Program-made: the position numbers and the translations under genes
DNA from: an uncultured Gemmatimonadaceae bacterium
GTDB lineage: Bacteria > Latescibacterota > UBA2968 > UBA8231
Direction of reading: 5' to 3'
Length of the DNA: 64,000 nucleotides
NCBI GenBank assembly: GCA_964456165.1
Contig: CAYWBJ010000424.1
Coordinates: 922-64,921, forward strand
Part shown: positions 1 to 64,000 of the stretch, piece by piece
Position numbering within the stretch: the first letter of the stretch is position 1
Layout of the letters: every line of letters starts with the position of its first letter
Notes under the pieces: model-generated
The model's database searches: none
Told to the model about the DNA's origin: nothing
Seen by the model: the letters and a program-made list of their open reading frames with translations, nothing else

Positions 1-525
1 GTTGATGGCGTAAAGCTCCATCTCGAACACCCGGGCGCGATGAGCGAGCGCCTGACCGCTGGCGCCGAACCCGATGATGCCCAGCTTGAGCCCGGCCAGT
101 TCCCGACCCATCGGCTGCCACCACGCCTTCGAGTTGAAGAGGTTTTCCTGCCCATCGTTGTAGCGGCGTGCCAGCATCAGGATGAGCATCATGGCGCACT
201 CGCCAAGCGCCGCGCCGCTGGTGTATCCAGGACAGTTGCACGTGGGAATGCCACTGGCCTGAAGGGCGGCCAGCGGCGCGTCGTCGAAGCCAGTCTTGGC
301 GACCTGCCAGAGCTTCAACCCAGCAGCGATCTCGACCACCTGCTCGCTGCCGTCGATTAGCCCGTCGTCGATCACGGCGCCGGCGCCGGCGACCTGCTCG
401 GCCAGCGGCCGTGCCGGATCGAAGAACCTCAGCTCATGACGATGACGCAGTGCCTCCTCCACGAACGGGCCCATCGGGAGGTAGTGGTCCGGGTTGTTCC
501 GATCGGCCAGGTACAGCACTTCCAT
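1..525 (-). CDS. D-isomer-specific 2-hydroxyacid dehydrogenase family protein, N-terminal 175 codons (gene continues past window start)
   Basis: Hand-translated minus-strand frame, open from ATG at 523-525 to position 1; absent from the ORF track because it has no stop in the window. Sequence MEVLYLADRNNPDHY...GRELAGLKLGIIGFGASGQALAHRARVFEMELYAIN. GxGxxG NAD loop follows a ~145-aa substrate-domain segment, as in this family. GAAGGAGG Shine-Dalgarno at 531-538. Confidence 0.7.
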   Translation of the reverse strand, partial: MEVLYLADRNNPDHYLPMGPFVEEALRHRHELRFFDPARPLAEQVAGAGAVIDDGLIDGSEQVVEIAAGLKLWQVAKTGFDDAPLAALQASGIPTCNCPGYTSGAALGECAMMLILMLARRYNDGQENLFNSKAWWQPMGRELAGLKLGIIGFGASGQALAHRARVFEMELYAIN

Positions 526-621
526 CGGCCCCTCCTTCTCTATCGGATGCGAATGCGGTGGCGCGGTACGGCCCGGGATAAGTTGAGCTATCGAAGTGGC
601 GGGCGGAAGATCGCGGGGGGG

Positions 622-2196
622 CTACCGCCCCGGCGGTCCGTAACGCGCCGGATCCGTGAACCGCAGCGGCGAGAAGAACTCCTCGGGATGGTGCTCGGGG
701 TCGCACACCTGCCCCAGCATGCGGCGGACAATGGTCTCGCCCGCGTTGAAGGAGACGGCGGAGCCGGCGCCGGCGAAGCCGCCCAGCATGTAAAGCCCAC
801 GTCCATCCAGCAGACCGACAACCGGGAACTTGTCTGGTGTCGTAGACGTGGTTCCGGTCCACTCGTTGGTGATGCGCATCGGCTCTGGATCCCAGTGTCT
901 GGCCATCGCGGCGGCGGTGTAACGCGTGATGAAGCGCGAGGGCATGTTCCTTCCCGCCTCGCGGTTGGCCACCGGCGTGTGGTCCGACCCCAGGACCATG
1001 CCGCCGCTGGCGATGCGGGCATACCATCCGAGGTACCCACTGATTCCGACCCCCGGCTCCATGCTGGTCGGACCTCCTTCGGCGTGCATGCCCTGTTCCT
1101 TATTGGGCGTGATGAGGTCGGGGAACGGGGCCAGAAAATCACCGAAAACGGTGGGCGTGTGGGACTCGGTCGCGTTCACCACGCAGCGCGCCCTGATATC
1201 GCCGCGCGCGGTGCGGACGAGGTATCCGTCCCCCTCCCACTGCACCGCCTGGACCGTGGTGCGGGTGAAAAGGTGGACCGCCGGATTCCCCAACGCCGCT
1301 GCGAGGATGCCCCATACCCACCGGGCCGGATGCCACGTAGCACTGGCAAGCGACTCGGCGCCGTCGAGGTCGGTCGCAACGCCGGTGCGCTCCCGGATCT
1401 GGTCTGGCGCGCGGCGGATCCAGTCCGAGTGACCCAGACGACTGCCGAGTGCCAGAGCAGTCTCGAGTCGAAGCTGCGACACCTCGTCGGTGAAGAAGAC
1501 CCACCCCTTCCGCGCGTAGTCGCATTCTATGCCTTCGGCCTCGATGGTTGCGACGATCGATTCGTGACTGGCCTGGACGGCGCGCACGTAGACATCCGCG
1601 AAAGATGCCGCCAGTGCCTCCCGATCGACAGGCGTGACATCCGGCCGCAACGCCTTCAGGTACTTGAGGACGGGCTCGTAGACGTAGAATCCGTGGTAGT
1701 TCCCACCGGCCATAACCACGATGCCGGCATTGCGGCCGGCCGCTCCGCTCGCCACCTCGTCGCGCTCCAGAACCACGAGCGACTCGGTAGCCCGTTTCGA
1801 CCAGTGGTAGGCAACCGAGGCGCCCCCGAACCCGGCCCCCACCACCACGACGTCTGCCGCATCCGGCAACGGCGTCCCGGGGTCATCGGCCCAGGGGTGG
1901 TTTTCCAGCGGGTTGTCCGCCGTCAGCCAGTAGGGCGTGCGGGAGAGGTTCTCGTCGATCTGCACCCACGACAGCGAATCGGGGATGAGCCGCCAGGAGA
2001 TGTGCAGAGCCCAGCGCAGCAGCTTGATTACCCGGACGGGCCAGGCATCCTGGCCGAAGCGGATTTTCGTGAACTGCCGGGCGGAGCGGATGTCGCGCCA
2101 GCGCAGGCCGGATAGGAGCTCGAGCGTGACGCGCAACCGGGTGCCTGGCCCCGGAGGCGTGCCCGTCACGGGCATGAGCAGGAGGGCTCCCCCCAC
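622..2196 (-). CDS. FAD-dependent oxidoreductase (DAO / gamma-glutamylputrescine-oxidase-like)
   Basis: 524-aa ORF with dinucleotide-binding motif DVVVVGAGFGGAS followed by VVLERDEVASGAAGRNAG. The motif sits ~125 aa into the longest ORF, so the true start may be the in-frame GTG at 1965 (VQIDENLSRTPYWL...), giving ~447 aa. Confidence 0.85.
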   Translation of the reverse strand: MGGALLLMPVTGTPPGPGTRLRVTLELLSGLRWRDIRSARQFTKIRFGQDAWPVRVIKLLRWALHISWRLIPDSLSWVQIDENLSRTPYWLTADNPLENHPWADDPGTPLPDAADVVVVGAGFGGASVAYHWSKRATESLVVLERDEVASGAAGRNAGIVVMAGGNYHGFYVYEPVLKYLKALRPDVTPVDREALAASFADVYVRAVQASHESIVATIEAEGIECDYARKGWVFFTDEVSQLRLETALALGSRLGHSDWIRRAPDQIRERTGVATDLDGAESLASATWHPARWVWGILAAALGNPAVHLFTRTTVQAVQWEGDGYLVRTARGDIRARCVVNATESHTPTVFGDFLAPFPDLITPNKEQGMHAEGGPTSMEPGVGISGYLGWYARIASGGMVLGSDHTPVANREAGRNMPSRFITRYTAAAMARHWDPEPMRITNEWTGTTSTTPDKFPVVGLLDGRGLYMLGGFAGAGSAVSFNAGETIVRRMLGQVCDPEHHPEEFFSPLRFTDPARYGPPGR

Positions 2197-2266
2197 GGCG
2201 CCGCAGGCCTGGTATCGTCAGTCATCATGGCGGAGAGTAAAGACCGATCTCGTGGACGCCAGCGCA

Positions 2267-2833
2267 ATGGGACTCTCACCCGCAACAGAGGAACGCGTCG
2301 ATGGCGCCGCATCCTACGAGGTGGAGCTGGCCGGTGAAGGAGATGCGTTGGCGACGGGCTATCAGGTCGAAGAGCCGCATTTCGACATGTCCGGCCTCTG
2401 GGACAGCTTTCCGTATGGACGCGTAGACATGCTCATCGAGGGGCACGACGCCGAGGGCCGGGAGATGTGCATCTCGCAGGACAAGGGCCTTTTCAAGCTC
2501 CACGACTTCGACGGCGTCGAGCAGGAGCCGGCGGATTGGCCGGCCGCCCTGGGGCTCGACGCTGCCTACCTCCTCTCTCCACCGCGCGACCAGGTCGAGG
2601 AGTACGAGAGGGACTTGCCGCGGGCATGCTCGTCGTCGATGGAGGACAGCCTCACCGGCCAGCGCTGGTCGCACAACGTCCTGCCCGGCCTGGCCCATCC
2701 CAACCACATCTTCGCGTTCCTCTCGTTCGCAGACGCGTTCCCGAACGAGCCCCAGGCGCCCGAGGCCCGGCGCCAGGCCCGGATCTTCGGGGACTGGTTC
2801 CTGCGCAACGCACATCCCGAGGAGGGGGTCTAA
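2267..2833 (+). CDS. hypothetical protein (188 aa)
   Basis: ATG at 2267 inside ORF 1937-2833; the upstream part of that ORF overlaps the FAD gene and is Arg/Ser-rich shadow. The downstream part has natural acidic composition (MGLSPATEERVDGAASYEVELAGEGD...FLRNAHPEEGV). No motif recognised. Confidence 0.45.
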   Translation: MGLSPATEERVDGAASYEVELAGEGDALATGYQVEEPHFDMSGLWDSFPYGRVDMLIEGHDAEGREMCISQDKGLFKLHDFDGVEQEPADWPAALGLDAAYLLSPPRDQVEEYERDLPRACSSSMEDSLTGQRWSHNVLPGLAHPNHIFAFLSFADAFPNEPQAPEARRQARIFGDWFLRNAHPEEGV

Positions 2834-2904
2834 GCTGAATAGATCCGCCGTTGCCTGATTCGCTCTACAGGCCCTCGCTCGCCAAAGCCAAAATCGTCGA
2901 GCTG

Positions 2905-4173
2905 CTATTCGTCCCGCTGCTCAAGCAGATCCTGCACCCGCACCCGCGCCCCGTCCTCCGCAATACTGGCGTTCGCCGCCGCCCCGATAAGCACGGCCTG
3001 AACGGCGTCGTCCAGAGTGGCCATGCGGTCGTTGGCACCCGCCTCCCAGGGACGCGCAAACAGGTCGGCCCTGAGCAGCTGGTCGCCGCCACCGTGGCTA
3101 CCTTCCTGATGAGGAACCTCGAGCACCTCGCGGCCCTCGCGCGGATGGTAGTAGCACAGACTATCACCCACCATCTCGTCCATACCCGGAACCGAGCGAT
3201 TGCCGATCGCAAAGCTCGTATCCACCACCGACCGGAACTCCAGCCGGCCCTCCGTGCCTTCGAGCACGAGCGCCATGCTCTGGTAGGATGCGTATGCCAG
3301 CAACGTGTAGTTGACCCGAACGCCGTTCTCGTACGAGTACGACACAGAGGCCTGGTCCTCGATGTCGATGCCCGGATCGAAGACACATCCGTCGCGCTGA
3401 TAGCCGTCACCCGCCTCGGTCTTGAGGTATAGAGCACTGGCGCGCTCGTCAGCGCCGAGGTCTACGTGGAAGTCGCAGTCCGCCGCGTGGTCGCAATCGA
3501 GGCAGCGCTCGCCCCGCACCTCTCCGTTGTGGCCATAGAAGAGGAGTTCACCGGTCGCCGAAACCACCTCGGGACGGCTTCCCACCAGCCAGTTCAGCGT
3601 GTCAAAGTGGTGACTCGCCTTGTGGATCAGCAGCCCCCCGCTGCTCTCCTTGCGCCGGTGCCAGCGGCGGAAGAAATCAGCCCCATGGCTGCGATCCAAG
3701 AATTCATTGAACTCGATAGAGAGCGGCCGGCCGATCCTGCCGCTATCCACCAGCTCCTTGAGCTTCTGTGCGATGGGACCATAGCGCAGATTATGAGTCA
3801 CGTAGACCTCGCCGGGCGAGCGGCCGGCAGCCGACACGATCTGCCGACATTGAGCCGCCGTCGTGCAAAGCGGCTTCTCGCAGTACACGCGCTTGCCCGC
3901 CTCCAGTGCGGCGACGATGAACTCGGCATGGGTCTGGTCCTGCGTGCAGACGATGACCGCGTCCGGATCAAGGGCGGTCAGCGCCTCACCAAAGTCGGTG
4001 AATCCCGGCAGGTCGGTACCCAGCATCTGGTTGGCTGCCTCCAGCCGCATGCCATTGTGGTCGCACAGCCCCACCAGAGCGGCTGATTCGCTGAAGTCCT
4101 CCAGCAGCGGCTGGGCGTACATCGCCAACCCGCGCGCGCCCGCACCCACCAACACGTACTGTTTCGCACTCAT
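2905..4173 (-). CDS. Gfo/Idh/MocA family NAD(P)-dependent oxidoreductase
   Basis: Internal ATG at 4173 gives MSAKQYVLVGAGARGLAMY (Rossmann GxGxxG at the N-terminus). Family EKP motif in RVYCEKPLCTT. C-terminal alpha/beta dimerisation-domain length is appropriate (422 aa). Confidence 0.9.
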   Translation of the reverse strand: MSAKQYVLVGAGARGLAMYAQPLLEDFSESAALVGLCDHNGMRLEAANQMLGTDLPGFTDFGEALTALDPDAVIVCTQDQTHAEFIVAALEAGKRVYCEKPLCTTAAQCRQIVSAAGRSPGEVYVTHNLRYGPIAQKLKELVDSGRIGRPLSIEFNEFLDRSHGADFFRRWHRRKESSGGLLIHKASHHFDTLNWLVGSRPEVVSATGELLFYGHNGEVRGERCLDCDHAADCDFHVDLGADERASALYLKTEAGDGYQRDGCVFDPGIDIEDQASVSYSYENGVRVNYTLLAYASYQSMALVLEGTEGRLEFRSVVDTSFAIGNRSVPGMDEMVGDSLCYYHPREGREVLEVPHQEGSHGGGDQLLRADLFARPWEAGANDRMATLDDAVQAVLIGAAANASIAEDGARVRVQDLLEQRDE

Positions 4174-4332
4174 CGACTCCCTCGCATCTGTTTTCCGTCC
4201 CTTCAGAGGACTTCGAGAATATACAGTGCCCGCAGTATTGCAGGGTGGCGCCCGGCGTAGCCCCCACGAATCTACCAACTACCGATCCACCTGACTGGGC
4301 GAGATCGGGCCTGAATCAAGGCGCAACAGCGA

Positions 4333-4362
4333 TTGACTGAGCACGCAACGGTGGACTATCAT
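4333..4362 (+). promoter_or_regulatory. candidate sigma70-type promoter for 4398-6074
   Basis: TTGACT (4333-4338), 18-nt spacer, TATCAT (4357-4362), in the divergent intergenic region ~35 nt upstream of the ATG. Confidence 0.3.
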
Positions 4363-4397
4363 CGGGACTCTCACGCCGAATCACAGCTGACGACTAC

Positions 4398-6074
4398 ATG
4401 AGCAAACCCAAAGGCCGCCTGAACCGCTCGCCCTACCGCATCATGTGGGACCAGAACCACCAGTTCCAGTCCCACTACAACCCGCCCATGGCGCCCGAGA
4501 CCGTGGCCCAGGCCCACTTCGGCTTCCTCGCCGGCACCCCCGTCGACGCCTACGTCTGCGCCCTTGGACCCGACGCCGGCTACGTGACCATCTTCGAGTC
4601 GCAGCGCACGCGGATGGAATTCCTCGTCGAGCGCTACGAGCGCGGGGCCGCTCTCGGTGACGTGCGTTACTGGCGTCACGCCGAGAACGTCAAGCAGCTC
4701 CTGGCGCAGGGGATCGATCCGCTCGAGCTGATGGTGCGCGAGTCGCACCGGCTGGGCCTGGATCACTGGTTCCGCCTAGGCATGAACGACTGGCACCACT
4801 TCGACGCGGACAGCGAGGGTGCGGTCTATCGACTCGGGGGCAGCCAGTTCTACGAGGGGCGGAGGGATCTTCTCATCGGCCCTGAGGGCGCCGCCGGCTG
4901 GGCGGACCATCCCGCGCTGCACCACGTGCTGCCCTGGATGCAGGATTTCGCCCACGACGAGGTGCGCGCCCTGCGCCGGGACATCGCCCTGGAGGTGTGC
5001 GAGCGCTACGATTGCGCCGGGTTTCTCTTCGATTTCCTGCGGGTGCCGGCCTTTTTCCGTCACGGCGAAGAGCGCGCCAACGCCGGACTCATGACCCGGA
5101 TGATCCGCGAGACTCGTGAAGGCCTCGACGAGATTGCCCGCACGAGAGGTCGGCCAGTCGGTCTCGCCGTGCGCCTGCCACCGACCATCGACGGTACCGT
5201 GCGGATGGGACTGGACGTCGGCGAGTGGATCGCCGAACACCTGGTCGACATCGTGGTGACCTCCCCCTGGTTCCCCCAGGAAACGGAACACGACACCGCC
5301 GAATGGGTGCGTCTCGGCGCCGCCTCGCCGGTGTGGGTCGCCGCCGCCATCGAGGAGGCCTATCTCGCCGGCCACAGCGACGGCTTCAACCGCTGGTTCT
5401 ACAATCCCCCGGTCATGACGCCGTTGTCGGTGGAGATGATCCGGGCGCTCGCCGCGCGCCACCACGACCGCGGTGTGGACGGGCTGTACGCCTTCAATTG
5501 GTTCGCCACGACGCTGACCTTCGACTACGACAACGTCTCAGCGCTCGATGACATTGCCGACCCAGAGCGCCTGCGGCAGCTGGACAAGCGCTACATGCTG
5601 CTGCGCTCGTACGCGCCCTTCCCCAACTGTCTCGAGGTCGACCGACAGATACCGGTCGAGATCGCGGAGGAGCCGGTGATGCTGCGCTTCGACGTCGTCG
5701 ATGACCTGACCGCCGCGCCGGAACTGGTCAGGCAGGTCCAGCTCTGTCTGCATGTGGACAGCCTCACCATCGCCGACGAGCTGGAGGTGCGGCTGAACGG
5801 CCGGGAAGTTCCGCTCCTGAACCCGATGGAACCCGGCGTCATGCAGGGAACGGTGGGCGGCCGCTACGGAACCATCTGGCAGATCTTCGACCTGCGGGAT
5901 CATCCACCTGGACGCGGGGAGAACGTGGTAACCGTCCGCGCCCGCCGGCGCAACCAGCGAACCGCCTCTGAGATCCCGCTGACCATCGAAGACGCCGAGA
6001 TCGAGATCGGCTACGAGCATCCGACCGGCGCCTGGTCGGAGCCGCCCGGCCGGCGCGCCGGCCTCTTCGGTTAG
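4398..6074 (+). CDS. uncharacterised TIM-barrel-like protein (GHL10/DUF187-like), paralogue A
   Basis: 558-aa ORF with natural composition and no signal peptide. Collinear with 6090-7733 over its entire length (LAGTPVDAYVC, MEFLVER, NDWHHFDA, QDFAHDEVR, HLVDIVV, SVEMIRALAARH, DGLYAFNW). Family guess is from memory of GHL10-type motifs. Confidence 0.75.
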   Translation: MSKPKGRLNRSPYRIMWDQNHQFQSHYNPPMAPETVAQAHFGFLAGTPVDAYVCALGPDAGYVTIFESQRTRMEFLVERYERGAALGDVRYWRHAENVKQLLAQGIDPLELMVRESHRLGLDHWFRLGMNDWHHFDADSEGAVYRLGGSQFYEGRRDLLIGPEGAAGWADHPALHHVLPWMQDFAHDEVRALRRDIALEVCERYDCAGFLFDFLRVPAFFRHGEERANAGLMTRMIRETREGLDEIARTRGRPVGLAVRLPPTIDGTVRMGLDVGEWIAEHLVDIVVTSPWFPQETEHDTAEWVRLGAASPVWVAAAIEEAYLAGHSDGFNRWFYNPPVMTPLSVEMIRALAARHHDRGVDGLYAFNWFATTLTFDYDNVSALDDIADPERLRQLDKRYMLLRSYAPFPNCLEVDRQIPVEIAEEPVMLRFDVVDDLTAAPELVRQVQLCLHVDSLTIADELEVRLNGREVPLLNPMEPGVMQGTVGGRYGTIWQIFDLRDHPPGRGENVVTVRARRRNQRTASEIPLTIEDAEIEIGYEHPTGAWSEPPGRRAGLFG

Positions 6075-6089
6075 ACTGCGGCGGTCGAA

Positions 6090-7733
6090 TCAGGTGCGCG
6101 GGTCGAAGCCGGGCGGATGACGCCAGCGGCCGTCCGGATGCCGGTAGGAGACATCCAGCTCGACATCGCTCACCACCAGCGGGATCTCGCCGCCCAGGCG
6201 TTCCGCGCGGGCGGCGCTGATCTCGACGACGTTGTCACCCCTGAGGGGCGGTGAAGCCGTCAGGTCGTACGCCCGCCACGCCTTTCTCCCCGGCGCTCCT
6301 CTTCCCGCTTCCAGCTCTTGCTCGCACCTGAGCCCGGCGCCGTTCATCGTCACGACCACCTCGTCCAGGTGTGTCAGCTCTTCGATCAGCAGACGCAACT
6401 GGACTCTCGCGACGCGGGCTCGGGCGGTCTGCAGATCGTCGGCCACGCGGATAGTCACCCGCACCGGCTCTGCGCCAAGCGCAGCGGGAATGCTCCGTTC
6501 CTGAAAAAAGCAGTTGGGGAAGGCCTCGTCCCTGCGCATGACCACGTAACACTTGTCCTTGTGCTCAAGCCGCAGTGACGAGCCGATATCGTGCAGCACG
6601 GAACGATTGTCGTAACCGTAGGTTTCGGCAGTGCCGAGGTAGTTGAACAGATAGAGGCCGTCGGCACCGCCCGCCCGATGGCGCGCGGCGATGGCGCGGA
6701 TCATCTCCACCGTGAGGGGCCGCATGATCGAGTGTGGTATCTCGTGCGCGGCCACGTCGCGGCCCTGCGTGGCGCCAGTCGCATAGGCCTCCTCGATCGC
6801 CGGATGGATTCGCACGGGCGTCCCGGCGGCCAGCGCCACCCATTCCCGGACATCTTCGTCGGTGTCCTGAACGAAGAAGGTCGACGGAACGACGATGTCG
6901 ACGAGATGGTCCTCGATCCACCGGGGAACGTCGATACCGAGACGCAGAGCACCTTCTATCGTGTTGGGAACACGGACCGAAAGGCCGTACGACTTGCCGT
7001 GCTGCGCCCCGAGCTCGTCGAGCATTACTCGAGTCCGAGTGATGAGATCCGTGATCAGGTGAGCGTTGTCGCGCTCGCTGCCGCTGGCGAAATATCCCGG
7101 ACAGCGCATGAAGTCGTACTCCCAGCCGCCCGCCTGCGGATACCGGTCCATCGCCTCAGCGGCGGTCTCGAAACGGACGCGCCGGACCTCCTCGTGAGCG
7201 AAGTCCTGGAAGAACCTCATGCTCCGCCCCAGGGATTCGGGCCAGCCGGCCACCCCGTCGCCTAAAAGATACTCCGGATGCTGCTCGTAGAAGTGGCTGC
7301 CGATGATGCGATAAGTGTCGCCGGCGGCGTCGAAGTGATGCCAGTCGTTCATCCGCAGCTGCAGCCAGAAGTCCATGCCGATCCGCTGCGCTTCGTCCAG
7401 GGCGATACGTACCGGGTCGTGGCCAGCGCTCCAGAGAGCTCGCAGGGTTTCGGCACGACGCCACAAGTCGGCCGAGCCGAGCACGGCCCCTGCTTCGAGC
7501 CGGTCGACGAGGAACTCCATCCCCTCTACCTCGGTCGGGTAGCTGAGGGTGTAGCCGGCGTTGAGGCCGACCGTGCAGACGAAAGCGTCCACCGGGGTAC
7601 CGGCGAGACCACCGAACATCGCGTGCCTCAGGCGCGCGGGGGTGACGGGCGGGTTGACGGAGCTTATCGCGCAGCCAGAGTCGTCGACCCAGGTGAGCCG
7701 GTAGTCACTACTCAGACGGCCATCCGGTTTCAT
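6090..7733 (-). CDS. uncharacterised TIM-barrel-like protein (GHL10/DUF187-like), paralogue B
   Basis: 547-aa ORF, full-length paralogue of 4398-6074 (LAGTPVDAFVC, MEFLVDR, NDWHHFDA, QDFAHEEVR, HLVDIVV, TVEMIRAIAARH, DGLYLFNY). Convergent with it, 15 bp between stops. Confidence 0.75.
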   Translation of the reverse strand: MKPDGRLSSDYRLTWVDDSGCAISSVNPPVTPARLRHAMFGGLAGTPVDAFVCTVGLNAGYTLSYPTEVEGMEFLVDRLEAGAVLGSADLWRRAETLRALWSAGHDPVRIALDEAQRIGMDFWLQLRMNDWHHFDAAGDTYRIIGSHFYEQHPEYLLGDGVAGWPESLGRSMRFFQDFAHEEVRRVRFETAAEAMDRYPQAGGWEYDFMRCPGYFASGSERDNAHLITDLITRTRVMLDELGAQHGKSYGLSVRVPNTIEGALRLGIDVPRWIEDHLVDIVVPSTFFVQDTDEDVREWVALAAGTPVRIHPAIEEAYATGATQGRDVAAHEIPHSIMRPLTVEMIRAIAARHRAGGADGLYLFNYLGTAETYGYDNRSVLHDIGSSLRLEHKDKCYVVMRRDEAFPNCFFQERSIPAALGAEPVRVTIRVADDLQTARARVARVQLRLLIEELTHLDEVVVTMNGAGLRCEQELEAGRGAPGRKAWRAYDLTASPPLRGDNVVEISAARAERLGGEIPLVVSDVELDVSYRHPDGRWRHPPGFDPRT

Positions 7734-7859
7734 GCCCGCGTCACCGCGGCGCCGGCACAGGATCTGATCGCTCTTCCATCATCAACGCAGATCATCATGG
7801 CAGAGGACGGTAGCAAATGGGGCGCGACCGAACAAGCCGTGTCGGCGACCCTTTTAGGA

Positions 7860-7888
7860 TTGCACCGAGGTCGGGCAGAGGTCATATT
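7860..7888 (+). promoter_or_regulatory. candidate sigma70-type promoter for 7932-9875
   Basis: TTGCAC (7860-7865), 17-nt spacer, CATATT (7883-7888), in the divergent intergenic region. Confidence 0.25.
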
Positions 7889-7931
7889 CCGAACGCAGGA
7901 CCGACCCCGGAAAACGAGCTACGCCAGCGAA

Positions 7932-9875
7932 ATGTCGCGTCTGATGCGAAGGTCCGCATACGTTCCCTCGTTACCATCCGCTCGAAGCCGACTTCATCTT
8001 GACTCCGCCCTGATGTTGTGCCTGTGCCTGTGGCTGGCGACACCACTCGAAGGGCTTACCGTCTACCGCTTTGGTGGCGAGGATCTGCCGCCGCCACCGG
8101 GAGACTTCGTGCAGCTGGGCTGGGAGGATCTGGACGCGCGGAATCACGGGGCAGCGGTGGGCATCCTGATGGATAGCGAATCGATCGCGCCGATCCGCTT
8201 CTCTCCCGACACCAACCTGCTTCCCCTCATGCATCAGTGGGGTGGCGTGGTGAAGTACTGGGACTCCCTGGACGCCTACTCGGGTTTCATGCCTTTCCCC
8301 GCCGAAGGCTCGGAGGCCCACATCGCCGACGGCGACCCGGAGACGGCGTTTCTGGGCAAATCGCGCGGCGGTCATCGCGTGTTCGCGTTTTGGTTCATCG
8401 ACCTGGGTGTTCCCATCCCCATTCAGCGGATCCGCATCTTCGCGCGCGAGCGATTCGCTTCCCAGCATCTTCTGCACTGGTTCGAGCTCTACGGAGCGGC
8501 CCGTCCGGATCAGTTCACGCATGTCAGCGATACCGGCGGCGCCGAGCTTATTTTCGAGACCAAGAAGAACTTCGACCCGCATTTCGAGCTCGAGCTTCGC
8601 GACACTCCGACTCGCGAGCTCGCCCTCTGGGTGCGACCGCCCACTTTCAAGCCCTGGGAAATCGCCGAAATTGAAGTCTACAGCTCCGGCTTCATTCCCG
8701 AAGCCCGCTACCGCACCAACGTCCTCGACTTCGGCACCGCCGCAAACATCGGCTCGATCGAGTGGTCCGGTGAGACCGGCCCGGGCGCTAGCATCGAAGT
8801 GAGGGCGCGCACCGGCGACGACGACGACCCCAATGCCTACTTTCGCCGGACCTACAGGGGTGAGGAGGAAGTCGGCTACGGAACCGACGGCGTGGCGCTG
8901 AGCCGGGACGGCTACGAGGACCTGGAGCTGAGCGAGCTGGGCGCGATCGGCTTCGACGCAGAGAACTGGACGTTGTGGAGTGGTCCGGTCGACTCCGCAG
9001 CCGGTCCCACGGCGCTGGAGAGTCGGCCGCAACGCTTCGCGCAACTCGACGTCACAATGCGGTCCACCGTCGCCGGCGCCGGCCGGCTCGACCACCTGCA
9101 GTTCGCCGCCTCGCCGGCTCTGGCCACCCGGCTCGTGGCCGAAATCGAGCCAGGGGTGGCCGCTGCCGGAACCGCGACAACCTTCGCGTTCCGCTTCAGA
9201 CCACAGCTGGAACCCGAGGATCCCGGTTTCGACACCATCGCCATCGACACGCCGGCCCCGCCCCTGGCGGTCGAGGGGGTAGCGATCGGCGGCAGGGCGA
9301 CCGACTTTGACCTGGTCCGCCTCGATAGCACCGGCTTTGCCGTCCGCCTGCCCACCCACATTGACGTTGCCGAAACCATGGAGCTGATCGAAATCGGGTT
9401 CGTGGCAGAGGTCTTCGAGTATGGCGCCGCCTTCGAGAGCCGCGTCTTTGACAGTGCGCAGCCGGACGAACTGCCGCAGCCGATCATTCCCGGCGACGCC
9501 GATGAGCTGACGGACAGCAACAGCCTCCGGGTGGCCCTGGCCGACATTCCTGACCAGGCCATCCATGCCTTCCGCCTTTCGGCCGGCGCCTTCACGCCCA
9601 ACGGCGACGGAGTGAATGACCTGGTGCGCGTTGAGTACGAGGTGCTCAATCTGCGTGGCGGCACACCTCTCGCCGTGACGATCTACGACCTGGCCGGACG
9701 CCGGATCGCCGCACTCGATGCCGGACAAGTCAACAATGGACGCGGACATGTCGATTGGGATGGCACTGGCAGCGATGGGCTCCCGGTGCCACCAGGCATC
9801 TACGTGGTCGAGGGCGGCCTGCAGACTGACGCGGGCGACGAGAGCACCAGCCGCGCGGTGGCCGTCGTCTACTGA
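7932..9875 (+). CDS. secreted protein with discoidin-like segment and C-terminal FlgD-Ig/CHU_C-like domain
   Basis: In-frame ATG at 7932 (alternative 8013) within ORF 7278-9875, after the end of the antisense gene. Hydrophobic N-terminus ALMLCLCLWLATPLEG. HIADGDPETAFLG...IQRIRIFAR...WEIAEIEVY resembles galactose-binding/discoidin domains. C-terminus FTPNGDGVNDLVRVEY...IYDLAGRRI...WDGTGSDGLPVPPGIYVV is typical of FlgD-Ig / gliding-motility C-terminal domains. Confidence 0.75.
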   Translation: MSRLMRRSAYVPSLPSARSRLHLDSALMLCLCLWLATPLEGLTVYRFGGEDLPPPPGDFVQLGWEDLDARNHGAAVGILMDSESIAPIRFSPDTNLLPLMHQWGGVVKYWDSLDAYSGFMPFPAEGSEAHIADGDPETAFLGKSRGGHRVFAFWFIDLGVPIPIQRIRIFARERFASQHLLHWFELYGAARPDQFTHVSDTGGAELIFETKKNFDPHFELELRDTPTRELALWVRPPTFKPWEIAEIEVYSSGFIPEARYRTNVLDFGTAANIGSIEWSGETGPGASIEVRARTGDDDDPNAYFRRTYRGEEEVGYGTDGVALSRDGYEDLELSELGAIGFDAENWTLWSGPVDSAAGPTALESRPQRFAQLDVTMRSTVAGAGRLDHLQFAASPALATRLVAEIEPGVAAAGTATTFAFRFRPQLEPEDPGFDTIAIDTPAPPLAVEGVAIGGRATDFDLVRLDSTGFAVRLPTHIDVAETMELIEIGFVAEVFEYGAAFESRVFDSAQPDELPQPIIPGDADELTDSNSLRVALADIPDQAIHAFRLSAGAFTPNGDGVNDLVRVEYEVLNLRGGTPLAVTIYDLAGRRIAALDAGQVNNGRGHVDWDGTGSDGLPVPPGIYVVEGGLQTDAGDESTSRAVAVVY

Positions 9876-9905
9876 CCGCTTCTCAACCGGCGTTCATGAC
9901 CTGCC

Positions 9906-9922
9906 CTGCAGACGAGCTGCAG
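9906..9922 (+). terminator. candidate hairpin terminator after 7932-9875
   Basis: CTGCAG-acgag-CTGCAG (6-bp stem, 5-nt loop) 30 nt after the stop. No U-tract. Confidence 0.25.
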
Positions 9923-10206
9923 CGGCGGCACAGCACGCCCTGCGGCGGCGCGCCACGCCCCCGCGTGGAGAGCGCCCCCCATGGCTGGAGCAGACGCGGG
10001 TGATAGGCGTGGAGGGTGCGCAGGCCTACCTGCCGATCGCCCACAACGATCCGCCGGGGATCTGGCACATCGAAGTCATCGACCTCTATACCGACACAGC
10101 AACCCGGGTCGAGCTGGAGGTCCGGTAGCCAGAAACGCGTTTCAGCTGTCTGCCGCCTGGAGGCATGCCACCGCTGGGGCCAGGCTATTTCACGAGGTAA
10201 ATCTGT

Positions 10207-11352
10207 ATGAAGATCACCGATGTGAAGGTCGCGGTTCTGGATGGCTACAAGGTCTGGAACTACGTGAAGATCGAGACCGACGAGGGGCTTTCGGGGCTGG
10301 GCGAGGCCTACCCCGGAGAAGGGGTCGCCGACCTGGTGCTGAGCTGGCTCCGGCCCCTGCTCGTCGACGCCAATCCCCTCGACGTCGAGCCGCTCTTCCA
10401 CCGCATGATCGACCGCGCCATCGGACACGCCGCCGGGGGGACCATGATGGCGGCCATCGGTGGGGTCGAGGCGGCGCTGTGGGATGTGTCCGGCCAGGCG
10501 CTGGACGTGCCGATCTATCAGCTGCTGGGAGGCAAGTACCGGGACCGGATCCGGCTCTACGCCGATGTGGGTCGGGGATCAGGAGGTGTGGACACGCCCG
10601 AGGCCTGGGGACAACGGGCCCGCGAAGGGGTTGCGGACGGGTTCGGCGCGATCAAGTTCGATATCAACGGCGCGGCGGACGAGTTCCGCCTCGACCCGGT
10701 GAACCGGGGTCTGAGTCTGGGAGAGCTGGAGAAGATGACGGCGCTGGTGGCCGCGGTACGGGATGCCGTCGGCGGCGGGATCGATGTGTGCATCGACTGC
10801 CACTCGATCTACGGCGTGCGGGAGGCCATCCTACTGGCCCAGCACCTGGCTCCCTTCGACCTGATGTTTCTAGAGGACCCGGTGCCGCCCGAGAACATCG
10901 AGGCCATGGGCAAGGTGACCGCCGGGGCTCCGATGCCTATCTGCACCGGCGAGTTCCTCCATCGCCGGAGCGGCTTCCAGCAGCTGATCATGCAGCAGGC
11001 CTGCGACATGTTGCACGTGGACGTCTCCGGCACCGGGGGCCTGCTGGAGGCCAAGAAGATTGCTGACCTGGCCGACCTCTATTACATGCCCTTTGCCGCC
11101 CACAACGTCACCTCGCCGGTGGGACTCACCGCCGCGGCCCACGTGTGCGCGGCGGTGCGCAATCTGCACTCGATGGAGCTGCCCTACCACGAGGACCAGA
11201 TCGACTGGCGCTGGGACCTGGTGCGGGCGGACGAGCCGCTGGTGCAGGGAGGCGAGTTCGTGGTGCCGCAGAAACCGGGTCTCGGCATCGAGCTGAACGA
11301 GGACCTGTGCCGCGCCCACATACGACCTGGCAGCGGGTTCTTCGACGGATGA
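10207..11352 (+). CDS. enolase-superfamily dehydratase (mandelate racemase/muconate lactonizing family; galactonate/mannonate-dehydratase-like)
   Basis: MKITDVKVAVLDGYKVWNYVKIETDEGLSGLGEA capping domain. Metal-ligand pattern IDCH...FLEDP...CTGE. Conserved AALWDVSGQALDVPIYQLLGGKYRD. Confidence 0.9.
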   Translation: MKITDVKVAVLDGYKVWNYVKIETDEGLSGLGEAYPGEGVADLVLSWLRPLLVDANPLDVEPLFHRMIDRAIGHAAGGTMMAAIGGVEAALWDVSGQALDVPIYQLLGGKYRDRIRLYADVGRGSGGVDTPEAWGQRAREGVADGFGAIKFDINGAADEFRLDPVNRGLSLGELEKMTALVAAVRDAVGGGIDVCIDCHSIYGVREAILLAQHLAPFDLMFLEDPVPPENIEAMGKVTAGAPMPICTGEFLHRRSGFQQLIMQQACDMLHVDVSGTGGLLEAKKIADLADLYYMPFAAHNVTSPVGLTAAAHVCAAVRNLHSMELPYHEDQIDWRWDLVRADEPLVQGGEFVVPQKPGLGIELNEDLCRAHIRPGSGFFDG

Positions 11353-11368
11353 GTCGCCCCGGAGCCGG

Positions 11369-13165
11369 TCACCAGGGTAGCGCGTACGAGGGCTTGTTGC
11401 AGTATCTCTCCATGCCAAGGCGCAGGTCGATCTCGCTCGCCGGTCGCAACTCCACCGCCAGATAGGTATCGTCAACCGCCGCGGCCGTCTCGTTTCCGTC
11501 CGCTCGCACCGAAGAGAACCGGTGCTCGCCGAAGCTGCCGGCAGCGATGAGAGCCCGCCGTGTCCGCGACGGGCTCAGGTTCACCAGGGTCAGTTCCGCC
11601 CCGTCCGCCGAAACACCCGAGACCAGCGCGGCAACGTCTTCGGGCAGGCCGGGGCGCCGGCGGTCAAGGTCGAAATGGCGCACCCGTCCCTGAGCCAGCC
11701 CGCCCCAGTAGATCGTCTGCGGACCGCCCGTGGTCAGATGGGTCAGCGCCTCGACGTGGACCGGGTTGCGATCCTGCCAGTGGTGCTCATGGACCTGGGT
11801 CAGATCCGCATCGTCCCGCATGACCTCATCCAGGCGGCGGCAGACCTCCCGGTAGTTGGACTGCAGCACCCGCTCCGGGTAGTCTGGCATCTGGCCGGCC
11901 AGGTAGCGCGTCCAGGCGCGATCGTCGGCGAACCGTACCGTGTTCGATCGCGGTTCCAGCCACTCCTCTTCACTGCCGCGGCGGATGCGCTCGAGCATGG
12001 TCTTATCCCGATCCTCCATTGAAGCCGCCCAGAGGTGGATTGCGTAGTCCGCCCGCATCGGCGAGAAGATCCATTCACCGTCCAGGTACCGACCGGGGAT
12101 AAGGAGCTTCCCCTCCTCCTCCACCGCACGCTCGAGGAAGTCGTGCAGATGGGTGCGCAAAAGCTGCAGGTAGCGGTCGTCGCCGGTGAGCAGGTGGGCG
12201 CATTCGGCGGCAATCGCCAGGCCATTGGTGATGATGAACGGCGCGAACTTGCTAGGCCAGCCGTAGAAGCCGCCCCACCACTCACCATTGCGGTACTCAC
12301 CGATCTTGCCGGTCCGTCCCACGTTGTCCGGAATGATGCCGCCATTTTTCTCCATGCGCTCTATCCAGGTCTCGGTGTATTCGAGCACCCAGTCGCGGAA
12401 TTTCGCCTCCCCGGTGTAGAGATAGGCATGGGTCACCATAGCGGTAGCGGTCAGGTTGAGCGGGATGTCCTCCCGCATCAGCACCCGGTCGTAGTTCTCG
12501 CGCACCTGCCTGGTCAACGCCTCGTCTTCGAACCAGCGCTCGGGCAGCCTTCCAGGTCCGAGGGTCGACTCGGGCCCCAGGTTCGCGCTCCGGTTCCCCA
12601 GGTGATACGTCATCATGCCCAGGGGAAAGTGGACCATGGGTCCCCGGCTGCCGCTGAACGGGGAGGGAATGACCCGGTGAACCGGATCGTAGTTTGGAAC
12701 CTGGTCATCCTCGCCGATGTACCAGCCCGCGAACCGCCGCGCCCTGGCTTCCATGCCGGCCAGGCCGGGGGTGGCCATACCCAGGTTGTACAGGTAGATG
12801 TAGTTCTCGCCGTTGTGAAACCAGTCGCAGGCGTTGACGAACTCGTCGGTGACCTGGTCCAGGTCGACCAGCTGGCGGGTGATGGCGTTCCACTCCCGGC
12901 CGGCCATCTCGCCCGCGTAGTTGCCGCCGCCCAGGGCGTAGTAGTGCGGCCAGTTGAAAAAGGCTTCGTAGAGATCGTCGGCCCACCCGTTGTCTTCGTC
13001 CTGCGGGCCCGTCCTCCAGATCAGCTCACCGCCGGGATGGGTGTATTTGTCGAGGAAGATGGGTGCGGCCTCGTCGATCGCGGCGATGAGCTGCCGCTGC
13101 AGCACCGCCCAGGTGGGCGCGTCGGTTTGCTTTCGGCTTTCGAGACAGACGCGTTGAACGGTCAT
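11369..13165 (-). CDS. uncharacterised ~600-aa protein, paralogue 1 of an unknown (probably helical, glycan-active) family
   Basis: ATG at 13165 inside ORF 11369-13357 (MTVQRVCLESRK...). Collinear with 16232-18190: NLTATAMVTHAYLYTGEAKFRDWVLEYTETWIERM, GGIIPDNVGRTGK, RRPGLPEDVAALV, AGSFGEH, YLAVELRP, KPSYALPW. No signal peptide. Confidence 0.75.
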   Translation of the reverse strand: MTVQRVCLESRKQTDAPTWAVLQRQLIAAIDEAAPIFLDKYTHPGGELIWRTGPQDEDNGWADDLYEAFFNWPHYYALGGGNYAGEMAGREWNAITRQLVDLDQVTDEFVNACDWFHNGENYIYLYNLGMATPGLAGMEARARRFAGWYIGEDDQVPNYDPVHRVIPSPFSGSRGPMVHFPLGMMTYHLGNRSANLGPESTLGPGRLPERWFEDEALTRQVRENYDRVLMREDIPLNLTATAMVTHAYLYTGEAKFRDWVLEYTETWIERMEKNGGIIPDNVGRTGKIGEYRNGEWWGGFYGWPSKFAPFIITNGLAIAAECAHLLTGDDRYLQLLRTHLHDFLERAVEEEGKLLIPGRYLDGEWIFSPMRADYAIHLWAASMEDRDKTMLERIRRGSEEEWLEPRSNTVRFADDRAWTRYLAGQMPDYPERVLQSNYREVCRRLDEVMRDDADLTQVHEHHWQDRNPVHVEALTHLTTGGPQTIYWGGLAQGRVRHFDLDRRRPGLPEDVAALVSGVSADGAELTLVNLSPSRTRRALIAAGSFGEHRFSSVRADGNETAAAVDDTYLAVELRPASEIDLRLGMERYCNKPSYALPW

Positions 13166-13252
13166 ATTGATCCCTTTCCATCTCCGTTTTGTTAGATTGC
13201 CGTTGGCTGCCCCGCAGCCCTCCCAATCATCCACAACACACGTGAGGCCAGG

Positions 13253-14863
13253 ATGCCCGCACCAGATACCTGCCGCTACAAGTTCCTCGTCATCGACGAT
13301 CGCGACCTGCTGGAGGCCGACAATCTCCAGCGCGTGGTAAATCCGGCCGTCAAGCATCCCGAGCCCGTCCTCGAGCTCGATGCGCCATGGGACACTGAGC
13401 CCATGGAGATGCTCAACTACACCAACGTGCTCTACGATCCCGAGGAACAGCTATTCAGGATGTGGTACGTCGTGATCGGCCAGCGCCCCGACGAATACTG
13501 GGAGCGCGGCCGCAAGACCGCCTACGCCACCAGCACCGACGGCATTCACTGGGACCGGCCGGTGATGAACATGGTGGAGATTAACGGCTCCACCGAGAAC
13601 AACTACATCATCGGCGAAATGCTGTCGATGAGCTACACCATCATTGACGATTTTACCGATCGGCCCAGCCGGCGCTACAAGATGATCTTCCAGGTCGAGA
13701 GCCAGGAGTCGCGCTGGGCCCGGTACCACCTACCGCTCTCGCTGGCCTACTCCGCCAACGGCATCAATTGGGTGCGCCCGACCCACGTAAATCCGATCCT
13801 GCGCGGGGTCAGCGACGGCGGCTGGAGCTTCATCTACGACCGGGATCGGCGCACGTACCAGCTGTACACGCGCCGCGTCCCCAACCTGCCGCGCGACATC
13901 TCGCTCTACGAGAGCACCGACCTGATCAACTGGGAGGACAAGGGCCGCATCCTGGTGCCGGGCGACGACTACGATCCACCCGAGCTCTTCAACTTTCAGG
14001 GCCTGACGCCGTTCTTCTACGGCGATTTCTGCCTGGCCGTGCTCAACACCCAGTACTCGCTGCCGACCAGTGAGACATACGAGGTCTTCTACGAGCCACC
14101 GGCCGAGTGGGCCGACCGCAAGCTCGGCCATGTCGATGTGCAGCTGGCCTACAGTCGGGACGGGCGGAACTGGCTGCGCCCGGACGACCGCTCGCCCCTG
14201 ATCCCCAACGGCGGTCCGGGGTCGCCGGATGAGGGCACCATCTTCATCCCGTCGGCCAATCCCTTCACCGTGGACGGCGACACCTACATCTATTACACTG
14301 CCGTCCGCTACCAGCACAACGACCGCGGCCAACGGGCCTACATGAAGGCGCACGACTACGACATGCGGAGAGCGGTTTCCATAATGCTGGCGAAGATGCC
14401 GGAGGATCACTGGATCTCGCTGGATGCCGGCGATGCGGAGGGCTCGTTTACCTGCAAGGCGTGGGGGCCGCCGCACGAGGTCTTCGTGAACGCCGACGCG
14501 GCCGGGGGTGAGATCACCGCCGAGCTGGTGACGCCGTACGGTGAGCCGGTGCCCGGCTGCACGCGCGCGGACTGCGTCCCAATCACGGGCGACGGCAAGG
14601 ACCAGCAGGTGCACTGGCCGGCGGTCCCACATCCGTGGGACAGGCAGGCCGACTATCTGGGCGGCGTAATGGTGCGTTTCTATCTGCGCAACGCCAAGCT
14701 CTACTCCTACACGTTCACGCTCCCGGATCCCACCGGCGAGCTCGAGCTGGAGCGCCAGAATGCCCGCTGGACCGATCACATCCGCCATCGCTCCGACAGC
14801 TGGGATCGCGCTTCCCACGAACCCGCCACCGGCGTGCCACCGCGTTCCGACTCACCCATCTGA
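13253..14863 (+). CDS. glycoside-hydrolase-like five-bladed beta-propeller with C-terminal beta-sandwich (GH32/43-clan-like), paralogue 1
   Basis: 536 aa. Repeated blade signatures TSTDGIHWDRP, YSANGINWVRP, ESTDLINWEDKG, YSRDGRNWLRP. Shares NGSTENN, RRYKMIF and overall collinearity with 33367-34821. No signal peptide. Confidence 0.75.
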   Translation: MPAPDTCRYKFLVIDDRDLLEADNLQRVVNPAVKHPEPVLELDAPWDTEPMEMLNYTNVLYDPEEQLFRMWYVVIGQRPDEYWERGRKTAYATSTDGIHWDRPVMNMVEINGSTENNYIIGEMLSMSYTIIDDFTDRPSRRYKMIFQVESQESRWARYHLPLSLAYSANGINWVRPTHVNPILRGVSDGGWSFIYDRDRRTYQLYTRRVPNLPRDISLYESTDLINWEDKGRILVPGDDYDPPELFNFQGLTPFFYGDFCLAVLNTQYSLPTSETYEVFYEPPAEWADRKLGHVDVQLAYSRDGRNWLRPDDRSPLIPNGGPGSPDEGTIFIPSANPFTVDGDTYIYYTAVRYQHNDRGQRAYMKAHDYDMRRAVSIMLAKMPEDHWISLDAGDAEGSFTCKAWGPPHEVFVNADAAGGEITAELVTPYGEPVPGCTRADCVPITGDGKDQQVHWPAVPHPWDRQADYLGGVMVRFYLRNAKLYSYTFTLPDPTGELELERQNARWTDHIRHRSDSWDRASHEPATGVPPRSDSPI

Positions 14864-14884
14864 GGTTACAAGGACTGGGCAGAA

Positions 14885-16132
14885 ATGTCGAGAGATGAAT
14901 TAAAAACCATGTTGCTGCGGGAGATCGACGCCAGGATGCCTGAATTCGAGGCGCTGCTGGGGGACTTGGTCCGCATTCCCACCGACAACCCTCCGGGCGA
15001 CACGACCGCCTGCGTCTCGTTCCTGGCAGAGTACCTCAAGGCGAGGGGATTGCCGGCCGACATCTACGAGCCGCAGCCGACCCTCCAGAGCATCGTCTCC
15101 TACTGCGTCGGCTCGAAGAGTGGCCGCAACCTGGTTCTCAACGGCCACCTCGATCAATTTCCGGCCGGCGACCCGAAGGCCTGGTCCTTCGATCCCTACT
15201 CGGGAGAATCACGCGACGGCAGGATCCTGGGCAGAGGGGTGGGCGACATGAAGGCCGGCTCGATCGCTTCCCTGATCTGCCTGCTGCTGATCCACGAACT
15301 GGAGGTCCCCATCGAGGGGCAGCTAACCCTGGCTCTGGTCGCGGACGAAGAGGCGGGCAGCCGATGGGGCGTGCGCTGGCTGCTGGAGAACGTGCCCCAC
15401 ACGCGAGGGGACGCCTGCCTCAACAGCGAGCCAACCCTGCTCGATCAGGTCCTGATCGGACACCGGGGCATGTACTGGCTGAAGGTGACGACCCACCATC
15501 CCGGCGGCTGGGCGGGAAACCCAGCCGCGGACGACGCGATCAGCAGGGCGATGCTGGTCGCCGAGGCAGTCAGAAAACTGCAGGGGTGGAAGGTGGACCC
15601 ACCGCCGGCGATGGCACCGGCAATCGAGCGGGCAAAGCGGAAGATGGATAAGGACGCTGGCTGGATAGTCGACTCCACCACCGTGAATGTCGGCACCGTG
15701 CACGGAGGAACGCAGCCCAACACGATCCCGGCGCACTGCTCGCTGGTCATCGACATTCGTCCCCCCATCGGCATCACCACCTCCCAGGTCGAGGAGAGGG
15801 TGGAGGAAGCGATTCGGGAGACCGGTCTGAAACGGGAGGAGATCTCCCTGGAATGGCTGCTCGACTTCGAGCCCTCCTACTGCTCGCCGGAAGACGAGAT
15901 CGTGAAGCTGACCGCGGCCAACGCTCGTGCAATAACAGGGCGGGAGATCGAGGTCAACGCCAGCCCCGGCTCCACCGACACCCGGCTGTGGTGGGCGCGG
16001 GGAATCCCGGCAGTCGTCTACGGCACCGGGGCAGAGAACGTGGCCGCCCCCGACGAATGGGTGTCGGCGCAGGAGTTCCGCGACGTCATCCAGGTGCATG
16101 CGGCGACGGCCGTCGACTATCTGTGTGCCTGA
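14885..16132 (+). CDS. M20 family metallopeptidase/deacylase (ArgE/DapE/ACY1-like)
   Basis: Metal-site motifs NGHLDQFP, GRGVGDMKAG, LVADEEAG. 415 aa, with inserted dimerisation-domain length typical of ArgE/DapE. 21 bp after the upstream gene. Confidence 0.85.
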   Translation: MSRDELKTMLLREIDARMPEFEALLGDLVRIPTDNPPGDTTACVSFLAEYLKARGLPADIYEPQPTLQSIVSYCVGSKSGRNLVLNGHLDQFPAGDPKAWSFDPYSGESRDGRILGRGVGDMKAGSIASLICLLLIHELEVPIEGQLTLALVADEEAGSRWGVRWLLENVPHTRGDACLNSEPTLLDQVLIGHRGMYWLKVTTHHPGGWAGNPAADDAISRAMLVAEAVRKLQGWKVDPPPAMAPAIERAKRKMDKDAGWIVDSTTVNVGTVHGGTQPNTIPAHCSLVIDIRPPIGITTSQVEERVEEAIRETGLKREEISLEWLLDFEPSYCSPEDEIVKLTAANARAITGREIEVNASPGSTDTRLWWARGIPAVVYGTGAENVAAPDEWVSAQEFRDVIQVHAATAVDYLCA

Positions 16133-16231
16133 ACGCACCCGGCATGTTGATTCCGGCCCCCCCGTGAGGGCATGCCGCGCCGTAATGCGGCTGCCGTCCC
16201 GACTTTGACGGTATATCGAGGAGATTGACGC

Positions 16232-18190
16232 ATGGACATCATGCCGGAGCTGGTCAACGTACGCGCCACCCAGGTCACGGCCCCACCACCGTGGGCCCTG
16301 CTCGAGCGCAAGCTCATCAGCCTGATGGAGAAGGGGGCGCAGATGATGAGCCGGAAATACGCCGAGCGCAGCGGCGCCTGGTACTGGTCTGACGATCTGG
16401 ACGACTACTACGAGCGCTCCCACAATTGGTGCCTGCTCTATAACATGGGCGGCGACGAGGGGCTGGTCGACCTGGCCCTGAAGCACTGGAACGCGACGAC
16501 GCGGCTGTTTGACGATCGCGACGGCAACCGCGCTAACAACATGGACTACATCCACGGCACCACCCCCAAGCGGCTCAAGCACAACATCCACAACGAGTAC
16601 TTCAGCATCGTCCAACCGGAGGATGCCGAGTGGCACCACATGGGCGAGGGCAACATGGCCTTCTACGACCTCGCCCTCGGCGACCCCGCCATCCACGAGA
16701 ACGTGCGCCGGGCGCGACGGTTCGCCGACATGTTCCTCGGCGAGGACCCCGAGGCACCGCTATGGGACGCCGAGCACAAGATCATCCGCTCGCCCATGCA
16801 CGGCAGCCTCGGGCCCTACCACGATGCCCGCCTCGACCTGGTGAAGAGCTACCTGCACGGCGGGCACTCGACCTCTCCCAACTGGGAGCCTCAGCCGATG
16901 GGCCGGCGCGTCTCGCTGTATCCAGCCATCAAGGAACTGGAACCCGGATGGTGGGATGACCCCCAACGAGCGGAGGAGATCGTCCAGCTGTTCAACCACG
17001 TCGCGCTCGACGGCGACTGCGCCTCCAACCTCACCGCCACCGCGCTGGTGACCAACGCCTATCTCTATACCGGCGACGAGAAGTACAGGCGCTGGGTTGT
17101 CGAGTATGTGGAGGCCTGGATGGACCGCATCGCGCAGAACGACGGCATCATCCCCGACAACGTCGGACCGACCGGCAAGCCCGGTGAGCACCGCGACGGG
17201 GTCTGGTGGGGCTCATCCTGCGGCTGGAACAGCGTCTACGGCTGGAGCCACGTCTTCCACGCCATCGCCGTAGCCGCCGAGTGCGCCTTGCTGCTCACCG
17301 GCGACATGGGTTACCTCGACCTCCTGCGCTCTCAGGTGAAGGTGTTGCTGGACAATTCGATCACCGGCGAGGACGACCGGCTGATGGTCCCCTGCCGGGC
17401 GACGCCGGACGGCTGGGACTACAGCTGCAAGGGAGATGGCACCGCCACGACCAACTTCCGGATCTACGAGCTCGCCCACCTCTACCACGCCTCCATGTCG
17501 CAGGAGGACTACGACATCATCTGCCGGGTACGCGACGGCGACAGGACGCGCGACTGGAACAAGGTCGAGATCGGCGCGGTCCGGGCCGAGTGGTATTCAG
17601 AGTACAGCCGCTTCCAGTATTATGACGGGAAGAACCCGGACTGGCCCACCAGAGCGCTGGAACTGCAGTACCAGCACGCCCTGGAAGCCTACCACAGGAT
17701 GGAAGCGGATGAGCGCACCGTCCCCGAGATCATCGCCGACAACCTGGAGCCACCGAACCCGGTATTCACGAAGGTGCTTACCCAGGTGATGTTCGGCTCG
17801 CCGCAGTACATGTATCACAGCGGCCTGCTGCGGGCGACCCTGCGCTATTTCGACCGGGATCGCGCCCGCCCTGGACTGCCGCTGGACGTCAGTGCGCTGG
17901 TCGACTCGCTGAGCGCCGATTCGGTCGGCGTGCAGTTGGTCAACACCGGGCGCCATGCGTCGCGGAATCTGATCCTGCAGGCCGGTGCATTCGGCGAGCA
18001 CCAACTCACGCAGGTGAGCTACGACGGCCGGGATGGGGAGCGTGTCGTGCCGGTAGACGGTAAGTACCTTGCGGTCGAGCTGCCGCCGTCGACCGCGATC
18101 CGGCTGGAGCTGGGCTTACGACGTTTCGCGAACCAGCCCAGCTACGCCTTCCCCTGGCACGGGGATACCATCCCGGTGCCGTTCATCTGA
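16232..18190 (+). CDS. uncharacterised ~650-aa protein, paralogue 2 of the 11369-13165 family
   Basis: 652-aa ORF with GAGGAG SD upstream. Shares NLTATALVTNAYLYTGDEKYRRWVVEYVEAWMDRI, DGIIPDNVGPTGK, ARPGLPLDVSALV, AGAFGEH, YLAVELPP, QPSYAFPW with 11369-13165. Confidence 0.75.
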   Translation: MDIMPELVNVRATQVTAPPPWALLERKLISLMEKGAQMMSRKYAERSGAWYWSDDLDDYYERSHNWCLLYNMGGDEGLVDLALKHWNATTRLFDDRDGNRANNMDYIHGTTPKRLKHNIHNEYFSIVQPEDAEWHHMGEGNMAFYDLALGDPAIHENVRRARRFADMFLGEDPEAPLWDAEHKIIRSPMHGSLGPYHDARLDLVKSYLHGGHSTSPNWEPQPMGRRVSLYPAIKELEPGWWDDPQRAEEIVQLFNHVALDGDCASNLTATALVTNAYLYTGDEKYRRWVVEYVEAWMDRIAQNDGIIPDNVGPTGKPGEHRDGVWWGSSCGWNSVYGWSHVFHAIAVAAECALLLTGDMGYLDLLRSQVKVLLDNSITGEDDRLMVPCRATPDGWDYSCKGDGTATTNFRIYELAHLYHASMSQEDYDIICRVRDGDRTRDWNKVEIGAVRAEWYSEYSRFQYYDGKNPDWPTRALELQYQHALEAYHRMEADERTVPEIIADNLEPPNPVFTKVLTQVMFGSPQYMYHSGLLRATLRYFDRDRARPGLPLDVSALVDSLSADSVGVQLVNTGRHASRNLILQAGAFGEHQLTQVSYDGRDGERVVPVDGKYLAVELPPSTAIRLELGLRRFANQPSYAFPWHGDTIPVPFI

Positions 18191-18290
18191 GATCGGCTGC
18201 GTTGCGACGACCGAACACCTCGCCGGCAAAAACTCGCGGACCTGACGCGCTGCATCGTCCAGACTGGCAATCTCTCTTCGGCTTCCCGAC

Positions 18291-18611
18291 CTACTCCCCC
18301 TTGAACCCACCGAACGAGAAGGCCATCTCCATCTCCTCGACCAGGGTCCTGCCGTCCGCCCCGGTGATCATCATGGTCGCCATGTAGTCCAGCCATTCCT
18401 GCGCCTTGGCGCTGGCGTGGCTCTGCTCGAAATGCTCCCGTGACGGCGCCGTGGCGAAGAGGAACAGGCGGTCACCACACCGGTAGATCACCATGTTCAC
18501 CTCCTGGGCCTGCATCGCCTCGGCCAACTCCGGCCACAGTTCGTCGTGGGCCTTCTTGTATCGATCGTAGAAACCGGGCTTCAGCTGGTAGGTCTGTCCG
18601 GTCGAGTACAT
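18291..18611 (-). CDS. rhaM: L-rhamnose mutarotase family protein (RhaM/YiiL-like)
   Basis: Internal ATG at 18611 with AAGGAGGGG SD. 106 aa: MYSTGQTYQLKPGFYDRYKKAHDELWPELAEAM...; length and the Y..H...WPEL signature match YiiL-type mutarotases. The rest of ORF 18291-19085 is antisense shadow of the next gene. Confidence 0.75.
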   Translation of the reverse strand: MYSTGQTYQLKPGFYDRYKKAHDELWPELAEAMQAQEVNMVIYRCGDRLFLFATAPSREHFEQSHASAKAQEWLDYMATMMITGADGRTLVEEMEMAFSFGGFKGE

Positions 18612-18732
18612 GATCCCCTCCTTGCCCGCCGCTCGAGCGGTATGTTCGCTGCGTTGGGTGCTGTCTATATTACCGATATGACCCAGCCGGCGCTGCCGAT
18701 TCCACAGATCTGACCTGTTTCCGGAGCAAACC

Positions 18733-19515
18733 ATGCACATCGCCGTATTCGGCAGCGCCGGCTGGACTGGCCGTGCCGTGCTCGCCAACCTGGACGGCAA
18801 GCATACCATCCGCGCCATCGATCGCTCTCCCGCGTCGTGGAAGTCATGGGAGGACATCGACGGACCGTGGGACGAGGGCGAGATCGTGCATGGCGACATC
18901 TCCGATTTCGACGCCGTGGACAGGGCGGTCGACGGCGTCGACGCGGTCATCCACGCCACTGTCTTCTTCCCCGGCGACCGCCCCGTTGAGGAAGACTCGG
19001 AACCCGCGTTCGCCATCAACGTGCGCGGACTCTGGAACGTCCTCGAGGCGGCCCGCCGGCACCGGCTCAAACGCGTGGTCCACATCGGCTCCTGTCACAG
19101 CAAACATCCGGACGGCCCCTTCTTTACCGCCGACGTCCGCCGTCCCGACGGATCCCTCTACGCCGTGACCAAGCGGCTGCAGGAAGAGCTGTGCCGGCAG
19201 TATTTCGAAGCCCACGGCCTATCTATCGTGGTGATGCGCCCCGACTACATCGTCGACACCCGCATCGGACTGGGCCGTTTTCGCGAGGCTCTGGACCACT
19301 CTCACATGAAAGAGAGCGGCTGGGGCTGTCGCCACGACCTGGCCGAGGCCTGCCGCCTGGCAGTGGAATCCGACGACATCAGCTTCGACATCTTCCACAC
19401 CGTGGGAGACGCCGACGCCGATACTACCTGTAATGTATCCCGCTCCCGCGAGGTGCTGGGACTCACTTACCTGGGCGATCTGGAGCAGTACCGGAAAGCC
19501 GCGAATAACACCTGA
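18733..19515 (+). CDS. NAD-dependent epimerase/dehydratase family (extended SDR) protein
   Basis: MHIAVFGSAGWTGRAV (GxxGxxG) and catalytic YAVTKRL (YxxxK). 260 aa. Confidence 0.85.
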   Translation: MHIAVFGSAGWTGRAVLANLDGKHTIRAIDRSPASWKSWEDIDGPWDEGEIVHGDISDFDAVDRAVDGVDAVIHATVFFPGDRPVEEDSEPAFAINVRGLWNVLEAARRHRLKRVVHIGSCHSKHPDGPFFTADVRRPDGSLYAVTKRLQEELCRQYFEAHGLSIVVMRPDYIVDTRIGLGRFREALDHSHMKESGWGCRHDLAEACRLAVESDDISFDIFHTVGDADADTTCNVSRSREVLGLTYLGDLEQYRKAANNT

Positions 19516-19529
19516 CACGGAGACTGGAC

Positions 19530-20363
19530 ATGACAAAGCGGGCCGATGCCCACATCCATCTCTTCCAGACCCCCCTGGGCAACTCGTTCGCTGCCCGGTC
19601 CGGGGTCGAGATCGACGAGGCCGCCTGCTTCGATTCCCTGGCTCGGGAGAACGACGTGGCGGCAGCCCTGATCGTCTGTCATCAGGGCGCCGGCAACGAG
19701 ACCAACAACGACTACGTGATCGGCCTGCAGTCGCAGTACGACTGGGTTCGCCCCGCCGCCCACATCGAGCCGGACGCCGCGCCCGGAATCGATGCACTGG
19801 AGAAATGGCGCGACCAGGGCGTTCTGGGGCTGGTGATGTACCCGCAGAGCCCCGCTGCCGTACGGGCCTGTCCGGACCGGATCTGGGAGTGGATGATCGC
19901 GAACCGATGGGTGCTCAGCGTGAACGCCAAGGGGGAGGCCTGGGACATCTGGCAGGAGGTACTCGAGCGCCACGGCGACCTCCGGCTCATCATCTCTCAC
20001 CTCGGTCTGCCCGACAAGGTCGAGGAGCCGATCGACCAGGCGCAGGCGCGCGAACGGCTGCGGCATGTAATCGCCCTGGCAGAGCATCCGCAGGTGCGCG
20101 TCAAGTTGAGCGGCTTCTATGCCATGACGGACGTGATGTACGACCACCCGTACGAACTGGCGTGGCCGTTCGTCGAGGCATTGAGCGACGCGTTTGGCGT
20201 TGAGCGGCTCCTGTTCGCTTCGGACTACACGCCGTGCCTGAACTACCAGACCTATCCGCAGACGCTGGGGCTGTTCTGGAAGATGCCGTTTCTCAGCGAC
20301 GACGATCGCGACCGTATCGCCGGCGCCAATCTGCTGGAACTGCTAGCGGAGGCTGCAAAGTAG
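19530..20363 (+). CDS. amidohydrolase_2 family protein (sugar-lactonase-like)
   Basis: N-terminal ADAHIHLF (HxH metal motif), C-terminal LLFASDYTP Asp. 277 aa; 14 bp after the SDR gene. Confidence 0.8.
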   Translation: MTKRADAHIHLFQTPLGNSFAARSGVEIDEAACFDSLARENDVAAALIVCHQGAGNETNNDYVIGLQSQYDWVRPAAHIEPDAAPGIDALEKWRDQGVLGLVMYPQSPAAVRACPDRIWEWMIANRWVLSVNAKGEAWDIWQEVLERHGDLRLIISHLGLPDKVEEPIDQAQARERLRHVIALAEHPQVRVKLSGFYAMTDVMYDHPYELAWPFVEALSDAFGVERLLFASDYTPCLNYQTYPQTLGLFWKMPFLSDDDRDRIAGANLLELLAEAAK

Positions 20364-20365
20364 GA

Positions 20366-20382
20366 GGCCGGCAGCGCCGGCC
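20366..20382. terminator. candidate bidirectional hairpin terminator between convergent genes
   Basis: GGCCGGC-agc-GCCGGCC (perfect 7-bp GC stem, 3-nt loop) centred in the 43-bp gap between stops at 20363 (+) and 20407 (-). Confidence 0.4.
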
Positions 20383-20406
20383 AGGCTCCTCCGCCCTGCC
20401 GCCCCC

Positions 20407-21465
20407 CTAACGCAGCCACCAGTGCAGTACGTTGGTCATGTGCTTCTCGTAGGCGTGAGAAGCCTGGATCAGCAGCCCCTCGAGCGCGCCGGTATCGGGG
20501 TTGTGCACGGTCAGGTTGTTCGAGTAGGCACCGGCGCCCGCCTCGACCAGCCGCAGGAAGCGGCCGTCGTCCCAGTTGATCCCGTCGCGCGATGTGTAGA
20601 GCGCGAAGTGGCGTCTCCCCTCACCCTTTTCACCGCTGCGGCCGTGCAGTACGTAGCCCTCACCGTACGCCGCCATCTGCGGGTTGCGAATCTTCTTGGC
20701 CATAAGAGTGGTCTGCACGGAGTTCCAGCTACGGCCGCCGTCGTCGCTGGTCACGTAGTCGAGGTGTTTCTCGTCGTTGATGTTGTAGATGTAGGCGATC
20801 AGGCGGCCGTCGGGCAGCGTCGCCATCGTTCCGTAGCCGCGTCCGATCACGTCCAGGGGCAGGAGGCTGCGCCGTGTGAAGGTGAGACCGTTGTCCTCGC
20901 TGGCGTGAAGCGCGTAGTGGTGCTCGGGCAGGTTTCCGTGCCACTGGATGGTGCTGTCATTGCACAGCTCCAGGACCAGAATGCTCCCGTCGTGGTGGAT
21001 CACATCCCATATGCGCGCCGGCTCCTCTCCCAGATCTCTCGCCGGCTCCCACGAAACCCCCTGATCGGTGCTGCGCAGGTAGGTCGGCACCGCCAGCGGC
21101 TGCCAGCCTTTGCCCCGGCACTCCAGGTTGAATAGCAGAATCCCGCCATCTTGGGCCAACAGCGCCTTCTCGCACATGGCCGAATGCTCTTCATCCCGCT
21201 CGTAGACCTGCCTGGAGTACTCGAGGACCGACGGCTCGCTCCAGCTGCGGCCGCCGTCTTCCGAGCGCCTGTACTCCATCCAGCCATCCCCGCTGTGACC
21301 TTCCTTGAAGTCGGAGCAGTTGGGGTAGAAGGCCAGGATCCTACCCGGCGCGTATTCCACCAGGGCATGGCCGAGATGGCCGCTGCGACCAGCCTGGGCG
21401 TGGTCCACGAACATAAGGCCCTGGTTGGGGGGATCGGCCGGCTCGATTGCGAACCAATCAGGCAT
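20407..21465 (-). CDS. BNR/Asp-box repeat sialidase-like beta-propeller (GH33-like), no signal peptide
   Basis: Five Asp-boxes: SEDGGRSW, STDQGVSW, SEDNGLTF, SDDGGRSW, SRDGINW. 352 aa. Confidence 0.85.
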   Translation of the reverse strand: MPDWFAIEPADPPNQGLMFVDHAQAGRSGHLGHALVEYAPGRILAFYPNCSDFKEGHSGDGWMEYRRSEDGGRSWSEPSVLEYSRQVYERDEEHSAMCEKALLAQDGGILLFNLECRGKGWQPLAVPTYLRSTDQGVSWEPARDLGEEPARIWDVIHHDGSILVLELCNDSTIQWHGNLPEHHYALHASEDNGLTFTRRSLLPLDVIGRGYGTMATLPDGRLIAYIYNINDEKHLDYVTSDDGGRSWNSVQTTLMAKKIRNPQMAAYGEGYVLHGRSGEKGEGRRHFALYTSRDGINWDDGRFLRLVEAGAGAYSNNLTVHNPDTGALEGLLIQASHAYEKHMTNVLHWWLR

Positions 21466-21485
21466 GTCGTCGCGCTCCCTGCTCG

Positions 21486-22934
21486 CTATGCGTAGTTGAC
21501 GAAAGCGACCTTGTGCTCGGTGAAGAATTCGATGCCGGTCTTCCCCGACTCCGGGATGCCATGACCCGAGGCTTTGACGCCGCCGAAAGACAGCTGTGGC
21601 TCGCGATAGGCCGTCATCATGTTCACGTGCGTCAGGCCGACCTCGGTCTGCTCGAGGAACTGGAAGGCGCGCGAGATGTCCTTCGTGAAAATCGACGAGG
21701 TGAGTCCGAACTCGACGCTGTTGGCCATCTCCAACGCGTCGTCGAAGCCGTCAGCGACCAGCACGCTCAGGACGGGTCCGAAGATCTCCTCCTGGGCAAT
21801 GCGCATGTCCGGCTTGACTGCGGTAAAGACCGTCGGCTCGACGAAACAACCCTGGTCGAGGCCATTCTCGGTCAGGCGCCCACCACCCTGTGCCAGGCAG
21901 GCACCCTCTCCTCGGCCGATCTCGATATATTCCAGAATGCTCTCCAGCTGATCGGTGCCGCAGACCGGCCCCATGTCGACGTCGTCGCGGCCGTCGCCGA
22001 CGCGCATGGCCCCGACCCGTTCGAGCAGCCGGCTGGTGAACGCATCGGCCACCTCGCGCACCACAATCGCCCGGCTCGTCGACGTGCACCACTGGCCGGC
22101 ACAGGCGTAGGCCGCCAGCACGACCGCGTCTGCCGCCTTGTCGAGGTCGGCGTCTTCGAGGATGACCGCCGGGTTCTTGCCACCGAGTTCCAGCTGGGTG
22201 CGGGTCAGCGATTGGGCGACCGTCTGCTGAATCCCCTTGCCAACGCCGGTCGAGCCCGTGAAGGAGATCGCCTCGACCAGGGGATTGGTTATCATCTCCT
22301 CGCCCACGGTCGAGCCGCCCCCGGTCACGAAGTTCAGGACACCCGGGGGCAGGCCCGCCTCGATGAACAGGTCGAGAAAGGCCCGCCCAGCCTTCGGCGT
22401 CAGCGTCGCCGGCTTGAAGACGATCGTGTTGCCGCTGATCAGGGCCGGCGTGCACTTCCGTCCCGGCACGTTGAAGGGAAAGTTCCAGGGGCTGATGATC
22501 GCCGCCACGCCCAACGGTCGACGCACGCTGTAGGCGAAAACGTCCGGCATTGCCGACGGTACGGTCTCGCCAGACATCGCCAGACCCTGGGAGATCTGAA
22601 ACTCCATCTCGCGGACGGCCGAGCCCACCTCGGTGCGCGCCTCGTTCAGCGTCTTGCCATTCTCCTCGTTGAGGATCGCGGCGATTTCCTCGGTGCGGGC
22701 CTTCATCGCGGTGACGGCCTTCGCCATGATCTCGGCCCGCTGGTGCACGCCGAGCCCGGACCAGCCAGGAAAAGCTGCGTGGGCGGCTTCGATCGCGCGC
22801 CTCGCGTCCTCGCGCGTGCTCTTCGGCCACGTGCCGGTGACATTGTTCAAATTGGCCGGGTCGAGCTGCTCGAATGTCTGGCCGTCGGAAGAGCCGACGA
22901 ACTGACCGTCGATGAAGTTCTGGTATTCCATCAT
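21486..22934 (-). CDS. NAD(P)+-dependent aldehyde dehydrogenase
   Basis: Start at MMEYQNFIDGQF (22934) with purine-rich SD. Motifs FTGSTGVG, ELGGKNP (catalytic Glu), GQWCTSTSR (catalytic Cys). Confidence 0.9.
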   Translation of the reverse strand: MMEYQNFIDGQFVGSSDGQTFEQLDPANLNNVTGTWPKSTREDARRAIEAAHAAFPGWSGLGVHQRAEIMAKAVTAMKARTEEIAAILNEENGKTLNEARTEVGSAVREMEFQISQGLAMSGETVPSAMPDVFAYSVRRPLGVAAIISPWNFPFNVPGRKCTPALISGNTIVFKPATLTPKAGRAFLDLFIEAGLPPGVLNFVTGGGSTVGEEMITNPLVEAISFTGSTGVGKGIQQTVAQSLTRTQLELGGKNPAVILEDADLDKAADAVVLAAYACAGQWCTSTSRAIVVREVADAFTSRLLERVGAMRVGDGRDDVDMGPVCGTDQLESILEYIEIGRGEGACLAQGGGRLTENGLDQGCFVEPTVFTAVKPDMRIAQEEIFGPVLSVLVADGFDDALEMANSVEFGLTSSIFTKDISRAFQFLEQTEVGLTHVNMMTAYREPQLSFGGVKASGHGIPESGKTGIEFFTEHKVAFVNYA

Positions 22935-22961
22935 CTCCCTCTCTCGAATTAGAGTTACCAT

Positions 22962-22989
22962 ATTCTATCGCACTTTTGGCAGCCGACAA
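22962..22989 (-). promoter_or_regulatory. candidate sigma70-type promoter for the aldehyde-dehydrogenase / BNR operon
   Basis: On the minus strand: TTGTCG (22989-22984), 16-nt spacer, TAGAAT (22967-22962), ~28 nt upstream of ATG 22934, in a locally AT-rich patch. Confidence 0.35.
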
Positions 22990-23042
22990 ACTTCCGAGCC
23001 GTCACCCCCAGCAGATCGCACCCGTCACCGCGAGGTAACCCC

Positions 23043-24242
23043 ATGAGAATCACCAGAACCGAAGTCTTCGTCCTCGGCGATCCCCCACTCGGCGACGGCC
23101 CCACCGACGGCTCGCGCGTCGACGGGCTCGCCTTCGTGCGCATCCCCACCGCCGAGGGCCTCGTCGGGCTGTCCGAGATCTTCTGCGTGCCACCAGGCGT
23201 GGCGCAAGCCGTCCTCCACGGTCCCGACTCGCTGTTCGGCCGGCTGCTCGTCGGCGAGGACCCGATCCATCCGGAGCGGCTCTGGACCAAGCTCTACAAC
23301 AGCATGCTGCACGGCAACCGCCGCGGCTGGGTGATCATCTGCCTGGGGGCGGTGGACGTGGCCCTCTGGGACCTCTACGGCAAAGCGGCAGACCGGCCGG
23401 TGTGGCAGCTGCTCGGCGGCGGCGAACGCTCGAACCACCAGATCACCACCGAAGACCAGCGCCAGGCGGCAGTGCCCTACTGCACCATTGTCTCCGATGC
23501 CTGGGATCGCGATAGCGTCCTGCGCCAGCAGGTCGAGCGCGTCGTGGCCCTGCGCAAGCTGGGTTATCGCGGGTTCAAGATCGAGCCGATGCGGCAGACC
23601 CGGAAGACGATCGTCGAGCTGACGCGGCTGACGCGCGAGGCGGTGGGTCCGGAGGCGATGCTGGCCGTCGACGTCGGATATCTATGGAACGACGTCGGCG
23701 AAGCGCTCCGGACGATCGAACAGACGGCGCAGTACGACCTGCTCTTCTTCGAGACCCCCTTCCCGGTGGACTCCATCGACGCCTACGCGCAGCTCACCGC
23801 GCGGACTCCGGTACCCATCGCCGTCGGCGAGCACACCACCACCCGCTGGGAGTTCCTGCAGCTGTTGGACCAGGGTGGCGTCTCTGTCGCTCAGCCCTAC
23901 ATGACCACCTGCGGCGGCTTGACCGAGGCCAGGCGCATCGTCGAGCTGGCGCAGCCGCGTGGGGCCCTGGTCTGCCCTGGCAACTGGTCGACCCACGTGC
24001 TGGGCACGGCTAACCTGCACCTGGCAGCCTGGTCGCCGGTCACGCCATTCTACGAGAGCGCCCCGGCCGACGTCTACTGGTCACCCTTGCGCACGGCCCT
24101 GCAGGCCGTGGCACCGCCGGTGGTGAACGGCACGGTAGCCTGGCCGCAGGCCGCAGGAATCGGATTCGAGCTCCCGGCGGAGCTGGAGACGGATTTCCGG
24201 GTCAGCGGCGCGGGCTGGGCCTACCACGAACCGCAGGAATAA
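23043..24242 (+). CDS. enolase-superfamily enzyme (mandelate racemase/muconate lactonizing family)
   Basis: MRITRTEVFVLGD...VDVALWDLYGKAADRPVWQLLGG. Ligand pattern AVDVG...FFETP...VGEH. Confidence 0.9.
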   Translation: MRITRTEVFVLGDPPLGDGPTDGSRVDGLAFVRIPTAEGLVGLSEIFCVPPGVAQAVLHGPDSLFGRLLVGEDPIHPERLWTKLYNSMLHGNRRGWVIICLGAVDVALWDLYGKAADRPVWQLLGGGERSNHQITTEDQRQAAVPYCTIVSDAWDRDSVLRQQVERVVALRKLGYRGFKIEPMRQTRKTIVELTRLTREAVGPEAMLAVDVGYLWNDVGEALRTIEQTAQYDLLFFETPFPVDSIDAYAQLTARTPVPIAVGEHTTTRWEFLQLLDQGGVSVAQPYMTTCGGLTEARRIVELAQPRGALVCPGNWSTHVLGTANLHLAAWSPVTPFYESAPADVYWSPLRTALQAVAPPVVNGTVAWPQAAGIGFELPAELETDFRVSGAGWAYHEPQE

Positions 24243-24354
24243 CCGGACAGCGCAATCAATGCGCCCGGGAATCGGAAAGGTCTGCGACATCCTCATCTAC
24301 CGCGACGACCGCCCCTGGAACCCTTTCGACTGATCGGAAGCAACTCCGCTCCCG

Positions 24355-25206
24355 TCAGCTACCCGCTCCCATCGCCCGCGTTGCCACCTCAATCGCCCTG
24401 TTAGCATCCTCAACCCGGCTCTCGCCCCACTCCCGCTCGATGTACATATCCCCGGCGTAGTCCCCTTCGGCGAGCACCCGCATGAAGGCGGTCCAGTCCA
24501 CGTCGCCCTCCCCAACCACCTTCTCCTCGCCCCAATTCCCCGGCGTTTCCGTGCGCACCGCGTCCTTGATGTGAATCGAGAACACCCGCGGCAACAGCTG
24601 GCGCAGCGCCTCGATCGGTTCGCCCTTGTCGTAGAGAATCATGTTGGCGGGGTCGAAGTTGACGCCCACGTTGCCGACCCCGCGCCCCTCGAGGTGGTCA
24701 AAGAACGCGTTCAGATCTTCGGCCGTCTCCTGTCCAGTTTCGAAGACCAGTTCGATCCCCTGCTCAGCGAAGATGCCGGCCACCACCTCGATCCGGTCGG
24801 CCAGCTTGACGAACTCGGCGCTCTGCATGTCATGCGGCAGGAAGCCGGCGTGGAACTGCACCGCCGACAGCCCGAACTCCTTGGCCCTGGCCGCGGCACC
24901 CCGGGCGATCCTCTGGTTCTCCTCCCAGTGCTCGTCCGGCACGATGCCGCCGCTGACCTTGATCGACTCCAGGGTGGAGTAGTCCTCGCCCACCGTCCCG
25001 AACATGCCCGACACCACCTTCGCCCCCACTGCCGTCAGAGCGTCTGGGACGCCGTCGACAATGCCGGCGTCGTCGCGGTGCGGCACCAGACCAAGTTGCA
25101 GTTTCTTCAGCCCCAGCTCCTGCATGATCTCAGCCATGTGCTGGGGGGATTGCGGCAGCATCGACCAGCTGCACACGCCGAGTTGATCGGGGGTTTGCGG
25201 CCTCAT
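24355..25206 (-). CDS. sugar phosphate isomerase/epimerase (xylose-isomerase-like TIM barrel)
   Basis: 283 aa. VQFHAG, ELVFETGQE, VNFDPANM, SIHIKD and IERE pattern typical of AP-endonuclease-2/XI-like TIM barrels. GAGGTGA SD; 17 bp downstream of uxuA. Confidence 0.8.
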   Translation of the reverse strand: MRPQTPDQLGVCSWSMLPQSPQHMAEIMQELGLKKLQLGLVPHRDDAGIVDGVPDALTAVGAKVVSGMFGTVGEDYSTLESIKVSGGIVPDEHWEENQRIARGAAARAKEFGLSAVQFHAGFLPHDMQSAEFVKLADRIEVVAGIFAEQGIELVFETGQETAEDLNAFFDHLEGRGVGNVGVNFDPANMILYDKGEPIEALRQLLPRVFSIHIKDAVRTETPGNWGEEKVVGEGDVDWTAFMRVLAEGDYAGDMYIEREWGESRVEDANRAIEVATRAMGAGS

Positions 25207-25223
25207 GACATCACCTCACTCTT

Positions 25224-26198
25224 TCAGTTGCGGTACACGGAATCCCGAATGCCCCGGATGTAGCCGATAGCGTACAGCCGTCCCACCGACGAATAGCCGG
25301 GGCTGTTGTTCTGGTCGCCTTCCATGGTGGGAACGTGGTCCGGCCGGAGCACGCCGTCGAAGCCGATCTCCCTGTAGGCCTCCATGCAGGCCACCATGTC
25401 GGTCTTGCCCTCGTCGTGGAATGTCTCCACGAACTTCTCCGGCGTGCCGTCGACATCGCGGAAATGAACGAAGTAGATGCGCTCACCGAATTCGCGGATC
25501 GCCTGCGGCAGCTCGTCCGTCATCAGGGTGAAGTTACCCTGGCACAGGCAGATGCCGTTGTTGGGACTGTCGTACAGCTCGAGCAGCTTCTGGAAGTTCT
25601 CGACGCTGCGCATGATGCGGCCGAGGCCGCGGATCGGCGACAGGGGCGGGTCGTCCGGGTGCATGGCCAACAGCACGCCGGCCTCCTCGGCGACCGGCAC
25701 CACCTTATCGAGATAGTACTTCAGGTTGTCCCAGAGCTGCTCCTCGGTGATCTCGCCGTACTCGGTCCGCGGCGCGTTCCGCATCAGCTCGTGGTCGTAG
25801 CCGGTGACCAGGGCGCCGCCGCGGCCCGGGGTCGTCGTCGACGTGCGGGTCCAGTTGAGGACCGGCATCCACTCGTGGCACCATACCGCGATTCCCAGGG
25901 CACCCATGTTGCGGATTAGATCGCAGGCCCAATCGATCTCCTCGTCTCGGCCGTCGAGGCCGAGCTTGGCCCTGGTGAGCGGCGGGCGCGCCTCGATCGT
26001 CGTGAACTGGAAACCGCCGTTCTCGTAGGCAGTTTTCATGCGCAGCAGGTTGCTGTAGCTCCAGGGCATCTGGTCGCGGTGCATCCCCTCCTCGAAGGGC
26101 ACGGGGAAGACGCCAACCACATGGGTCACGCCGCACTGTTTCGCCAGCCTCCAGAGCGGTGCCGGCTCGGTGGGCAACACTTCCGCTATCTGAATCAT
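25224..26198 (-). CDS. uxuA: D-mannonate dehydratase (UxuA family, short form)
   Basis: WMPVLNWTRTS, VVPVAEEAGVLLAMHPDDPPLSPIRGLGRIM, RIYFVHFRDV, LRPDHVPTM and NSPGYSSVGRLYAIGYIRG match E. coli UxuA signature blocks from memory. Confidence 0.85.
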   Translation of the reverse strand: MIQIAEVLPTEPAPLWRLAKQCGVTHVVGVFPVPFEEGMHRDQMPWSYSNLLRMKTAYENGGFQFTTIEARPPLTRAKLGLDGRDEEIDWACDLIRNMGALGIAVWCHEWMPVLNWTRTSTTTPGRGGALVTGYDHELMRNAPRTEYGEITEEQLWDNLKYYLDKVVPVAEEAGVLLAMHPDDPPLSPIRGLGRIMRSVENFQKLLELYDSPNNGICLCQGNFTLMTDELPQAIREFGERIYFVHFRDVDGTPEKFVETFHDEGKTDMVACMEAYREIGFDGVLRPDHVPTMEGDQNNSPGYSSVGRLYAIGYIRGIRDSVYRN

Positions 26199-26312
26199 GG
26201 AATCCTTTCAGGAACTGATGACGGCGCCAGCAAAGGTGATTGCCCTCAGGCGGGGCCGCAAGTTGCGCCAGGCCGCTGTGTCGGTGGCCTGCCCCGAGTG
26301 GCACGGCGGCGT

Positions 26313-26341
26313 TTGACCCGAGCTCCCAAAGGAGTCTTTAT
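26313..26341 (+). promoter_or_regulatory. candidate sigma70-type promoter for the cupin / reductase genes
   Basis: TTGACC (26313-26318), 17-nt spacer, CTTTAT (26336-26341), ~40 nt upstream of ATG 26381. Confidence 0.25.
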
Positions 26342-26380
26342 CGTTCCTCGCCCGCACTGCCAACACTGGAGAGACACGCA

Positions 26381-26767
26381 ATGACCGACAGGACGACGGG
26401 CTCGTTCGCCGCCCACAGCAAGGACGCTGTCTGGACCGCGGACCTGCGCCCCTATTTCCGATATCGCGACCTGGGAATCAAGGATGCCACCGGCGGCAAG
26501 GTGCTCGCCCACGTCATCCGCTCCGAGCAGCCCTGCGAGGGACCGATGGGGCTGCACTCGCACGACCTCGAGTTCCAGATGGTCTACCTGACGAAGGGAT
26601 GGGCCCGACTGTACTTCGAGGACATCGGCGAGATCCGCGTGGAAGCCGGCGATGCCTGGTATCAGCCCCCGCGCATCAGGCATGAGGTGCTGGAATATTC
26701 GGATGACTGGGAGGTCATCGAGATCACCATGCCGGCCGAGTTCGAGACCCGTGACGAATCCCGCTGA
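26381..26767 (+). CDS. cupin domain protein
   Basis: ATG at 26381 with GGAGAG SD. GLHSHDLEFQMVYLTKG...PPRIRHEV fits the two-motif cupin signature. 128 aa. Confidence 0.75.
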   Translation: MTDRTTGSFAAHSKDAVWTADLRPYFRYRDLGIKDATGGKVLAHVIRSEQPCEGPMGLHSHDLEFQMVYLTKGWARLYFEDIGEIRVEAGDAWYQPPRIRHEVLEYSDDWEVIEITMPAEFETRDESR

Positions 26768-27677
26768 CACCCGGGTCGGCTTTATCGGCCTGGGCAACAT
26801 GGGCGGACCGATGGCTGCCAACCTGATCGCGGCCGGCTACCGCCTGACCATTCTCGATCTCGATCGCACCAGGGGACAGGATCTGGAAGCGGCCGGTGCC
26901 CGCTGGTCAGCCACCCCGCGTGAGGTTGCCAGCGTCTCGGACCTAGTCCTCACGGCCCTGCCTGGACCGCGCGACGTGGAAGCCGTGGTGCTGAATGACG
27001 ACGGGGTCTTTGCGGGACTGGAACCGGATGCGGTCTACATCGACACCACGACCAACGACCCGGAGACCATCCGCCGGATCGCCGAAGTCAGCCACCACCG
27101 GGGCGTGCACGTCCTCGACGCCCCGATCAGCGGCGGCGTGCCCGGCGCGGAGGCCGGCACGCTTACGGTGTTCGTCGGCGGGACCGCCGAGGCCTTCCAG
27201 CGCTGTAGCCCCCTGCTGCAGTGCATCGGCGAAACGGTCGTTCACATGGGCCCCGCCGGCAGCGGTGCTGCAACCAAGCTGATCAATAACGCCATGATGT
27301 TCGTCAACTTCATCGGGGCCTGCGAAGGGATGGCCATGGGGGCCCGGGCCGGCCTTGATCTGAAAGTGCTTGAGCAGACCCTGGCGACGAGCATGGGCCA
27401 GAGTGCCATCTTCGAGCGGGTCATGGACCTGTTCCGCCGTGGCAAGCCCATGGCCCACACCACCCGCATGGCCATCAAGGACATGCGACTGAGCGTCGAG
27501 CTGGGACAGCGGCTGGATGTGCCGCTGGAGCTCGCCCCGCTGGTCGAGGAGATCTTCGCCCGCTTCCGCGACGCCGGGTACGGCGAGACCGATTTCACCG
27601 CGGTACTGCACGACTGGCTGCGGCGTGCAGGTGTCGACCTGACGACACTTCCCGGGGGCGCCACGTGTAGAGCGTGA
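26751..27677 (+). CDS. NAD(P)-dependent 3-hydroxyisobutyrate / tartronate-semialdehyde reductase family oxidoreductase
   Basis: Probable GTG start at 26751 (overlaps the cupin stop by 17 nt), giving VTNPADTRVGFIGLGNMGGPMAANL. DAPISGG and AATKLINN blocks of the HIBADH family. Confidence 0.85.
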   Translation: MTNPADTRVGFIGLGNMGGPMAANLIAAGYRLTILDLDRTRGQDLEAAGARWSATPREVASVSDLVLTALPGPRDVEAVVLNDDGVFAGLEPDAVYIDTTTNDPETIRRIAEVSHHRGVHVLDAPISGGVPGAEAGTLTVFVGGTAEAFQRCSPLLQCIGETVVHMGPAGSGAATKLINNAMMFVNFIGACEGMAMGARAGLDLKVLEQTLATSMGQSAIFERVMDLFRRGKPMAHTTRMAIKDMRLSVELGQRLDVPLELAPLVEEIFARFRDAGYGETDFTAVLHDWLRRAGVDLTTLPGGATCRA

Positions 27678-27697
27678 GTAAAGTGGCTGCGGACACT

Positions 27698-27709
27698 ATA
27701 GCCGGCTAT
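27698..27709. terminator. palindrome/hairpin at convergent gene ends
   Basis: Perfect 12-bp palindrome ATAGCCGGCTAT, flanked by GTGGCTG (27683-27689) / CAGCCAC (27716-27722). Lies between the stop at 27677 (+) and overlaps the stop at 27706 (-). Confidence 0.25.
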
Positions 27710-28629
27710 GCCCGCCACAGCCACCGCAGGCTGTCGGCAAAGATGGCTCCGCCGTGGCTCAAGTTGTGTCCCCCGGTCCCGAATTCGAAACGGTAATCGT
27801 AACCGGCCCAGTCGAAGGCGCTGGCCATTGCCTGGTTTGCCAGCGGCCAGTTCCCGAAAGGCGAGTTGACATCGTTCTCGCCGCTTTGCATGAAAACTCG
27901 GATAGGCCTTCTGCCCGATCTGCGAATCAATGAGGGGTAATTGTGGCCGCCCCAGATGTCCGTGAACGACCCGCAGTGAGAAAGCACCCGTTGGCATCTG
28001 TCCACGTGATGCCAGGCAGCAGTGAAGGCGCAGATTCCGCCGCTGCTGATGCCACAGACGGTTCGCCTGCACGGATCATCGCTGAATGTCACTCCGGCCT
28101 CGCCCTGCACGAAAGGCAGCACCTCCTCGAATATGAAGGTGCCGTAGTCCGGGGTAATGGAATCGTACTCGAGACTTCGCTGTGACTGACGCTTGTCGTA
28201 GGAGTCGATGGCTGCCTCAGGCCTCGCGTCGGGTCGTCCAGGCGATATGAAGACTGCTACAGTTGGGGCTATCTCCGATCTTTGGTGCATCACATCCAGC
28301 ACATGGGCGGCGCGCACAGGACCGTTTCGGGAGAGATAGGCAGGACCATCGTTGAAAACGATAACAGCCGTGTCATCCAGCAGTACCCCCGACGGTTTGT
28401 AGACCTGGATTTGGCGTTTCGTTCCTGGGTAGACGGAGGTCTCCGACCAATCCTCGAACTCGATCACGTCGCCGGTCGGTACGTCCTCGTCCGGGAACGC
28501 TTCCGGACACGGATGATAGGCCGCATCCCATTCCGGTTTGTTGAGCACGCCGTTCGTGCGACCATTCACTTCTGCGGGAATCGGCTGATCCAATCCGAGG
28601 AAGGTTAGTGTTTCCGGTCTCGTTGGCAT
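27706..28629 (-). CDS. alpha/beta-hydrolase esterase (enterochelin-esterase-like / CE1-like)
   Basis: 307 aa. Nucleophile elbow VCGISSGG (GxSxG). C-terminal FGTGGHN His region. No signal peptide. Confidence 0.8.
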   Translation of the reverse strand: MPTRPETLTFLGLDQPIPAEVNGRTNGVLNKPEWDAAYHPCPEAFPDEDVPTGDVIEFEDWSETSVYPGTKRQIQVYKPSGVLLDDTAVIVFNDGPAYLSRNGPVRAAHVLDVMHQRSEIAPTVAVFISPGRPDARPEAAIDSYDKRQSQRSLEYDSITPDYGTFIFEEVLPFVQGEAGVTFSDDPCRRTVCGISSGGICAFTAAWHHVDRCQRVLSHCGSFTDIWGGHNYPSLIRRSGRRPIRVFMQSGENDVNSPFGNWPLANQAMASAFDWAGYDYRFEFGTGGHNLSHGGAIFADSLRWLWRA

Positions 28630-28697
28630 CTCATCTTATCCTTTGCATGATTAGGTGGGCTCAGGCGCTCCCCTGCCATTGGATGATGGAGAAAACG

Positions 28698-29444
28698 ATG
28701 TCAGCAGAACTCGACTACGGAACTATCATCACCGACCTCGACGAGGTAGGATTCCACATCGTCCCATCGGTCATTCCCGTGGAAAAAGCGGACGAAGCTC
28801 GCGCCGCTCTCGAGCAGCTTCTGGAAAAAGAGACCACCGCGCATGCGCTTGCCGAAAAGACGCAACGCGTGGGACGAATCGCCGTGAAGCATCCCATCTT
28901 TCTGGAGCTCATGACCCACGCAGCTATCGTAACCTTGTGGCGCAGATACCTCGGCGACGACGTGATATGCTCCACCTGGTCCGGCAACACGGTTTATCCC
29001 GGTGCAGCAGCCATCAACTGGCACGCGGACTACCCCTATTACTCCATCGTGCCGCCCTATCCACCCGGCCGCCTCGCAGGCCAGACGATATGGCTCCTCA
29101 ACGACTTGACCGAAGAGAACGGCGCCACCGCCATGCTCCCCGGGAGCCATCTCAAAGGCGAACCGCCGCCGCCGGAGCTCAAGCATAAGTGGATGGACGA
29201 AGGCCGGATCCTCACCGGCACCCGCGGAAGTGTCATCGTGATGAACGGTGCATCCTGGCACACCGCCCGCCCGAACCGAACAGGTGCAAGCCGCTCCGTC
29301 CTCCTCGGCATGTACATGCGCCCCTGGTTCATCCCGCTGGAAGACATGCGCGGCCAGTTGGCCGAATTGGAAAATCCATCCGAATTGGTACGCCATCTCA
29401 TGTGCGCCAACCAGCGCGTGCCGAAAAACGTTGGCGCCGCTTGA
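28698..29444 (+). CDS. PhyH-family Fe(II)/2-oxoglutarate dioxygenase (PhyH-1)
   Basis: MSAELDYGTIITDLDEVGFHIV... (alternative ATG 28683). NWHADYP (HxD), LPGSHLK, SWHTARPNRTGASR (distal His + Arg). Confidence 0.85.
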   Translation: MSAELDYGTIITDLDEVGFHIVPSVIPVEKADEARAALEQLLEKETTAHALAEKTQRVGRIAVKHPIFLELMTHAAIVTLWRRYLGDDVICSTWSGNTVYPGAAAINWHADYPYYSIVPPYPPGRLAGQTIWLLNDLTEENGATAMLPGSHLKGEPPPPELKHKWMDEGRILTGTRGSVIVMNGASWHTARPNRTGASRSVLLGMYMRPWFIPLEDMRGQLAELENPSELVRHLMCANQRVPKNVGAA

Positions 29445-29626
29445 GCCATCTGGCAGGAGCTGACATCCAGAGCTTTCGAGGTCGCGCGCCTGAGCCCGAC
29501 GGCGATCGCGCATAGAGAGCAGACCGTCTGCGCCATTTTGCCGATGGCTTCGATAGGGCGAAGACGAGGCTGGGGGCGAACAACACGGCCACCGAGGGAC
29601 CGGCTGTCGGCGAGAAAGGACGCCCG

Positions 29627-30514
29627 TCACCGCCTTCCTCCAGGTGGCAGGGCCCCCTGGGCGAACGGCTTCAGCATAAGGTAACAGACGCGCAGCACTG
29701 GGGTGGGAATTCCGCGCTCCCCGCCTCTGTTGACGACGTGGCCGATGAGATCCTCGAGCTCCAGGGGCCGGCCGGCTTCGAGATCCTTGAGCATGGAGGA
29801 GCGCCATGGAGATCCCTTCTGCTCGTCCAGAAAGGCCAGCACTGACTCCCCCGCCCCGGGTTCGATTGGAATGCCCTCGGCGGCGGCTACTTTTGCCGCC
29901 TCTTCGGCGCCCTCCCGCACCAGCTTCCTGAGTTCGGGTGATGTGGCGGTCTGACCGAGGTCGGCCCTGGCCGCCAGCCCGGTGCTCAACGCCGCGTACT
30001 GGACCAGCTTCTGCCACAACGGCACGCGAATATCGTCCGCCGCCGCCACGTCGAAACCGGCGCTTGCGAGCACCGAGCGCATCGCCTCCACCCTCGGCGT
30101 CACGGGACCACCTAGCTCTCCGATTGCATGAGGGGTGGAAGTCGCATACTCCAGCACGTGCCTGCGCTCCACTATTCCGGCCAGGCGCTCTCCCGCCGTC
30201 ACGCCGTTCTGCAGCGGGATTACGACGGTGTCCTCGCCGATTAGTGGCGCGATCTGCTCCGCTGCTTCCTCGAGCTGGTAGGTCTTCACGGCGAAGATGA
30301 CCGCATCGACGGGACCGACGGCAGCCGGATCCCTGGTCACCGTGAAAGCATCCGGTGGGATGACATTCGCTTCCCACTTGCCGCGCACACCGTCGCGTGC
30401 GATCTCGTCATAACGCCGCCCGCGGGCAATCAACGTAACGTCCTGGCCTGCCTTCAGGAGGGCGTAGCCGAAGTGGCTGCCGAACTCTCCTGCGCCCATG
30501 ACTGCAATCCTCAT
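29627..30514 (-). CDS. ketopantoate reductase family (PanE/ApbA) oxidoreductase
   Basis: MRIAVMGAGEFGSHFG Rossmann; AVKTYQ Lys; SSMLKDLEAGRPLELEDL C-terminal substrate motif. Confidence 0.85.
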   Translation of the reverse strand: MRIAVMGAGEFGSHFGYALLKAGQDVTLIARGRRYDEIARDGVRGKWEANVIPPDAFTVTRDPAAVGPVDAVIFAVKTYQLEEAAEQIAPLIGEDTVVIPLQNGVTAGERLAGIVERRHVLEYATSTPHAIGELGGPVTPRVEAMRSVLASAGFDVAAADDIRVPLWQKLVQYAALSTGLAARADLGQTATSPELRKLVREGAEEAAKVAAAEGIPIEPGAGESVLAFLDEQKGSPWRSSMLKDLEAGRPLELEDLIGHVVNRGGERGIPTPVLRVCYLMLKPFAQGALPPGGRR

Positions 30515-30672
30515 CCGTCACCCTCCGCGATAGGTGTTGCGCCGCATCTTGCGGTGGCGCCCTCTTGGCAGCAGAATTCCTACCGCCGTCGGTAACACGC
30601 AAAGCATCCATTCACCGGCCGGCAATTCGCCGTGGAGTGAACACAAATGCAACCCCCAGACAGCAACAATTG

Positions 30673-32013
30673 ATGACCACGTTGTACGACCCCGAGATCG
30701 AGGCGATCCCGCGCGCCGATCTGCAGGCTCTGCAACTCGCCAAGCTCCAGCGGCAGGTCGATCGGTGTTATTCCCAGAGTGCATTCTACCGCGAGCGCTT
30801 CGCTGCCGCCGGCACCTCCCCCGCTTACCTGAAAAGCCTGGACGACATCCGGCGATTCCCCTTCGTCCACAAGGAACAGCTGCGCGAGGAGCAGGAGGCC
30901 TACCCGTTCTTCGGCAGGTTCACGGTAGCGCCGGAAGCAGAATTCAGGGAGGTCCATCCCAGTACCGGAACCACGGGCGTACCGGTAAACACCGTCTGGA
31001 GCGCGGCTGATGTCGAGTACCTCACCGCAGTAACGGCGCGCACGCTCTGGAGCATCGGCGTGCGGCCCGACGACATCCTGCAGAACGCGTTCTCTTACGG
31101 GCTCTGGGTCGCCGGCCTGGCCGTCCACTACGCCGCCGCCAGGATCGGCTGTCTGCTCCTGCCCATCGGCGCCGCCCTGACCGATAGACAGATCGACTAC
31201 ATGGCGCGCCTCAGGAGCTCCGTGCTCGTCGCCACCCCTTCGTACGCCCTCTATCTCGCGGAGCAGCTGCAGGTCCACGGCTACAGCGCCGCGGATCTCG
31301 GCCTCCGCATCGGCTGCTTCGGCGGGGAGCCCGGGGCGGAGGTGCCGGCGACGCGCCAGGCGATCGAGGCCGGGCTGGGCATCGACGCCTTCGACTATTA
31401 CGGGCTTGCCGAGATCGGCCCCACCTTCGCCAGCGAGTGCGCTTGCAAATCCGGCCTGCACTGGAGCGAAGACCTGCACCTGATCGAGGTGATCGACCCC
31501 GAGACCCGAGAGCCGGTGACGGCCGGGGAGATCGGCATTCTGGTCATCACCCACCTCGAACGAGAAGCCACCCCGATGATCAGGTACTGGACCAACGACC
31601 TCGTTCGGCTCGATCCAGCCCCCTGCGCCTGTGGACGCACCCACGCCCGCTCTCCCGGCGGCATCCTCGGACGCGCCGACGACATGATAATCTTCATGGG
31701 ACAGAACTTCTACCCGATGCAGGTGGAGCAGGTGGTGCGATCGTTTGCGGAGCTGGGCTCGGAGTATCGCATCCGGATGGCCCACGATGCAAAGCGACAC
31801 CGGGACACCTGCACGATACGGGTCGAGCTGGAGCGGGAGGCCATGCCCGAGGTCGCTGTATCCAGCCTGGGCGACCGGCTCTGCTCTGCTCTCCGGGATG
31901 CCCTGGTCTTTCGCCCTGAAGTTGAATTCATTCCGGCAGGATCCCTGGAGCGAACCACGTTCAAGGCGAAACGAGTCGAGGAGACGCGGCCCGGGCACTC
32001 CCCGTCGACATGA
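30673..32013 (+). CDS. phenylacetate-CoA ligase-like adenylate-forming enzyme (PaaK / F390-synthetase family)
   Basis: ATG at 30673 (MTTLYDPEIEAIPRADLQALQLAKLQ). HPSTGTTGVPV P-loop-like motif; GRADDMIIFMGQNFYP hinge motif. ~446 aa as for PaaK. Confidence 0.8.
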   Translation: MTTLYDPEIEAIPRADLQALQLAKLQRQVDRCYSQSAFYRERFAAAGTSPAYLKSLDDIRRFPFVHKEQLREEQEAYPFFGRFTVAPEAEFREVHPSTGTTGVPVNTVWSAADVEYLTAVTARTLWSIGVRPDDILQNAFSYGLWVAGLAVHYAAARIGCLLLPIGAALTDRQIDYMARLRSSVLVATPSYALYLAEQLQVHGYSAADLGLRIGCFGGEPGAEVPATRQAIEAGLGIDAFDYYGLAEIGPTFASECACKSGLHWSEDLHLIEVIDPETREPVTAGEIGILVITHLEREATPMIRYWTNDLVRLDPAPCACGRTHARSPGGILGRADDMIIFMGQNFYPMQVEQVVRSFAELGSEYRIRMAHDAKRHRDTCTIRVELEREAMPEVAVSSLGDRLCSALRDALVFRPEVEFIPAGSLERTTFKAKRVEETRPGHSPST

Positions 32014-32157
32014 GCGGGCCATCAAAGAGCGCCCAGTTACGGACCCACGGGCAGTTGCCTATGTTGTCCTAAATTGCTTTTACATGAAGGTTGTCAGTGA
32101 AGCCGGAAAGGGAACGGAAGTCACTATCGAACTGCTACTGGACGGAGCCGGGGGAGC

Positions 32158-33153
32158 GTGAGAGGACTGCCTGAATTCGATCCACTGCGCGCCGTCCACT
32201 ACAGCGCGAAGGATCCGGGCGAGGACTGGGTCAAGGACGACTGCATCGCCATCGACCTGGATCATCCGCTCGACTCGGAGCGCATTCTCACACCCAACGT
32301 CCTGCAGGTGGCGGATGGTTACCGGATGTACTATACCGGACTCGGCCCGGCGCGGCGCGATCCGGACGCCCTGGGCTACATCCTCAGCGCCTTTTCGGAT
32401 GATGCCGCCACCTGGCGGAAGGACCCGGGGGTGCGGATTGATCTCTTTCCGCCCCACGCGACGGCGCGAACACTCTGCCCCGATGTCATCCCGCTGACGG
32501 ATGGCGGCTACCGGATGTACTTCGAAGCCCGTTCCGGGCTACCGGCCGCCGCAGAAGAGCGCTTCCTGGGGCCACAGAATCCTACCGTGATCCTCAGCGC
32601 CTTTTCCGACGACGGGCTCGACTGGACGGCGGAGGCAGGCGTGCGCTTCGGCGACGGCAGGTGGTCCTACGGAACGCCGCGGGTAATCTACGTCGAGCTG
32701 GATGACGGTACCGTCGGGTACCGCCTCTACTTCCATCGCTACACTTTCCCGCTGCGCGCCGGCCTCGGCGCCGGGAATCAGATCATCAGCGCCCTCTCCC
32801 CCGATGGCCTGACCTTCGCGGAGGAGCCAGGCGTGCGGATCCGCCAGGAGACGGAACGCGAGACCTTCTCGGTCTATGCGCCCGAGGTCGTGCGCCTGGG
32901 GGACGGATCCTACCGCATGTACTACTCCGGCTGGAGCGAGACGATCAACGGAGGGATTTTCACGGCCACTTCCAGCGACGGGCTGGAGTGGCACAAGTCG
33001 CCCGAGCCCTGCATCGAGCTAGGCGGTGCCTGGGACGGCGCCATGGTTTCGGAGCCCTGCGTCATCGACTTGCACGAGGGCGGGGCGCGCCTGTTCTACG
33101 AAGCGGCCGACGACCAGGGGAACTACCGGATACTGTCCGCTACCTCGGCCTGA
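32158..33153 (+). CDS. five-bladed beta-propeller protein with Asp-box-like repeats (GH-like), no signal peptide
   Basis: GTG start preceded by GGGGGAG. Five internal repeats of YRMYY...S.DG..W type (SDDAATW, SDDGLDW, SPDGLTF, SSDGLEW). Confidence 0.75.
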   Translation: MRGLPEFDPLRAVHYSAKDPGEDWVKDDCIAIDLDHPLDSERILTPNVLQVADGYRMYYTGLGPARRDPDALGYILSAFSDDAATWRKDPGVRIDLFPPHATARTLCPDVIPLTDGGYRMYFEARSGLPAAAEERFLGPQNPTVILSAFSDDGLDWTAEAGVRFGDGRWSYGTPRVIYVELDDGTVGYRLYFHRYTFPLRAGLGAGNQIISALSPDGLTFAEEPGVRIRQETERETFSVYAPEVVRLGDGSYRMYYSGWSETINGGIFTATSSDGLEWHKSPEPCIELGGAWDGAMVSEPCVIDLHEGGARLFYEAADDQGNYRILSATSA

Positions 33154-33194
33154 TAGTTTCCGCACCTGCGAAAAATTACGTGCAGAGACTCGCC

Positions 33195-33249
33195 GGGAGC
33201 GGTCCGCGCTCCCATTGCCCGGAGCAACGGGCGAGCACCATCGGGTGCT
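33195..33249 (+). terminator. three consecutive GC hairpins downstream of 32158-33153
   Basis: GGGAGCG-gtccg-CGCTCCC (33195-33213); GCCCG-gagcaa-CGGGC (33217-33232); AGCACC-atcg-GGTGCT (33234-33249). Located 40-95 nt after the stop and upstream of the 33313 promoter. Confidence 0.4.
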
Positions 33250-33312
33250 CTGCCTGGAGCCCGGAACGGTGAGTGATGGTAATGCTGGCGCTGTCCCCCT
33301 TTGGCCAGCCGA

Positions 33313-33341
33313 TTGACCCTGCACCGCCGGCGGGATAGAAT
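33313..33341 (+). promoter_or_regulatory. candidate sigma70-type promoter for the 33367-37341 propeller operon
   Basis: TTGACC (33313-33318), exactly 17-nt spacer, TAGAAT (33336-33341). ATG at 33367 with GGGAGGA SD between. Best consensus match I found in the window. Confidence 0.45.
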
Positions 33342-33366
33342 TGCGGCACTTACGGGAGGAAACCGC

Positions 33367-34821
33367 ATGTCGGACTACCGGTCCAGCTACCTGTTCATCG
33401 ACGACACCCACATCCACGCCCTCGACGCCGTGCGCGCCGGTGTCGTCCCTGCCGCCAAGGTCTCCGCCGAGCCGCTGATCGCCAAGGATCGGCCCTGGGA
33501 AGCGGACTGGCGGATCGGCAGCTACATCAACGTGCTGCGCGATCCCGAAGACGGCCTCTTCAAGATGTGGTACGGGGTCGGGCGCCAGCTGGGTGACAAG
33601 CGCGGCGAGGAGGCGAACGGCCTGGCCTACGCCTTCTCCCACGACGGCCTCCACTGGGAGAAACCAGTCCTCAACCAGATCGAAGATAACGGCAGCACCG
33701 AGAACAACCTGGTCTTCCCTTTCTTCCGCTGGGGTGCGGGCACCGGCGTGATGCGCGACCCGGTGGAGACCGACCCGGCGAAGCGCTACAAGATGCTATT
33801 CATGTTCCAGTCCGGTGACATGATCTTCGCCGGCATCGTCCAGCCGGTCTGCGTCGCCTACTCGGCCGACGGCATCCACTGGGACGTCCCCCGCCACTGG
33901 CGCAACCCGGTCATACCGCAGGGTTCCGACACGCAACTCGTTTCCTACTGGGAACCCAGGCTCCGGCGCTACGTGGTATACCTGCGCGGCCGGCCTAACG
34001 TGCGCCTCATCTGCATGGCCGAGAGCGACGACTTCGAGAGCTGGACACCCCGCATCGCCATCGTGGCGCCCGATGACGACGACCCGCCCCAGGATCACGA
34101 GTTCTACGGCATGAGCTCGATGGATTACGGCGATTTCCGCATCGGCTTCCTCTCCGTCTTTCACACCCTCAACGAGGGCTGGGTCGCCGCCAACCAGATC
34201 GAGGACTGGATGCCGGAGTGGATGAACCAGATGGACATCCAGCTCACCTGGTCGCGGGACGGCCGCACCTGGAACCGGGCCGGCAACCGCGAGCCGATCC
34301 TGGAATGCGGCCCGCCGGGCAGCCACGACTGCGGCAGCGTCTACCCGCCGAACGCGCCGTTTGTCCACGAGGACGAGATCTGGCTCTACCACGGCTGCTC
34401 GAACTGCCTGCACGGCGAGGAGCCGCGCCACGAGACCGAGCAGCGCCGCGGCATCAACCTCGCCAGAATCCCTCGGGATCGTCTAGTCTGCCTGAGGAGC
34501 GACGGCCACGGCACGATCACGACCGTGCCGCTGACGCTCGACCCGGAAGGACTATACCTCAATGCCGATGCGGGGCCGGGATCGATTCGCACGGAGGTTC
34601 TCGATCCCTGGGACAGGGTAGTGGAAGGTTTTGGTCTCGATGAGTGCGTGCCCATCGTCGGCGATTCCACCGATCACAGGGTGGAATGGCAGGGCGCGGG
34701 GCCGCGCGATGGCGACCGGGGCGGGGGGCTCGAGGCGAAGATGGTATCGCAGTCGGCCGGGCTCTACAAGCTGCGGATCCACCTCGACCAGGCGAAGCTA
34801 TTCGCACTCTATTCGGACTGA
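33367..34821 (+). CDS. glycoside-hydrolase-like five-bladed beta-propeller with C-terminal beta-sandwich, paralogue 2
   Basis: ATG 33367 with GGGAGGA SD and a sigma70-like promoter upstream. FSHDGLHWEKP, YSADGIHWDVP, ESDDFESWTPR, WSRDGRTWNRA. Collinear with 13253-14863 (NGSTENN, KRYKMLF). Confidence 0.8.
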   Translation: MSDYRSSYLFIDDTHIHALDAVRAGVVPAAKVSAEPLIAKDRPWEADWRIGSYINVLRDPEDGLFKMWYGVGRQLGDKRGEEANGLAYAFSHDGLHWEKPVLNQIEDNGSTENNLVFPFFRWGAGTGVMRDPVETDPAKRYKMLFMFQSGDMIFAGIVQPVCVAYSADGIHWDVPRHWRNPVIPQGSDTQLVSYWEPRLRRYVVYLRGRPNVRLICMAESDDFESWTPRIAIVAPDDDDPPQDHEFYGMSSMDYGDFRIGFLSVFHTLNEGWVAANQIEDWMPEWMNQMDIQLTWSRDGRTWNRAGNREPILECGPPGSHDCGSVYPPNAPFVHEDEIWLYHGCSNCLHGEEPRHETEQRRGINLARIPRDRLVCLRSDGHGTITTVPLTLDPEGLYLNADAGPGSIRTEVLDPWDRVVEGFGLDECVPIVGDSTDHRVEWQGAGPRDGDRGGGLEAKMVSQSAGLYKLRIHLDQAKLFALYSD

Positions 34822-34833
34822 GGATTAGACCCC

Positions 34834-36180
34834 ATGTTCGAGCCCTTCCCCAGATACGAGCGGTACGATCCGGCGCTCCCCGTCTGGTGCGTGACCCCGG
34901 GCGAGGGCCGCGCCATCCACCGCTTCTTCGACACCTGCCCCTTTAGCCCGTCCGGCCGCTACCTCGCGTTCTTCCGCCTGCCTTTCGAGGACAGGCCACC
35001 CAACATCGGCGAGGTCGGCCAGGTCTGCACGGTCGACCTGCAGACGGGCGAAGAGCGGGTCGTGGCAGAAACCCGTGGCTGGGAGCCGCAGATGGGAGCC
35101 AACGTCAACTGGGGCGGCTCGGACGACGAGCTCTTCTACAACGACGTGGACCCGGAGACCTGGATTCCCTTCGCCTGGAAGGCCGATCCCTTCTCCTCAG
35201 CGCGGCTGCGGCTGGAGGGAACCGTGTACCACGCATCCCCCGACGGCCGCTGGCTGATTTCGGCCAACATGACCACAATGCGGAAGACGCAGAAGGGTTA
35301 CGGGGTTCCGGTGCCGGATGAGCACGTGCGCCGGAACGCCGGCCCGGCAGAAGATGACGGCTTCTACCTCACCGACACCCGCACCGGTGAATGCCGGCTC
35401 CTGGTCTCCATACGCCAGCTGCTCGAAGGGAGCAATCCGGAGATCCATGTCGCAGGCGCCGGGGGGATGGAGATCTACGGTTTCCACAGCAAGTTCAACC
35501 CGCAGGGCGATCGCCTCATGCTCAGCCTGCGCTGGTTTCCCGCCGGCGATGAGCCGCGTTTCAACGCCTTCCGCACCTGCCCGGGACAGACCCGTTTCGC
35601 CTGGATCACGATGTGTCTGGACGGCTCCGCCATGCACTGCGCCGTGGGACCTGAGGAGTGGGAAAAGCACGGCCACCACGCCACCTGGTTCCCCGATGGA
35701 GAGCGCATATCCATGAACCTCGACATCGACCGGGAGGGGACGGTGCGCTTCGTCCAGGTCGACGCTGATGGCAGCGGACTGGGAAAGATGCTCGATACCG
35801 TCTGGGGGTCCGGCCATCCGACAGTGCACCCGGACGGACGACACATCCTGACCGACACCTACACCTTCGAGACCGGCGCCTTCGGCGACGGCACCATCCC
35901 CCTGCGCTGGATCGACATGGAGGAAGGGACCGAGACGACGCTGGTGCGCGTCAACACGCAACAACCGGTGCAGGGTGACAGCGTCATGCGCGTCGACCCG
36001 CATCCGGCCTGGGACCGGACTTGGCGCTACATCGCCTTCAACGCCTTCGAGGGCCGGACGCGGCGGGTCTATGTGGCTGACGCCGGATCGCTCATATCCG
36101 GACCACCCCGTCGGGAGTCTCCCCGTCGAGAAACTGGATACGGCTTCGATCTGGCGGACTCCGTGACCAGCTGGAATTAG
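34834..36180 (+). CDS. TolB-like / oligogalacturonate-lyase (PL22)-like beta-propeller protein
   Basis: 448 aa, 12 nt after the upstream stop, with GAGGA SD. FSPSGRYLAF, ASPDGRWLIS, WFPDGERISM, VHPDGRHILT and terminal VDPHPAWDRTWRYIAFNA resemble the HPHPSF.PD...F.S ending of Ogl-type lyases (from memory). Confidence 0.6.
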   Translation: MFEPFPRYERYDPALPVWCVTPGEGRAIHRFFDTCPFSPSGRYLAFFRLPFEDRPPNIGEVGQVCTVDLQTGEERVVAETRGWEPQMGANVNWGGSDDELFYNDVDPETWIPFAWKADPFSSARLRLEGTVYHASPDGRWLISANMTTMRKTQKGYGVPVPDEHVRRNAGPAEDDGFYLTDTRTGECRLLVSIRQLLEGSNPEIHVAGAGGMEIYGFHSKFNPQGDRLMLSLRWFPAGDEPRFNAFRTCPGQTRFAWITMCLDGSAMHCAVGPEEWEKHGHHATWFPDGERISMNLDIDREGTVRFVQVDADGSGLGKMLDTVWGSGHPTVHPDGRHILTDTYTFETGAFGDGTIPLRWIDMEEGTETTLVRVNTQQPVQGDSVMRVDPHPAWDRTWRYIAFNAFEGRTRRVYVADAGSLISGPPRRESPRRETGYGFDLADSVTSWN

Positions 36181-36192
36181 GAGATATCGTCT

Positions 36193-37341
36193 ATGCAACA
36201 CACCATCGTAGCCCGCGAGGAGGGCGTGTACAACGCCTTTCCGGTTCTGCACCAGCTTGCCGATGGCCGCCTGTCGATCGGCTGCATCTCCTCCCCCTTC
36301 GCCGATCACTGGGGCATGGGCGGCTGGTCCGTCTTCACCTCTGCCGACGAAGGCCAGAACTGGGACCTGTCCGACGATCCGGCGTTGCCCTTCAACTGGC
36401 CTGGCGAAGGAGCGCGCGAGCGCTACGACCGGCTCTGCGGCCTGTTGCCGGACGGCACCTTCATGGCCGTCGGCTCGATCGGCCAGGAGCCCTGGGACCC
36501 GGAGCGCCGGGCCGAGGCGGAGGCGCGGGGACTGCGGATTCACGACGACGAGCTCATCACCTCCGCCTATGGCGGCAGGCTGGTCGTCGGCGGTCACCGG
36601 CTCGCCGTCGTCCGCTCTGCCGACGACGGCGCCAGTTGGGAAAGACGCATCTGGACCGTGCCCGGCTACGCGAGCGTCGTTGCATTTCCACGGGGCACGA
36701 TCCTGACGGACGGGACCTGGCTGCTGCCGATCTACGCCTACAGGGCGGACAACAGCTGCGACGGTCTGATCTTTCGCTCGACAGACGGCGGCGAGTCCTG
36801 GAGCCTCCACCTGGCTGTGGAGCGGGTCGGCAGCGAGTGGGCACTGATCGAGACAGAACCTGGACGCGTCCTGGGCCACATCCGCCAGGATCTATGGTGG
36901 GGACCGCCGCAAACTCGCCGCATGCACACTCTCGAGGTCTGGTCTGAGGACGGCGGCCGAACCTGGACGCAGCCGCTTGAGACCGCATTCGAGGGTTATC
37001 CCAACCACCTGTTGAAGCTCGGCGACGGTCGCCTGCTCTGTAGCCACGGTTACCGACGTCAGCCGATGGGAGTGCGTGCCCTGATCAGCGAGGATGGCGG
37101 CAGGTCGTGGGACCTCGACCACGAGTACGTGCTGCGGGACGACGCCGGCACGGTCTCGAACCAATGGCCGGATCACCACCGCCAGCGTCACGGCAGCGGT
37201 GGTGCCGATGTGGGCTATCCGCTGTCGGTCGAGGTGGCGGATGGCCGGATTGTCACCGCTTACTATATAACCCCGGCCGACGGCACCACCCACGTGGCGG
37301 TCACCCACTGGCATCCCGACGAGGACCGACCGCAGCAGTAG
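36193..37341 (+). CDS. BNR/Asp-box repeat sialidase-like beta-propeller, no signal peptide
   Basis: Asp-boxes SADEGQNW, SADDGASW, STDGGESW, SEDGGRTW, SEDGGRSW. AGGAGA SD; 12 nt after the upstream gene. Confidence 0.85.
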   Translation: MQHTIVAREEGVYNAFPVLHQLADGRLSIGCISSPFADHWGMGGWSVFTSADEGQNWDLSDDPALPFNWPGEGARERYDRLCGLLPDGTFMAVGSIGQEPWDPERRAEAEARGLRIHDDELITSAYGGRLVVGGHRLAVVRSADDGASWERRIWTVPGYASVVAFPRGTILTDGTWLLPIYAYRADNSCDGLIFRSTDGGESWSLHLAVERVGSEWALIETEPGRVLGHIRQDLWWGPPQTRRMHTLEVWSEDGGRTWTQPLETAFEGYPNHLLKLGDGRLLCSHGYRRQPMGVRALISEDGGRSWDLDHEYVLRDDAGTVSNQWPDHHRQRHGSGGADVGYPLSVEVADGRIVTAYYITPADGTTHVAVTHWHPDEDRPQQ

Positions 37342-37513
37342 ATGGACAGCAGCCCCGGCACCCAGGCCGTATCTGCGTCAACCCTAATCGGCGTAGTTTA
37401 TGATATTTTCCGCCCAGTTACCCCGGCCAGGTCTGGCGCGATTATATTAGCCGATCCGCCGGTTGACTGGCCGGCGCCTTGCCTACCCTGGATCCTGTAA
37501 AGGAGGCGAACTA

Positions 37514-38362
37514 ATGCCCGACGGCACACCCACTATCGATGTCCAGGTTCACGCTTACGAACGCAACAGCCCCCAGCGCCCCTGGGCCGGATCGCTGCCC
37601 GGTCCCGACGAAGTAACCGGCAATGACATGGTGGCAGCCATGGATGCGGTAGGAGTCGACGGGGCCATCCTGGTCTCACCGGCCAGCATGTATCGTTACG
37701 ACGCTAGTTACGCGCTCGAGGCTTATGCGAAACACCCCACCCGTTTTGGCTTGGTCAAACCGTTCGATCCGAGCGCGGAGACGGTGGCCGAGGAGATCGC
37801 CGCCTGGGCGGCGACACCTGGTGTGGTCGGCGCCCGCCTGATGCTGGCCGCTAGCGAGTTCGCCGACGACGACCCCGGCCTGGAGCGCATGCTGACTGCC
37901 TGCGCCGAAGCCGAACTCACGCTCAACGTCCTCGGTCAGGGCAAGTTGCCGTTGACGCTCGACCTGGCCCGCCGCCATCCCGACACCCGGATCGTGATCG
38001 ACCACCTCGGCCTCGCTCAACCGTTCGAGCCGCCCGTACCGGCAGCGCCTTGGGCCGACCTGGACAACGTGCTGGCACTGGCCACCTGCGACAATGTCGC
38101 CATCAAGATCTCGGGCGCCTGCACCCTGGCGCACGAGCCCTACCCCTACCCCGACATCTGGGCGCCGCTGCAACGAATATTCGACGCGTTCGGCTTCGCG
38201 CGCTGCATGTGGGGCACGGACTGGACCCGGTCGCTCAACTTCCTGACCTACGAGCAGGGGGTCGAGGCGTTCCGTCTGTACGAGCAGCTCTCCGACGCGG
38301 AGCGAGCCGCGCTGATGGGAGAGAGCCTGGCGAAGATCTACGGCTGGTCGCCTGGGCCGTAG
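37514..38362 (+). CDS. amidohydrolase_2 family protein
   Basis: ATG 37514 preceded by AGGAGG at 37501-37506. MPDGTPTIDVQVHAY..., IVIDHLG, CMWGTDW pattern of the amidohydrolase_2 TIM barrel. Confidence 0.8.
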   Translation: MPDGTPTIDVQVHAYERNSPQRPWAGSLPGPDEVTGNDMVAAMDAVGVDGAILVSPASMYRYDASYALEAYAKHPTRFGLVKPFDPSAETVAEEIAAWAATPGVVGARLMLAASEFADDDPGLERMLTACAEAELTLNVLGQGKLPLTLDLARRHPDTRIVIDHLGLAQPFEPPVPAAPWADLDNVLALATCDNVAIKISGACTLAHEPYPYPDIWAPLQRIFDAFGFARCMWGTDWTRSLNFLTYEQGVEAFRLYEQLSDAERAALMGESLAKIYGWSPGP

Positions 38363-38439
38363 CCCCGCTTAACGCGGCCGCAATGGTGCCGGGCCGGTGA
38401 TTGCCGCAGCACAGGAAGCGGGTCGGCTTTAGCGACAGC

Positions 38440-39633
38440 TCACGCCCAGGCGTCGCGGGCGTGCCCGATCCACTCCAGCTCGTGCCGCCTGCTCATCCCG
38501 TAGTAATGGAAGGAGTGGTGCCGGATACCAGCGTCCCGCGCCATCCCGACTGCCGCACACAACGCTTCGGCGGAGTCGAAGGAGCGCTGGTTGTGCATAA
38601 TCTCCGGCACGGCGTATTCCGGCACGGCTGCGACACCGGCCTTGAGGCCGGCCCGCTTCTCCTCCGGCGTAGCGCCCGGCGCCGCCAGGCTGACCCGCTT
38701 CAGATGCGGGCGGATCAGCGAGAAGTCGATCCCGCGCGCAACCTGTCGTCCCGCCTCGTTGCCGAACGGCATGAACGCGGCACCGTACTCGTTGCACAGC
38801 TCCTGCACCGCGCCGAACAGGCTGGCAGTCGTCTCGCAACGCACTTCCAAATACTGCCACAGATCGCCGTCGAAGGCGTTGCGCATCCACTCCTCGTCCG
38901 CCTCCCCGGTATCGAAGCTCCCCGGGTTGGCCGGCAGACTGTCGTATAGATGGGCGCGCACGGCAAGGCGCAGCGGCTCGGGATCGAAACCGGCAGGGCA
39001 GGCCCGCTGCCGGCAATGGCCGCAGAAGCAGAGGCTGAGCAGGAAACCGTCGCGGGGAGCCGGCTGCACCTCCACCTTGTCGCAGAGGAAGACGTGTTTC
39101 CAGCTGCCGAAACCCAGCGACTCGTGGCGGATGCCGTCGCCTCCGTAGGTCCCCAGCAAGTCCGCGACGATCGCCAGGTTATAAGCCCGCACATCCGGGT
39201 TGGCCGGACACAGGTATGTGCGGTGCCGCTCGCCCATCGCGTCGACGCAGCAGAGCTCGGGATATTGCTGCGGCAGAGGCACCGAGTAGTTGAAGACCAC
39301 GAAGAACAGCACCCCCCAGTCGCGGGCGCGGGCGCGGTCGACGATACGGTCCATGTAGCCGTGCGTGTCGACACCCTCGCCGACAGCCGGGCGGATCCTG
39401 GTTGCGCTCCAGCGCGGATGCTGCGGCCGGAAGTAGATGCCGCCATCGTCCCAGCGCACCATGCGCTTAGGATTGTGGGGAAGGATGAAGGTGCCGGCGT
39501 GGTAAGCTGCGGCGACGAACAGTTCGTTGAGCCCGCATACTTCCCCCAAAAAGTCGTAGCAGGTATCGATCCCCTCGTCGGTAATATCCCAAGGGTGGAT
39601 GTAGATCCCGCCGGAACTGCCGGTCTTGAGCAT
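38440..39633 (-). CDS. uncharacterised TIM-barrel-like protein (distant GHL10/DUF187-like)
   Basis: 397-aa ORF with natural composition. YLCPANPDVRAYNLAIVADLLGTYGGDGIRHESLGF resembles the CP.NP.vr...DG..lD block of GHL10-type barrels. No signal peptide. Confidence 0.65.
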   Translation of the reverse strand: MLKTGSSGGIYIHPWDITDEGIDTCYDFLGEVCGLNELFVAAAYHAGTFILPHNPKRMVRWDDGGIYFRPQHPRWSATRIRPAVGEGVDTHGYMDRIVDRARARDWGVLFFVVFNYSVPLPQQYPELCCVDAMGERHRTYLCPANPDVRAYNLAIVADLLGTYGGDGIRHESLGFGSWKHVFLCDKVEVQPAPRDGFLLSLCFCGHCRQRACPAGFDPEPLRLAVRAHLYDSLPANPGSFDTGEADEEWMRNAFDGDLWQYLEVRCETTASLFGAVQELCNEYGAAFMPFGNEAGRQVARGIDFSLIRPHLKRVSLAAPGATPEEKRAGLKAGVAAVPEYAVPEIMHNQRSFDSAEALCAAVGMARDAGIRHHSFHYYGMSRRHELEWIGHARDAWA

Positions 39634-39702
39634 GAAGTCCTCGTGGCTCGGCCGGGCTCAGTCTAGCCCGGGCTCGTTGCAGGTGGCTACTGGGACGTGA
39701 AA

Positions 39703-40235
39703 CTAGGGCGCGGCGAACCGGGACAGCACGTTGCCCGTGATCCGTGAGACGTTGTTGTCGTAGCCGTTGTGGGACAGCGAGCCGCACCAGGTTATCGATC
39801 CAACCGAGAACACGGCGCCCCCTTCGGGCCCATCGAAATAGACCATGTCTCCCCTGACCAGCGGGTTAACCGACCCACCCTGCTTGGAATCAGAGCCCAG
39901 CACCTCTTCGACTGCATGCTGGTAGGCGTCCGAGAAGCCACGGGCCGTCGCGACGATGGCCGCGTCGGGTGGGGTGCCCAGACCCTCGTCGGCCCGGTCC
40001 ACCTCGAAGCCGCCGGCGACGGGACCAGTTCCTCCTTGAAGCCGGGTCCGGCAGGATGCTCGTCGCCGTGGATCAGGGGAACGATGTCGGCGCGGTAGGC
40101 CTCCTGCTCGCAGCTCACCATGAACCGGATCGTCTCGCCCGGCCGGGGGTTCAGCCGATCTGTGTAGCCAACGACTTGCACCTGGACTCTCGTACCTGGG
40201 GGTTTTGGACTGGAATGGGGCCGGGGAACGCCCAC
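39703..40235 (-). pseudogene. remnant of an N,N-dimethylformamidase large-subunit-like gene (N- and C-terminal pieces joined out of frame, central part deleted)
   Basis: ORF 39792-40235 begins ...VQVVGYTDRLNPRPGETIRFMVSCEQEAYRADIVPLIHGDEHPAGPGFKEELV (family N-terminus). ORF 39703-40002, in another frame, ends ...GGAVFSVGSITWCGSLSHNGYDNNVSRITGNVLSRFAAP (family C-terminus). Together ~175 codons versus >700 expected. Confidence 0.6.
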
Positions 40236-40490
40236 CGCATGACGTCCCCGGAACGAGCCTACCTAGTGGAGTCGCTCCGCTGCACCAGAATGTGAACGTC
40301 GGTGTTGAAACCGTATTCCTGCCACTCGCCCATTATCCTGCGCATGCGATCCGCATCGAAGTAGCGGACGACCACCATTCGTGTCGACAACTAGCGAAAT
40401 TTCGGCCGGCGGCACTACATTTCGTCAACTCGCGCACCTTGCTGGAAGCACCGTCCTGCGCTCCTCCTTGCCGCGGATAATACGCCGCGG

Positions 40491-41408
40491 TCAGCCGGCT
40501 GGCCGACGTTCCCCGTGATTCTCTCCCCAGTACTTGTAGCCCGGCACGTTGGCGCCGCAGTGAATGCCGCGGAACAAGGTTTGCCGCTGCGGCGGCATCG
40601 ATTCCACCAGTCCGGGCGGCGGCTCCCAGATCCCCCACTTGGAGTTGAGGCTGTTGTAGAGAGTGAAGAGGCAGATCCGCCCGTTCTCCTCGTTGGTCCA
40701 CGGGCTGGTACTGTGGGTCAGCGCCTCGGTGAAGAACAGCACCGAGCCGGCCGGGCATTCGTAGGTGTCCCACACGTCGAAATCCGGATTCCTGATCGCC
40801 GCGGGCGCCGTGTAGGCCGACTTGTGACTGCCCGTCGCCAGCATCGTGCCGCCCTGCCGGTACTTCACCGGGTTGAGCTCCCACATCACCCGCGTCAGGC
40901 CGCTGAACGCCCGACCCGGCACGCACTGGTAGTGGTGGGAGTCCTGCGCGAAACGGAAGAAGCCGTTGCCGTTGTGGGGCCCGAAGCCGCCGGGCGACTC
41001 CGTCGTGGTCCGCACCGCCAGCGTGCATGCCTCCAGCCTGAAGCCGTAACAGTCCGGGGTGGACATCGTCGGGTTGGCGAGGAACTCGTGCATGAACCCG
41101 ACGACCACCGGATGGTCCGTCAGCTGCTGCAGCGGGCCGGCGACGAAGGCGCGCTCCCGCTCTGGCAGCGATGCGGGCTCGTTGTGGACCCGGAGCGCGT
41201 AATCGCGCATCTCCGCCACTTCCGAATCGCTCAGCACCCCCGGAATCAGCAGCCAGCCCCTGGCGTCGAACAGGTACTTCTGCTCGGCGGTGAGCGGAAT
41301 GATAGGCCTGCCGTCGGCGTTGGTCTGCGGCAGGTCCCCCGGTTCCACCTGCATCGGCGCTCCGAGATTCTTGTCGAACAGGAACGGTTCGAGGTTCGTT
41401 GCAGTCAT
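40491..41408 (-). CDS. PhyH-family dioxygenase-like protein with H-x-G in place of H-x-D (PhyH-2)
   Basis: ATG 41408 (MTATNLEPFLFDK...). GGFGPHNGNG at the HxD position; TRVMWELNPVKYRQGGTMLATGSHKS aligns with the ...IWLLNDLTEENGATAMLPGSH block of PhyH-1; distal LTHSTSPW. Confidence 0.75.
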   Translation of the reverse strand: MTATNLEPFLFDKNLGAPMQVEPGDLPQTNADGRPIIPLTAEQKYLFDARGWLLIPGVLSDSEVAEMRDYALRVHNEPASLPERERAFVAGPLQQLTDHPVVVGFMHEFLANPTMSTPDCYGFRLEACTLAVRTTTESPGGFGPHNGNGFFRFAQDSHHYQCVPGRAFSGLTRVMWELNPVKYRQGGTMLATGSHKSAYTAPAAIRNPDFDVWDTYECPAGSVLFFTEALTHSTSPWTNEENGRICLFTLYNSLNSKWGIWEPPPGLVESMPPQRQTLFRGIHCGANVPGYKYWGENHGERRPAG

Positions 41409-41540
41409 GGCGGGCCTTTCGCCTCTGAAAGATCCAGGATCGTGCGTGCATCGATGTACGGCATTCTCCACGATCGGGTCAACGCGCCTGGCCGCACAGC
41501 GCATGCCGACTTGCCAGCGCCCGCCGTGGAAGGGCTTCGG

Positions 41541-41555
41541 GGCCGTCCTACGGCC
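41541..41555 (-). terminator. candidate hairpin after the SDR gene
   Basis: GGCCGT-cct-ACGGCC (6-bp stem, 3-nt loop) ~58 nt downstream of the SDR stop (41613) on the minus strand. Confidence 0.25.
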
Positions 41556-41612
41556 GATGCGGGCGGCAACGCGATGACCCGGAGCAGGGAGGGCTCGCGA
41601 CCGCCCGGTCCC

Positions 41613-42395
41613 CTACCGCGCCGTCCAGCCCCCGTCCACCGCAAGGACCTGGCCGGTGATCAGATCCGCGGCGCTTGAGCAGAGGAAGATGGTGGCGCCG
41701 ACGACCTCCTCAGGTATGCCGATGCGGCCGAGCGGGATCTGCGGCAGCATCTCGTCTACGAACGCCTCCTCCCGCACCCGCGCTTTGTTCCAGTCCGTTT
41801 CGATGTGCGTGGGCGCAAGCGCGTTCACGCAGATACCGTGCTCCGCCCATTCGAGCGCGAGAACGCGGGTGAGCTGATTGATGGCGCCTTTGGCCGCGGC
41901 GTAGACCGCTCTCTGCGGATAGCCGACCAGGCCCAGCATCGACGACATGTTGACGATCTTGCCGCCGCCGTGGCCGATCATTCTCCGCCCCGCCGACTGG
42001 CAGCAGTAGAAGGCGGTCGTCAGGTTGGCGTCGAGGATCTGGCGCCACTGATCCGGTGTGACCTCGGTGGTGGGACCCGCCCGCATGGGCAAGCCGGCAT
42101 TGTTGACGGCTATGTCGAGGCTGCCGAACTCGGTGACCGCCCGCTCCATGACCCGCTCGCAGTCTTCGGGCCGGGTGAGATCGGCCGGCACCGCGACCGC
42201 CTGCCGTCCCTGCGACGTTATCTCCCCGGCGAGGGCCTCGATGGCAGCGGTGCTCCGAGCCGCGAGCACTAATCTGGCACCGGCTGCGGCGAAGCCGAGG
42301 GCGATGGATTCGCCGAGGCCACGGCTGGCTCCGGTCACGACCACGGCCTTTTCAGCCAGCGAGAAGCTGTACTTGTCTGGATCCAGGGGTCTCAT
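41613..42395 (-). CDS. short-chain dehydrogenase/reductase (classical SDR)
   Basis: ATG 42395 (MRPLDPDKYSFSLAEKAVVVTGASRGLG). NNAG; catalytic YAAAKGA; PGxxxT-like APTHIET. Confidence 0.9.
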   Translation of the reverse strand: MRPLDPDKYSFSLAEKAVVVTGASRGLGESIALGFAAAGARLVLAARSTAAIEALAGEITSQGRQAVAVPADLTRPEDCERVMERAVTEFGSLDIAVNNAGLPMRAGPTTEVTPDQWRQILDANLTTAFYCCQSAGRRMIGHGGGKIVNMSSMLGLVGYPQRAVYAAAKGAINQLTRVLALEWAEHGICVNALAPTHIETDWNKARVREEAFVDEMLPQIPLGRIGIPEEVVGATIFLCSSAADLITGQVLAVDGGWTAR

Positions 42396-42466
42396 CGTCG
42401 CCTTTGTGCAGCGGTCGAACGTCCCGCTGAATTGTGGAAGCCGGCCCCTGCAGGGCCGGCAGGGCG

Positions 42467-43303
42467 TCATCCGCCCGCGGCCTTTGCCGATTCCTTCCCG
42501 AGCTCGGCGAAGAGCCAGGGGGTGCGGCGCGCAACGGCGCGGGCCTTGTTGGATCCGGAATCGCAGGCGATATCTGCGACCAGGAGCTGCTCGTGGCGGG
42601 TGGCGTACGCCAGCTTGGGCTCGGGCCCCTGACCGTCGGGGCCGATGATGCGGCTGTTGTTGACATACTCGGTGCGACCGGCGTTGGCGATGACCAGGTG
42701 CACGCCGTTCTCCATCGCCCGAGACCGCTGGGCGCAACCCTTGCCCTGGTAGCGCTTCCCGATGTCGACGCCGTCGGCGTGGAAGAAGTTGGTCGGCTGG
42801 AACAGGATCTCCGCCCCCTTCATGACCAGGAGTCGCGACAGCTCGGGCGATCGCATGTCCGCGCAGATGAAGATGCCTATTTTTCCATGGCGCGTGTCAA
42901 AGACGTCGGCCTCGCTGCCATTGGCGAAAACCCGCTCGGAGAGGACCTTTCGCTGCTTCCCGATGTAGCCTTCCACCGGTCCGACCAGGAAGGCGGTATT
43001 GTAGATCCGCCTCGCTCGCCGCGGCCGTTCGACGACGCCGTAGATGATGTACATGCCAGTCTCGGCAGCCTTCGCCGCGAACCTCTCGGCGATCGGACCG
43101 GGGACCGGCTCGGCGTGCGGACAGCCGGACGCCTTACCGCCGCTGACCCACTCGAACCCCGTGCTCGCGCATTCCGGAAAGCAGAGAATCTGCACGCCGC
43201 GCCGGGCGGCGCGATCGCAGTACTCGAGGGCTCTCTCGATGTTGCCTCTCACATCGCGTTCGTCGGATATCAGCTGAACGGCGCCAACCCGCGTTGTCTG
43301 CAC
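42467..43303 (-). CDS. carbon-nitrogen hydrolase (nitrilase superfamily)
   Basis: Glu in LCFPECA, Lys in GKQRKV, Cys in GIFICADM (E-K-C triad order). 278 aa. Confidence 0.85.
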   Translation of the reverse strand: MQTTRVGAVQLISDERDVRGNIERALEYCDRAARRGVQILCFPECASTGFEWVSGGKASGCPHAEPVPGPIAERFAAKAAETGMYIIYGVVERPRRARRIYNTAFLVGPVEGYIGKQRKVLSERVFANGSEADVFDTRHGKIGIFICADMRSPELSRLLVMKGAEILFQPTNFFHADGVDIGKRYQGKGCAQRSRAMENGVHLVIANAGRTEYVNNSRIIGPDGQGPEPKLAYATRHEQLLVADIACDSGSNKARAVARRTPWLFAELGKESAKAAGG

Positions 43304-43327
43304 GACTCCTCCTCCTCTTGTGCACCC

Positions 43328-45703
43328 TCAGAAGAAATAGCTCACCCCGACCCGCGCCCCAACCGGGTTTCCCGGTGTGAAGTGCAGCTCCGCTACCGGC
43401 TCGACCTCGCCGCGCAACTGCGACTCGGTGTCGAACTGCGCCTCGTTCCACTCCACGTCGAACAGGTTCTCAACAACCAGCTCGACCTCGCAGCTAGCGA
43501 ACCGGTAGCTGCCGTTGAGGTCGAACACGGTATACCCCTCGGCCGGAAAGCTGTCGGTCTCGTTCGCTGGCCGGTCGCCGATGTGCCGGTACCGCAGGGC
43601 CCCTTCCCACCCGCGCGGATGCCGTGCGGTCAGGCCTCCGGTCGACGTGATCGTCGGCGCCAGCGGTATGTCGTCAGCCCCCGCCGGCTCGTCCCGCAGC
43701 CTGCCCCGGGACAGGTTGACATCGGCGTCGGCCCACAGCCACGACCGCACCTCCATGCGCACCTCCAGGTCAATTCCGAGGCGCCGGGTGCGGCCGCGCT
43801 CCTCGGTCGTTCCGGCATCACCCACCCAGACGAACTCGCGCTCGAGATCGAGCCACCAGGCTGCGGCACCCAGGCTGATCCCGCGGGCCGGTCGCAGGCG
43901 GGCGCCCAGCTCGCCCCCGGTGGCCCGCGGCAGGGCCTCGGCGTCGAGCTGCCCGGGATCGAAGTTGCGACCGGCCAGCGCGGAATCGATCTGGGCGTCA
44001 CTCTCGCCCGCGCTCCGCAGCTTCCGTTCCAGCGCGGCGGTGCGCACGCCGATGACCACGTTGCGCGCGTCGTTGGAGTGGAAGCCAGTGCCGAAGTTGG
44101 CGAACAGGTCCAGGTTGCCGGTCGGTGAGAATACCAGGGTCGCCTTCGGGCTCAGAACCGTTTCCTGGGCAATGCCCGAGGCGTGTGGGAGCACGGCCGG
44201 CATCCCCTCCAGCCGGTCCGCGACGTTGAACGTGAAGTAGTCGGCGCGCAGCCCCAGCATGACGTGCAGGCGGCGATCGATAGTGATCTCCTCGCGCCCC
44301 CACAGATAGAGGTTGCGCTCGAGGATACGCGAATCGACCAGCCGGCCAGTCCGTCCCCGGTCCGGGCTCTTCCACAGTCCGACGTCGGCGTCGTCCGAGC
44401 GCAATCCGCCGCCCAGGGTGGCCCGCGACAGCCGACCAGCCACGTCGTGGTAGAAAGAGTAGCTGCTGTTGATGCCGAGCAGGCTGCGGTCATCGGTCTG
44501 TTCGATCATGTCCCCCGCCACCGGATCTTCGAGGAAGAAGGTGAAGTTGGAGAACAGCTTGAAGTCGTACTGGCTCAGGTACACCTGGGAGATGAAGGTG
44601 CTGTTATTCCGACCCTTCGACTGGAAGGTCAGGTTGAGGTTGCGCCGGCCGGTGGCGCCGCCCTCCAGGTCGTCGATCGCCCCAAGGCGGTCGATCAGGC
44701 CGCTCCGGACCGCGCGCGCCGGGATCTGCCCCGAGGCGTCCCACCCCGAGCTGAAGGCGCCCGCGTCCAGGGTCAGCGTGGACCGCTCCGAGAGATGGGT
44801 GTGGACCTTCGAGAAGATGTTGAAGCGGTGGAAGTCCTGCGGGCTGTCCACGGACCCATCGCTCCGGTAGAAGTTGCCGGCGAAGTAGGCGGTCTGGCCC
44901 GGGTCCGCCATCGGCAGCTGGTAGAGGAGCGTGTAGTTGGCGGTCCCGAAGCTGCCGGCCTCCGCCCGCAACGCGTTCTCCTCCAGGTGGTCCCGGGTGC
45001 GGAAGGCGATGGCCCCGGCGGTGGCGAAGTTGCCGTGCTCGGGAAAGTAGGGTCCCTTGTGGACGTCTACCGACCCGATCACCTCCGGAATCATGAAGTG
45101 CAGGTCGGCGTATCCCTGGCCGTGCCCGTGCGACACCATGTTCACCGGCATGCCGTCGACCTGGATGGCGACGTCGGTGCCGTGGTCGGCGTCGAAGCCC
45201 CGCAGGAAGATCTGTTCGGCCTTGCCGCCCCCGGCATGCTGGGCGATGACCAGCCCCGGCGCCATCTGCAGCATCTGGTGTGCCGTGCGACTCGGCCGGA
45301 TCTGCAGGTCGAAGGAGCGCACCGCGCTCGAGGAGGCGGCCGAGTAGACCTGCTCCGCCTCAACAAGGACCTCACCCAAATGGATCGGGCTCGAGTGCAT
45401 GTGGAAGTCCACTTCCGCCTCCTCACCCACCCGCACCGCGATCCGTCGGGATTCGGCATCATAGCCTACCAGGCTGGCCCGCAAGGTGTAGGTTCCCGAC
45501 TTCAGCCCATCCATCTCGAAATGGCCATTCAGGTCGGTGGCCGTTCCCCGGTTCGTACCCTCCAGTCTCAGAACCACACCCGGCAGGGGTTCACCGGACT
45601 CCTCGTCGTGGATCTCCCCGATGATGCGGCCGCCATCGCCCGCGCCTGCAGCCACCTGCCCTGACGTGGCGAGCAATATGAGGAATGTGATGATTCGCAA
45701 CAC
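43328..45703 (-). CDS. TonB-dependent outer-membrane receptor with N-terminal carboxypeptidase-regulatory-like domain
   Basis: Signal peptide MLRIITFLILLATSGQVAAGAG. CarboxypepD_reg-like GRIIGEIHDEESGEPLPGVVLRLEGTNRGTATDLNGHFEMDGLKSGTYTL. Plug IFLRGFDADHGTDVAIQVDGMPVN. Terminal ...GARVGVSYFF. Confidence 0.9.
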   Translation of the reverse strand: MLRIITFLILLATSGQVAAGAGDGGRIIGEIHDEESGEPLPGVVLRLEGTNRGTATDLNGHFEMDGLKSGTYTLRASLVGYDAESRRIAVRVGEEAEVDFHMHSSPIHLGEVLVEAEQVYSAASSSAVRSFDLQIRPSRTAHQMLQMAPGLVIAQHAGGGKAEQIFLRGFDADHGTDVAIQVDGMPVNMVSHGHGQGYADLHFMIPEVIGSVDVHKGPYFPEHGNFATAGAIAFRTRDHLEENALRAEAGSFGTANYTLLYQLPMADPGQTAYFAGNFYRSDGSVDSPQDFHRFNIFSKVHTHLSERSTLTLDAGAFSSGWDASGQIPARAVRSGLIDRLGAIDDLEGGATGRRNLNLTFQSKGRNNSTFISQVYLSQYDFKLFSNFTFFLEDPVAGDMIEQTDDRSLLGINSSYSFYHDVAGRLSRATLGGGLRSDDADVGLWKSPDRGRTGRLVDSRILERNLYLWGREEITIDRRLHVMLGLRADYFTFNVADRLEGMPAVLPHASGIAQETVLSPKATLVFSPTGNLDLFANFGTGFHSNDARNVVIGVRTAALERKLRSAGESDAQIDSALAGRNFDPGQLDAEALPRATGGELGARLRPARGISLGAAAWWLDLEREFVWVGDAGTTEERGRTRRLGIDLEVRMEVRSWLWADADVNLSRGRLRDEPAGADDIPLAPTITSTGGLTARHPRGWEGALRYRHIGDRPANETDSFPAEGYTVFDLNGSYRFASCEVELVVENLFDVEWNEAQFDTESQLRGEVEPVAELHFTPGNPVGARVGVSYFF

Positions 45704-45718
45704 GTCTTCTACTCCATG

Positions 45719-46603
45719 TTAGTTAGGGTCCTGCGACCACTCCGCCAGGCCAATCGGCGTCGGTCGCTTCAGTGCCTGGCGATCCTCCTCGATCCACTCG
45801 GCCCACCTGACTTCATCGTCGCGACAGAAGCGGCTGTTGGCGCGCGCGAACATGTGGGGATCCTCGCCGAACAGGCGCATGAGACGCCGGTCCTCGTTGT
45901 TCCGAGCCACCTGGAGGATCGCCTGCACCGCCGGTCCCCGGTGATTGTCGCGGCACTTGAGCCACGACTTGTTGTAATAGAGGCTGAAGAAGTAGCGTCG
46001 CTGACCGGAGCAGTTCGGCGTGCCGGAATGCAGCAGGGCCGCGTGAGTGAAGACCACGTCGCCGGCCTGTAGCGGCACGATCACCTCGTCGGCATGCGGT
46101 CGGCTCTGGTCTTCGGCGGCGATGCCGATATCCCGGCGGTGCGATCCGGGAATCACGCGCAGAGGCCCGTACTCGTCGGTCAGGTTCTGCAGATAAGTGA
46201 TCGCGTTGGCCGCCAGCGGCGGCACGTATTCTGCGTGCGTGGGCTTGAACGCCCAGATATCCCGGTGCCATCCCGACACCCTGCCCGCCGCCGCCGCCGT
46301 CGATACCGACGGAAAGGCTATGAAAGTCAGGTTGTCCATCTGCACGAAAGGACCCATCACCGCCTCGGCGAAGTCCAGCAGCGTCGGGTGGGCAACGGCG
46401 GGGAGAAATAGCTTTGGTTCGAATTCAAGGGTCGACCGCAGCCGGTAACTAGGGGACTCCTGTCCTGGAGGAGTCTGGCGCTCGACGATACCCGGATAGG
46501 CCGCCCTCCAGGCCGCTATCAGACGCTCGCTGAACAGCTTTTCGAAGACGGTGTAGCCGTCGCGCTTGTAGGAGGCGATACGTTCCTGAAGGCTCGGTGT
46601 CAT
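45719..46603 (-). CDS. PhyH-family Fe(II)/2-oxoglutarate dioxygenase (PhyH-3)
   Basis: ATG 46603 inside ORF 45719-47905 (MTPSLQERIASYKRDGYTVFEKLF). GWHRDIW (HxD), IPGSHRR, LLHSGTPNCSGQRR. Stop is 15 bp upstream of the TonB-dependent receptor start. Confidence 0.85.
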   Translation of the reverse strand: MTPSLQERIASYKRDGYTVFEKLFSERLIAAWRAAYPGIVERQTPPGQESPSYRLRSTLEFEPKLFLPAVAHPTLLDFAEAVMGPFVQMDNLTFIAFPSVSTAAAAGRVSGWHRDIWAFKPTHAEYVPPLAANAITYLQNLTDEYGPLRVIPGSHRRDIGIAAEDQSRPHADEVIVPLQAGDVVFTHAALLHSGTPNCSGQRRYFFSLYYNKSWLKCRDNHRGPAVQAILQVARNNEDRRLMRLFGEDPHMFARANSRFCRDDEVRWAEWIEEDRQALKRPTPIGLAEWSQDPN

Positions 46604-46750
46604 TTCAGCAACTCTCGCAGCAGACGTGGACAGACCAAGTTTGCGAAACCGAATAAGGTATGTCCTCTGCGCTTCCCGTCCACTAACTTGTGGATCTGCC
46701 GTTTGCATGCCGGCGACCTGCCGGCTGCCCAGCTTTGGAGGAACGTAGCG

Positions 46751-47776
46751 ATGCGAGTAGGAGCTTTTCTGGTCCCGAATTTCGATGACGACTTCCTGCG
46801 CTTCCTGCAGCAGTACGGAGTCGCCGACGTAGTCGGTGGCTTCTCGTCGATCCCCGACTACACCAGCAAGTTCCCCCCCGAAGCCGGCGACCAGCCCGGC
46901 AACCACTGGAAATACGAAGAGCTGGTTCAGCTGCGGGAACGGGTCGAGAGGTACGGCATGACGCTGGCCAGCCTGGAAAACCCGCATCCAGCCTGGTGCT
47001 TCGATCACGTGTTGCTCGGCCTGCCCGGCCGCGACCAGCAACTCGAGAACCTCGCCATCACGATCCGCAACATGGGGCGGGCCGGCATCCCCTACGTCGG
47101 CTACAACTGGATGGGCAATCCGCCGGGGCTCTGGCGCTTCTCCACCCGCACTTCCACGACCTACCCAGCCCGCGGCGGCGCCGAGACCGACCTGCTCGAT
47201 ATGGCCACCATCGACACGGCGCCGATGTTCCGCGAGCGGGAATATGGAGAGCAGGAGATGTGGGAGAACTACGAGTATTTCGTCAGGGCGATCGTGCCGG
47301 TCCTGGAGGAGTCGGGCGTGCGCATGGGCCTGCACCCGGACGACCCACCGACGTCGAGCGTGGGGGGCATCGCCCGGATCTTCCACAGCCCGGAGGGTTA
47401 CCAGCGCGCCCTCGATCTGGCCGACAGCCCGGCCAGTGCCGTCAACCTCTGCCTGGGAAACTGGACGGCGATGGGCACCGACATCCTCGCCTCCATCCGC
47501 CAGTTCGGCGCCCAGAACCGGATCCTCTACGGCCACGCCCAGGGAGTGCAGGGCACCGTGCCCCGCTTCAACGAGTGTTTCCTGGACGAGGCCGACTGCG
47601 ACTACTACGACATCGTCCGCGCTTTCGACGAGGTCGGTATCGACACCTTCCTCGCCGTCGCCCACCTGCCGCGCACGATCAACGATGAGCCGCCCCAGTT
47701 CCAGGGACACGCCTTCGCCATCGGTTTCATGGCCGGCATCATCAAGTCGGCGCACCGCGCGACAGCTGACAGCTGA
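46751..47776 (+). CDS. UxuA-family (mannonate-dehydratase-like) protein, second copy
   Basis: ATG 46751 with GGAGGA SD. IVPVLEESGVRMGLHPDDPPTSSVGGIARIF, NLCLGNWTAMG, RILYGHAQGV blocks parallel those of 25224-26198. Confidence 0.8.
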   Translation: MRVGAFLVPNFDDDFLRFLQQYGVADVVGGFSSIPDYTSKFPPEAGDQPGNHWKYEELVQLRERVERYGMTLASLENPHPAWCFDHVLLGLPGRDQQLENLAITIRNMGRAGIPYVGYNWMGNPPGLWRFSTRTSTTYPARGGAETDLLDMATIDTAPMFREREYGEQEMWENYEYFVRAIVPVLEESGVRMGLHPDDPPTSSVGGIARIFHSPEGYQRALDLADSPASAVNLCLGNWTAMGTDILASIRQFGAQNRILYGHAQGVQGTVPRFNECFLDEADCDYYDIVRAFDEVGIDTFLAVAHLPRTINDEPPQFQGHAFAIGFMAGIIKSAHRATADS

Positions 47777-47790
47777 CCAGAGCGCGACGG

Positions 47791-48054
47791 CTATTTCAGA
47801 TAGGAATCCTTCACCGCGATCTTGCCATCGCGGAAGGTGAACAGGTCGCAGCCCCGCTGCTCCAGGGCCTAGCCATCCTTCGCGCTGGTGGCCAGCAGCA
47901 ACCACTCCGATCCGCCGCGACTGCCGCTGGCGAAAAGCTCCCCCTCCTTCCAGCGAGCATTGGGGTAGTTCTCGAGCAGCTTCGCCATGATGGCATCGAC
48001 GTCGTGCCGGTTCCAGGCGTCGAGATAGCTGGTCAGGTACTCTTCCGTTGGCAT
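47791..48054 (-). pseudogene. NTF2/SnoaL-like protein gene interrupted by an in-frame TAG (47869-47871)
   Basis: MPTEEYLTSYLDAWNRHDVDAIMAKLL...LLLATSAKDG-TAG-ALEQRGCDLFTFRDGKIAVKDSYLK-TAG, all in one frame. The post-stop segment carries the family-typical F.F.DGKI ending. GAGGAGGG SD overlaps the stop of the upstream enolase gene. Confidence 0.6.
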
Positions 48055-48064
48055 CGGTCCCTCC

Positions 48065-49204
48065 TCAATCCCACCACTCCTCACCCGGTGCCAAGTGGGC
48101 ACGCAGCAGTTCCTCGTTAAGCGCCACCCCGATCCCCGGTCGATCCGGCAGGGTGATGTAGCCACGGTCGACCACCGGTCCGCCCCAGTCGGCGGCGATA
48201 TCGTCCCACCACGGCGTGTCGAGTCCGTGGTGCTCCAGGGCCAGGAAGTTGGGTGCGTTGGCGCAGACGTGGGCTGAGGCCACCGTGCCCACTGGTGTGC
48301 AGATGTTGTGCGGCGCGAAGCTCAAGTAGTGCTGCTCGCACAGCTCCGCCACCTTCTTCCCCTCCTGGACCCCGCCGAAGCGGGGGATGTCCGGCGTGAT
48401 GATGTCGGCGGCCCGCGACTCGACCATCGGCCGCAGTCCATGGCTCATCCAGTGGTTCTCGCCGCAGGCGATCGGTACGGAGGTATGGTCGGTGACATAT
48501 TTCAGCGCCTCCAGGTTCTCCGGCGGCGTCGGATCCTCGAGCCAGAGGATGTCGATGTCCTCCAGCCGGCGGGCGATGCGCAGCGCGTCGGCCGTCTGGT
48601 AACACCAGTGCAGGTCCAGGCAGAGGTCGACTTCCGGGGGCAGGGCCTCCCACGCGGCGTGACCCACGGCACTCATAAACTCGACCTCCCGCCGCGACAG
48701 GCCGCGATTGTGGGGATCGTTGCGGTACGCAGCCGGCGCGCTGTTGTCGATGTCCACCTTTACCACCGTGTACCCGGCTTCGACGCGCTCCCGAACCCCG
48801 TCGGCATAGGCTTCGGGCGAGTGGTCGCCCGGCCTGCCCGTGTCGGCGTAGATGCGGATCCGGTCCCGGTATTTCCCGCCGAGCAGCTGCCACAACGGCT
48901 GGCCCGTGATCTTGCCCAGCAGGTCCCACAGCGCCAGCTCCACACCGGACAGGGCTAGCACGATGCTGCCTCCCGACGAGCCGGCGCCCGACAGGCTCCG
49001 GTAAATCTTCTGCGCCAGCGGCACGACCTGCCGCGGGTCTTCGCCCACGATAATGCGCTCGATGTGCCCGAGGATATCCCGCACGCCTAGCGGCAGCTGG
49101 GCCTCTCCGACGCCGCAGAGTCCCTCGTCGGTCTCTACCTTGACCAGGGTCCAGGTCCAGGGGATACCCTGAACCATCATCGATTTCAGTCCTGTGATCT
49201 TCAC
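48065..49204 (-). CDS. enolase-superfamily dehydratase, paralogue of 10207-11352
   Basis: GTG 49204 preceded by GGGAGGAG (VKITGLKSMMVQGIPWTWTLVKVETDEGLCGVGEA). LALWDLLGKITGQPLWQLLGGKYRD. Ligands LDLH...WLEDP...CGEN. Confidence 0.9.
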   Translation of the reverse strand: MKITGLKSMMVQGIPWTWTLVKVETDEGLCGVGEAQLPLGVRDILGHIERIIVGEDPRQVVPLAQKIYRSLSGAGSSGGSIVLALSGVELALWDLLGKITGQPLWQLLGGKYRDRIRIYADTGRPGDHSPEAYADGVRERVEAGYTVVKVDIDNSAPAAYRNDPHNRGLSRREVEFMSAVGHAAWEALPPEVDLCLDLHWCYQTADALRIARRLEDIDILWLEDPTPPENLEALKYVTDHTSVPIACGENHWMSHGLRPMVESRAADIITPDIPRFGGVQEGKKVAELCEQHYLSFAPHNICTPVGTVASAHVCANAPNFLALEHHGLDTPWWDDIAADWGGPVVDRGYITLPDRPGIGVALNEELLRAHLAPGEEWWD

Positions 49205-49435
49205 TTGAGGACTCCTCCCTTCCACCTGACGCTGACTGGGCTATGCCCGGAGACGCCAGGCAAGATGGCAACCAGGAGGCGCCGAGGCAAAAGCGGCCGT
49301 ACTGCCGGAACCCGCCAGCGGCCGCGCCTGCGGCCCACAGACTGCAACCCGCACGCTGCCGCAACGGTTGACCGCGCGCCGCGGCGCCTTCAGCTTCACA
49401 CCGTTCGGCAGCCGCTAATTACGGAGATAGAAACA

Positions 49436-50377
49436 GTGTTGTACCGGAAACTGGGCAGGACCGGACTAGACGTGTCACTGCTCGGACTCGGCACCGGCGG
49501 CGCGCGTCAGATGGGCAAGTCTCAGGGCCATCCGGTCCACCGTCAGCACGAGCTCGTACATCGCTGCCTCGAGCTGGGGATCAACCTGTTCGACACCGCC
49601 GAAGCCTACGAGGACACCGAAGCCACTCTTGGGGCAGCCTTGAACGGGGTCGATCGGCGGTCCTACATCCTGGTCACCAAATGGAGCTACTTCAGGGACG
49701 AGGTCTTCAGCGACGTCGGGACGATGCGCGCTGCAGCCGAAACCAGCCTGAGGCGCCTGCGCACCGACTACATCGACGTCCTGCTCTTTCACGGGCTGCT
49801 GCCCCAACACTACGATCGCATCGTCAACGAGTACCTGCCGGAAATGTGCCGGCTACGCGACGAGGGACTGGCGCACCACATCGGCTTCAGCGAGCGTTTT
49901 CCGAAGGACCCCGGCCATCGCGCCGTGACGCTGGGCCTGACTCAGCACCCCGATCTCTGGGACGTCGTGGGAGTCAAGTACGGCATCCTCAACCAGCTTG
50001 CCGTGCACGAAGCGCTACCCCTGGCACTGCAACACGATGTCGGCGTCGTCAACATGGCCGCGGTGCGGGAGCGCCTGCCGGATCCCGCCTTTCTCGAGCG
50101 CACCATCGCCGGGTGGAAGGAGTCGGGTTACCTGGCGCCCGACAGCCTGCCGGATGTCGATCCGCTCGGCTGGCTGGTGCACGGCGACGTCGAGTCAGTA
50201 GTCGCCGCCGGCTACAAGTTCGCGGCCGCTCATCCCGCCGTGGCAACCGTGCTCACCGGCACCGCCACGATCGGCCATCTCGATTCCAACGCCGCCGCGC
50301 TCGAGCACCCCTGGCTGCCAACCGATGATTCCCGCCGCCTGGCTGACCTGTTCGGTCAGGTAAAAGAGTATGCCTAG
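49436..50377 (+). CDS. aldo/keto reductase
   Basis: GTG 49436 with GGAGA SD (VLYRKLGRTGLDVSLLGLG). FDTAEAY (Asp/Tyr), LVTKW (Lys), LLFHG (His). Confidence 0.85.
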   Translation: MLYRKLGRTGLDVSLLGLGTGGARQMGKSQGHPVHRQHELVHRCLELGINLFDTAEAYEDTEATLGAALNGVDRRSYILVTKWSYFRDEVFSDVGTMRAAAETSLRRLRTDYIDVLLFHGLLPQHYDRIVNEYLPEMCRLRDEGLAHHIGFSERFPKDPGHRAVTLGLTQHPDLWDVVGVKYGILNQLAVHEALPLALQHDVGVVNMAAVRERLPDPAFLERTIAGWKESGYLAPDSLPDVDPLGWLVHGDVESVVAAGYKFAAAHPAVATVLTGTATIGHLDSNAAALEHPWLPTDDSRRLADLFGQVKEYA

Positions 50378-50467
50378 TGCCCTGTTCCCGTAGTGCTCTG
50401 TTCAAGAAGTAGCCTCGTGATTTCGTTATCGAAGCGCCCGGATTCGCCCTGACCGAAGGAGGAACTC

Positions 50468-51520
50468 TTGCGCATCACCAGGGTGACTGCCCTCTACCCA
50501 AATTGGAAGCACTTGCCAGCAGGCGCCTGGCAAACCCACTTCTGGCAGATCGTCGTCCAGGTAGAGACTGACGGGGGCGGCACCGGTCTGGGCTACGGTG
50601 GCGGTGGCGAGCCGGGGTGCGCGGTGATCAACCGGCATCTGCGCGAGCTCCTCGTCGGCCGTGCAATCGAGTCGATCGAGGACATCCGCGATACCTGGGA
50701 CCTGCTCTACGCCAAGTCCCTGCCGTACGGGCGCAAGGGGATCCCGATCATGGCACTCAGCGGCGTCGACCTGGCGCTCTGGGACCTGCTCGGCAAGGCG
50801 CGGGACGAGCCGGTGTACGAGCTGCTCGGCGGCCTGCGCAAACCCCGCGTCAGGGCCTACGCAACCGGCGACGACATGGAGCATTACCGCGACATGGGTT
50901 ACACCGCCAACAAGTTCAGCCCTGGTCGCGGCGGCAGCGACGCCGATCTACAGCAAACCGTGGCCAACGCCACTCGGTCCCGCCAGATTTTCGGTTCCGA
51001 CGGCACGATCATGACCGACTGTTACATGGGCTGGGACGGCGAGGCAACCCGACGCGCGGCCGCAGCAGTGAGCGGGCTCGACGTCTACTGGTTCGAGGAT
51101 GTCCTGAGCCCCGACCTGCTGTCCGAGCAGGCCGGGCTAAAGGAGGAGATTCAGCCGATTCGCCTGGCCGGTGGCGAGCACGAGTTCACCCGTTTCGGGT
51201 TTGCCGACATCGCCCGCGCCGGTGCCCTCGACATCTGGCAGCCAGATATCACCTGGTGTGGCGGGATCACCGAGGGGCTGCGCATCCTCGAGTTGGCCCG
51301 GGAGCACGGCGCCCAGGTGGTGCCCCATCGGGGCGGCGAGACCTGGGGGCTGCACTTCGTCGCCGCCACCGACTGCGACGACCTGGCCGAGTCGATGCCG
51401 GCGCGCTGGTCCCCGGGAAGCGACGAGCTGTGGCTGGACGAGCCGCGAGCCGTCGACGGCCACCTGACCCCACCCGACCGACCCGGATTCGGCGTGCGCC
51501 TCAACGAGGCGATGTTCTAG
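50468..51520 (+). CDS. enolase-superfamily dehydratase (rhamnonate/fuconate-dehydratase-like)
   Basis: TTG start preceded by GAAGGAGG. LALWDLLGKARDEPVYELLGG. Ligands MTDCY...WFEDV...GGEHE. Confidence 0.85.
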   Translation: MRITRVTALYPNWKHLPAGAWQTHFWQIVVQVETDGGGTGLGYGGGGEPGCAVINRHLRELLVGRAIESIEDIRDTWDLLYAKSLPYGRKGIPIMALSGVDLALWDLLGKARDEPVYELLGGLRKPRVRAYATGDDMEHYRDMGYTANKFSPGRGGSDADLQQTVANATRSRQIFGSDGTIMTDCYMGWDGEATRRAAAAVSGLDVYWFEDVLSPDLLSEQAGLKEEIQPIRLAGGEHEFTRFGFADIARAGALDIWQPDITWCGGITEGLRILELAREHGAQVVPHRGGETWGLHFVAATDCDDLAESMPARWSPGSDELWLDEPRAVDGHLTPPDRPGFGVRLNEAMF

Positions 51521-51584
51521 CTGGCGTTCGCGCCTTAACCCGGCGCACCAGCGTCGACCACCAACCATTGACGAAAGGTTAGAG

Positions 51585-53069
51585 ATGCGCGTTGCCATCG
51601 GTGGCATCAGCCATGAGACCAGCACCTTCACGCTGGTACCGACAAACCTGGATTCGTTTCGCGAACGGGCCTACCTGCACGGTCGGGAGATAATCGAGCG
51701 TTACGCCGGCACCAACACCCCGGTCGGCGGCTTCGTGCAGGGCGCCGAGAAACACGGCTTCGAGCTCGTCCCTACGATGCTGGCCGAAGCGTTCCCGAGC
51801 GCCCCCGTATCGCGGCCCATCTTCGACGGCATTCTGGCCGAGCTCGTCGAAGGAATCCGGGCAGCGGTTCCGGATGGCGTGCTGCTCGACCTGCACGGCT
51901 CGATGGTGGTCGACCCGGTCGGCTCGCCCGCTCACATCGACGATCCGGAGGGCCACATCCTGGCGGCGGTGCGGGAAGTGGTCGGTCCCCGGGTGCCGAT
52001 CCTGGCCCAGCTCGACATCCACTCCAACATGTCGCAGCGCCGGGTCGAGACCGCCGACGTGCTGATCGGACGCGAGAGTTATCCCGAGACCGACATGGCC
52101 GCGCGCAGCCTGGAGTGCACCGACGTCCTGGCTCGCATCTTCGGAGCGGGGCTGCGCCCGACGCTGGCGCTGCACCGCATCCCGATGATGTGGGGGATGA
52201 ACCAGGTCACCGCCCATCCGCCGATGAAGGAGGCCATCGCCAGGTTGCACCAGATCGAGGCCCGGCCCGGCGTGGTCTGCGGTTCCATCGCCACCTGCTA
52301 CCCGCTGGCCGACGTGCCCAACATGGGCGCTTCGGTCTACGTCGTCACCGACGGCGACCAGGCGCTGGCACAGGCCTGCGCCGACGAGCTCGGTGAATGG
52401 CTCTACGCGCACCGGGCCGACTGGCACTACCCGGTTCCGGCGGCCCGCGAAGCCCTCGCAACCGCCGAGCGGGAAAGCCGCTTCCCCGTGATCTTCGCCG
52501 ACCGCAACGACAACACCGGCGGCGGCTCGCCCGGTGACAGCACCGGCGTCCTGCGCGCCTTCATCGAGGCGGGCCTGGAGGACGCCTGCGTCCTCTACAT
52601 GGTCGATCCCGAGGCAATCAGGGCCTGTCACGCCGCCGGGGTCGGAGCGACGCTGACCCTGGATGTGGGCGCCCGGTCCAGCCCGCTCCAGGGCGAGCCG
52701 GTGCCGATGGAGGTCGAGGTGATGGGGATTTCCGATGGGGCGTTCACTTTCGACGGGCCGATGTACGAGGGACTGTCCTCGACCATGGGCCCCTCCGCCT
52801 ACATTCGCCAGGGGGGCGTGCACGTGATTCTGGCGAGCAAGCGCGAGCAGCCGTTCGACACCGCGTTCTCCCGCACCCTCGGGCTCGACCCGCGGCAGAT
52901 GAAGTACATCGCGGTGAAGTCCACCGCCCACTTCCGCGCCGGCTTCGAGCCCTGGGCCGGCGCCATCCACGCCGTGGCCGAGCCGAGCCTGCACGATGCC
53001 CAGCACGTCACCTTCGCGCGGCTCGGACGCGAAGTCTATCCCCTCAGAGGCGGTACCTGGCCGGCGTGA
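51585..53069 (+). CDS. M81 family metallopeptidase (MlrC/microcystinase-C-like)
   Basis: MRVAIGGISHETSTF N-terminal block; LDLHGSMV; 494 aa with the C-terminal MlrC-like domain (KSTAHFRAGF). Confidence 0.8.
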   Translation: MRVAIGGISHETSTFTLVPTNLDSFRERAYLHGREIIERYAGTNTPVGGFVQGAEKHGFELVPTMLAEAFPSAPVSRPIFDGILAELVEGIRAAVPDGVLLDLHGSMVVDPVGSPAHIDDPEGHILAAVREVVGPRVPILAQLDIHSNMSQRRVETADVLIGRESYPETDMAARSLECTDVLARIFGAGLRPTLALHRIPMMWGMNQVTAHPPMKEAIARLHQIEARPGVVCGSIATCYPLADVPNMGASVYVVTDGDQALAQACADELGEWLYAHRADWHYPVPAAREALATAERESRFPVIFADRNDNTGGGSPGDSTGVLRAFIEAGLEDACVLYMVDPEAIRACHAAGVGATLTLDVGARSSPLQGEPVPMEVEVMGISDGAFTFDGPMYEGLSSTMGPSAYIRQGGVHVILASKREQPFDTAFSRTLGLDPRQMKYIAVKSTAHFRAGFEPWAGAIHAVAEPSLHDAQHVTFARLGREVYPLRGGTWPA

Positions 53070-53191
53070 CGTCCGACCACGCCACCGTCTGAACCTTGTC
53101 GCTGCCGACCTCCTCGCCGATGATCGCGCCGAGCCCGCCGCTGCCCAAGGCTTCTGCCAGCCCTACGCCGCGCACGGGTGACAGCCAACCG

Positions 53192-54460
53192 CTACCAGGT
53201 GGCGATCAGTTCGTCTAATGTAAGGTCCGGCATCTGGTGGTAGTGAGTGCGCAGCGGCCGGGTGTAGAAGTCGGGCGAAGACGCGGCCCCGGTGCCGCCC
53301 ATGAGGTTCCGGTGGACCTCGGTGTAGTGGACGTTGGAGCACTCCCGGTCGGCCGCCATCTGCGCCGTCAGCGGCGCGAAACGCTTTCCCAGTTCATCGG
53401 CCTCGGCCGGCGTGAAGCGGCCGCGCATGTCGGACCAGAAGTGCTCGCCGAAGCCGCCCTCGAAACCGCTGCGTTCCGCCTCCGAGAGCTCTGCGGCCCC
53501 GGTGCCGCAGAGACCGGCGACCTTCTCCGCCATGCGGCACAAATGGGCGACCGCCACCATGCGGCACGACACCTCCGGATGCGCCGCCGCCAACTCCCGA
53601 ACGAAGGCCGCGCCGTCCCGCTCCAGAGCAGTCCTGAATATCCGCTCGTACTGATCGCGGCACTGCATGGTCCAGGCCGCCTGCTGCTCGAACCATTCGC
53701 GTGCCGCCGGCGCCAGATGGCGGGTGAACTCCAGGTCCATGTTCCAGTGGGGATGGTGGCCGAACGAGGATATCTTGTCGAAGTCGTAGTACCCCATGTG
53801 GATGACGCGTCGCATGCGCGAGGTGTAGGGGCTGCCCTGGTGCTGCATGTAGGCGGCGTAGACGATGGCGTCACCCGCCTTCAGGTCGGCCTGGAAGGCG
53901 CCGGGCATCTCGCCCCTACAGTCGCGCAGTAGCTGCTCCTTGAGCTGTTCGCTGTCCGGGTTGGCATGGCTGCCCGGGATGACCCAGAACAGGTCGTCGT
54001 CGTAGAGCGCGACGTTCCACTGCACATACGGCGGGCCGTTGATCGCCAAGTCCCGCTGGACCCCGGCCAGCGGTGCCAGGTAGTTGGAGCAGTAGTCCCG
54101 GTGCCAGTCGGTGGCGCCGAAGTCCCAGACCGCGCTCACCATCAGCTCCAGGCTGCCGATGCCGGCGCGTTTTGCCCCCAGCAGCTCGGTGCTGACCCCC
54201 AGCGGCTTGCCGATGAACCACCCGGCCACATGCGCAGTCTCCGCGGTGACCAGGTCGTCGACCTTCACGCGCGGCTGCGCCGCGGCCTGCCAGGCGCCGC
54301 CGATGGGCTGGTCCGGTGTCCGCTCGCGCCGCGACTGCTCCTGGCTCAGCTGCACCAGCACGTCGAAGCCCAGGCGCAGCTCGTGTAGCTCGTCCGGTTC
54401 GAGAAAACCGCGGAGAATTAGAAAACCATCCCTCCCGAAGCGCTCATGGTCGAGTTGCAT
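53192..54460 (-). CDS. PhyH-family dioxygenase with ~170-aa helical C-terminal extension (PhyH-4)
   Basis: ATG 54460 (MQLDHERFGRDGFLILRGFL). DWHRDYC (HxD), IPGSHAN, YMQHQGSPYTSRMRR. Long extra C-terminus FTRHLAPAAREWFEQQ...DELIATW. Confidence 0.8.
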   Translation of the reverse strand: MQLDHERFGRDGFLILRGFLEPDELHELRLGFDVLVQLSQEQSRRERTPDQPIGGAWQAAAQPRVKVDDLVTAETAHVAGWFIGKPLGVSTELLGAKRAGIGSLELMVSAVWDFGATDWHRDYCSNYLAPLAGVQRDLAINGPPYVQWNVALYDDDLFWVIPGSHANPDSEQLKEQLLRDCRGEMPGAFQADLKAGDAIVYAAYMQHQGSPYTSRMRRVIHMGYYDFDKISSFGHHPHWNMDLEFTRHLAPAAREWFEQQAAWTMQCRDQYERIFRTALERDGAAFVRELAAAHPEVSCRMVAVAHLCRMAEKVAGLCGTGAAELSEAERSGFEGGFGEHFWSDMRGRFTPAEADELGKRFAPLTAQMAADRECSNVHYTEVHRNLMGGTGAASSPDFYTRPLRTHYHQMPDLTLDELIATW

Positions 54461-54602
54461 GTCGAATCCTCGCGGTGGCGGTCGCTCACCGGCCAAGGTA
54501 CCCCACCTCCGTCTGCTGGACAATGTCCGGCGGCACTGGCGCCTCCCCTGCTTCCTTCGCACTATTCCACTACGGTGGGACCGAAGCAGCCTGGAGCCGG
54601 AC

Positions 54603-55877
54603 ATGAGCGATACGGTAGCGACCCAGTTGGCCATCCACGGCGGCCCGAAGGCCGTCACGACCAACCCCGGTGACCTCTTCGACTGGATGATCACCACCTC
54701 CAAGGACGAGGAGGCGGTACTCGAGGTCCTGCGGCGGGGGGCCATGTCCGCCTGGGACGTGACCCTGGAGTTCGAGCGTGAACTGGCCGCTTGGTTCGGC
54801 TCCGAGCACGCCCTCTGCTTCAACAACGGCACCCAGGCGATCCGCACCGCCATGTGGGCCTGCGGGGTGCACGCCGGCGACGAGATCATCTGCCAGAGCA
54901 TGACCTTCTGGGCCTCGGCGCTGCAGGTCTATTCGCTCGGCGGCACCGTCGTCTTCGCCGAGATGGACCCAGCCACACTGACCCTGGATCCGGAGGACGT
55001 CGAGCGCCGCATCACCGACCGGACGAAGGCCATCGTCTGCGTCCACTACTGCGGCTATCCCACCGACATGGACGCGATCATGGAGCTCGCCGCCCGGCGC
55101 CACATCATGGTGATCGAAGACGTCTCCCACGCCCAGGGCGGCCTCTACAAGGGCCGCAAGCTGGGCACCATCGGCCACGTCGGCGCCATGTCGATCATGT
55201 CGGAAAAATCACTGGCCTGCGGCGAGGGCGGCGTCCTCATCACCGGCGACGATCTGCTCCACCAGCGCGCCGTCGCCTTCGGCCATTACGAGAGGCCGGA
55301 CCTACTCACCAATTCCGAGCTGGCGCCGTTCGCCAAGCTGCCGATGGGTGGCTACAAGAATCGCATCCACCAGATGTCGGCCGCCGTCGGCCGCGTCCAG
55401 CTGCGCGCCTACGCCGACCGCATGGACGAAATCCAGCGAGCAATGAACCACTTCTGGGATCTGCTCGAGGGGGTGCCCGGCGTTCACGCGCACCGGCCGC
55501 CGGCCGCTTCCGGCAGCACGATGGGCGGCTGGTATTACGCCCACGGAATCTACGCCCCGGAGGAGCTGGGCGGCCTGCCCCTGAGTCGCTTCTGCGAGGC
55601 GCTGAACGCCGAAGGGGTTCCGGCGGCGGCCGGCGCCAACTTTCTGCTGCACCTGCATCCGATGCTCAACGACGCCGACGTCTACGGCCACGGGAAACCG
55701 ACCCGCATCGCCCACTCCGACCGCGACCTCCGGCAGCCGGCCGGCAGTCTGCCGGTATCCGAGTCCTTACCCGAGCGCACCTTCTCGGTGCCCTGGTTCA
55801 AGCACTACCGGCCGGATATAATCGCGGCTTACGCCGCCGGCGTGCGAAAGGTGGCAGAAGCGGCCGGCGAACTGTAG
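54603..55877 (+). CDS. DegT/DnrJ/EryC1/StrS-family PLP-dependent aminotransferase
   Basis: ATG 54603 with GGAG SD. AIHGGPKAV; NNGTQAI; EDVSHAQG; PLP-Lys context MSIMSEKSLACGEGG as in sugar/inositol aminotransferases. Confidence 0.85.
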   Translation: MSDTVATQLAIHGGPKAVTTNPGDLFDWMITTSKDEEAVLEVLRRGAMSAWDVTLEFERELAAWFGSEHALCFNNGTQAIRTAMWACGVHAGDEIICQSMTFWASALQVYSLGGTVVFAEMDPATLTLDPEDVERRITDRTKAIVCVHYCGYPTDMDAIMELAARRHIMVIEDVSHAQGGLYKGRKLGTIGHVGAMSIMSEKSLACGEGGVLITGDDLLHQRAVAFGHYERPDLLTNSELAPFAKLPMGGYKNRIHQMSAAVGRVQLRAYADRMDEIQRAMNHFWDLLEGVPGVHAHRPPAASGSTMGGWYYAHGIYAPEELGGLPLSRFCEALNAEGVPAAAGANFLLHLHPMLNDADVYGHGKPTRIAHSDRDLRQPAGSLPVSESLPERTFSVPWFKHYRPDIIAAYAAGVRKVAEAAGEL

Positions 55878-55911
55878 CTGTTCCGGGTAATCGGGGATCG
55901 CAGCAGCGGCG

Positions 55912-56700
55912 CTACTCGGCGGGCTGCAGGGCCCGCCAGCGTTCCCACCAGACGCGCACCTGGTCCGGCAGGGAAGATCCCACGTTGTCGGCCAGACGCC
56001 AGCGGAAACGCTCGTCTACCGTCTCTTCCACCGGCTCACCGGGATCGTGTTTGACCAGCCCGCCCGTCATCACCAGCCGCTCCTTCATGCTATCCGGCTT
56101 CCTGCCCCGGTGAATCGTGCCGCCATCCCAGATCAGCGTCTGCCCGCGCGCGAGGAAGACGTTGATCTGACCGCTGAGCTCCATCTTGCGGTCTTCGTAG
56201 AGCGCCCGGTGCTCTTCCCGGGTGCAGCAACGGCGCTGACTGTACGGCACCAGCCAGAGGCAGGGATCGTCGGTGAACGCCGTCTGCCACCGCAGCGCCT
56301 GCATCGGTCGGTTGAGAATCGCCATCTCCTCCTCGTAGCTCATCTCGGCCCTGTCCACCACATCCCGGTGCCAGCCCGTATCGTAGGCGTCCGACGCGTT
56401 GCGCAGGTGCACATAACCCAGGCGCAGGTCGGTGCCGAGAAACTCGTGCACATAGCGCAGCAGGGAAGGGGAGAGGAAGTGCTCGCCGAATACCGGCTCG
56501 CCGAACTCCGGGGCCAGCAGGCCGAAGATGGAACCAGCCTCCGGGCCTTTGCCCCACGGGTCCACCTCGCCGGAGCGCACTTTCTCCCAGACGTTCCACG
56601 ACGCTGTCTCCAGACGCTCGAAAAGCTCCGGCTCCAGGGCGTCCTCGACGATGGTGTATCCCTGACCCCAGAACTCCGCCATCACCCTTTCCATGCCCAT
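55912..56700 (-). CDS. PhyH-family dioxygenase (PhyH-5), tandem duplicate
   Basis: GWHRDV (HxD), TIHRGRK (distal His/Arg), but VPYSQRR where its neighbour has VPGSHRR. 5 nt after the stop of 56706-57488, with GGAG inside the upstream gene's end. Confidence 0.85.
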   Translation of the reverse strand: MGMERVMAEFWGQGYTIVEDALEPELFERLETASWNVWEKVRSGEVDPWGKGPEAGSIFGLLAPEFGEPVFGEHFLSPSLLRYVHEFLGTDLRLGYVHLRNASDAYDTGWHRDVVDRAEMSYEEEMAILNRPMQALRWQTAFTDDPCLWLVPYSQRRCCTREEHRALYEDRKMELSGQINVFLARGQTLIWDGGTIHRGRKPDSMKERLVMTGGLVKHDPGEPVEETVDERFRWRLADNVGSSLPDQVRVWWERWRALQPAE

Positions 56701-56705
56701 GGCGA

Positions 56706-57488
56706 CTACTCCGGCTGCAGGGCGCGCCAGCGATCGTAGTACAGCTGCGACCGGGGCGGCAGCGAGTCCCTGATGTTGTCGGCCAGCTTCCAGCGGAAGC
56801 GCTCGTCCATCGCCATCTTCGGCTCTTGCGGATCATAGCGGAACAGGCCGATCGTCATGCTCAGCCGCTGCTCGAGGTCCGGGGGCTTGCGGCCGCGATG
56901 AACCGTGTAGCCGCTCCACAGCAGCATCTCTCCGCGTTTCAGGGGAACGTTGACCTGGGTCGAGATGTCCCGCTTGCCATCGAAGGCCAGCGCCTGGCGC
57001 TCCTCCTCGGTGCGGTATCTTCGATGGCTTCCCGGCACCAGCCAGAGGCAGGGATCGTCCACTAGCGCCACCTGGTACCGCAGGCCGATCATCGGCCGGC
57101 TCAGGAGCGCCATCTCCTCGTCGTAGGTGTTGTCCTTGGCCGGACCGAGGTCGCGATGCCAGCCGGTGTCGTAGCCGCCGTCGGCCGCCCACAGGTGGAC
57201 GTGGCCCATGCGCAGCTCCGGTCCCAGAAAGGCCTCGGCATAGCGCGTGATACCTTCGTAGGCCAGGATCTCGCCGAAGACCGGCTCGCCGAACTCGGGC
57301 GCCAGCAGGCCGAAGATGGAACCACCGTCCGGTCCGTTTCCGGCCACGTCGACAGCGCCCTCGCGGACTTGCGACCAGACGCTGCGGGCGCCGGCCTCGA
57401 GACGGTCGAGCATCCCCGGGTCGATGGCGTCGTCGACGATCACGTAGCCTTGGTCGAAGTACTCGGACTTGATCCTGGCGATGTCCAT
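56706..57488 (-). CDS. PhyH-family dioxygenase (PhyH-6), tandem duplicate
   Basis: ATG 57488 (MDIARIKSEYFDQGYVIVDDAI). GWHRDL, VPGSHRR, TVHRGRK. By eye about half of positions are identical to PhyH-5, including SIFGLLAPEFGEPVFGE and DERFRW.LADN. Confidence 0.85.
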   Translation of the reverse strand: MDIARIKSEYFDQGYVIVDDAIDPGMLDRLEAGARSVWSQVREGAVDVAGNGPDGGSIFGLLAPEFGEPVFGEILAYEGITRYAEAFLGPELRMGHVHLWAADGGYDTGWHRDLGPAKDNTYDEEMALLSRPMIGLRYQVALVDDPCLWLVPGSHRRYRTEEERQALAFDGKRDISTQVNVPLKRGEMLLWSGYTVHRGRKPPDLEQRLSMTIGLFRYDPQEPKMAMDERFRWKLADNIRDSLPPRSQLYYDRWRALQPE

Positions 57489-57607
57489 GTCGTTACCCGC
57501 GTCGCTCCATGCCCGTTGCCGCTGACCTAATCTGGACTCGAGCGGCCGGTTCTGCAACGGCGCGGTCCAGCGTCGGTCTACGCATTCATCTCCACTGCGT
57601 GCACCAG

Positions 57608-57630
57608 ACCGCGAGATCGAAAATATCGCG
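57608..57630 (-). terminator. candidate hairpin after the small-protein / PhyH-7 cassette
   Basis: CCGCGA-(11 nt)-TCGCGG, ~100 nt downstream of the PhyH-7 stop (57728), within the only long (239-bp) gap in the minus-strand PhyH run. Confidence 0.25.
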
Positions 57631-57727
57631 GGGTTACGACTTCGACGACTCCATCGACAAGCCGGTCAAGGTGGACAACCTGGGCAGCGTCGTGGCCGGC
57701 TACGCCCAGCCCAACTGAGCGCTTGAC

Positions 57728-58591
57728 TTATTCCAGACCCGGCGGCACTCCGAAAGGTGGCCCGACGATGTGATGGCCGTCCGAGTTGACCACCGGCCAT
57801 CCCTGACCGCCCAGGTAGCCGAACTCCTCCCCCTTTCCACACAGCCAGCAGAACATCTCGGCGTTGTCGATGGTATCCCGGTGCTGCTGTCGGTAGGTCA
57901 GCGGCTTGCCGAAGCCGTAGTCAGCCGTGGCGAAATCGAATCCGTCGTCGCGGATCCAGTCTCGCTGCGGCGCAACAGTGCGGAAGTAGCTGTACTTGAG
58001 ATTGTGCCGCCTCCCGGCGCCCGTGGCCTCGCTGCGCCGGTGCCAGATCGAATAGACTGTCAGGATGACGCTGCCGGCCGGTGCCGAGGTGTAATGGGTT
58101 CCCCTTATGCTGCCGTAGTGACCCATGTAGTTCTGGGGGAGCTGGCCGAGCGTGTAGAGAAAATGGGAGCCCGGCAGCAGCTCGGTGGGCCCCATCTCCC
58201 GCGGCACATCCTGCGGATAGTAGAAGACCTGCAGATAGTTCAATGCGGGACCGACCTGGGAGGCTCCGTCGCGGTGCCAGTACTGTCTGGGCGCCGGCGC
58301 CTGCAGCCGGTGGTTACTCACCAGCACTGGTAAGCCGAAATCGCGGCCGAGAAGGGAACGTACCGCTCCGGCAACCGCGGGCGCGAGCAGGACGCGGTCG
58401 ACGAACCAGTCCTCAGCCAGCAGCTCAGCCGGCTCGCCCGCCCGGCGCGGCCGCCCGCTCTCCAGGAAATCGAGCGTGCGGCCGTTGATCTCGTCCGGCA
58501 CGACCCCCGGCAGTATCAGGAATCCCTGCTTGCAGAATTCCAGGACGTCGGAGTCACCGAGCGTCGGCTCGCAGTCGTGGCTCCTGATCAA
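57728..58591 (-). CDS. PhyH-family dioxygenase (PhyH-7), partner of small protein 58588-58959
   Basis: Start inferred by alignment with 63442 (MHTHDCEPT): TTG 58591 gives (M)IRSHDCEPTLGDSDVLEFC and overlaps the upstream TGA (gcTTGAtc); alternative GTG at 58603. YWHRDG (HxD), LPGSHFL, SIWHRRS. Confidence 0.8.
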   Translation of the reverse strand: MIRSHDCEPTLGDSDVLEFCKQGFLILPGVVPDEINGRTLDFLESGRPRRAGEPAELLAEDWFVDRVLLAPAVAGAVRSLLGRDFGLPVLVSNHRLQAPAPRQYWHRDGASQVGPALNYLQVFYYPQDVPREMGPTELLPGSHFLYTLGQLPQNYMGHYGSIRGTHYTSAPAGSVILTVYSIWHRRSEATGAGRRHNLKYSYFRTVAPQRDWIRDDGFDFATADYGFGKPLTYRQQHRDTIDNAEMFCWLCGKGEEFGYLGGQGWPVVNSDGHHIVGPPFGVPPGLE

Positions 58592-58959
58592 GCCGAACTC
58601 CACTTCTCCAGAATGAACTCGCATCCCAGGCCGTAGGTTCGTTTCTCGTCCAGGAGGATGGCCATCTCCGGGAACTTGATGATGCGCCACCCGTCGGCCA
58701 GCGCCTCGGCCACGGTCTGATAGGGCCAGTCGTCCGCATCGTCCGGCCCGTCCGCGAACTCGCCGTCCACGAACATGCTCATGCCGAGCACCTGGCTCGT
58801 CACCGACGTCTGCGCCGCCTGCAAGTAGAGCAGGTCCTGCCGTCCTTCTCCCAGCTGCGCGGCCAGCTCGCCGATGCGCCGGAGGCTCTCTTCCGCAAGC
58901 TCGTTGCGTCGCAGCTCATGTATGCAGCGGTCGACCTGCCTTGCAATCTGCTCTTTCAT
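58588..58959 (-). CDS. conserved small protein of unknown function (123 aa), copy 1
   Basis: MKEQIARQVDR...GRQDLLYLQAAQTSVTSQVLGMSMFVDGEFADGPDDADDWPYQTVAEALADGWRIIKFPEMAILLDEKRTYGLGCEFILEKWSSA. Homologous to 63052-63441. Stop overlaps the start of PhyH-7. Confidence 0.75.
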   Translation of the reverse strand: MKEQIARQVDRCIHELRRNELAEESLRRIGELAAQLGEGRQDLLYLQAAQTSVTSQVLGMSMFVDGEFADGPDDADDWPYQTVAEALADGWRIIKFPEMAILLDEKRTYGLGCEFILEKWSSA

Positions 58960-59058
58960 GCGCCTGCCCCGTCTGATGCCGCCTCGTCGGTGAGCGATGG
59001 CCTCAAGCTTAGCCCCCTAGCCGAAGCCCGGCAATCGGCGGGCCGCCCACCCCCAGAC

Positions 59059-59086
59059 TTGACGGGAAAGCGCGAATTGCGATTAT
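59059..59086 (+). promoter_or_regulatory. candidate sigma70-type promoter for PhyH-8 / membrane protein
   Basis: TTGACG (59059-59064), 16-nt spacer, GATTAT (59081-59086), ~35 nt upstream of the 59121 start. Confidence 0.35.
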
Positions 59087-59120
59087 GGGGAAATTCAGGG
59101 AACCGACGGGATGACCACGT

Positions 59121-59918
59121 GTGATGACACAGGCAACCTCCGCGGGTGACCAGGTGCTGGATCGCGCCCGGTTCGAGGGACTCTCCCCACGGCAGCAGCT
59201 GGACTTCTACAACGAGAACGGCTTCCTCCTCATTCCGGAGGCGGTGTCGGCCGGGCAGATGCAGCGTATCGACAAGGAGCTCTCCGCCAGGGAGATCCCG
59301 CGCCGCTGGGACTACTGGGATGAATGGCCGGGGCCGGAGCTCGAAAGCCTGATCGCCAATCCCCGGCTCCTAGAGCCGCTGCACCTCTGTTACGGCGACG
59401 ACCTGCGCTTCTTCAAGTCGGTCTACACCGAATGGCGCGACCGGGTTGCCACCGAGCTGGAGAACCGGCGGCAGCGCCTGCACCGCGACTACACCCCCGA
59501 GGCGACCGACGGTGACTACCGCAACAGCTGCGCCAGCTGGGTCAACGTCGGCCACTACTTCATCGACCTCGACGTCGACGAGGGCCCCCTCTGGGTCGTG
59601 CCGGGCAGCCACCGCCTGGCCTGGACCGGCCAGCGTGAGTTCGAGGAATTCGGCGACCAGGCCCGCATGGTCCTGGCGCGCGCCGGAGACGCGGTGATGT
59701 TCCACTGTCTGACCCTGCATGCCGGGGGTGCCATGGCCTCGGGCAACCCGCGGCCCAGCGTCTTCCAGTCTTACCGGGTCGGCTGGGCGGCGCCGCTCGA
59801 CACCGTGCCCGAGTGGCCGGAGGAAATCGTGCGCCAGGCGCCGCCGGAGCTCCGAAAGCTGCTCGAGGGCCTGAACGACGGAACCAGATTCGGAGTCCAC
59901 GGCATGATCCGGGCCTGA
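59121..59918 (+). CDS. PhyH-family dioxygenase (PhyH-8)
   Basis: GTG 59121 / ATG 59124. RLHRDY (HxD), VPGSHRL, LTLHAGGAMASGNPR. Sigma70-like promoter upstream. Confidence 0.85.
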   Translation: MMTQATSAGDQVLDRARFEGLSPRQQLDFYNENGFLLIPEAVSAGQMQRIDKELSAREIPRRWDYWDEWPGPELESLIANPRLLEPLHLCYGDDLRFFKSVYTEWRDRVATELENRRQRLHRDYTPEATDGDYRNSCASWVNVGHYFIDLDVDEGPLWVVPGSHRLAWTGQREFEEFGDQARMVLARAGDAVMFHCLTLHAGGAMASGNPRPSVFQSYRVGWAAPLDTVPEWPEEIVRQAPPELRKLLEGLNDGTRFGVHGMIRA

Positions 59919-59920
59919 AA

Positions 59921-61810
59921 GTGACCGTTCGCGCCCTCGTCATCGGCCTCCCCCTGGCCCTGATCGTCGGCGCCCTGGGCCCCGTCCTCTCCCTCTACGT
60001 CCAGGGACCCAACTCCAGTGCCTATTTCACCAGCCAGATAGCCCACTTCATCCTGTTCCTTCTGGTGGCGGTGGTCACCGTCGCGCTCGGCCGCCTGCGG
60101 CGCTCCTGGGCGTTCAGCAAAGCCGAGCTGGTGGTCCTGTTCGTCCTCATGAGCCTGGCCAACGGCACCCACATCATCGTCCACCACTGGGTACCTCTGG
60201 TCGCGAGCCCATTCTACTACGCCCGCACCGAGAACAATTGGCTGCACGAGATCGTCCCCTACATCCCCTCCTGGCTCGTGCCCCATCACGTCGAGGGGAT
60301 ACGTGCATTTTTCGAGGGCAGCGAGCAGGGCGGCGGCATCGCCTGGCACGTCTGGATCGATCCCATCCTGGGCTGGATGCCCCTCTTCCTGTCGCTCCCG
60401 GTAATCACCATCTGCGCGATGGTGATCCTGCGTCGGCGTTGGGTGGAGCAGGAGCGGCTGATCTATCCGGTGGTCCAGCTTTCCCTGTCGATGGTGCAGC
60501 GGGACGACCGCGGCTCGCTCGTTCACCCGTTCCTGCGGCGGGGAGCCATGTGGCTGGGATTCGCCGTCCCCGTGATCACGGGCGCCATCGTGGGCCTGCA
60601 CGCCTTCTTCCCCTTCCTCCCCAAGGTCGAGGTCACCTACGCCGTCCCCCTCTTCAAGCGGATGTACCTCAGCTTCGCCACCCTCGGATTCTTCTTCCTG
60701 ATCCAGCGGGAGGTAGCCTTCGGCCTGTGGGTCTTCACCCTGCTCAACCACCTTCAGAACGCCGTCTACGACGAGCTAGGCTGGGCGACCGAGGCCGAGC
60801 CGGTGATCAGCGCCTGGAGCTACGGCACCCCCAGCCTCGTACATCAGGGGATGGGTGCGATGATCGTCCTCGTCCTCGGCGGCCTCTGGGTCGGGCGCGA
60901 ACACCTGGCCAACGTCTTCCGCAAGGCTTTCCGCGGCGCCGACAACGTCCGGGACGACGATGAGATCCTCTCGTACCGCGGAGCCGTGTTCGGACTTCTG
61001 CTGGGCACGGTGGTGATGGCAGTCTGGCTCTGGCGCATGGGCATTCCGGCCATCGGGGTCGTCGCCCTGATGTTCTTTCTCGCCGTCATCTTCCTCGCCC
61101 TGACCCGGGTCATCGTCGAGGGCGGGGTCGCCGTGATCTACACCCCGATGGTGGCCGAGGACGCGGTCATGTCGGCCGTCGGCACCTCGGTCTTCGGACC
61201 CAGCGGCCTAATGGGTCTGACCTTCACCCGTATTTTCGGCAACGACCTGCTCAACTTCGTCATGCCCCACGCCGCCAACGGGCTCAAGCTCGCCGGCGAG
61301 ATCGACCGTCGCCGCCGCCCCCTGTTCTGGGCCATGCTCGCGGCGACGCTGCTGGGCATGTTCGGCGCCCTCTGGATGCTCCTGCACCTGGCCTCCACCT
61401 ACGGCGCCATCAACATGAGCCGCATCCACTTCGTCTGGTTCCCCAACTACCTCGGCGACTACACCGCCGCCCGCATCGCCCAGCCCACCGGACCCAACGC
61501 CCTGGGATGGTTCCATACCGGCGTCGGCGGCGCCGTCATGGCACTGCTCATGCTCGCCCGCCGGTTCTGGGGCTGGTGGCCGCTACACCCGATCGGCTTT
61601 CCCATCAGCTCCACCTTTCGCTGGATGGCGTTCAACGCCTTTCTCGCCTGGATGATCAAGGGGCCGATCCTCAAATACGGGGGCGTCTCCATGTACAAAG
61701 CGGTGCGCCCGTTTTTCCTCGGGCTCATCCTCGGCCACTTCGCGATCTACGGGGTTTTCTGGATCGTCAACGGGCTGACCGGGGTGACCGGCAACTGGCT
61801 CTTCCCCTGA
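59921..61810 (+). CDS. large polytopic inner-membrane protein of unknown family (~629 aa, about 12-14 predicted TM segments)
   Basis: GTG 59921, 2 nt after the PhyH-8 stop, within ORF 59813-61810. Successive hydrophobic stretches (VRALVIGLPLALIVGALGPVL, IAHFILFLLVAVVTVALG, LGWMPLFLSLPVITICAMVIL, AVFGLLLGTVVMAVWLW, VVALMFFLAVIFLAL, LFWAMLAATLLGMFGALWMLL, FFLGLILGHFAIYGVFWIV ...). No transporter-family motif recognised. Confidence 0.8.
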   Translation: MTVRALVIGLPLALIVGALGPVLSLYVQGPNSSAYFTSQIAHFILFLLVAVVTVALGRLRRSWAFSKAELVVLFVLMSLANGTHIIVHHWVPLVASPFYYARTENNWLHEIVPYIPSWLVPHHVEGIRAFFEGSEQGGGIAWHVWIDPILGWMPLFLSLPVITICAMVILRRRWVEQERLIYPVVQLSLSMVQRDDRGSLVHPFLRRGAMWLGFAVPVITGAIVGLHAFFPFLPKVEVTYAVPLFKRMYLSFATLGFFFLIQREVAFGLWVFTLLNHLQNAVYDELGWATEAEPVISAWSYGTPSLVHQGMGAMIVLVLGGLWVGREHLANVFRKAFRGADNVRDDDEILSYRGAVFGLLLGTVVMAVWLWRMGIPAIGVVALMFFLAVIFLALTRVIVEGGVAVIYTPMVAEDAVMSAVGTSVFGPSGLMGLTFTRIFGNDLLNFVMPHAANGLKLAGEIDRRRRPLFWAMLAATLLGMFGALWMLLHLASTYGAINMSRIHFVWFPNYLGDYTAARIAQPTGPNALGWFHTGVGGAVMALLMLARRFWGWWPLHPIGFPISSTFRWMAFNAFLAWMIKGPILKYGGVSMYKAVRPFFLGLILGHFAIYGVFWIVNGLTGVTGNWLFP

Positions 61811-61941
61811 CGCCGGTCGATGGACCCGGCTCTATTCGGTTCGGGCCAACACCCACGCGCGTTGGCGCACCGGAGGCGGCTCCTCTTGTCACCCTCCGCA
61901 GAGTCCGGCCAAGTCCTGAGTTGGCACCCCGGAGATGTCAA

Positions 61942-61970
61942 TTGGCGACGGCCATGGTGGGCGCTATTTT
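61942..61970 (+). promoter_or_regulatory. candidate sigma70-type promoter for PhyH-9
   Basis: TTGGCG (61942-61947), 17-nt spacer, TATTTT (61965-61970). Favours GTG 62009 as the start codon. Confidence 0.3.
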
Positions 61971-62008
61971 CCTAATCGCCGCCTTTGCAGAAACCGATCG
62001 GAGCGCCC

Positions 62009-62773
62009 GTGACCTCCTACATCGACGAGTGTGTTGAGCAGGTCCTGACCCGCGGCCACTGCCTGCTGAAAGGTCGCTTCCCCGCCCAGGCGGTCGAGTC
62101 CTGCCGCGAGGGTTTCATGCCGCTGCTGGAACAAGTCGGCCAGCGAATTCCCGAGGGCAATCGCGGCCTTTGCCGCTGGGCGATCGGCCTGCCCTTCGCT
62201 CCCCCTTTCTATCATTCCGCCTTCTTCACCGACGCACTGGTAAACGAGATCTGCCGCCGGATCCTCGGCGACGGCATGCACGTGGTCTACTACGGCACCG
62301 ACACGCCGGTGAAGGGCTCCGATTTCCAGAAGGTACATGCCGACATTCCCTTCCCCTTCCCGGAGGAGCCGGGCATCCGGCACCCACCCCTGACTCTGTC
62401 GGTACGCTTCACCTTCGGTGCCATGACGATGGCGAACGGTCCCTTCGAGGTGGCACCAGGCACCCAGTACCTGCCCCGGCAAGAGACTATCGCCAAGCTG
62501 GAAGCCGGCGAGATCCCGCTCGAGCCGCTGCTGCTGGACGTGGGCGATGTGATCGTCTCCGATGCCCGGACACCGCACCGCGGCACACCGAACCACACGG
62601 ACGAGCCGCGGCCCTTCGCCGTCATCGTCTACAACCGCGATTTCTATTTCCAGGAGCGCTGGGAAGAGGGCCTCGAGGCCAACGACAACCCCGTGTTGCT
62701 GGAATCGTTCTACCGGTCGCTGTCTGAAGAGGAGCAGCGCCTGCTCAGGCGCTTGCCGCGCACCCAGTGCTGA
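62009..62773 (+). CDS. PhyH-family dioxygenase (PhyH-9)
   Basis: ORF opens at TTG 61985; GTG 62009 has a GGAG SD 5 nt upstream and lies downstream of a sigma70-like promoter. KVHADIP (HxD), APGTQYL (variant of PGSH), TPHRGTPNHTDEPR. Confidence 0.8.
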   Translation: MTSYIDECVEQVLTRGHCLLKGRFPAQAVESCREGFMPLLEQVGQRIPEGNRGLCRWAIGLPFAPPFYHSAFFTDALVNEICRRILGDGMHVVYYGTDTPVKGSDFQKVHADIPFPFPEEPGIRHPPLTLSVRFTFGAMTMANGPFEVAPGTQYLPRQETIAKLEAGEIPLEPLLLDVGDVIVSDARTPHRGTPNHTDEPRPFAVIVYNRDFYFQERWEEGLEANDNPVLLESFYRSLSEEEQRLLRRLPRTQC

Positions 62774-63051
62774 AGCGCGGCCGGGCCGGCGCTCCCATGT
62801 CTGATCTCATGGCGATGGTATCTTGGATACGGGGCGGCAGAATCGGGAGCAGATTGAATTCCCGGCATCACCCTGCACGGGTGCCGGTCAGCGGCAGCAG
62901 CATGGGAGATCGGCGTCCCGATCGCGCCATCGGCCTGCCAATCCTGTCAGCTTGTTGGGGATCCGGGTGATCGCTTTATTCCTCTACCGTTACGGCATCC
63001 TGCCTGCGCGCCGGCTTCCGCTCGTTTCGCAACGGTCTTGAAGGCAACGAT

Positions 63052-63441
63052 ATGAATCTAAATCAGCGGCAACAGATCGTCGTCGACTGTTTGGAACACC
63101 TAGCGAAGGGGACGCTCACCGTCGATGCCTTGAGTGGTGCGTTCGAACAGGTGCTGTCAGAAAACGGCCGACGTCAGGACTTGCTCTACCTGCAGACGAA
63201 CGAGAGCGCCCTGCATTCGGGGGTGATCGGCATGAAGATGCTGGTCAACGGTGAGTACGCCGCCGACCCCGCGCCTGCCGGTCCCAAGCCCACTCCCGAT
63301 GATGGCTGGCCCTACGCGACCGTGATCGACGCGATCAGAGACGGCTGGCGGGTGATCAGCTTCCCCAACATGGCCCTTAGCCTGGACGAGAATCGCACGT
63401 ATGGCCTGGGTTTCGAGTTCATTCTGGAGAGGTGGCGCTAG
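63052..63441 (+). CDS. conserved small protein of unknown function (129 aa), copy 2
   Basis: MNLNQRQQIVVD...RRQDLLYLQTNESALHSGVIGMKMLVNGEYAADP...DDGWPYATVIDAIRDGWRVISFPNMALSLDENRTYGLGFEFILERWR. GAAGG SD. TAG stop directly abuts the ATG of the next gene (TAGATG). Confidence 0.75.
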   Translation: MNLNQRQQIVVDCLEHLAKGTLTVDALSGAFEQVLSENGRRQDLLYLQTNESALHSGVIGMKMLVNGEYAADPAPAGPKPTPDDGWPYATVIDAIRDGWRVISFPNMALSLDENRTYGLGFEFILERWR

Positions 63442-64000
63442 ATGCATACCCACGACTGTGAGCCAACCCTGACAGACCGCCAGGTCATCGAGTTCTGTCG
63501 CGAGGGCTTCCTGACGCTCGAAGGAGCAGTGGAGGCAGGAGTAACCGACCGCGCCATCGAGTATTGCCATGCGCACCCGGAGGATCGCGAGCTCTCGGTC
63601 CTGCTCGAAGAGGACTGGTTCGTCGACGGAATTCTGCTGGCCCCGGCCGTCGCCGGGGCCGTTCGCAGTCTCCTCGGGGCCGGCTTCGGCCTCTCGCCGT
63701 TCGTCGCCAACCACATCGGCGAGTGCCCCGATCCCGATCCGTTGGGCTGGCACGTGGACGGCGGCAACGTGCACACCTTCGCCCTCAACTACCTGCAGGT
63801 CTTCTGCCTGCCCCAGGACACCACTGTCGAGATGGGCCCGACCGAGATCCTGCCCGGCAGCCACTTCCTGCTCGGGCAAAGCGCCCTGGTCTCCCGCTAC
63901 GGCGCCATCCGCGGCACCCGGATGTGCACCGGCCCGGCCGGCACCGTTTACATCACCTGTTATCCGATCTGGCACCGCCGCTACCGGGCGACTGCCACCG
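63442..64000 (+). CDS. PhyH-family dioxygenase (PhyH-10), 5' part; runs off window end
   Basis: MHTHDCEPTLTDRQVIEFCREGFLTLEG...LGWHVDGG (HxD), LPGSHFL, PIWHRRY. Collinear with PhyH-7 (LLAPAVAGAVRSLLG, LNYLQVF). No stop before 64000. Confidence 0.8.
   Translation, partial: MHTHDCEPTLTDRQVIEFCREGFLTLEGAVEAGVTDRAIEYCHAHPEDRELSVLLEEDWFVDGILLAPAVAGAVRSLLGAGFGLSPFVANHIGECPDPDPLGWHVDGGNVHTFALNYLQVFCLPQDTTVEMGPTEILPGSHFLLGQSALVSRYGAIRGTRMCTGPAGTVYITCYPIWHRRYRATAT

What the first reader, a model, noticed from the sequence alone, without database searches (positions are those of the whole stretch)
28698..64000. Ten PhyH-family Fe(II)/2-oxoglutarate dioxygenase paralogues in 36 kb, seven of them in the last 11 kb
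The PhyH-type genes, by start coordinate, are:
- 28698 (+)
- 40491 (-)
- 45719 (-)
- 53192 (-)
- 55912 (-)
- 56706 (-)
- 57728 (-)
- 59121 (+)
- 62009 (+)
- 63442 (+)

Each shows the ordered motifs [W]H.D ... PGSH-like ... H..R/N, apart from the variants noted separately. That is roughly one gene in five or six. They are diverse (several subtypes), so this is an old, maintained expansion rather than a recent amplification. They are interleaved with sugar-acid, aminotransferase and hydrolase genes. Characterised family members hydroxylate or oxidatively deaminate small molecules, including sugars (for example KanJ on kanamycin, EctD on ectoine). A battery of oxygenases tailoring or de-decorating glycan-derived substrates is therefore plausible but undescribed.
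Basis: partly seen in the sequence, partly recalled or inferred. Interest (0 to 1): 0.7.

Follow-up and report, generated by a model that had tools for sequence, protein, structure and literature searches.

The report
Dense cluster of PhyH oxygenase genes
An uncultured open-ocean bacterium (Candidatus Latescibacterota) packs ten, really eleven, very different iron/2-oxoglutarate oxygenase genes of the PhyH family into 36 kb among transport, sugar-acid and amide-hydrolase genes; the cluster is real and conserved in a relative, but what the enzymes oxidise is unknown.

Summary
All ten ORFs hit only Pfam PF05721 (PhyH). Nine pass the curated cut-off. The tenth (J) is cut by the window end and stays sub-threshold at full length, but it is 53% identical to G, whose predicted structure matches PhyH-type oxygenases. 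An eleventh copy (K) lies just past the window. No copy occurs in the first 28.6 kb.

The copies are 20-30% identical, apart from three old pairs at about 53-54% (E/F, G/J, B/K). A relative about 70% identical keeps one-to-one orthologues of D, E, F, H, I, J and K in 21 kb. This is an old, maintained battery.

All copies lack signal peptides. They sit beside a TonB-dependent receptor, a DUF6785 polytopic membrane protein, sugar-acid dehydratases, reductases, C-N hydrolases, an ATP-dependent lactamase-like pair and a DegT aminotransferase.

The most likely role is cytoplasmic oxidative "unlocking" (hydroxylation, demethylation or deamination) of imported decorated small molecules. The substrates are inferred, not shown.

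None of the copies belongs to a characterised orthologue group. The nearest solved relatives are KanJ (I, A) and HygX (B, K, which carry HygX's H-x-G…E-x3-H variant).

PhyH expansion was already described in Poribacteria, so "undescribed" is overstated. Interest is moderate.

The parts
28683..29444 (+). PhyH copy A (253 aa; alternative ATG at 28698). Motifs WHAD113, PGSH153, WHTA192.
   Evidence: Pfam PF05721 81.6 bits. Nearest solved relative is KanJ, E 3e-7. Motif positions.
40491..41408 (-). PhyH copy B (305 aa), HygX-type variant with H145-N-G ... E228-x3-H232. Last gene of the minus-strand run C - TonB receptor - CN_hydrolase - SDR - B.
   Evidence: Pfam 40.3 bits. In the family alignment A1, H145, G193, H195 and E228 are invariant. 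Profile against PDB: HygX 6e-21, next hit 6e-8. 54% identical to K.
41613..42395 (-). Short-chain dehydrogenase/reductase.
   Evidence: adh_short_C2, 215.8 bits.
42467..43303 (-). Carbon-nitrogen hydrolase (nitrilase/amidase superfamily).
   Evidence: PF00795, 127 bits.
43328..45655 (-). TonB-dependent outer-membrane receptor with an N-terminal CarboxypepD_reg domain.
   Evidence: Plug, TonB_dep_Rec_b-barrel and CarbopepD_reg_2 domains.
45719..46603 (-). PhyH copy C (294 aa), first gene of the run that includes the TonB receptor.
   Evidence: Pfam 74.8 bits. Start chosen at the ATG at 46603. Nearest solved relatives are GriE Leu hydroxylase (1.4e-7) and EctD.
46703..47776 (+). UxuA-like mannonate-dehydratase family protein.
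   Evidence: PF03786, 157 bits. NCBIfam score is below the cut-off.
48065..49204 (-). Enolase-superfamily acid-sugar dehydratase (galactonate-dehydratase-like).
   Evidence: MR_MLE_C/N domains. NF010624, 201 bits against a cut-off of 311.
49436..50377 (+). Aldo/keto reductase.
   Evidence: PF00248, 104.7 bits.
50468..51520 (+). Enolase-superfamily dehydratase (L-rhamnonate-dehydratase-like).
   Evidence: MR_MLE domains. NF011968, 232.8 bits against a cut-off of 393.
51585..53069 (+). M81/MlrC-family metallopeptidase.
   Evidence: PF07364 292.8 bits and PF07171 179 bits.
53192..54460 (-). PhyH copy D (422 aa), with a C-terminal extension of about 200 aa that has no family match.
   Evidence: Pfam 38.2 bits. 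The C-terminal part has no Pfam hit. Three D-type copies occur in relative L016. No solved relative by sequence.
54603..55877 (+). DegT/DnrJ/EryC1-type PLP aminotransferase (sugar/aminocyclitol type).
   Evidence: PF01041, 235.5 bits. No NCBIfam equivalog is reached. Its adjacency to E/F is kept in L016.
55912..56700 (-). PhyH copy E (262 aa). Has PYSQ where the other copies have PGSH.
   Evidence: Pfam 35.1 bits. 54% identical to F. The exact protein is found on 11 marine metagenome contigs.
56706..57488 (-). PhyH copy F (260 aa; other gene callers start it at 57557). Ancient tandem partner of E.
   Evidence: Pfam 51.9 bits. 217 homologues. The orthologue in L016 is 74% identical.
57728..58603 (-). 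PhyH copy G (291 aa), a divergent and widely conserved subfamily.
   Evidence: Pfam 23.2 bits. AF2 model matches FtmOx1/HygX/KanJ at E about 1e-10. 955 homologues at 55-63% identity across phyla.
58588..58959 (-). x123, a small uncharacterised partner protein. Its 3' end overlaps the start of G by 16 nt.
   Evidence: 47% identical to x129. No Pfam hit.
59121..59918 (+). PhyH copy H (265 aa), ending 2 nt before the DUF6785 gene.
   Evidence: Pfam 63.9 bits. Nearest solved relative is DhiD, 1.5e-5.
59921..61810 (+). DUF6785/DUF6784 polytopic membrane protein (at least 10 hydrophobic segments). Candidate inner-membrane permease.
   Evidence: PF20581 362.6 bits and PF20580 79.1 bits. Hydropathy analysis. 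No solved relative. Homologues in Latescibacterota MAGs lie near PhyH genes in 3 of 4 loci.
62009..62773 (+). PhyH copy I (254 aa). Has PGTQ in place of PGSH.
   Evidence: Pfam 44.7 bits. KanJ at 2.5e-12 is the best solved-structure hit of any copy.
63052..63441 (+). x129, a small uncharacterised partner protein. Its stop codon abuts the ATG of J.
   Evidence: 223 homologues, none named and none with a Pfam domain. AF2 pLDDT 85, with no PDB fold match. The small-protein + G-type pair is conserved in L021 and L022.
63442..64000 (+). PhyH copy J (303 aa when complete; cut by the window end). Followed outside the window by copy K (287 aa, HygX-type) and a HyuA/HyuB ATP-dependent lactamase-like pair.
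   Evidence: Pfam 18.1 bits truncated and 16.5 bits full-length. 53% identical to G. Downstream genes were read in L012.

Best explanation
The region is a catabolic gene island of an uncultured pelagic marine Candidatus Latescibacterota bacterium.

It encodes eleven cytoplasmic Fe(II)/2-oxoglutarate oxygenases of the PhyH family. These fall into eight sequence subtypes, three of them present as ancient pairs.

The oxygenase genes are interleaved with four kinds of partner:
- **Uptake genes:** a TonB-dependent receptor and a DUF6785/6784 polytopic membrane protein flanked on both sides by oxygenase genes.
- **Sugar-acid processing enzymes:** enolase-superfamily and UxuA dehydratases, plus SDR, AKR and other reductases.
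- **C-N bond hydrolases:** a nitrilase-superfamily enzyme, M81/MlrC, and a caprolactamase-like HyuA/HyuB pair.
- **An aminotransferase** of the DegT type.

Each oxygenase would use Fe(II), O2 and 2-oxoglutarate to hydroxylate an unactivated C-H bond of an imported small molecule. When that carbon carries an O-methyl or amino group, the product collapses spontaneously. The net result is demethylation or deamination, as shown for PHYHD1/FJS and for KanJ.

The battery would therefore strip or convert decorations on sugars, amino sugars, sugar acids or cyclic amides, so that the neighbouring dehydratases, reductases and hydrolases can finish the breakdown.

**Shown:**
- family membership;
- catalytic motifs;
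- cytoplasmic location (no signal peptides);
- age and conservation of the cluster;
- gene neighbourhood.

**Inferred:**
- catabolic direction;
- substrate classes;
- reaction outcome;
- a transport role for DUF6785.
For: **Family and catalytic residues**
- All copies hit PF05721 and no other family.
- HxD ... H motifs occur with consistent spacing in nine copies. B and K carry the HygX-type H-x-G ... E-x3-H.
- The G model has the PhyH-type fold.

**Location**
- The N-termini read carry no signal peptide.

**Age and maintenance**
- Paralogues are 20-30% identical.
- The relative L016 keeps intact orthologues of D, E, F, H, I, J and K at 62-77% identity, together with DegT, the small partner protein and HyuA.
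- The same cluster, more than 99% identical, appears in Station ALOHA, Tara Oceans and other ocean metagenomes.

**Catabolic neighbours**
- Four MR_MLE enolase-superfamily genes, two UxuA, rhaM, two Amidohydro_2, aldehyde dehydrogenase, AKR, SDR, CN_hydrolase, MlrC, M20 and a TonB receptor.
- The run H-DUF6785-I-x129-J-K-HyuA-HyuB is tightly spaced on one strand.

**Chemical precedent**
- KanJ is the nearest solved relative of I (2.5e-12) and A.
- HygX is the nearest solved relative of B and K (6e-21). Both enzymes act on amino-sugar or oligosaccharide substrates.
- PhyH-family enzymes, including one from Poribacteria, remove the O-methyl group from ribose (PMC12709175).

**Generality**
- 20 of 32 marine metagenome loci of at least 7 kb that carry an E/F homologue hold further PhyH genes.
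Against: - No copy reaches any curated orthologue model. The best is ectoine hydroxylase at 25 bits or less against a cut-off of 336.
- Identity to any characterised enzyme is 25% or less, so substrate class cannot be read from homology.
- Solved structures over-represent antibiotic-tailoring enzymes, which biases which relative comes out as 'nearest'.
- No non-PhyH neighbour recurs next to E/F homologues across 39 loci. More distant relatives carry a single copy. Operon-level functional coupling is therefore supported only within this lineage.
- No regulator or sugar kinase ties the genes into one pathway.
- Expression and activity are untested.
- The genome-wide PhyH frequency of this organism is unknown.
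Confidence: 0.5

Rival explanations
1. The battery belongs to the breakdown of nitrogen-rich non-sugar compounds: lactams or hydantoins, modified amino acids or peptides, and osmolytes such as ectoine. In this reading the oxygenases hydroxylate rings or side chains before or after ring opening by the ATP-dependent HyuA/HyuB lactamase and the amidases.
For: - The module I-x129-J-K is followed directly by caprolactamase-like HyuA/HyuB in both the window lineage and L016.
- CN_hydrolase, MlrC/M81, M20, Amidohydro_2 and a DMFA2-like remnant lie in the window.
- C's nearest solved relatives are a leucine hydroxylase and ectoine hydroxylase.
- In L021 the small-protein + G-type pair sits beside a peptide-type ABC transporter.
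Against: - HyuA/HyuB reach only about half the caprolactamase cut-off.
- The window is dominated by sugar-acid enzymes.
- The ectoine hydroxylase model is far from matched.
- The DegT-type aminotransferase and the KanJ/HygX-like copies point to sugar-like substrates.
- This rival overlaps with the best explanation rather than excluding it.
Confidence: 0.25
2. The cluster is biosynthetic. The oxygenases would tailor an aminoglycoside-, orthosomycin- or other oligosaccharide-like natural product or a cell-surface glycan, with DegT adding amino groups and DUF6785 exporting the product.
For: - The nearest solved relatives (KanJ, HygX, AviO1, SnoN, DhiD, FtmOx1) are all tailoring enzymes of natural products.
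- DegT-type aminotransferases are typical of such pathways.
Against: - Pfam scans of every called gene in the window found no glycosyltransferase, NDP-sugar synthase or dehydratase, 2-deoxy-scyllo-inosose synthase, PKS or NRPS.
- The neighbours are catabolic: a TonB uptake receptor, acid-sugar dehydratases and an aldehyde dehydrogenase.
- The paralogues are scattered among unrelated modules.
- The cluster is broken up by IS elements in the relative without loss of genes.
Confidence: 0.08
3. The copies perform the functions already known for the family in bacteria: alpha-oxidation of phytanoyl-CoA-like branched lipids, or hydroxylation of phosphonates (PhnY type) to acquire phosphorus.
For: - The family name.
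- Kamke et al. assigned PhnY function to two poribacterial copies.
- SAR202 papers invoke phytanoyl-CoA dioxygenase for branched alkanes.
Against: - No 2-hydroxyacyl-CoA lyase, beta-oxidation gene or PhnZ HD-phosphohydrolase is in the window.
- Human PHYH appears only at E>=4e-3, and only for H.
- The PhnY-type model scores 15.5 bits against a cut-off of 500.
Confidence: 0.03
4. Most copies are decaying or catalytically dead duplicates with no current function.
For: - E (PYSQ) and I (PGTQ) deviate in the PGSH-like motif. B and K lack the canonical acidic ligand.
- A DMFA2-like gene remnant next to B shows that gene decay does occur in this region.
Against: - All ORFs are intact.
- Metal-binding residues are present. 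The B/K variant is the functional HygX arrangement and is invariant across its family.
- Orthologues are intact in a relative about 70% identical.
- The few strain differences are mostly synonymous, for example D with 5-6 synonymous and 0 non-synonymous changes.
Confidence: 0.03

Closest known systems
PhyH-domain expansion in Candidatus Poribacteria (Kamke et al. 2014, PMC3909097)
   Same: - A marine heterotrophic candidate phylum with a very large, very diverse set of PF05721 genes (more than 1.9% of genes; 305 sequences in 193 clusters at 60% identity), almost all of unknown function.
- Homologues of the G-type copy and of the small partner protein are annotated in Poribacteria MAGs.
   Different: - A different phylum (Latescibacterota).
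- That paper reported genome-wide frequency, not physical clustering. Here 8 copies lie in 13 kb with conserved local order, next to transport and catabolic genes.
- The genome-wide frequency here is unknown.
KanJ, kanamycin B dioxygenase (PDB 6s0r, 7cl2)
   Same: - PhyH-family Fe/2OG enzyme acting on an amino sugar.
- Best solved-structure hit for I (2.5e-12) and A (3e-7).
- Its oxidative deamination followed by ketoreduction would fit the many reductases nearby.
   Different: - Only distant similarity (about 50 bits).
- KanJ is biosynthetic, in Streptomyces.
- No kanamycin-type pathway genes are present here.
HygX, orthoester-forming oxygenase of hygromycin B biosynthesis (PDB 4xc9, 4xca, 4xcb)
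   Same: - B and K share its unusual metal site, H-x-G ... E-x3-H, with the acidic ligand relocated.
- The profile of their family hits HygX at 6e-21, 13 orders of magnitude better than any other solved protein.
   Different: - Pairwise similarity is weak (E 5e-4).
- In the profile alignment the B/K His does not align exactly with HygX's H-G-G.
- The context is catabolic, not an orthosomycin cluster.
- The reaction is unknown.
FJS/PHYHD1 2'-O-methyl-nucleoside demethylases (Stonkus et al. 2025, PMC12709175)
   Same: PF05721 enzymes, including one from Poribacteria, that remove an O-methyl group from a sugar (ribose) as formaldehyde. This is a direct precedent for sugar de-decoration by the family.
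   Different: None of the eleven copies is close to them. The best match is A against the Poribacteria enzyme, at 24% identity.
Paralogue expansions in SAR202 (Landry 2017, PMC5395668; Saw 2020, PMC6946804)
   Same: Open-ocean heterotrophs with large families of divergent oxidative enzymes and enolase-superfamily paralogues, interpreted as tools for chemically diverse or recalcitrant dissolved organic matter. The window also has four enolase-superfamily genes.
   Different: - Different enzyme families are expanded there (flavin monooxygenases rather than PhyH).
- A different phylum.

Membership tests
Pfam PF05721 PhyH (phytanoyl-CoA dioxygenase family of Fe(II)/2OG oxygenases) | Match to the family HMM above the curated gathering score (22 bits) | tested here: met
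   - A, B, C, D, E, F, G, H and I score 23.2-81.6 bits. K scores 22.6 bits.
- J fails, at 18.1 bits truncated and 16.5 bits full-length.
- Sources.
Pfam PF05721 PhyH (phytanoyl-CoA dioxygenase family of Fe(II)/2OG oxygenases) | 2-His-1-carboxylate facial triad (HxD/E ... H) in the right order and spacing | tested here: met
   - Present in A, C, D, E, F, G, H, I and J, with spacing of about 40 + 40 residues.
- B and K have the known variant H-x-G ... E-x3-H.
Pfam PF05721 PhyH (phytanoyl-CoA dioxygenase family of Fe(II)/2OG oxygenases) | Double-stranded beta-helix fold resembling solved family members | tested here: met
   - Tested only for G, the weakest in-window Pfam hit above the cut-off. 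The model (pLDDT 84.8) matches FtmOx1, HygX, SptF, TlxI, KanJ and AviO1 at E 3e-11 to 7e-10, probability 1.00.
- J is covered by its 53% identity to G.
Pfam PF05721 PhyH (phytanoyl-CoA dioxygenase family of Fe(II)/2OG oxygenases) | Fe(II)- and 2-oxoglutarate-dependent oxidation of a substrate | not testable with these tools
   Needs enzyme assays.
HygX-type subfamily (relocated acidic ligand) | H-x-G in place of HxD/E, with the acidic ligand supplied by E-x3-H | tested here: met
   - B has H145-N-G and E228-A-L-T-H232. K has H-N-G and E-G-T-T-H.
- H145 and E228 are invariant and H232 is at least 90% conserved in 24 family members.
- The motif definition comes from PMC13374393.
HygX-type subfamily (relocated acidic ligand) | Closer to HygX than to other solved PhyH-type enzymes | tested here: met
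   The family profile hits HygX at 6.1e-21. The next solved protein, DhiD, is at 5.8e-8.
HygX-type subfamily (relocated acidic ligand) | Oxidative cyclisation (orthoester formation) on an oligosaccharide | not testable with these tools
   No orthosomycin pathway genes are in the window.
Ectoine hydroxylase EctD/ThpD (TIGR02408) | Score above the equivalog cut-off (336.5 bits) | tested here: not met
   The best scores are 25.3 bits (C), 21.6 bits (A) and 20.8 bits (H).
PhnY-type phosphonate hydroxylases | Match to the equivalog model and an adjacent PhnZ HD-phosphohydrolase | tested here: not met
   I scores 15.5 bits against a cut-off of 500. No HD-domain gene is found in the window.
FJS/PHYHD1 2'-O-methyl-nucleoside demethylases | Close sequence relationship to the tested enzymes | tested here: not met
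   The best match is A against the active Poribacteria enzyme, at 24% identity over 216 aa. The other copies are weaker.
Polysaccharide utilisation locus (SusC/SusD type) | Adjacent SusC-like TonB receptor and SusD-like lipoprotein, with secreted glycan-degrading enzymes | tested here: not met
   - A TonB receptor is present, but it is flanked by PhyH copy C and a CN_hydrolase.
- No SusD, sulfatase or lyase is found.
- The BNR_2 and GH-like proteins lack signal peptides.

The most novel reading that the evidence does not exclude
The D-to-K core (window 53-64 kb and just beyond) may encode a previously undescribed multi-oxygenase catabolic pathway for a class of decorated marine organic compounds, for example O-methylated or aminated deoxy-sugars, aminocyclitol-like molecules or cyclic amides.

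It would include three new components:
- a new two-component oxygenase, made of a small partner protein of unknown fold plus the G/J-type PhyH enzyme (the pair is conserved in two distant genomes, one a Planctomycetes MAG);
- HygX-type enzymes recruited to degradation;
- the DUF6785/6784 membrane protein as a new kind of importer.
Probability: 0.2. Interest if true: 0.7.

Novelty: new member of a known kind. Interest (0 to 1): 0.4.

Why it matters
**Relevance to marine carbon cycling.** Much of marine dissolved organic matter is made of sugars carrying methyl, amino, acyl or deoxy decorations that block ordinary pathways. Which enzymes remove these decorations is largely unknown.

**What this locus offers.**
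- It holds eleven divergent, conserved and probably active Fe/2OG oxygenases.
- The organism is cosmopolitan in the open ocean: the same locus is found in Station ALOHA and Tara Oceans assemblies.
- The oxygenase genes sit beside uptake and sugar-acid genes.
- That makes it a compact, directly clonable panel for finding such activities.

**Testable leads.**
- The widely conserved pair of a small protein and a G-type oxygenase.
- The HygX-type metal site appearing in a catabolic setting.
- DUF6785 as a candidate transporter.

**If instead the enzymes turn out ordinary,** the locus remains a clear example that PhyH expansion is not confined to Poribacteria.

Tried and rejected
- **Further copies in the window.** A custom HMM run against all six-frame ORFs found no copy in 1-28.6 kb.
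- **Curated orthologue assignment.** NCBIfam gave nothing usable for any copy.
- **Sequence search of solved structures.**
  - D and G gave no hits.
  - F gave only SnoN at 0.005.
- **Selection from strain variants.** All contigs are more than 99% identical, so there are too few changes for pN/pS.
- **Extending the scaffold at the window start to sample the background.**
  - Only short contigs were returned.
- **Recurrent neighbours of E/F homologues in 39 loci.** No conserved partner was found beyond the close relative.
- **Fold of the small partner protein.** The model is confident, but there is no PDB match (best E 0.19).
- **DUF6785.** There is no literature on it and no solved relative.
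- **Orthology to 2'-O-methyl-nucleoside demethylases.** Rejected.
- **Reading the region as a biosynthetic cluster or a canonical PUL.** Considered and rejected on gene content.

Full report
**Observation**

The window has about 65% G+C. I called genes with a codon-usage model, which gave about 56 genes.

Nine exceed the curated cut-off of 22 bits:

| Copy | Bits |
|---|---|
| A | 81.6 |
| C | 74.8 |
| H | 63.9 |
| F | 51.9 |
| I | 44.7 |
| B | 40.3 |
| D | 38.2 |
| E | 35.1 |
| G | 23.2 |

J is cut by the window end and scores 18.1 bits. Its full-length form, read from another contig of the same population, scores 16.5 bits. J is nevertheless 53% identical to G. An AlphaFold model of G, built on 42 homologues (pLDDT 84.8, pTM 0.87), matches FtmOx1, HygX, SptF, TlxI, KanJ and AviO1 at E about 1e-10 with probability 1.00.

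An HMM built from the copies finds nothing else in the window. On longer contigs of the same population it does find an eleventh copy, K (287 aa, Pfam 22.6 bits), directly after J.

The distribution is strongly uneven:
- 0 of 24 genes before 28.6 kb;
- 10 of 32 genes after it (Fisher p=0.003);
- 7 of 11 genes in the last 10.8 kb (p=1.4e-4).

Even at the 2% gene frequency reported for Poribacteria, ten or more in 56 genes has probability 1.6e-7.

**Source organism**

- The exact E protein occurs on 11 metagenome contigs. These include a 104-kb scaffold from Station ALOHA samples and several Logan runs. Other window proteins lie on Tara Oceans contigs.
- All these contigs are more than 99% identical to the window.
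- The window's own record is an 85.6-kb NCBI contig. A member of the same 90% cluster as the window's UxuA is named Candidatus Latescibacterota bacterium.
- The closest genomes found with the DUF6785 protein are Latescibacterota MAGs, at 52% and 38% identity.
- A TonB receptor with a CarboxypepD_reg domain and a protein with a type-IX-secretion C-terminal domain fit the FCB group.

**Anatomy of the copies**

Pairwise identities are 20-30%, except for three pairs:
- E/F, 54%, adjacent;
- G/J, 53%;
- B/K, 54%.

That gives eight subtypes.

Nine copies carry HxD, then a PGSH-like motif about 40 residues later, then a distal His about 40 residues after that. E has PYSQ and I has PGTQ at the middle motif.

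B and K differ from the rest:
- They have H-N-G, followed by E-x3-H.
- In an alignment of 24 family members drawn from a full-library search (769 representatives at E<=1e-3), H145, G193, H195 and E228 are invariant and H232 is nearly so.
- This is the arrangement described for HygX, where the acidic ligand is relocated (PMC13374393).
- The family profile hits HygX at 6e-21, against 6e-8 for the next solved protein.

None of the copies has an N-terminal signal peptide (sequences), so they should be cytoplasmic.

**Age and conservation**

A relative, an 860-kb contig (L016), carries 9-10 PhyH-type ORFs in 20.8 kb.
- They are one-to-one orthologues of D (in three copies, one shorter), E, F, H, I, J and K, at 62-77% identity. 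Their second-best matches are the corresponding paralogues at 45-55%.
- The local orders K-J-small protein-I (next to HyuA) and F-E-DegT are kept, although IS elements have inserted between modules.
- The duplications therefore predate the split of the two lineages, and the genes have been maintained.

More distant genomes with E/F homologues at 65% and 54% identity have a single copy nearby.

A scan of JGI metagenome contigs with an E/F alignment returned 63 loci.
- Of the 32 loci at least 7 kb long, 20 hold at least one further PhyH-type ORF.
- That is 30 extra copies in 397 kb, across G+C values of 0.41-0.66.
- Small groups of PhyH paralogues are thus common in marine bacteria. This window and L016 are the extreme cases.

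**Neighbourhood**

Minus-strand run:
- C
- TonB-dependent receptor
- carbon-nitrogen hydrolase
- SDR
- B

Between 46.7 and 53 kb:
- a UxuA-like dehydratase
- two enolase-superfamily dehydratases (galactonate- and rhamnonate-dehydratase-like, both below equivalog cut-offs)
- an aldo/keto reductase
- an M81/MlrC peptidase

Then, in order:
- D
- a DegT-type aminotransferase
- E and F
- G with its small partner x123
- on the plus strand, H, a DUF6785/6784 protein with at least ten hydrophobic segments, I, the small partner x129, and J
- outside the window, K and a HyuA/HyuB pair most similar to caprolactamase, at about half the cut-off

The first 28 kb holds:
- two more enolase-superfamily genes
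- a second UxuA
- L-rhamnose mutarotase
- two Amidohydro_2 proteins (a family that includes sugar lactonases)
- an aldehyde dehydrogenase
- other reductases

From established knowledge of these families, this is the gene content of non-phosphorylative deoxy-sugar and sugar-acid catabolism.

The window contains no glycosyltransferase, sugar-nucleotide enzyme, SusD, sulfatase or polysaccharide lyase.

**What the enzymes may do**

None of the copies matches a curated orthologue model. Nearest solved relatives by sequence:

| Copy | Nearest solved relative | E-value |
|---|---|---|
| I | KanJ | 2.5e-12 |
| A | KanJ | 3e-7 |
| B, K (family profile) | HygX | 6e-21 |
| C | Leu hydroxylase GriE, then EctD | 1.4e-7 (GriE) |
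| H | DhiD | 1.5e-5 |
| F | SnoN | 5e-3 |
| D, G | none | - |

None is close to the 2'-O-methyl-nucleoside demethylases, of which one is a Poribacteria enzyme. The best match is 24% identity.

The best-supported reading is therefore general. A set of cytoplasmic oxygenases hydroxylates imported small molecules. When the attacked carbon bears O-methyl or amino groups, the net result is demethylation or deamination. The products feed the neighbouring dehydratases, reductases and hydrolases.

Sugar-like substrates are favoured by:
- the sugar-acid genes;
- the DegT-type aminotransferase;
- the KanJ- and HygX-like copies.

Cyclic amides or amino-acid derivatives are favoured by:
- the lactamase-like pair directly downstream of J and K;
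- the several amidases.

These two readings are not exclusive, and I cannot separate them with the tools available.

A biosynthetic role, lipid alpha-oxidation, phosphonate use and gene decay are each poorly supported (see rival explanations).

**Comparison with what is known**

- Kamke et al. (2014) found PF05721 to be the most abundant domain family in Poribacteria. They reported more than 1.9% of genes, 305 sequences in 193 clusters, and mostly unknown function.
- SAR202 papers describe analogous paralogue expansions of other oxidative enzyme families in ocean heterotrophs.
- Full-text searches found no paper linking Latescibacterota with PhyH. A genome paper on sponge Latescibacterota does not mention the family.
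- The finding is thus another lineage showing a known phenomenon. What it adds is the tight, conserved physical clustering and the side observations below.

**Side observations**

- x123 and x129 are 47% identical. Each is translationally coupled to a G/J-type oxygenase.
- Their family has 223 unnamed members without a Pfam domain, in Planctomycetes, Poribacteria and Abditibacteriaceae MAGs.
- The pair of small protein and G-type oxygenase is kept in a Planctomycetes MAG and in a 7.8-Mb genome, and is absent from a third locus.
- The small protein's confident model has no fold match in the PDB.
- The G-type subfamily is unusually conserved, at 55-63% identity across phyla with 955 hits. This suggests one defined substrate.

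**Verdict**

- The family assignment and the 'old, maintained' claim are supported.
- The glycan-tailoring interpretation is plausible but unproven, and the claim of novelty is overstated.
- Interest is moderate (0.4).
- Novelty: a new member of a known kind.

Noticed in passing
window 58588-58959 (-) and 63052-63441 (+): Two small proteins (123 and 129 aa) are 47% identical and have no Pfam domain. Each sits directly upstream of, and is translationally coupled to, a G/J-type PhyH gene. The family has 223 unnamed members. The pair of small protein and G-type oxygenase recurs in a Planctomycetes MAG (L022) and in a 7.8-Mb genome (L021). The AlphaFold model (pLDDT 85) has no PDB fold match.
   Followed up: yes
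window 40491-41408 (-); K at L012 9982-10845: B and K replace the HxD...H triad by H-x-G...E-x3-H. This is the relocated-carboxylate metal site known from HygX, and it resembles the sites of halogenases. The motif is invariant across 24 family members, and HygX is by far the closest solved protein.
   Followed up: yes
window 39703-40235 (-): This looks like the remnant of a DMFA2-like (N,N-dimethylformamidase beta-subunit-like) gene. An apparent N-terminal stretch lies in ORF 39792-40235; I recognised it from memory of the family, with no database hit. About 80 C-terminal residues (PF20254 positions 313-374 of 374) lie in ORF 39703-40002, in a different frame. That suggests a large internal deletion plus a frameshift.
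   Followed up: partly
window 10207-11352, 23043-24242, 48065-49204 (-), 50468-51520; 25224-26198 (-), 46703-47776: A second paralogue family is enriched: four enolase-superfamily (MR_MLE) genes and two UxuA-type dehydratases in 64 kb. They occur together with rhaM, two Amidohydro_2 proteins and an aldehyde dehydrogenase. This gene content is typical of non-phosphorylative deoxy-sugar and sugar-acid catabolism and parallels the enolase expansions described in SAR202.
   Followed up: partly
window 59921-61810 (+): A DUF6785/DUF6784 protein of 629 aa has at least 10 hydrophobic segments. It is flanked on both sides by PhyH genes. There is no literature on it and no solved relative. Homologues in Latescibacterota MAGs have a PhyH gene within 10 kb in 3 of 4 loci, which makes it a candidate permease.
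   Followed up: partly
window 4398-6074, 11369-13357 (-), 13196-14863, 16232-18190, 33367-34821, 38440-39633 (-): Six large ORFs (397-662 aa) have good coding statistics and no signal peptide, and none reaches a significant Pfam or NCBIfam match. Homologues (about 31% identity) of the 11369 and 16232 proteins recur next to E/F-type PhyH genes in four metagenome loci (L053, L055, L071, L072).
   Followed up: partly
L016 (ENA ERZ26166982 contig_23, 750878-771663): In the relative's version of the cluster, ISL3 and DDE_Tnp_1 transposase genes lie between the PhyH modules. The D-type copy is triplicated and the DegT gene is split into two ORFs. The cluster is therefore being rearranged there, and the DUF6785 gene is not within the 21 kb.
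   Followed up: partly
L005 4096-6780 (strain variant of window about 59.9-62.8 kb): One population variant has a 6-nt indel in the DUF6785 gene. Its copy I is shortened to 196 aa with a split alignment, so not every strain keeps I intact.
   Followed up: no

What the first reader, a model, noticed from the sequence alone, without database searches (positions are those of the whole stretch)
57728..64000. Duplicated two-gene cassette: conserved ~125-aa unknown protein start/stop-coupled to a dedicated PhyH subtype, present twice and reading outward
Copy 1 (minus strand) is small ORF 58588-58959 followed by PhyH-7 57728-58591; the stop and start overlap in gcTTGAtc. Copy 2 (plus strand) is small ORF 63052-63441 followed by PhyH-10 from 63442; stop and start abut as TAGATG.

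The small proteins diverge over the first ~40 residues. They are then strongly similar: RQDLLYLQ, V.GM.M.V.GE.A, DD.WPY.TV..A..DGWR.I.FP.MA..LDE.RTYGLG.EFILE.W. I recognise no family.

Their PhyH partners form their own subtype (HDCEPTL, LLAPAVAGAVRSLLG, LNYLQVF, LPGSHFL, IWHRR) distinct from the other eight copies. Conserved pairing plus coupling in both copies argues for a functional two-component unit. Possibilities are an accessory or specificity subunit, a protein substrate, or a regulator of the oxygenase. I have not seen this described.
Basis: partly seen in the sequence, partly recalled or inferred. Interest (0 to 1): 0.75.

Follow-up and report, generated by a model that had tools for sequence, protein, structure and literature searches.

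The report
Unknown small partner of PhyH oxygenases
A conserved but unnamed 120-residue protein is encoded directly upstream of, and tightly spaced with, one particular subtype of iron/2-oxoglutarate oxygenase in hundreds of uncultured bacteria from at least ten phyla. This window carries two old, diverged copies of that two-gene unit, which most likely encodes a two-subunit enzyme of a kind not yet described.

Summary
Both small ORFs (58588-58959 minus strand, 63052-63441 plus strand) are real genes. They are 47% identical to each other. Each is joined stop-to-start to a PhyH-type oxygenase of one distinct subtype.

- **The pairing holds far beyond this genome.** The small protein defines a compact family with no Pfam, NCBIfam or PDB match, found at 573 or more loci in genomes of at least ten phyla.
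  - 68 of the 80 best loci have the same PhyH subtype directly downstream, and 61 of 67 measured pairs are spaced by 11 nt or less.
  - Searching from the oxygenase side, 61 of 78 have the small gene directly upstream.
- **The pair evolves as a unit.** Partner distances correlate (r = 0.80), and the small gene is under purifying selection (median dN/dS 0.12).
- **One residue pair switches charge in concert.** R107 of the small protein and D242 of the oxygenase go from basic:acid to acid:basic together.
- **A recurrent natural fusion exists.** It joins the small domain to another PhyH domain.
- **Nothing else in the neighbourhood is conserved.**
- **The two window copies are old sub-lineages, not a recent duplication.**

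My best reading is that the small protein is a non-catalytic partner subunit of this oxygenase clade (confidence about 0.5). A protein-substrate role is not excluded. The substrate is unknown. I rate this a new variant of a known kind.

The parts
58588..58959 (-). Small partner gene, copy 1 (123 aa). It belongs to an unnamed family with the motifs RQDLLYLQ, WPY, DGWR(V/I)I.FP and RTYGLG.EFILE.W.
   Evidence: ORF. It is 47% identical to copy 2 and has no Pfam or NCBIfam hit. It has 223 homologues. The AF2 model was built on the copy-2 sequence with the family alignment: pLDDT 84, an N-terminal helical hairpin plus an alpha/beta core.
57728..58591 (-). PhyH-7-type Fe(II)/2-oxoglutarate oxygenase, copy 1 (287 aa from TTG 58591; alternative GTG start at 58603). 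Predicted catalytic residues are H106, D108 and H184, with R195 for 2-oxoglutarate.
   Evidence: Pfam PF05721 scores 23.6 bits against a cut-off of 22. Residue conservation is shown. AF2 gives pLDDT 89 and pTM 0.90. Foldseek matches SptF, HygX, KanJ, TlxIJ, FtmOx1 and PrhA at E down to 2.5e-11.
58598..58601 (-). GGAG Shine-Dalgarno-like element inside the last codons of the small gene, 6 nt upstream of the TTG start of PhyH-7.
   Evidence: Read from the sequence. In many homologous loci the terminal W-R codons (TGGAGGTAA) supply the same element.
63052..63441 (+). Small partner gene, copy 2 (129 aa).
   Evidence: ORF. This exact protein is seen on 23 or more contigs. It was the query of the homologue search.
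63442..64000 (+). PhyH-7-type oxygenase, copy 2 ('PhyH-10'). Only the first 186 codons lie in the window; the full length is 303 aa.
   Evidence: The ATG abuts the TAG stop. It is 53% identical to copy 1. The full gene is on L169 at 7391-8302. Lentisphaeria homologues are 68-69% identical.

Best explanation
The small protein is a non-catalytic partner subunit of one clade of PhyH-type Fe(II)/2-oxoglutarate oxygenases.

The two genes are transcribed together, and stop-to-start coupling should make them in near-equal amounts (inferred). The products then form a stable hetero-complex (inferred). Within that complex, the loop around R107 of the small protein ('D-E-x-R-T-Y-G-L-G') touches the C-terminal helix of the oxygenase ('R-D-x-x-D-x-A-E-M-F', D242). 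That helix lies in the C-terminal extension that distinguishes this subtype.

The oxygenase carries out the chemistry. Its H-x-D...H iron triad and the 2-oxoglutarate arginine are intact, and its fold matches enzymes that hydroxylate or rearrange small molecules. The small subunit would either hold the enzyme in an active, soluble conformation or form part of the substrate-binding cap and so set specificity.

Shown: gene linkage in both directions, conserved close spacing, co-divergence, concerted charge reversal, a natural fusion to a PhyH domain, intact catalytic residues, and no known fold or family for the small protein. Inferred: the physical complex, its stoichiometry, the role of the small subunit, and the substrate, which is unknown.
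For: - **Linkage from the small-gene side.** 68 of the 80 best genome loci have the PhyH-7 type directly downstream on the same strand. Most exceptions still have it adjacent in another order.
- **Linkage from the oxygenase side.** 61 of 78 have the small gene directly upstream, and 5 more have it elsewhere in the locus.
- **Spacing.** Stop-to-start distance is 11 nt or less in 61 of 67 pairs, including 14 ATGA overlaps and 8 TGATG.
- **Only the pair is conserved.** No third gene recurs in more than 14 of 80 loci.
- **Co-divergence.** Partner distances correlate at r = 0.80, against a permutation maximum of 0.20. 77 of 94 nearest neighbours agree.
- **Charge swap.** Small-protein position 107 against oxygenase position 242 is basic:acid in 61 pairs, acid:basic in 22, and never like:like. 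The swapped state occurs in at least two clades.
- **Natural fusion.** A PhyH-domain::small-core fusion (P0143, 353 aa) occurs in 4 clusters at 75-100% identity on 24 or more contigs. It is still followed at -4 nt by a PhyH-7-type gene.
- **A distant branch keeps the pairing.** That branch of the small family is also followed by a PhyH-like gene.
- **Selection.** Median dN/dS is 0.12.
- **The oxygenase looks catalytically complete**, and its structural neighbours are small-molecule enzymes.
- **Precedent.** PhyH-type enzymes can need an auxiliary partner, as TlxI/TlxJ do (PMC12141560).
Against: - No physical interaction was tested.
- The oxygenase models confidently on its own (pTM 0.90), so nothing in the model shows it to be incomplete.
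- About 11 of 78 PhyH-7-type genes have no small gene within 3 kb, and tandem second PhyH-7 copies lack one of their own.
- A few small genes sit next to other enzymes, namely an aldo/keto reductase, an RraA-like protein and a xylose-isomerase-like TIM barrel.
- The charge swap is tied to clades and so is not independent of phylogeny.
- Gene linkage and co-divergence would equally fit an enzyme-substrate pair.
Confidence: 0.5

Rival explanations
1. The small protein is the dedicated protein substrate. The oxygenase would hydroxylate or otherwise oxidise one of its invariant residues (for example W86/P87/Y88, D97, W99, P105 or Y117, copy-2 numbering). That would create a modified protein or a protein-derived cofactor, and the modified product would be the functional end point.
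For: - Strict gene linkage and co-divergence are what precursor/modifier pairs show.
- Contact covariation fits an enzyme-substrate interface as well as a subunit interface.
- Several loci carry two or three PhyH-7 paralogues per small gene, as happens when several tailoring enzymes act on one precursor.
- The invariant residues include aromatic, Pro and Asp side chains that 2OG oxygenases are known to hydroxylate (the chemistry is established knowledge).
Against: - The small protein is a folded ~85-residue core conserved to its last residue, with no hypervariable region. This is unlike RiPP precursors.
- The oxygenase's closest structures are all small-molecule enzymes (SptF, HygX, KanJ, FtmOx1, PrhA, a free-proline hydroxylase), not protein hydroxylases such as FIH or JmjC.
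- One-to-one translational coupling is unusual for an enzyme and its substrate.
- The small core is fused to a PhyH domain in one lineage.
- No further gene that could use a modified protein is conserved nearby.
Confidence: 0.15
2. The two proteins act in the same pathway without forming a stable complex. The small protein would be a ligand-binding, sensing or delivery module for the oxygenase's substrate or product, or a second enzyme for the next step. Co-inheritance would then reflect only shared metabolism.
For: - The weak, non-significant Foldseek hits recur among small-molecule-binding alpha/beta modules, namely GAF, PAS/LOV and LuxR-type ligand-binding domains.
- Human PhyH is known to use a ~120-residue carrier, SCP2, to present its substrate (my own knowledge, not checked here).
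- Some small genes occur next to non-PhyH catabolic enzymes.
Against: - All Foldseek hits have E of 0.2 or more and TM-scores of 0.34 or less.
- There is no SCP2 or other ligand-binding Pfam match.
- The concerted charge reversal and the fusion argue for direct contact.
- Spacing of 11 nt or less in 61 of 67 pairs is tighter than ordinary operon neighbours. In the same loci, neighbours are not conserved at all.
Confidence: 0.2
3. The module is a toxin-antitoxin or anti-phage defence pair, with a small upstream neutraliser and a downstream enzyme.
For: The architecture (a small upstream gene coupled to a larger enzyme gene, spread patchily across phyla) superficially resembles such systems.
Against: - Neither protein hits PADLOC.
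- Neighbours are catabolic genes (enolase superfamily, Gfo/Idh/MocA, aldo/keto reductases, BNR, other PhyH), not mobile or defence genes.
- The oxygenase resembles metabolic and tailoring enzymes.
Confidence: 0.02

Closest known systems
TlxI/TlxJ and TlxA/TlxC heterodimeric Fe(II)/alpha-ketoglutarate oxygenases of fungal talaromyolide biosynthesis (PDB 7VBQ)
   Same: A PhyH-type oxygenase works with a non-catalytic auxiliary protein encoded in the same cluster. TlxIJ is among the top structural matches of PhyH-7. The auxiliary is proposed to keep the catalytic partner in a productive conformation (PMC12141560).
   Different: TlxI is itself a full-length double-stranded beta-helix paralogue that has lost the 2OG-binding arginine. 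Here the partner is a 120-residue alpha/beta protein of unrelated, unrecognised fold. The system is bacterial, translationally coupled and spread over many phyla.
MbtH-like proteins with NRPS adenylation domains
   Same: A small (~70 aa), Trp-rich, non-catalytic protein is encoded beside its enzyme and is needed for that enzyme's solubility or activity. It forms a family-specific one-to-one partnership. This comparison rests on my own knowledge.
   Different: There is no sequence relationship: the Pfam scan of both small proteins returned no MbtH hit. The partner enzyme class is different. The requirement for activity is untested here.
MNIO (DUF692) enzymes with partner proteins such as MbnB/MbnC and TglH/TglI
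   Same: An iron oxygenase is paired with a small non-catalytic partner that, according to the review, guides the substrate (PMC12141560).
   Different: Those partners recruit a peptide precursor encoded alongside. No third conserved gene or precursor exists here. The enzyme folds are unrelated.
Carrier-protein-dependent PhyH-family halogenases and hydroxylases (e.g. SyrB2 with SyrB1)
   Same: A PhyH-superfamily enzyme acts only together with a small, separately encoded protein. This comparison rests on my own knowledge.
   Different: Carrier proteins are four-helix bundles with an invariant phosphopantetheinylated Ser. The small family has no invariant Ser and a mixed alpha/beta fold. It has no PP-binding Pfam hit.
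Human phytanoyl-CoA hydroxylase with sterol carrier protein 2
   Same: The name-giving PhyH enzyme uses a ~120-residue alpha/beta protein to present its lipid substrate. This comparison rests on my own knowledge.
   Different: No SCP2 match was found by Pfam or Foldseek. SCP2 is not genetically coupled to PHYH.

Membership tests
PhyH (Pfam PF05721) Fe(II)/2-oxoglutarate oxygenase: the downstream genes | Profile match above Pfam's gathering score | tested here: inconclusive
   Copy 1 scores 23.6 bits against a cut-off of 22. Copy 2 scores 18.1 bits as the window fragment and 16.5 bits at full length, both below the cut-off. About half of the listed homologues carry a precomputed PF05721 hit.
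PhyH (Pfam PF05721) Fe(II)/2-oxoglutarate oxygenase: the downstream genes | Double-stranded beta-helix fold of the PhyH type | tested here: met
   AF2 gives pLDDT 89 and pTM 0.90. Foldseek probability is 1.00 to SptF, HygX, TlxIJ, KanJ, FtmOx1 and PrhA, with E 2.5e-11 to 1e-9 and TM about 0.55.
PhyH (Pfam PF05721) Fe(II)/2-oxoglutarate oxygenase: the downstream genes | H-x-D...H iron triad and a 2OG-binding Arg about 11 residues after the distal His | tested here: met
   H106 and D108 are at least 90% conserved, H184 is invariant, and R195 (+11) is at least 90% conserved across 35 diverse members. Assignment of these residues to the triad is by motif position, not by a structure with metal bound.
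PhyH (Pfam PF05721) Fe(II)/2-oxoglutarate oxygenase: the downstream genes | 2OG-dependent oxygenase activity | not testable with these tools
   Requires an enzyme assay.
Any described protein family: the small protein | Significant match to a curated sequence profile or a solved structure | tested here: not met
   Pfam gave nothing (best E 0.13), and NCBIfam and PADLOC gave no hits. A PDB profile search gave best E 0.074. Foldseek gave best E 0.2 against PDB and 0.29 against BFVD. Sources name the protein only 'hypothetical protein'.
TlxIJ-type heteromeric alpha-KG oxygenase | The auxiliary subunit is a catalytically dead DSBH paralogue of the catalytic subunit | tested here: not met
   The small protein has 123-129 aa, with two helices plus a four-stranded alpha/beta core. 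It has no PhyH or cupin profile hit.
TlxIJ-type heteromeric alpha-KG oxygenase | Physical heterodimer with enhanced catalysis | not testable with these tools
Only indirect support is available, from covariation and the fusion.
RiPP precursor plus tailoring oxygenase | Short precursor with a conserved leader and a variable core | tested here: not met
   Conservation is highest in the C-terminal 85 residues and runs to the last residue. The N-terminus is the more variable part, and the whole protein is predicted folded. There is no NHLP or Nif11 NCBIfam hit.
Acyl/peptidyl carrier protein partner of PhyH-family enzymes | Four-helix bundle with an invariant Ser for phosphopantetheine | tested here: not met
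   The invariant columns contain no Ser. The fold is mixed alpha/beta. There is no PP-binding hit.

The most novel reading that the evidence does not exclude
The small protein is not a subunit but the dedicated protein substrate of its oxygenase. One of its invariant aromatic, Pro or Asp residues would be oxidised to give a protein-derived cofactor or a hydroxylated effector. That would define a new class of bacterial protein-modification system built on a PhyH-type enzyme.
Probability: 0.12. Interest if true: 0.8.

Novelty: new variant of a known kind. Interest (0 to 1): 0.55.

Why it matters
PhyH-type iron/2-oxoglutarate oxygenases are generally treated as self-sufficient enzymes or homodimers. 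The only documented auxiliary partners I found are dead paralogues in two fungal pathways (PMC12141560).

This finding suggests a different arrangement. A whole bacterial clade of these oxygenases (956 homologues at E 1e-10 or better) appears to come with an unrelated, unnamed 120-residue partner. If so, expressing such an oxygenase alone may give inactive or misleading results.

The module is also common in uncultured lineages such as Poribacteria, Latescibacterota, Chloroflexota, Planctomycetota and Lentisphaeria. Their large oxygenase expansions are invoked to explain the breakdown of recalcitrant marine organic matter.

The finding supplies:
- a new protein family to name;
- a specific, testable contact (R107-D242);
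- a simple experimental entry point, co-expression.

Tried and rejected
- **Linker-fused complex model.** I built a linker-fused small+PhyH-7 chain with a paired 26-row alignment (A3) for AF2.
- **Modelling the natural fusion P0143.** I dropped this because only 4 close homologues exist, too few for a reliable alignment. The last structure job went to PhyH-7 instead.
- **Two apparent small::PhyH-7 fusions were artefacts.** L075 has an in-frame TAG that my script read through. P0281 (348 aa) is a frameshifted gene call.
- **P0182.** This membrane-segment+small protein comes from a single short contig and was not pursued.
- **A conserved third gene.** I looked for one to hint at the pathway and found none.
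- **DUF6785 membrane protein and hydantoinase genes.** They flank the module in this genome but do not recur in other loci.
- **Literature.** Searches on PhyH in sponge symbionts, PhyH and SAR202 paralogues, and accessory proteins of 2OG oxygenases found no description of this pair.
- **Taxon of the window.** Source names are masked. A TonB-dependent receptor with a CarboxypepD_reg domain and a type IX secretion C-terminal domain only suggest a Gram-negative marine heterotroph.
- **First mutual-information script.** It was killed by the sandbox and rewritten.
- **Programmed frameshift or read-through.** I rejected the idea of a single fused product because spacing and relative frame vary among loci (-14 to +75 nt).


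Full report
**1. The observation**

The ORF list shows a 123-aa ORF at 58588-58959 (minus strand) and a 129-aa ORF at 63052-63441 (plus strand). BLASTP aligns them at 47% identity over 116 residues (E 3e-37).

In copy 1 the small ORF ends GCT TGA. The downstream PhyH frame opens with the TTG that overlaps it (TTGA), and a GGAG lies 6 nt upstream. An in-frame GTG 12 nt further up is a possible alternative start. In copy 2 the stop TAG abuts the ATG.

Both downstream proteins hit Pfam PhyH weakly, at 23.6 and 18.1 bits against a cut-off of 22. They are 53% identical to each other. They match the other PhyH genes of the window only at E 4e-6 or weaker.

**2. The small ORFs are real genes of an unnamed family**

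- Neither small protein matches any Pfam, NCBIfam or PADLOC model.
- A word-indexed search of 5.8 billion proteins returned 223 homologues of 116-151 aa. Where named at all they are called 'hypothetical protein', and they come from MAGs of Pirellulaceae, Planctomycetes, Abditibacteriaceae and Poribacteria.
- A full profile search of 1.84 billion cluster representatives found only 291 clusters at E 1e-3 or better. Almost all are stand-alone proteins of 60-150 aa. This is a compact, single-domain family.
- In 43 diverse members, 18 columns are invariant, including Q42, D43, W86-P87-Y88, G98-W99-R100 and F104-P105 in copy-2 numbering.
- Among 89 closely related gene pairs (dS 0.05-0.6), median dN/dS is 0.12.
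- AlphaFold2 with this alignment gives pLDDT 84 and pTM 0.64. The model has an N-terminal helical hairpin, then a four-stranded sheet with two short helices and a variable loop.
- Foldseek finds nothing significant in the PDB (best E 0.2) or BFVD (best E 0.29). A PDB profile search finds nothing either.

**3. The pairing is conserved in both directions**

*From the small gene.* A scan of one genome per species found at least 573 loci encoding the small protein. They lie in MAGs labelled Lentisphaeria, Opitutales, Spirochaetia, Latescibacterota, Poribacteria, Chloroflexota/Dehalococcoidia/Caldilineaceae, Gemmatimonadetes, Bryobacterales, Planctomycetota and Phycisphaerae.

In the best 80 loci, 68 have a PhyH-7-type gene directly downstream on the same strand. 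These are 44-69% identical to the window enzymes, with E from 1e-60 to 1e-117. The exceptions fall into these groups:
- contig ends;
- the same two genes in reversed or divergent order (L009, L034, L045, L067);
- another PhyH inserted between them (L042, L055);
- a few small genes next to an aldo/keto reductase, an RraA-like gene or a xylose-isomerase-like TIM barrel.

*From the oxygenase.* A metagenome scan with a PhyH-7 alignment gave 78 genes with enough upstream sequence. Of these, 61 have the small gene directly upstream, 5 have it elsewhere in the locus, and about 11 have none within 3 kb.

Even a distant branch of the small family (P0250) is followed by a PhyH-like ORF with the same YYPQD..MGPT..PG(S/T)HF motif.

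**4. Close spacing is conserved; the neighbourhood is not**

Stop-to-start spacing is 11 nt or less in 61 of 67 adjacent pairs. The commonest values are -4 (ATGA, 14 pairs), -1 (TGATG, 8 pairs), +3 (14 pairs) and +6 (14 pairs). In many loci the last W-R codons of the small gene (TGGAGGTAA) form the ribosome-binding site of the oxygenase gene.

Clustering all neighbouring ORFs showed that no third family recurs in more than 14 of 80 loci. Neighbours are a changing set of catabolic families: Gfo/Idh/MocA, enolase superfamily, aldo/keto reductases, BNR, M81/MlrC and other PhyH types. The unit is the pair.

**5. Evidence bearing on direct contact**

- **Co-divergence.** Distances between small proteins and between their cognate oxygenases correlate at r = 0.80 over 94 pairs. 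The permutation maximum is 0.20. Nearest neighbours agree in 77 of 94 cases. Any co-inherited pair would show this, so it is not specific to contact.
- **Concerted charge reversal.**
  - The strongest inter-protein covariation involves small-protein residues 107-108 (the 'RT' of 'RTYGLG') and oxygenase residues 234 and 242 in the C-terminal helix 'RDxxDxAEMF'.
  - For positions 107 and 242, the states are basic:acid in 61 pairs, acid:basic in 22, and never like:like.
  - The reversed state occurs in one clade of 18 plus L039, and separately in the L153/L156/L162 clade.
  - This is the pattern of a salt bridge, but it rests on few independent events.
- **Natural fusion.**
  - In one Planctomycetota lineage the small core, without its helical hairpin, is fused to the C-terminus of another PhyH domain (PF05721, 45 bits).
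  - The fusion protein is always 353 aa, forms 4 clusters at 75-100% identity, and is seen on at least 24 contigs.
  - It is still followed at -4 nt by a PhyH-7-type gene that is 51% identical to the window enzyme.

**6. The oxygenase**

The subtype has 956 homologues at E 1e-10 or better. It is marked by a conserved N-terminus starting right after the Met (x-T-H-D-C-E-P-T-L) and by a ~90-residue C-terminal extension.

H106-x-D108, H184 and R195 (+11 from the distal His, the spacing I recall for human PHYH) are conserved. The enzyme therefore looks catalytically competent.

Its AF2 model is confident (pLDDT 89, pTM 0.90), with one disordered loop at 148-151. The closest solved structures all act on small molecules: SptF, HygX, KanJ, FtmOx1, PrhA, AviO1 and a free-proline hydroxylase. 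The TlxI/TlxJ heterodimer is also among them. No protein hydroxylase appears among the top matches.

**7. Interpretation**

The evidence most simply fits a two-subunit enzyme: a catalytic PhyH-type oxygenase plus a small non-catalytic partner made in step with it. The closest precedent is TlxI/TlxJ, where a dead paralogue supports the catalytic subunit (PMC12141560). Here the partner is an unrelated small protein. That makes it functionally more like an MbtH-type helper (my own knowledge), without any sequence relationship.

I put this reading at about 0.5. The rivals are:
- **Pathway companion without a stable complex (about 0.2).** The small protein would be a ligand-binding or pathway protein. 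The charge swap, the fusion and the very tight spacing weaken this.
- **Dedicated protein substrate (about 0.15).** The fully conserved folded C-terminus, the small-molecule-type structural neighbours of the enzyme and the one-to-one coupling argue against it, but nothing excludes it.
- **Defence or toxin-antitoxin pair (about 0.02).** There are no PADLOC hits and the context is catabolic.

The substrate remains unknown. Because the neighbourhood is not conserved, it gives no reliable hint.

**8. The two copies in this window**

The copies are 47% (small protein) and 53% (oxygenase) identical to each other.

| | Nearest relatives of the small protein | Nearest relatives of the oxygenase |
|---|---|---|
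| Copy 1 | 59-62%, Latescibacterota and Dehalococcoidia | 63-64%, Latescibacterota, Poribacteria and a metagenome contig |
| Copy 2 | 57-60%, Lentisphaeria and an unclassified marine MAG | 68-69%, the same MAGs |

The copies represent two old sub-lineages of the module held in one genome, not a recent duplication.

On a 104-kb contig of the same organism, copy 2 continues with the full 303-aa oxygenase. A further 287-aa PhyH of another subtype follows at +2 nt, and then hydantoinase A and B genes.

**9. Novelty and verdict**

I found no description of the small family or of this pairing in profile libraries, solved structures or the searchable literature.

- The enzyme belongs to a known superfamily.
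- Auxiliary partners for such enzymes are known in principle.
- The partner family and the widespread, coupled bacterial module are new.

I classify the finding as a new variant of a known kind, with interest 0.55.

Noticed in passing
window 28608-29444, 40491-41504, 55912-56700, 56706-57557, 57728-58591, 59121-59918, 61985-62773, 63442-64000: There are eight Pfam-supported PhyH genes in 64 kb, six of them within the last 8 kb. They belong to at least four mutually distant subtypes. 55912-56700 and 56706-57557 are close paralogues of each other (E 1e-97). Whether any are catalytically dead auxiliaries like TlxI was not examined.
   Followed up: partly
window 59921-61810 (+): A DUF6785/DUF6784 multi-pass membrane protein (362 and 79 bits) sits between two PhyH genes and starts 2 nt after the stop of the PhyH at 59121-59918. 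It may be a transporter for the oxygenase substrates. It does not recur in the module's loci in other genomes.
   Followed up: partly
L169 8305-12987 (just beyond the window's right end; window coordinate = L169 coordinate + 56051): Downstream of copy 2 lies another PhyH (287 aa, 22.6 bits) at +2 nt. Hydantoinase A and hydantoinase B genes follow. Together this suggests a longer operon in this organism.
   Followed up: partly
L081-L084 4001-5892 (Planctomycetota MAG contigs): A natural 353-aa fusion joins a different PhyH domain to the small-protein core (P0143). A PhyH-7-type gene follows it at -4 nt, and a 786-aa AMMECR1/HEAT-like protein comes next. This lineage would be well suited to structural work on how the small domain packs against a PhyH fold.
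   Followed up: partly
window 4398-6074, 11369-13357, 13253-14863, 16232-18190, 33301-34821, 38440-39633: Six long ORFs (397-662 aa) with high third-position GC, as expected of real genes, have no Pfam match at E 1e-3. 11369-13357 and 13253-14863 lie on opposite strands and overlap by about 100 nt, so at least one start is probably called too long.
   Followed up: no
window 10207-11352, 23043-24242, 48065-49225, 50468-51520; 25224-26198, 46688-47776; 20407-21465, 36193-37341: The window holds a dense set of paralogous catabolic families: four enolase-superfamily genes, two UxuA-like dehydratases and two BNR_2 sialidase-like genes. It also holds amidohydrolase_2, M20 and M81/MlrC peptidases. 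This is the kind of paralogue expansion described for marine degraders of dissolved organic matter.
   Followed up: no
window 43328-45703 (-) and 7278-9875 (+): A TonB-dependent receptor with an N-terminal CarboxypepD_reg domain is present. So is an 865-aa protein ending in a type IX secretion (CHU_C/FlgD_ig) sorting domain. Together with 65% GC they hint at a Gram-negative, possibly FCB-group, marine organism. Identical module sequences occur in the marine metagenome contigs CEVA01227731 and Ga0310344_10018430 (L085, L086).
   Followed up: partly
L046, L052, L057, L072 (Poribacteria MAGs), about 4085-8528: These clusters carry three PhyH-7-type genes and two small genes. The second small gene is coupled (+1 nt) to a xylose-isomerase-like TIM-barrel protein rather than to a PhyH. 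The small family is therefore not strictly limited to PhyH partners.
   Followed up: partly
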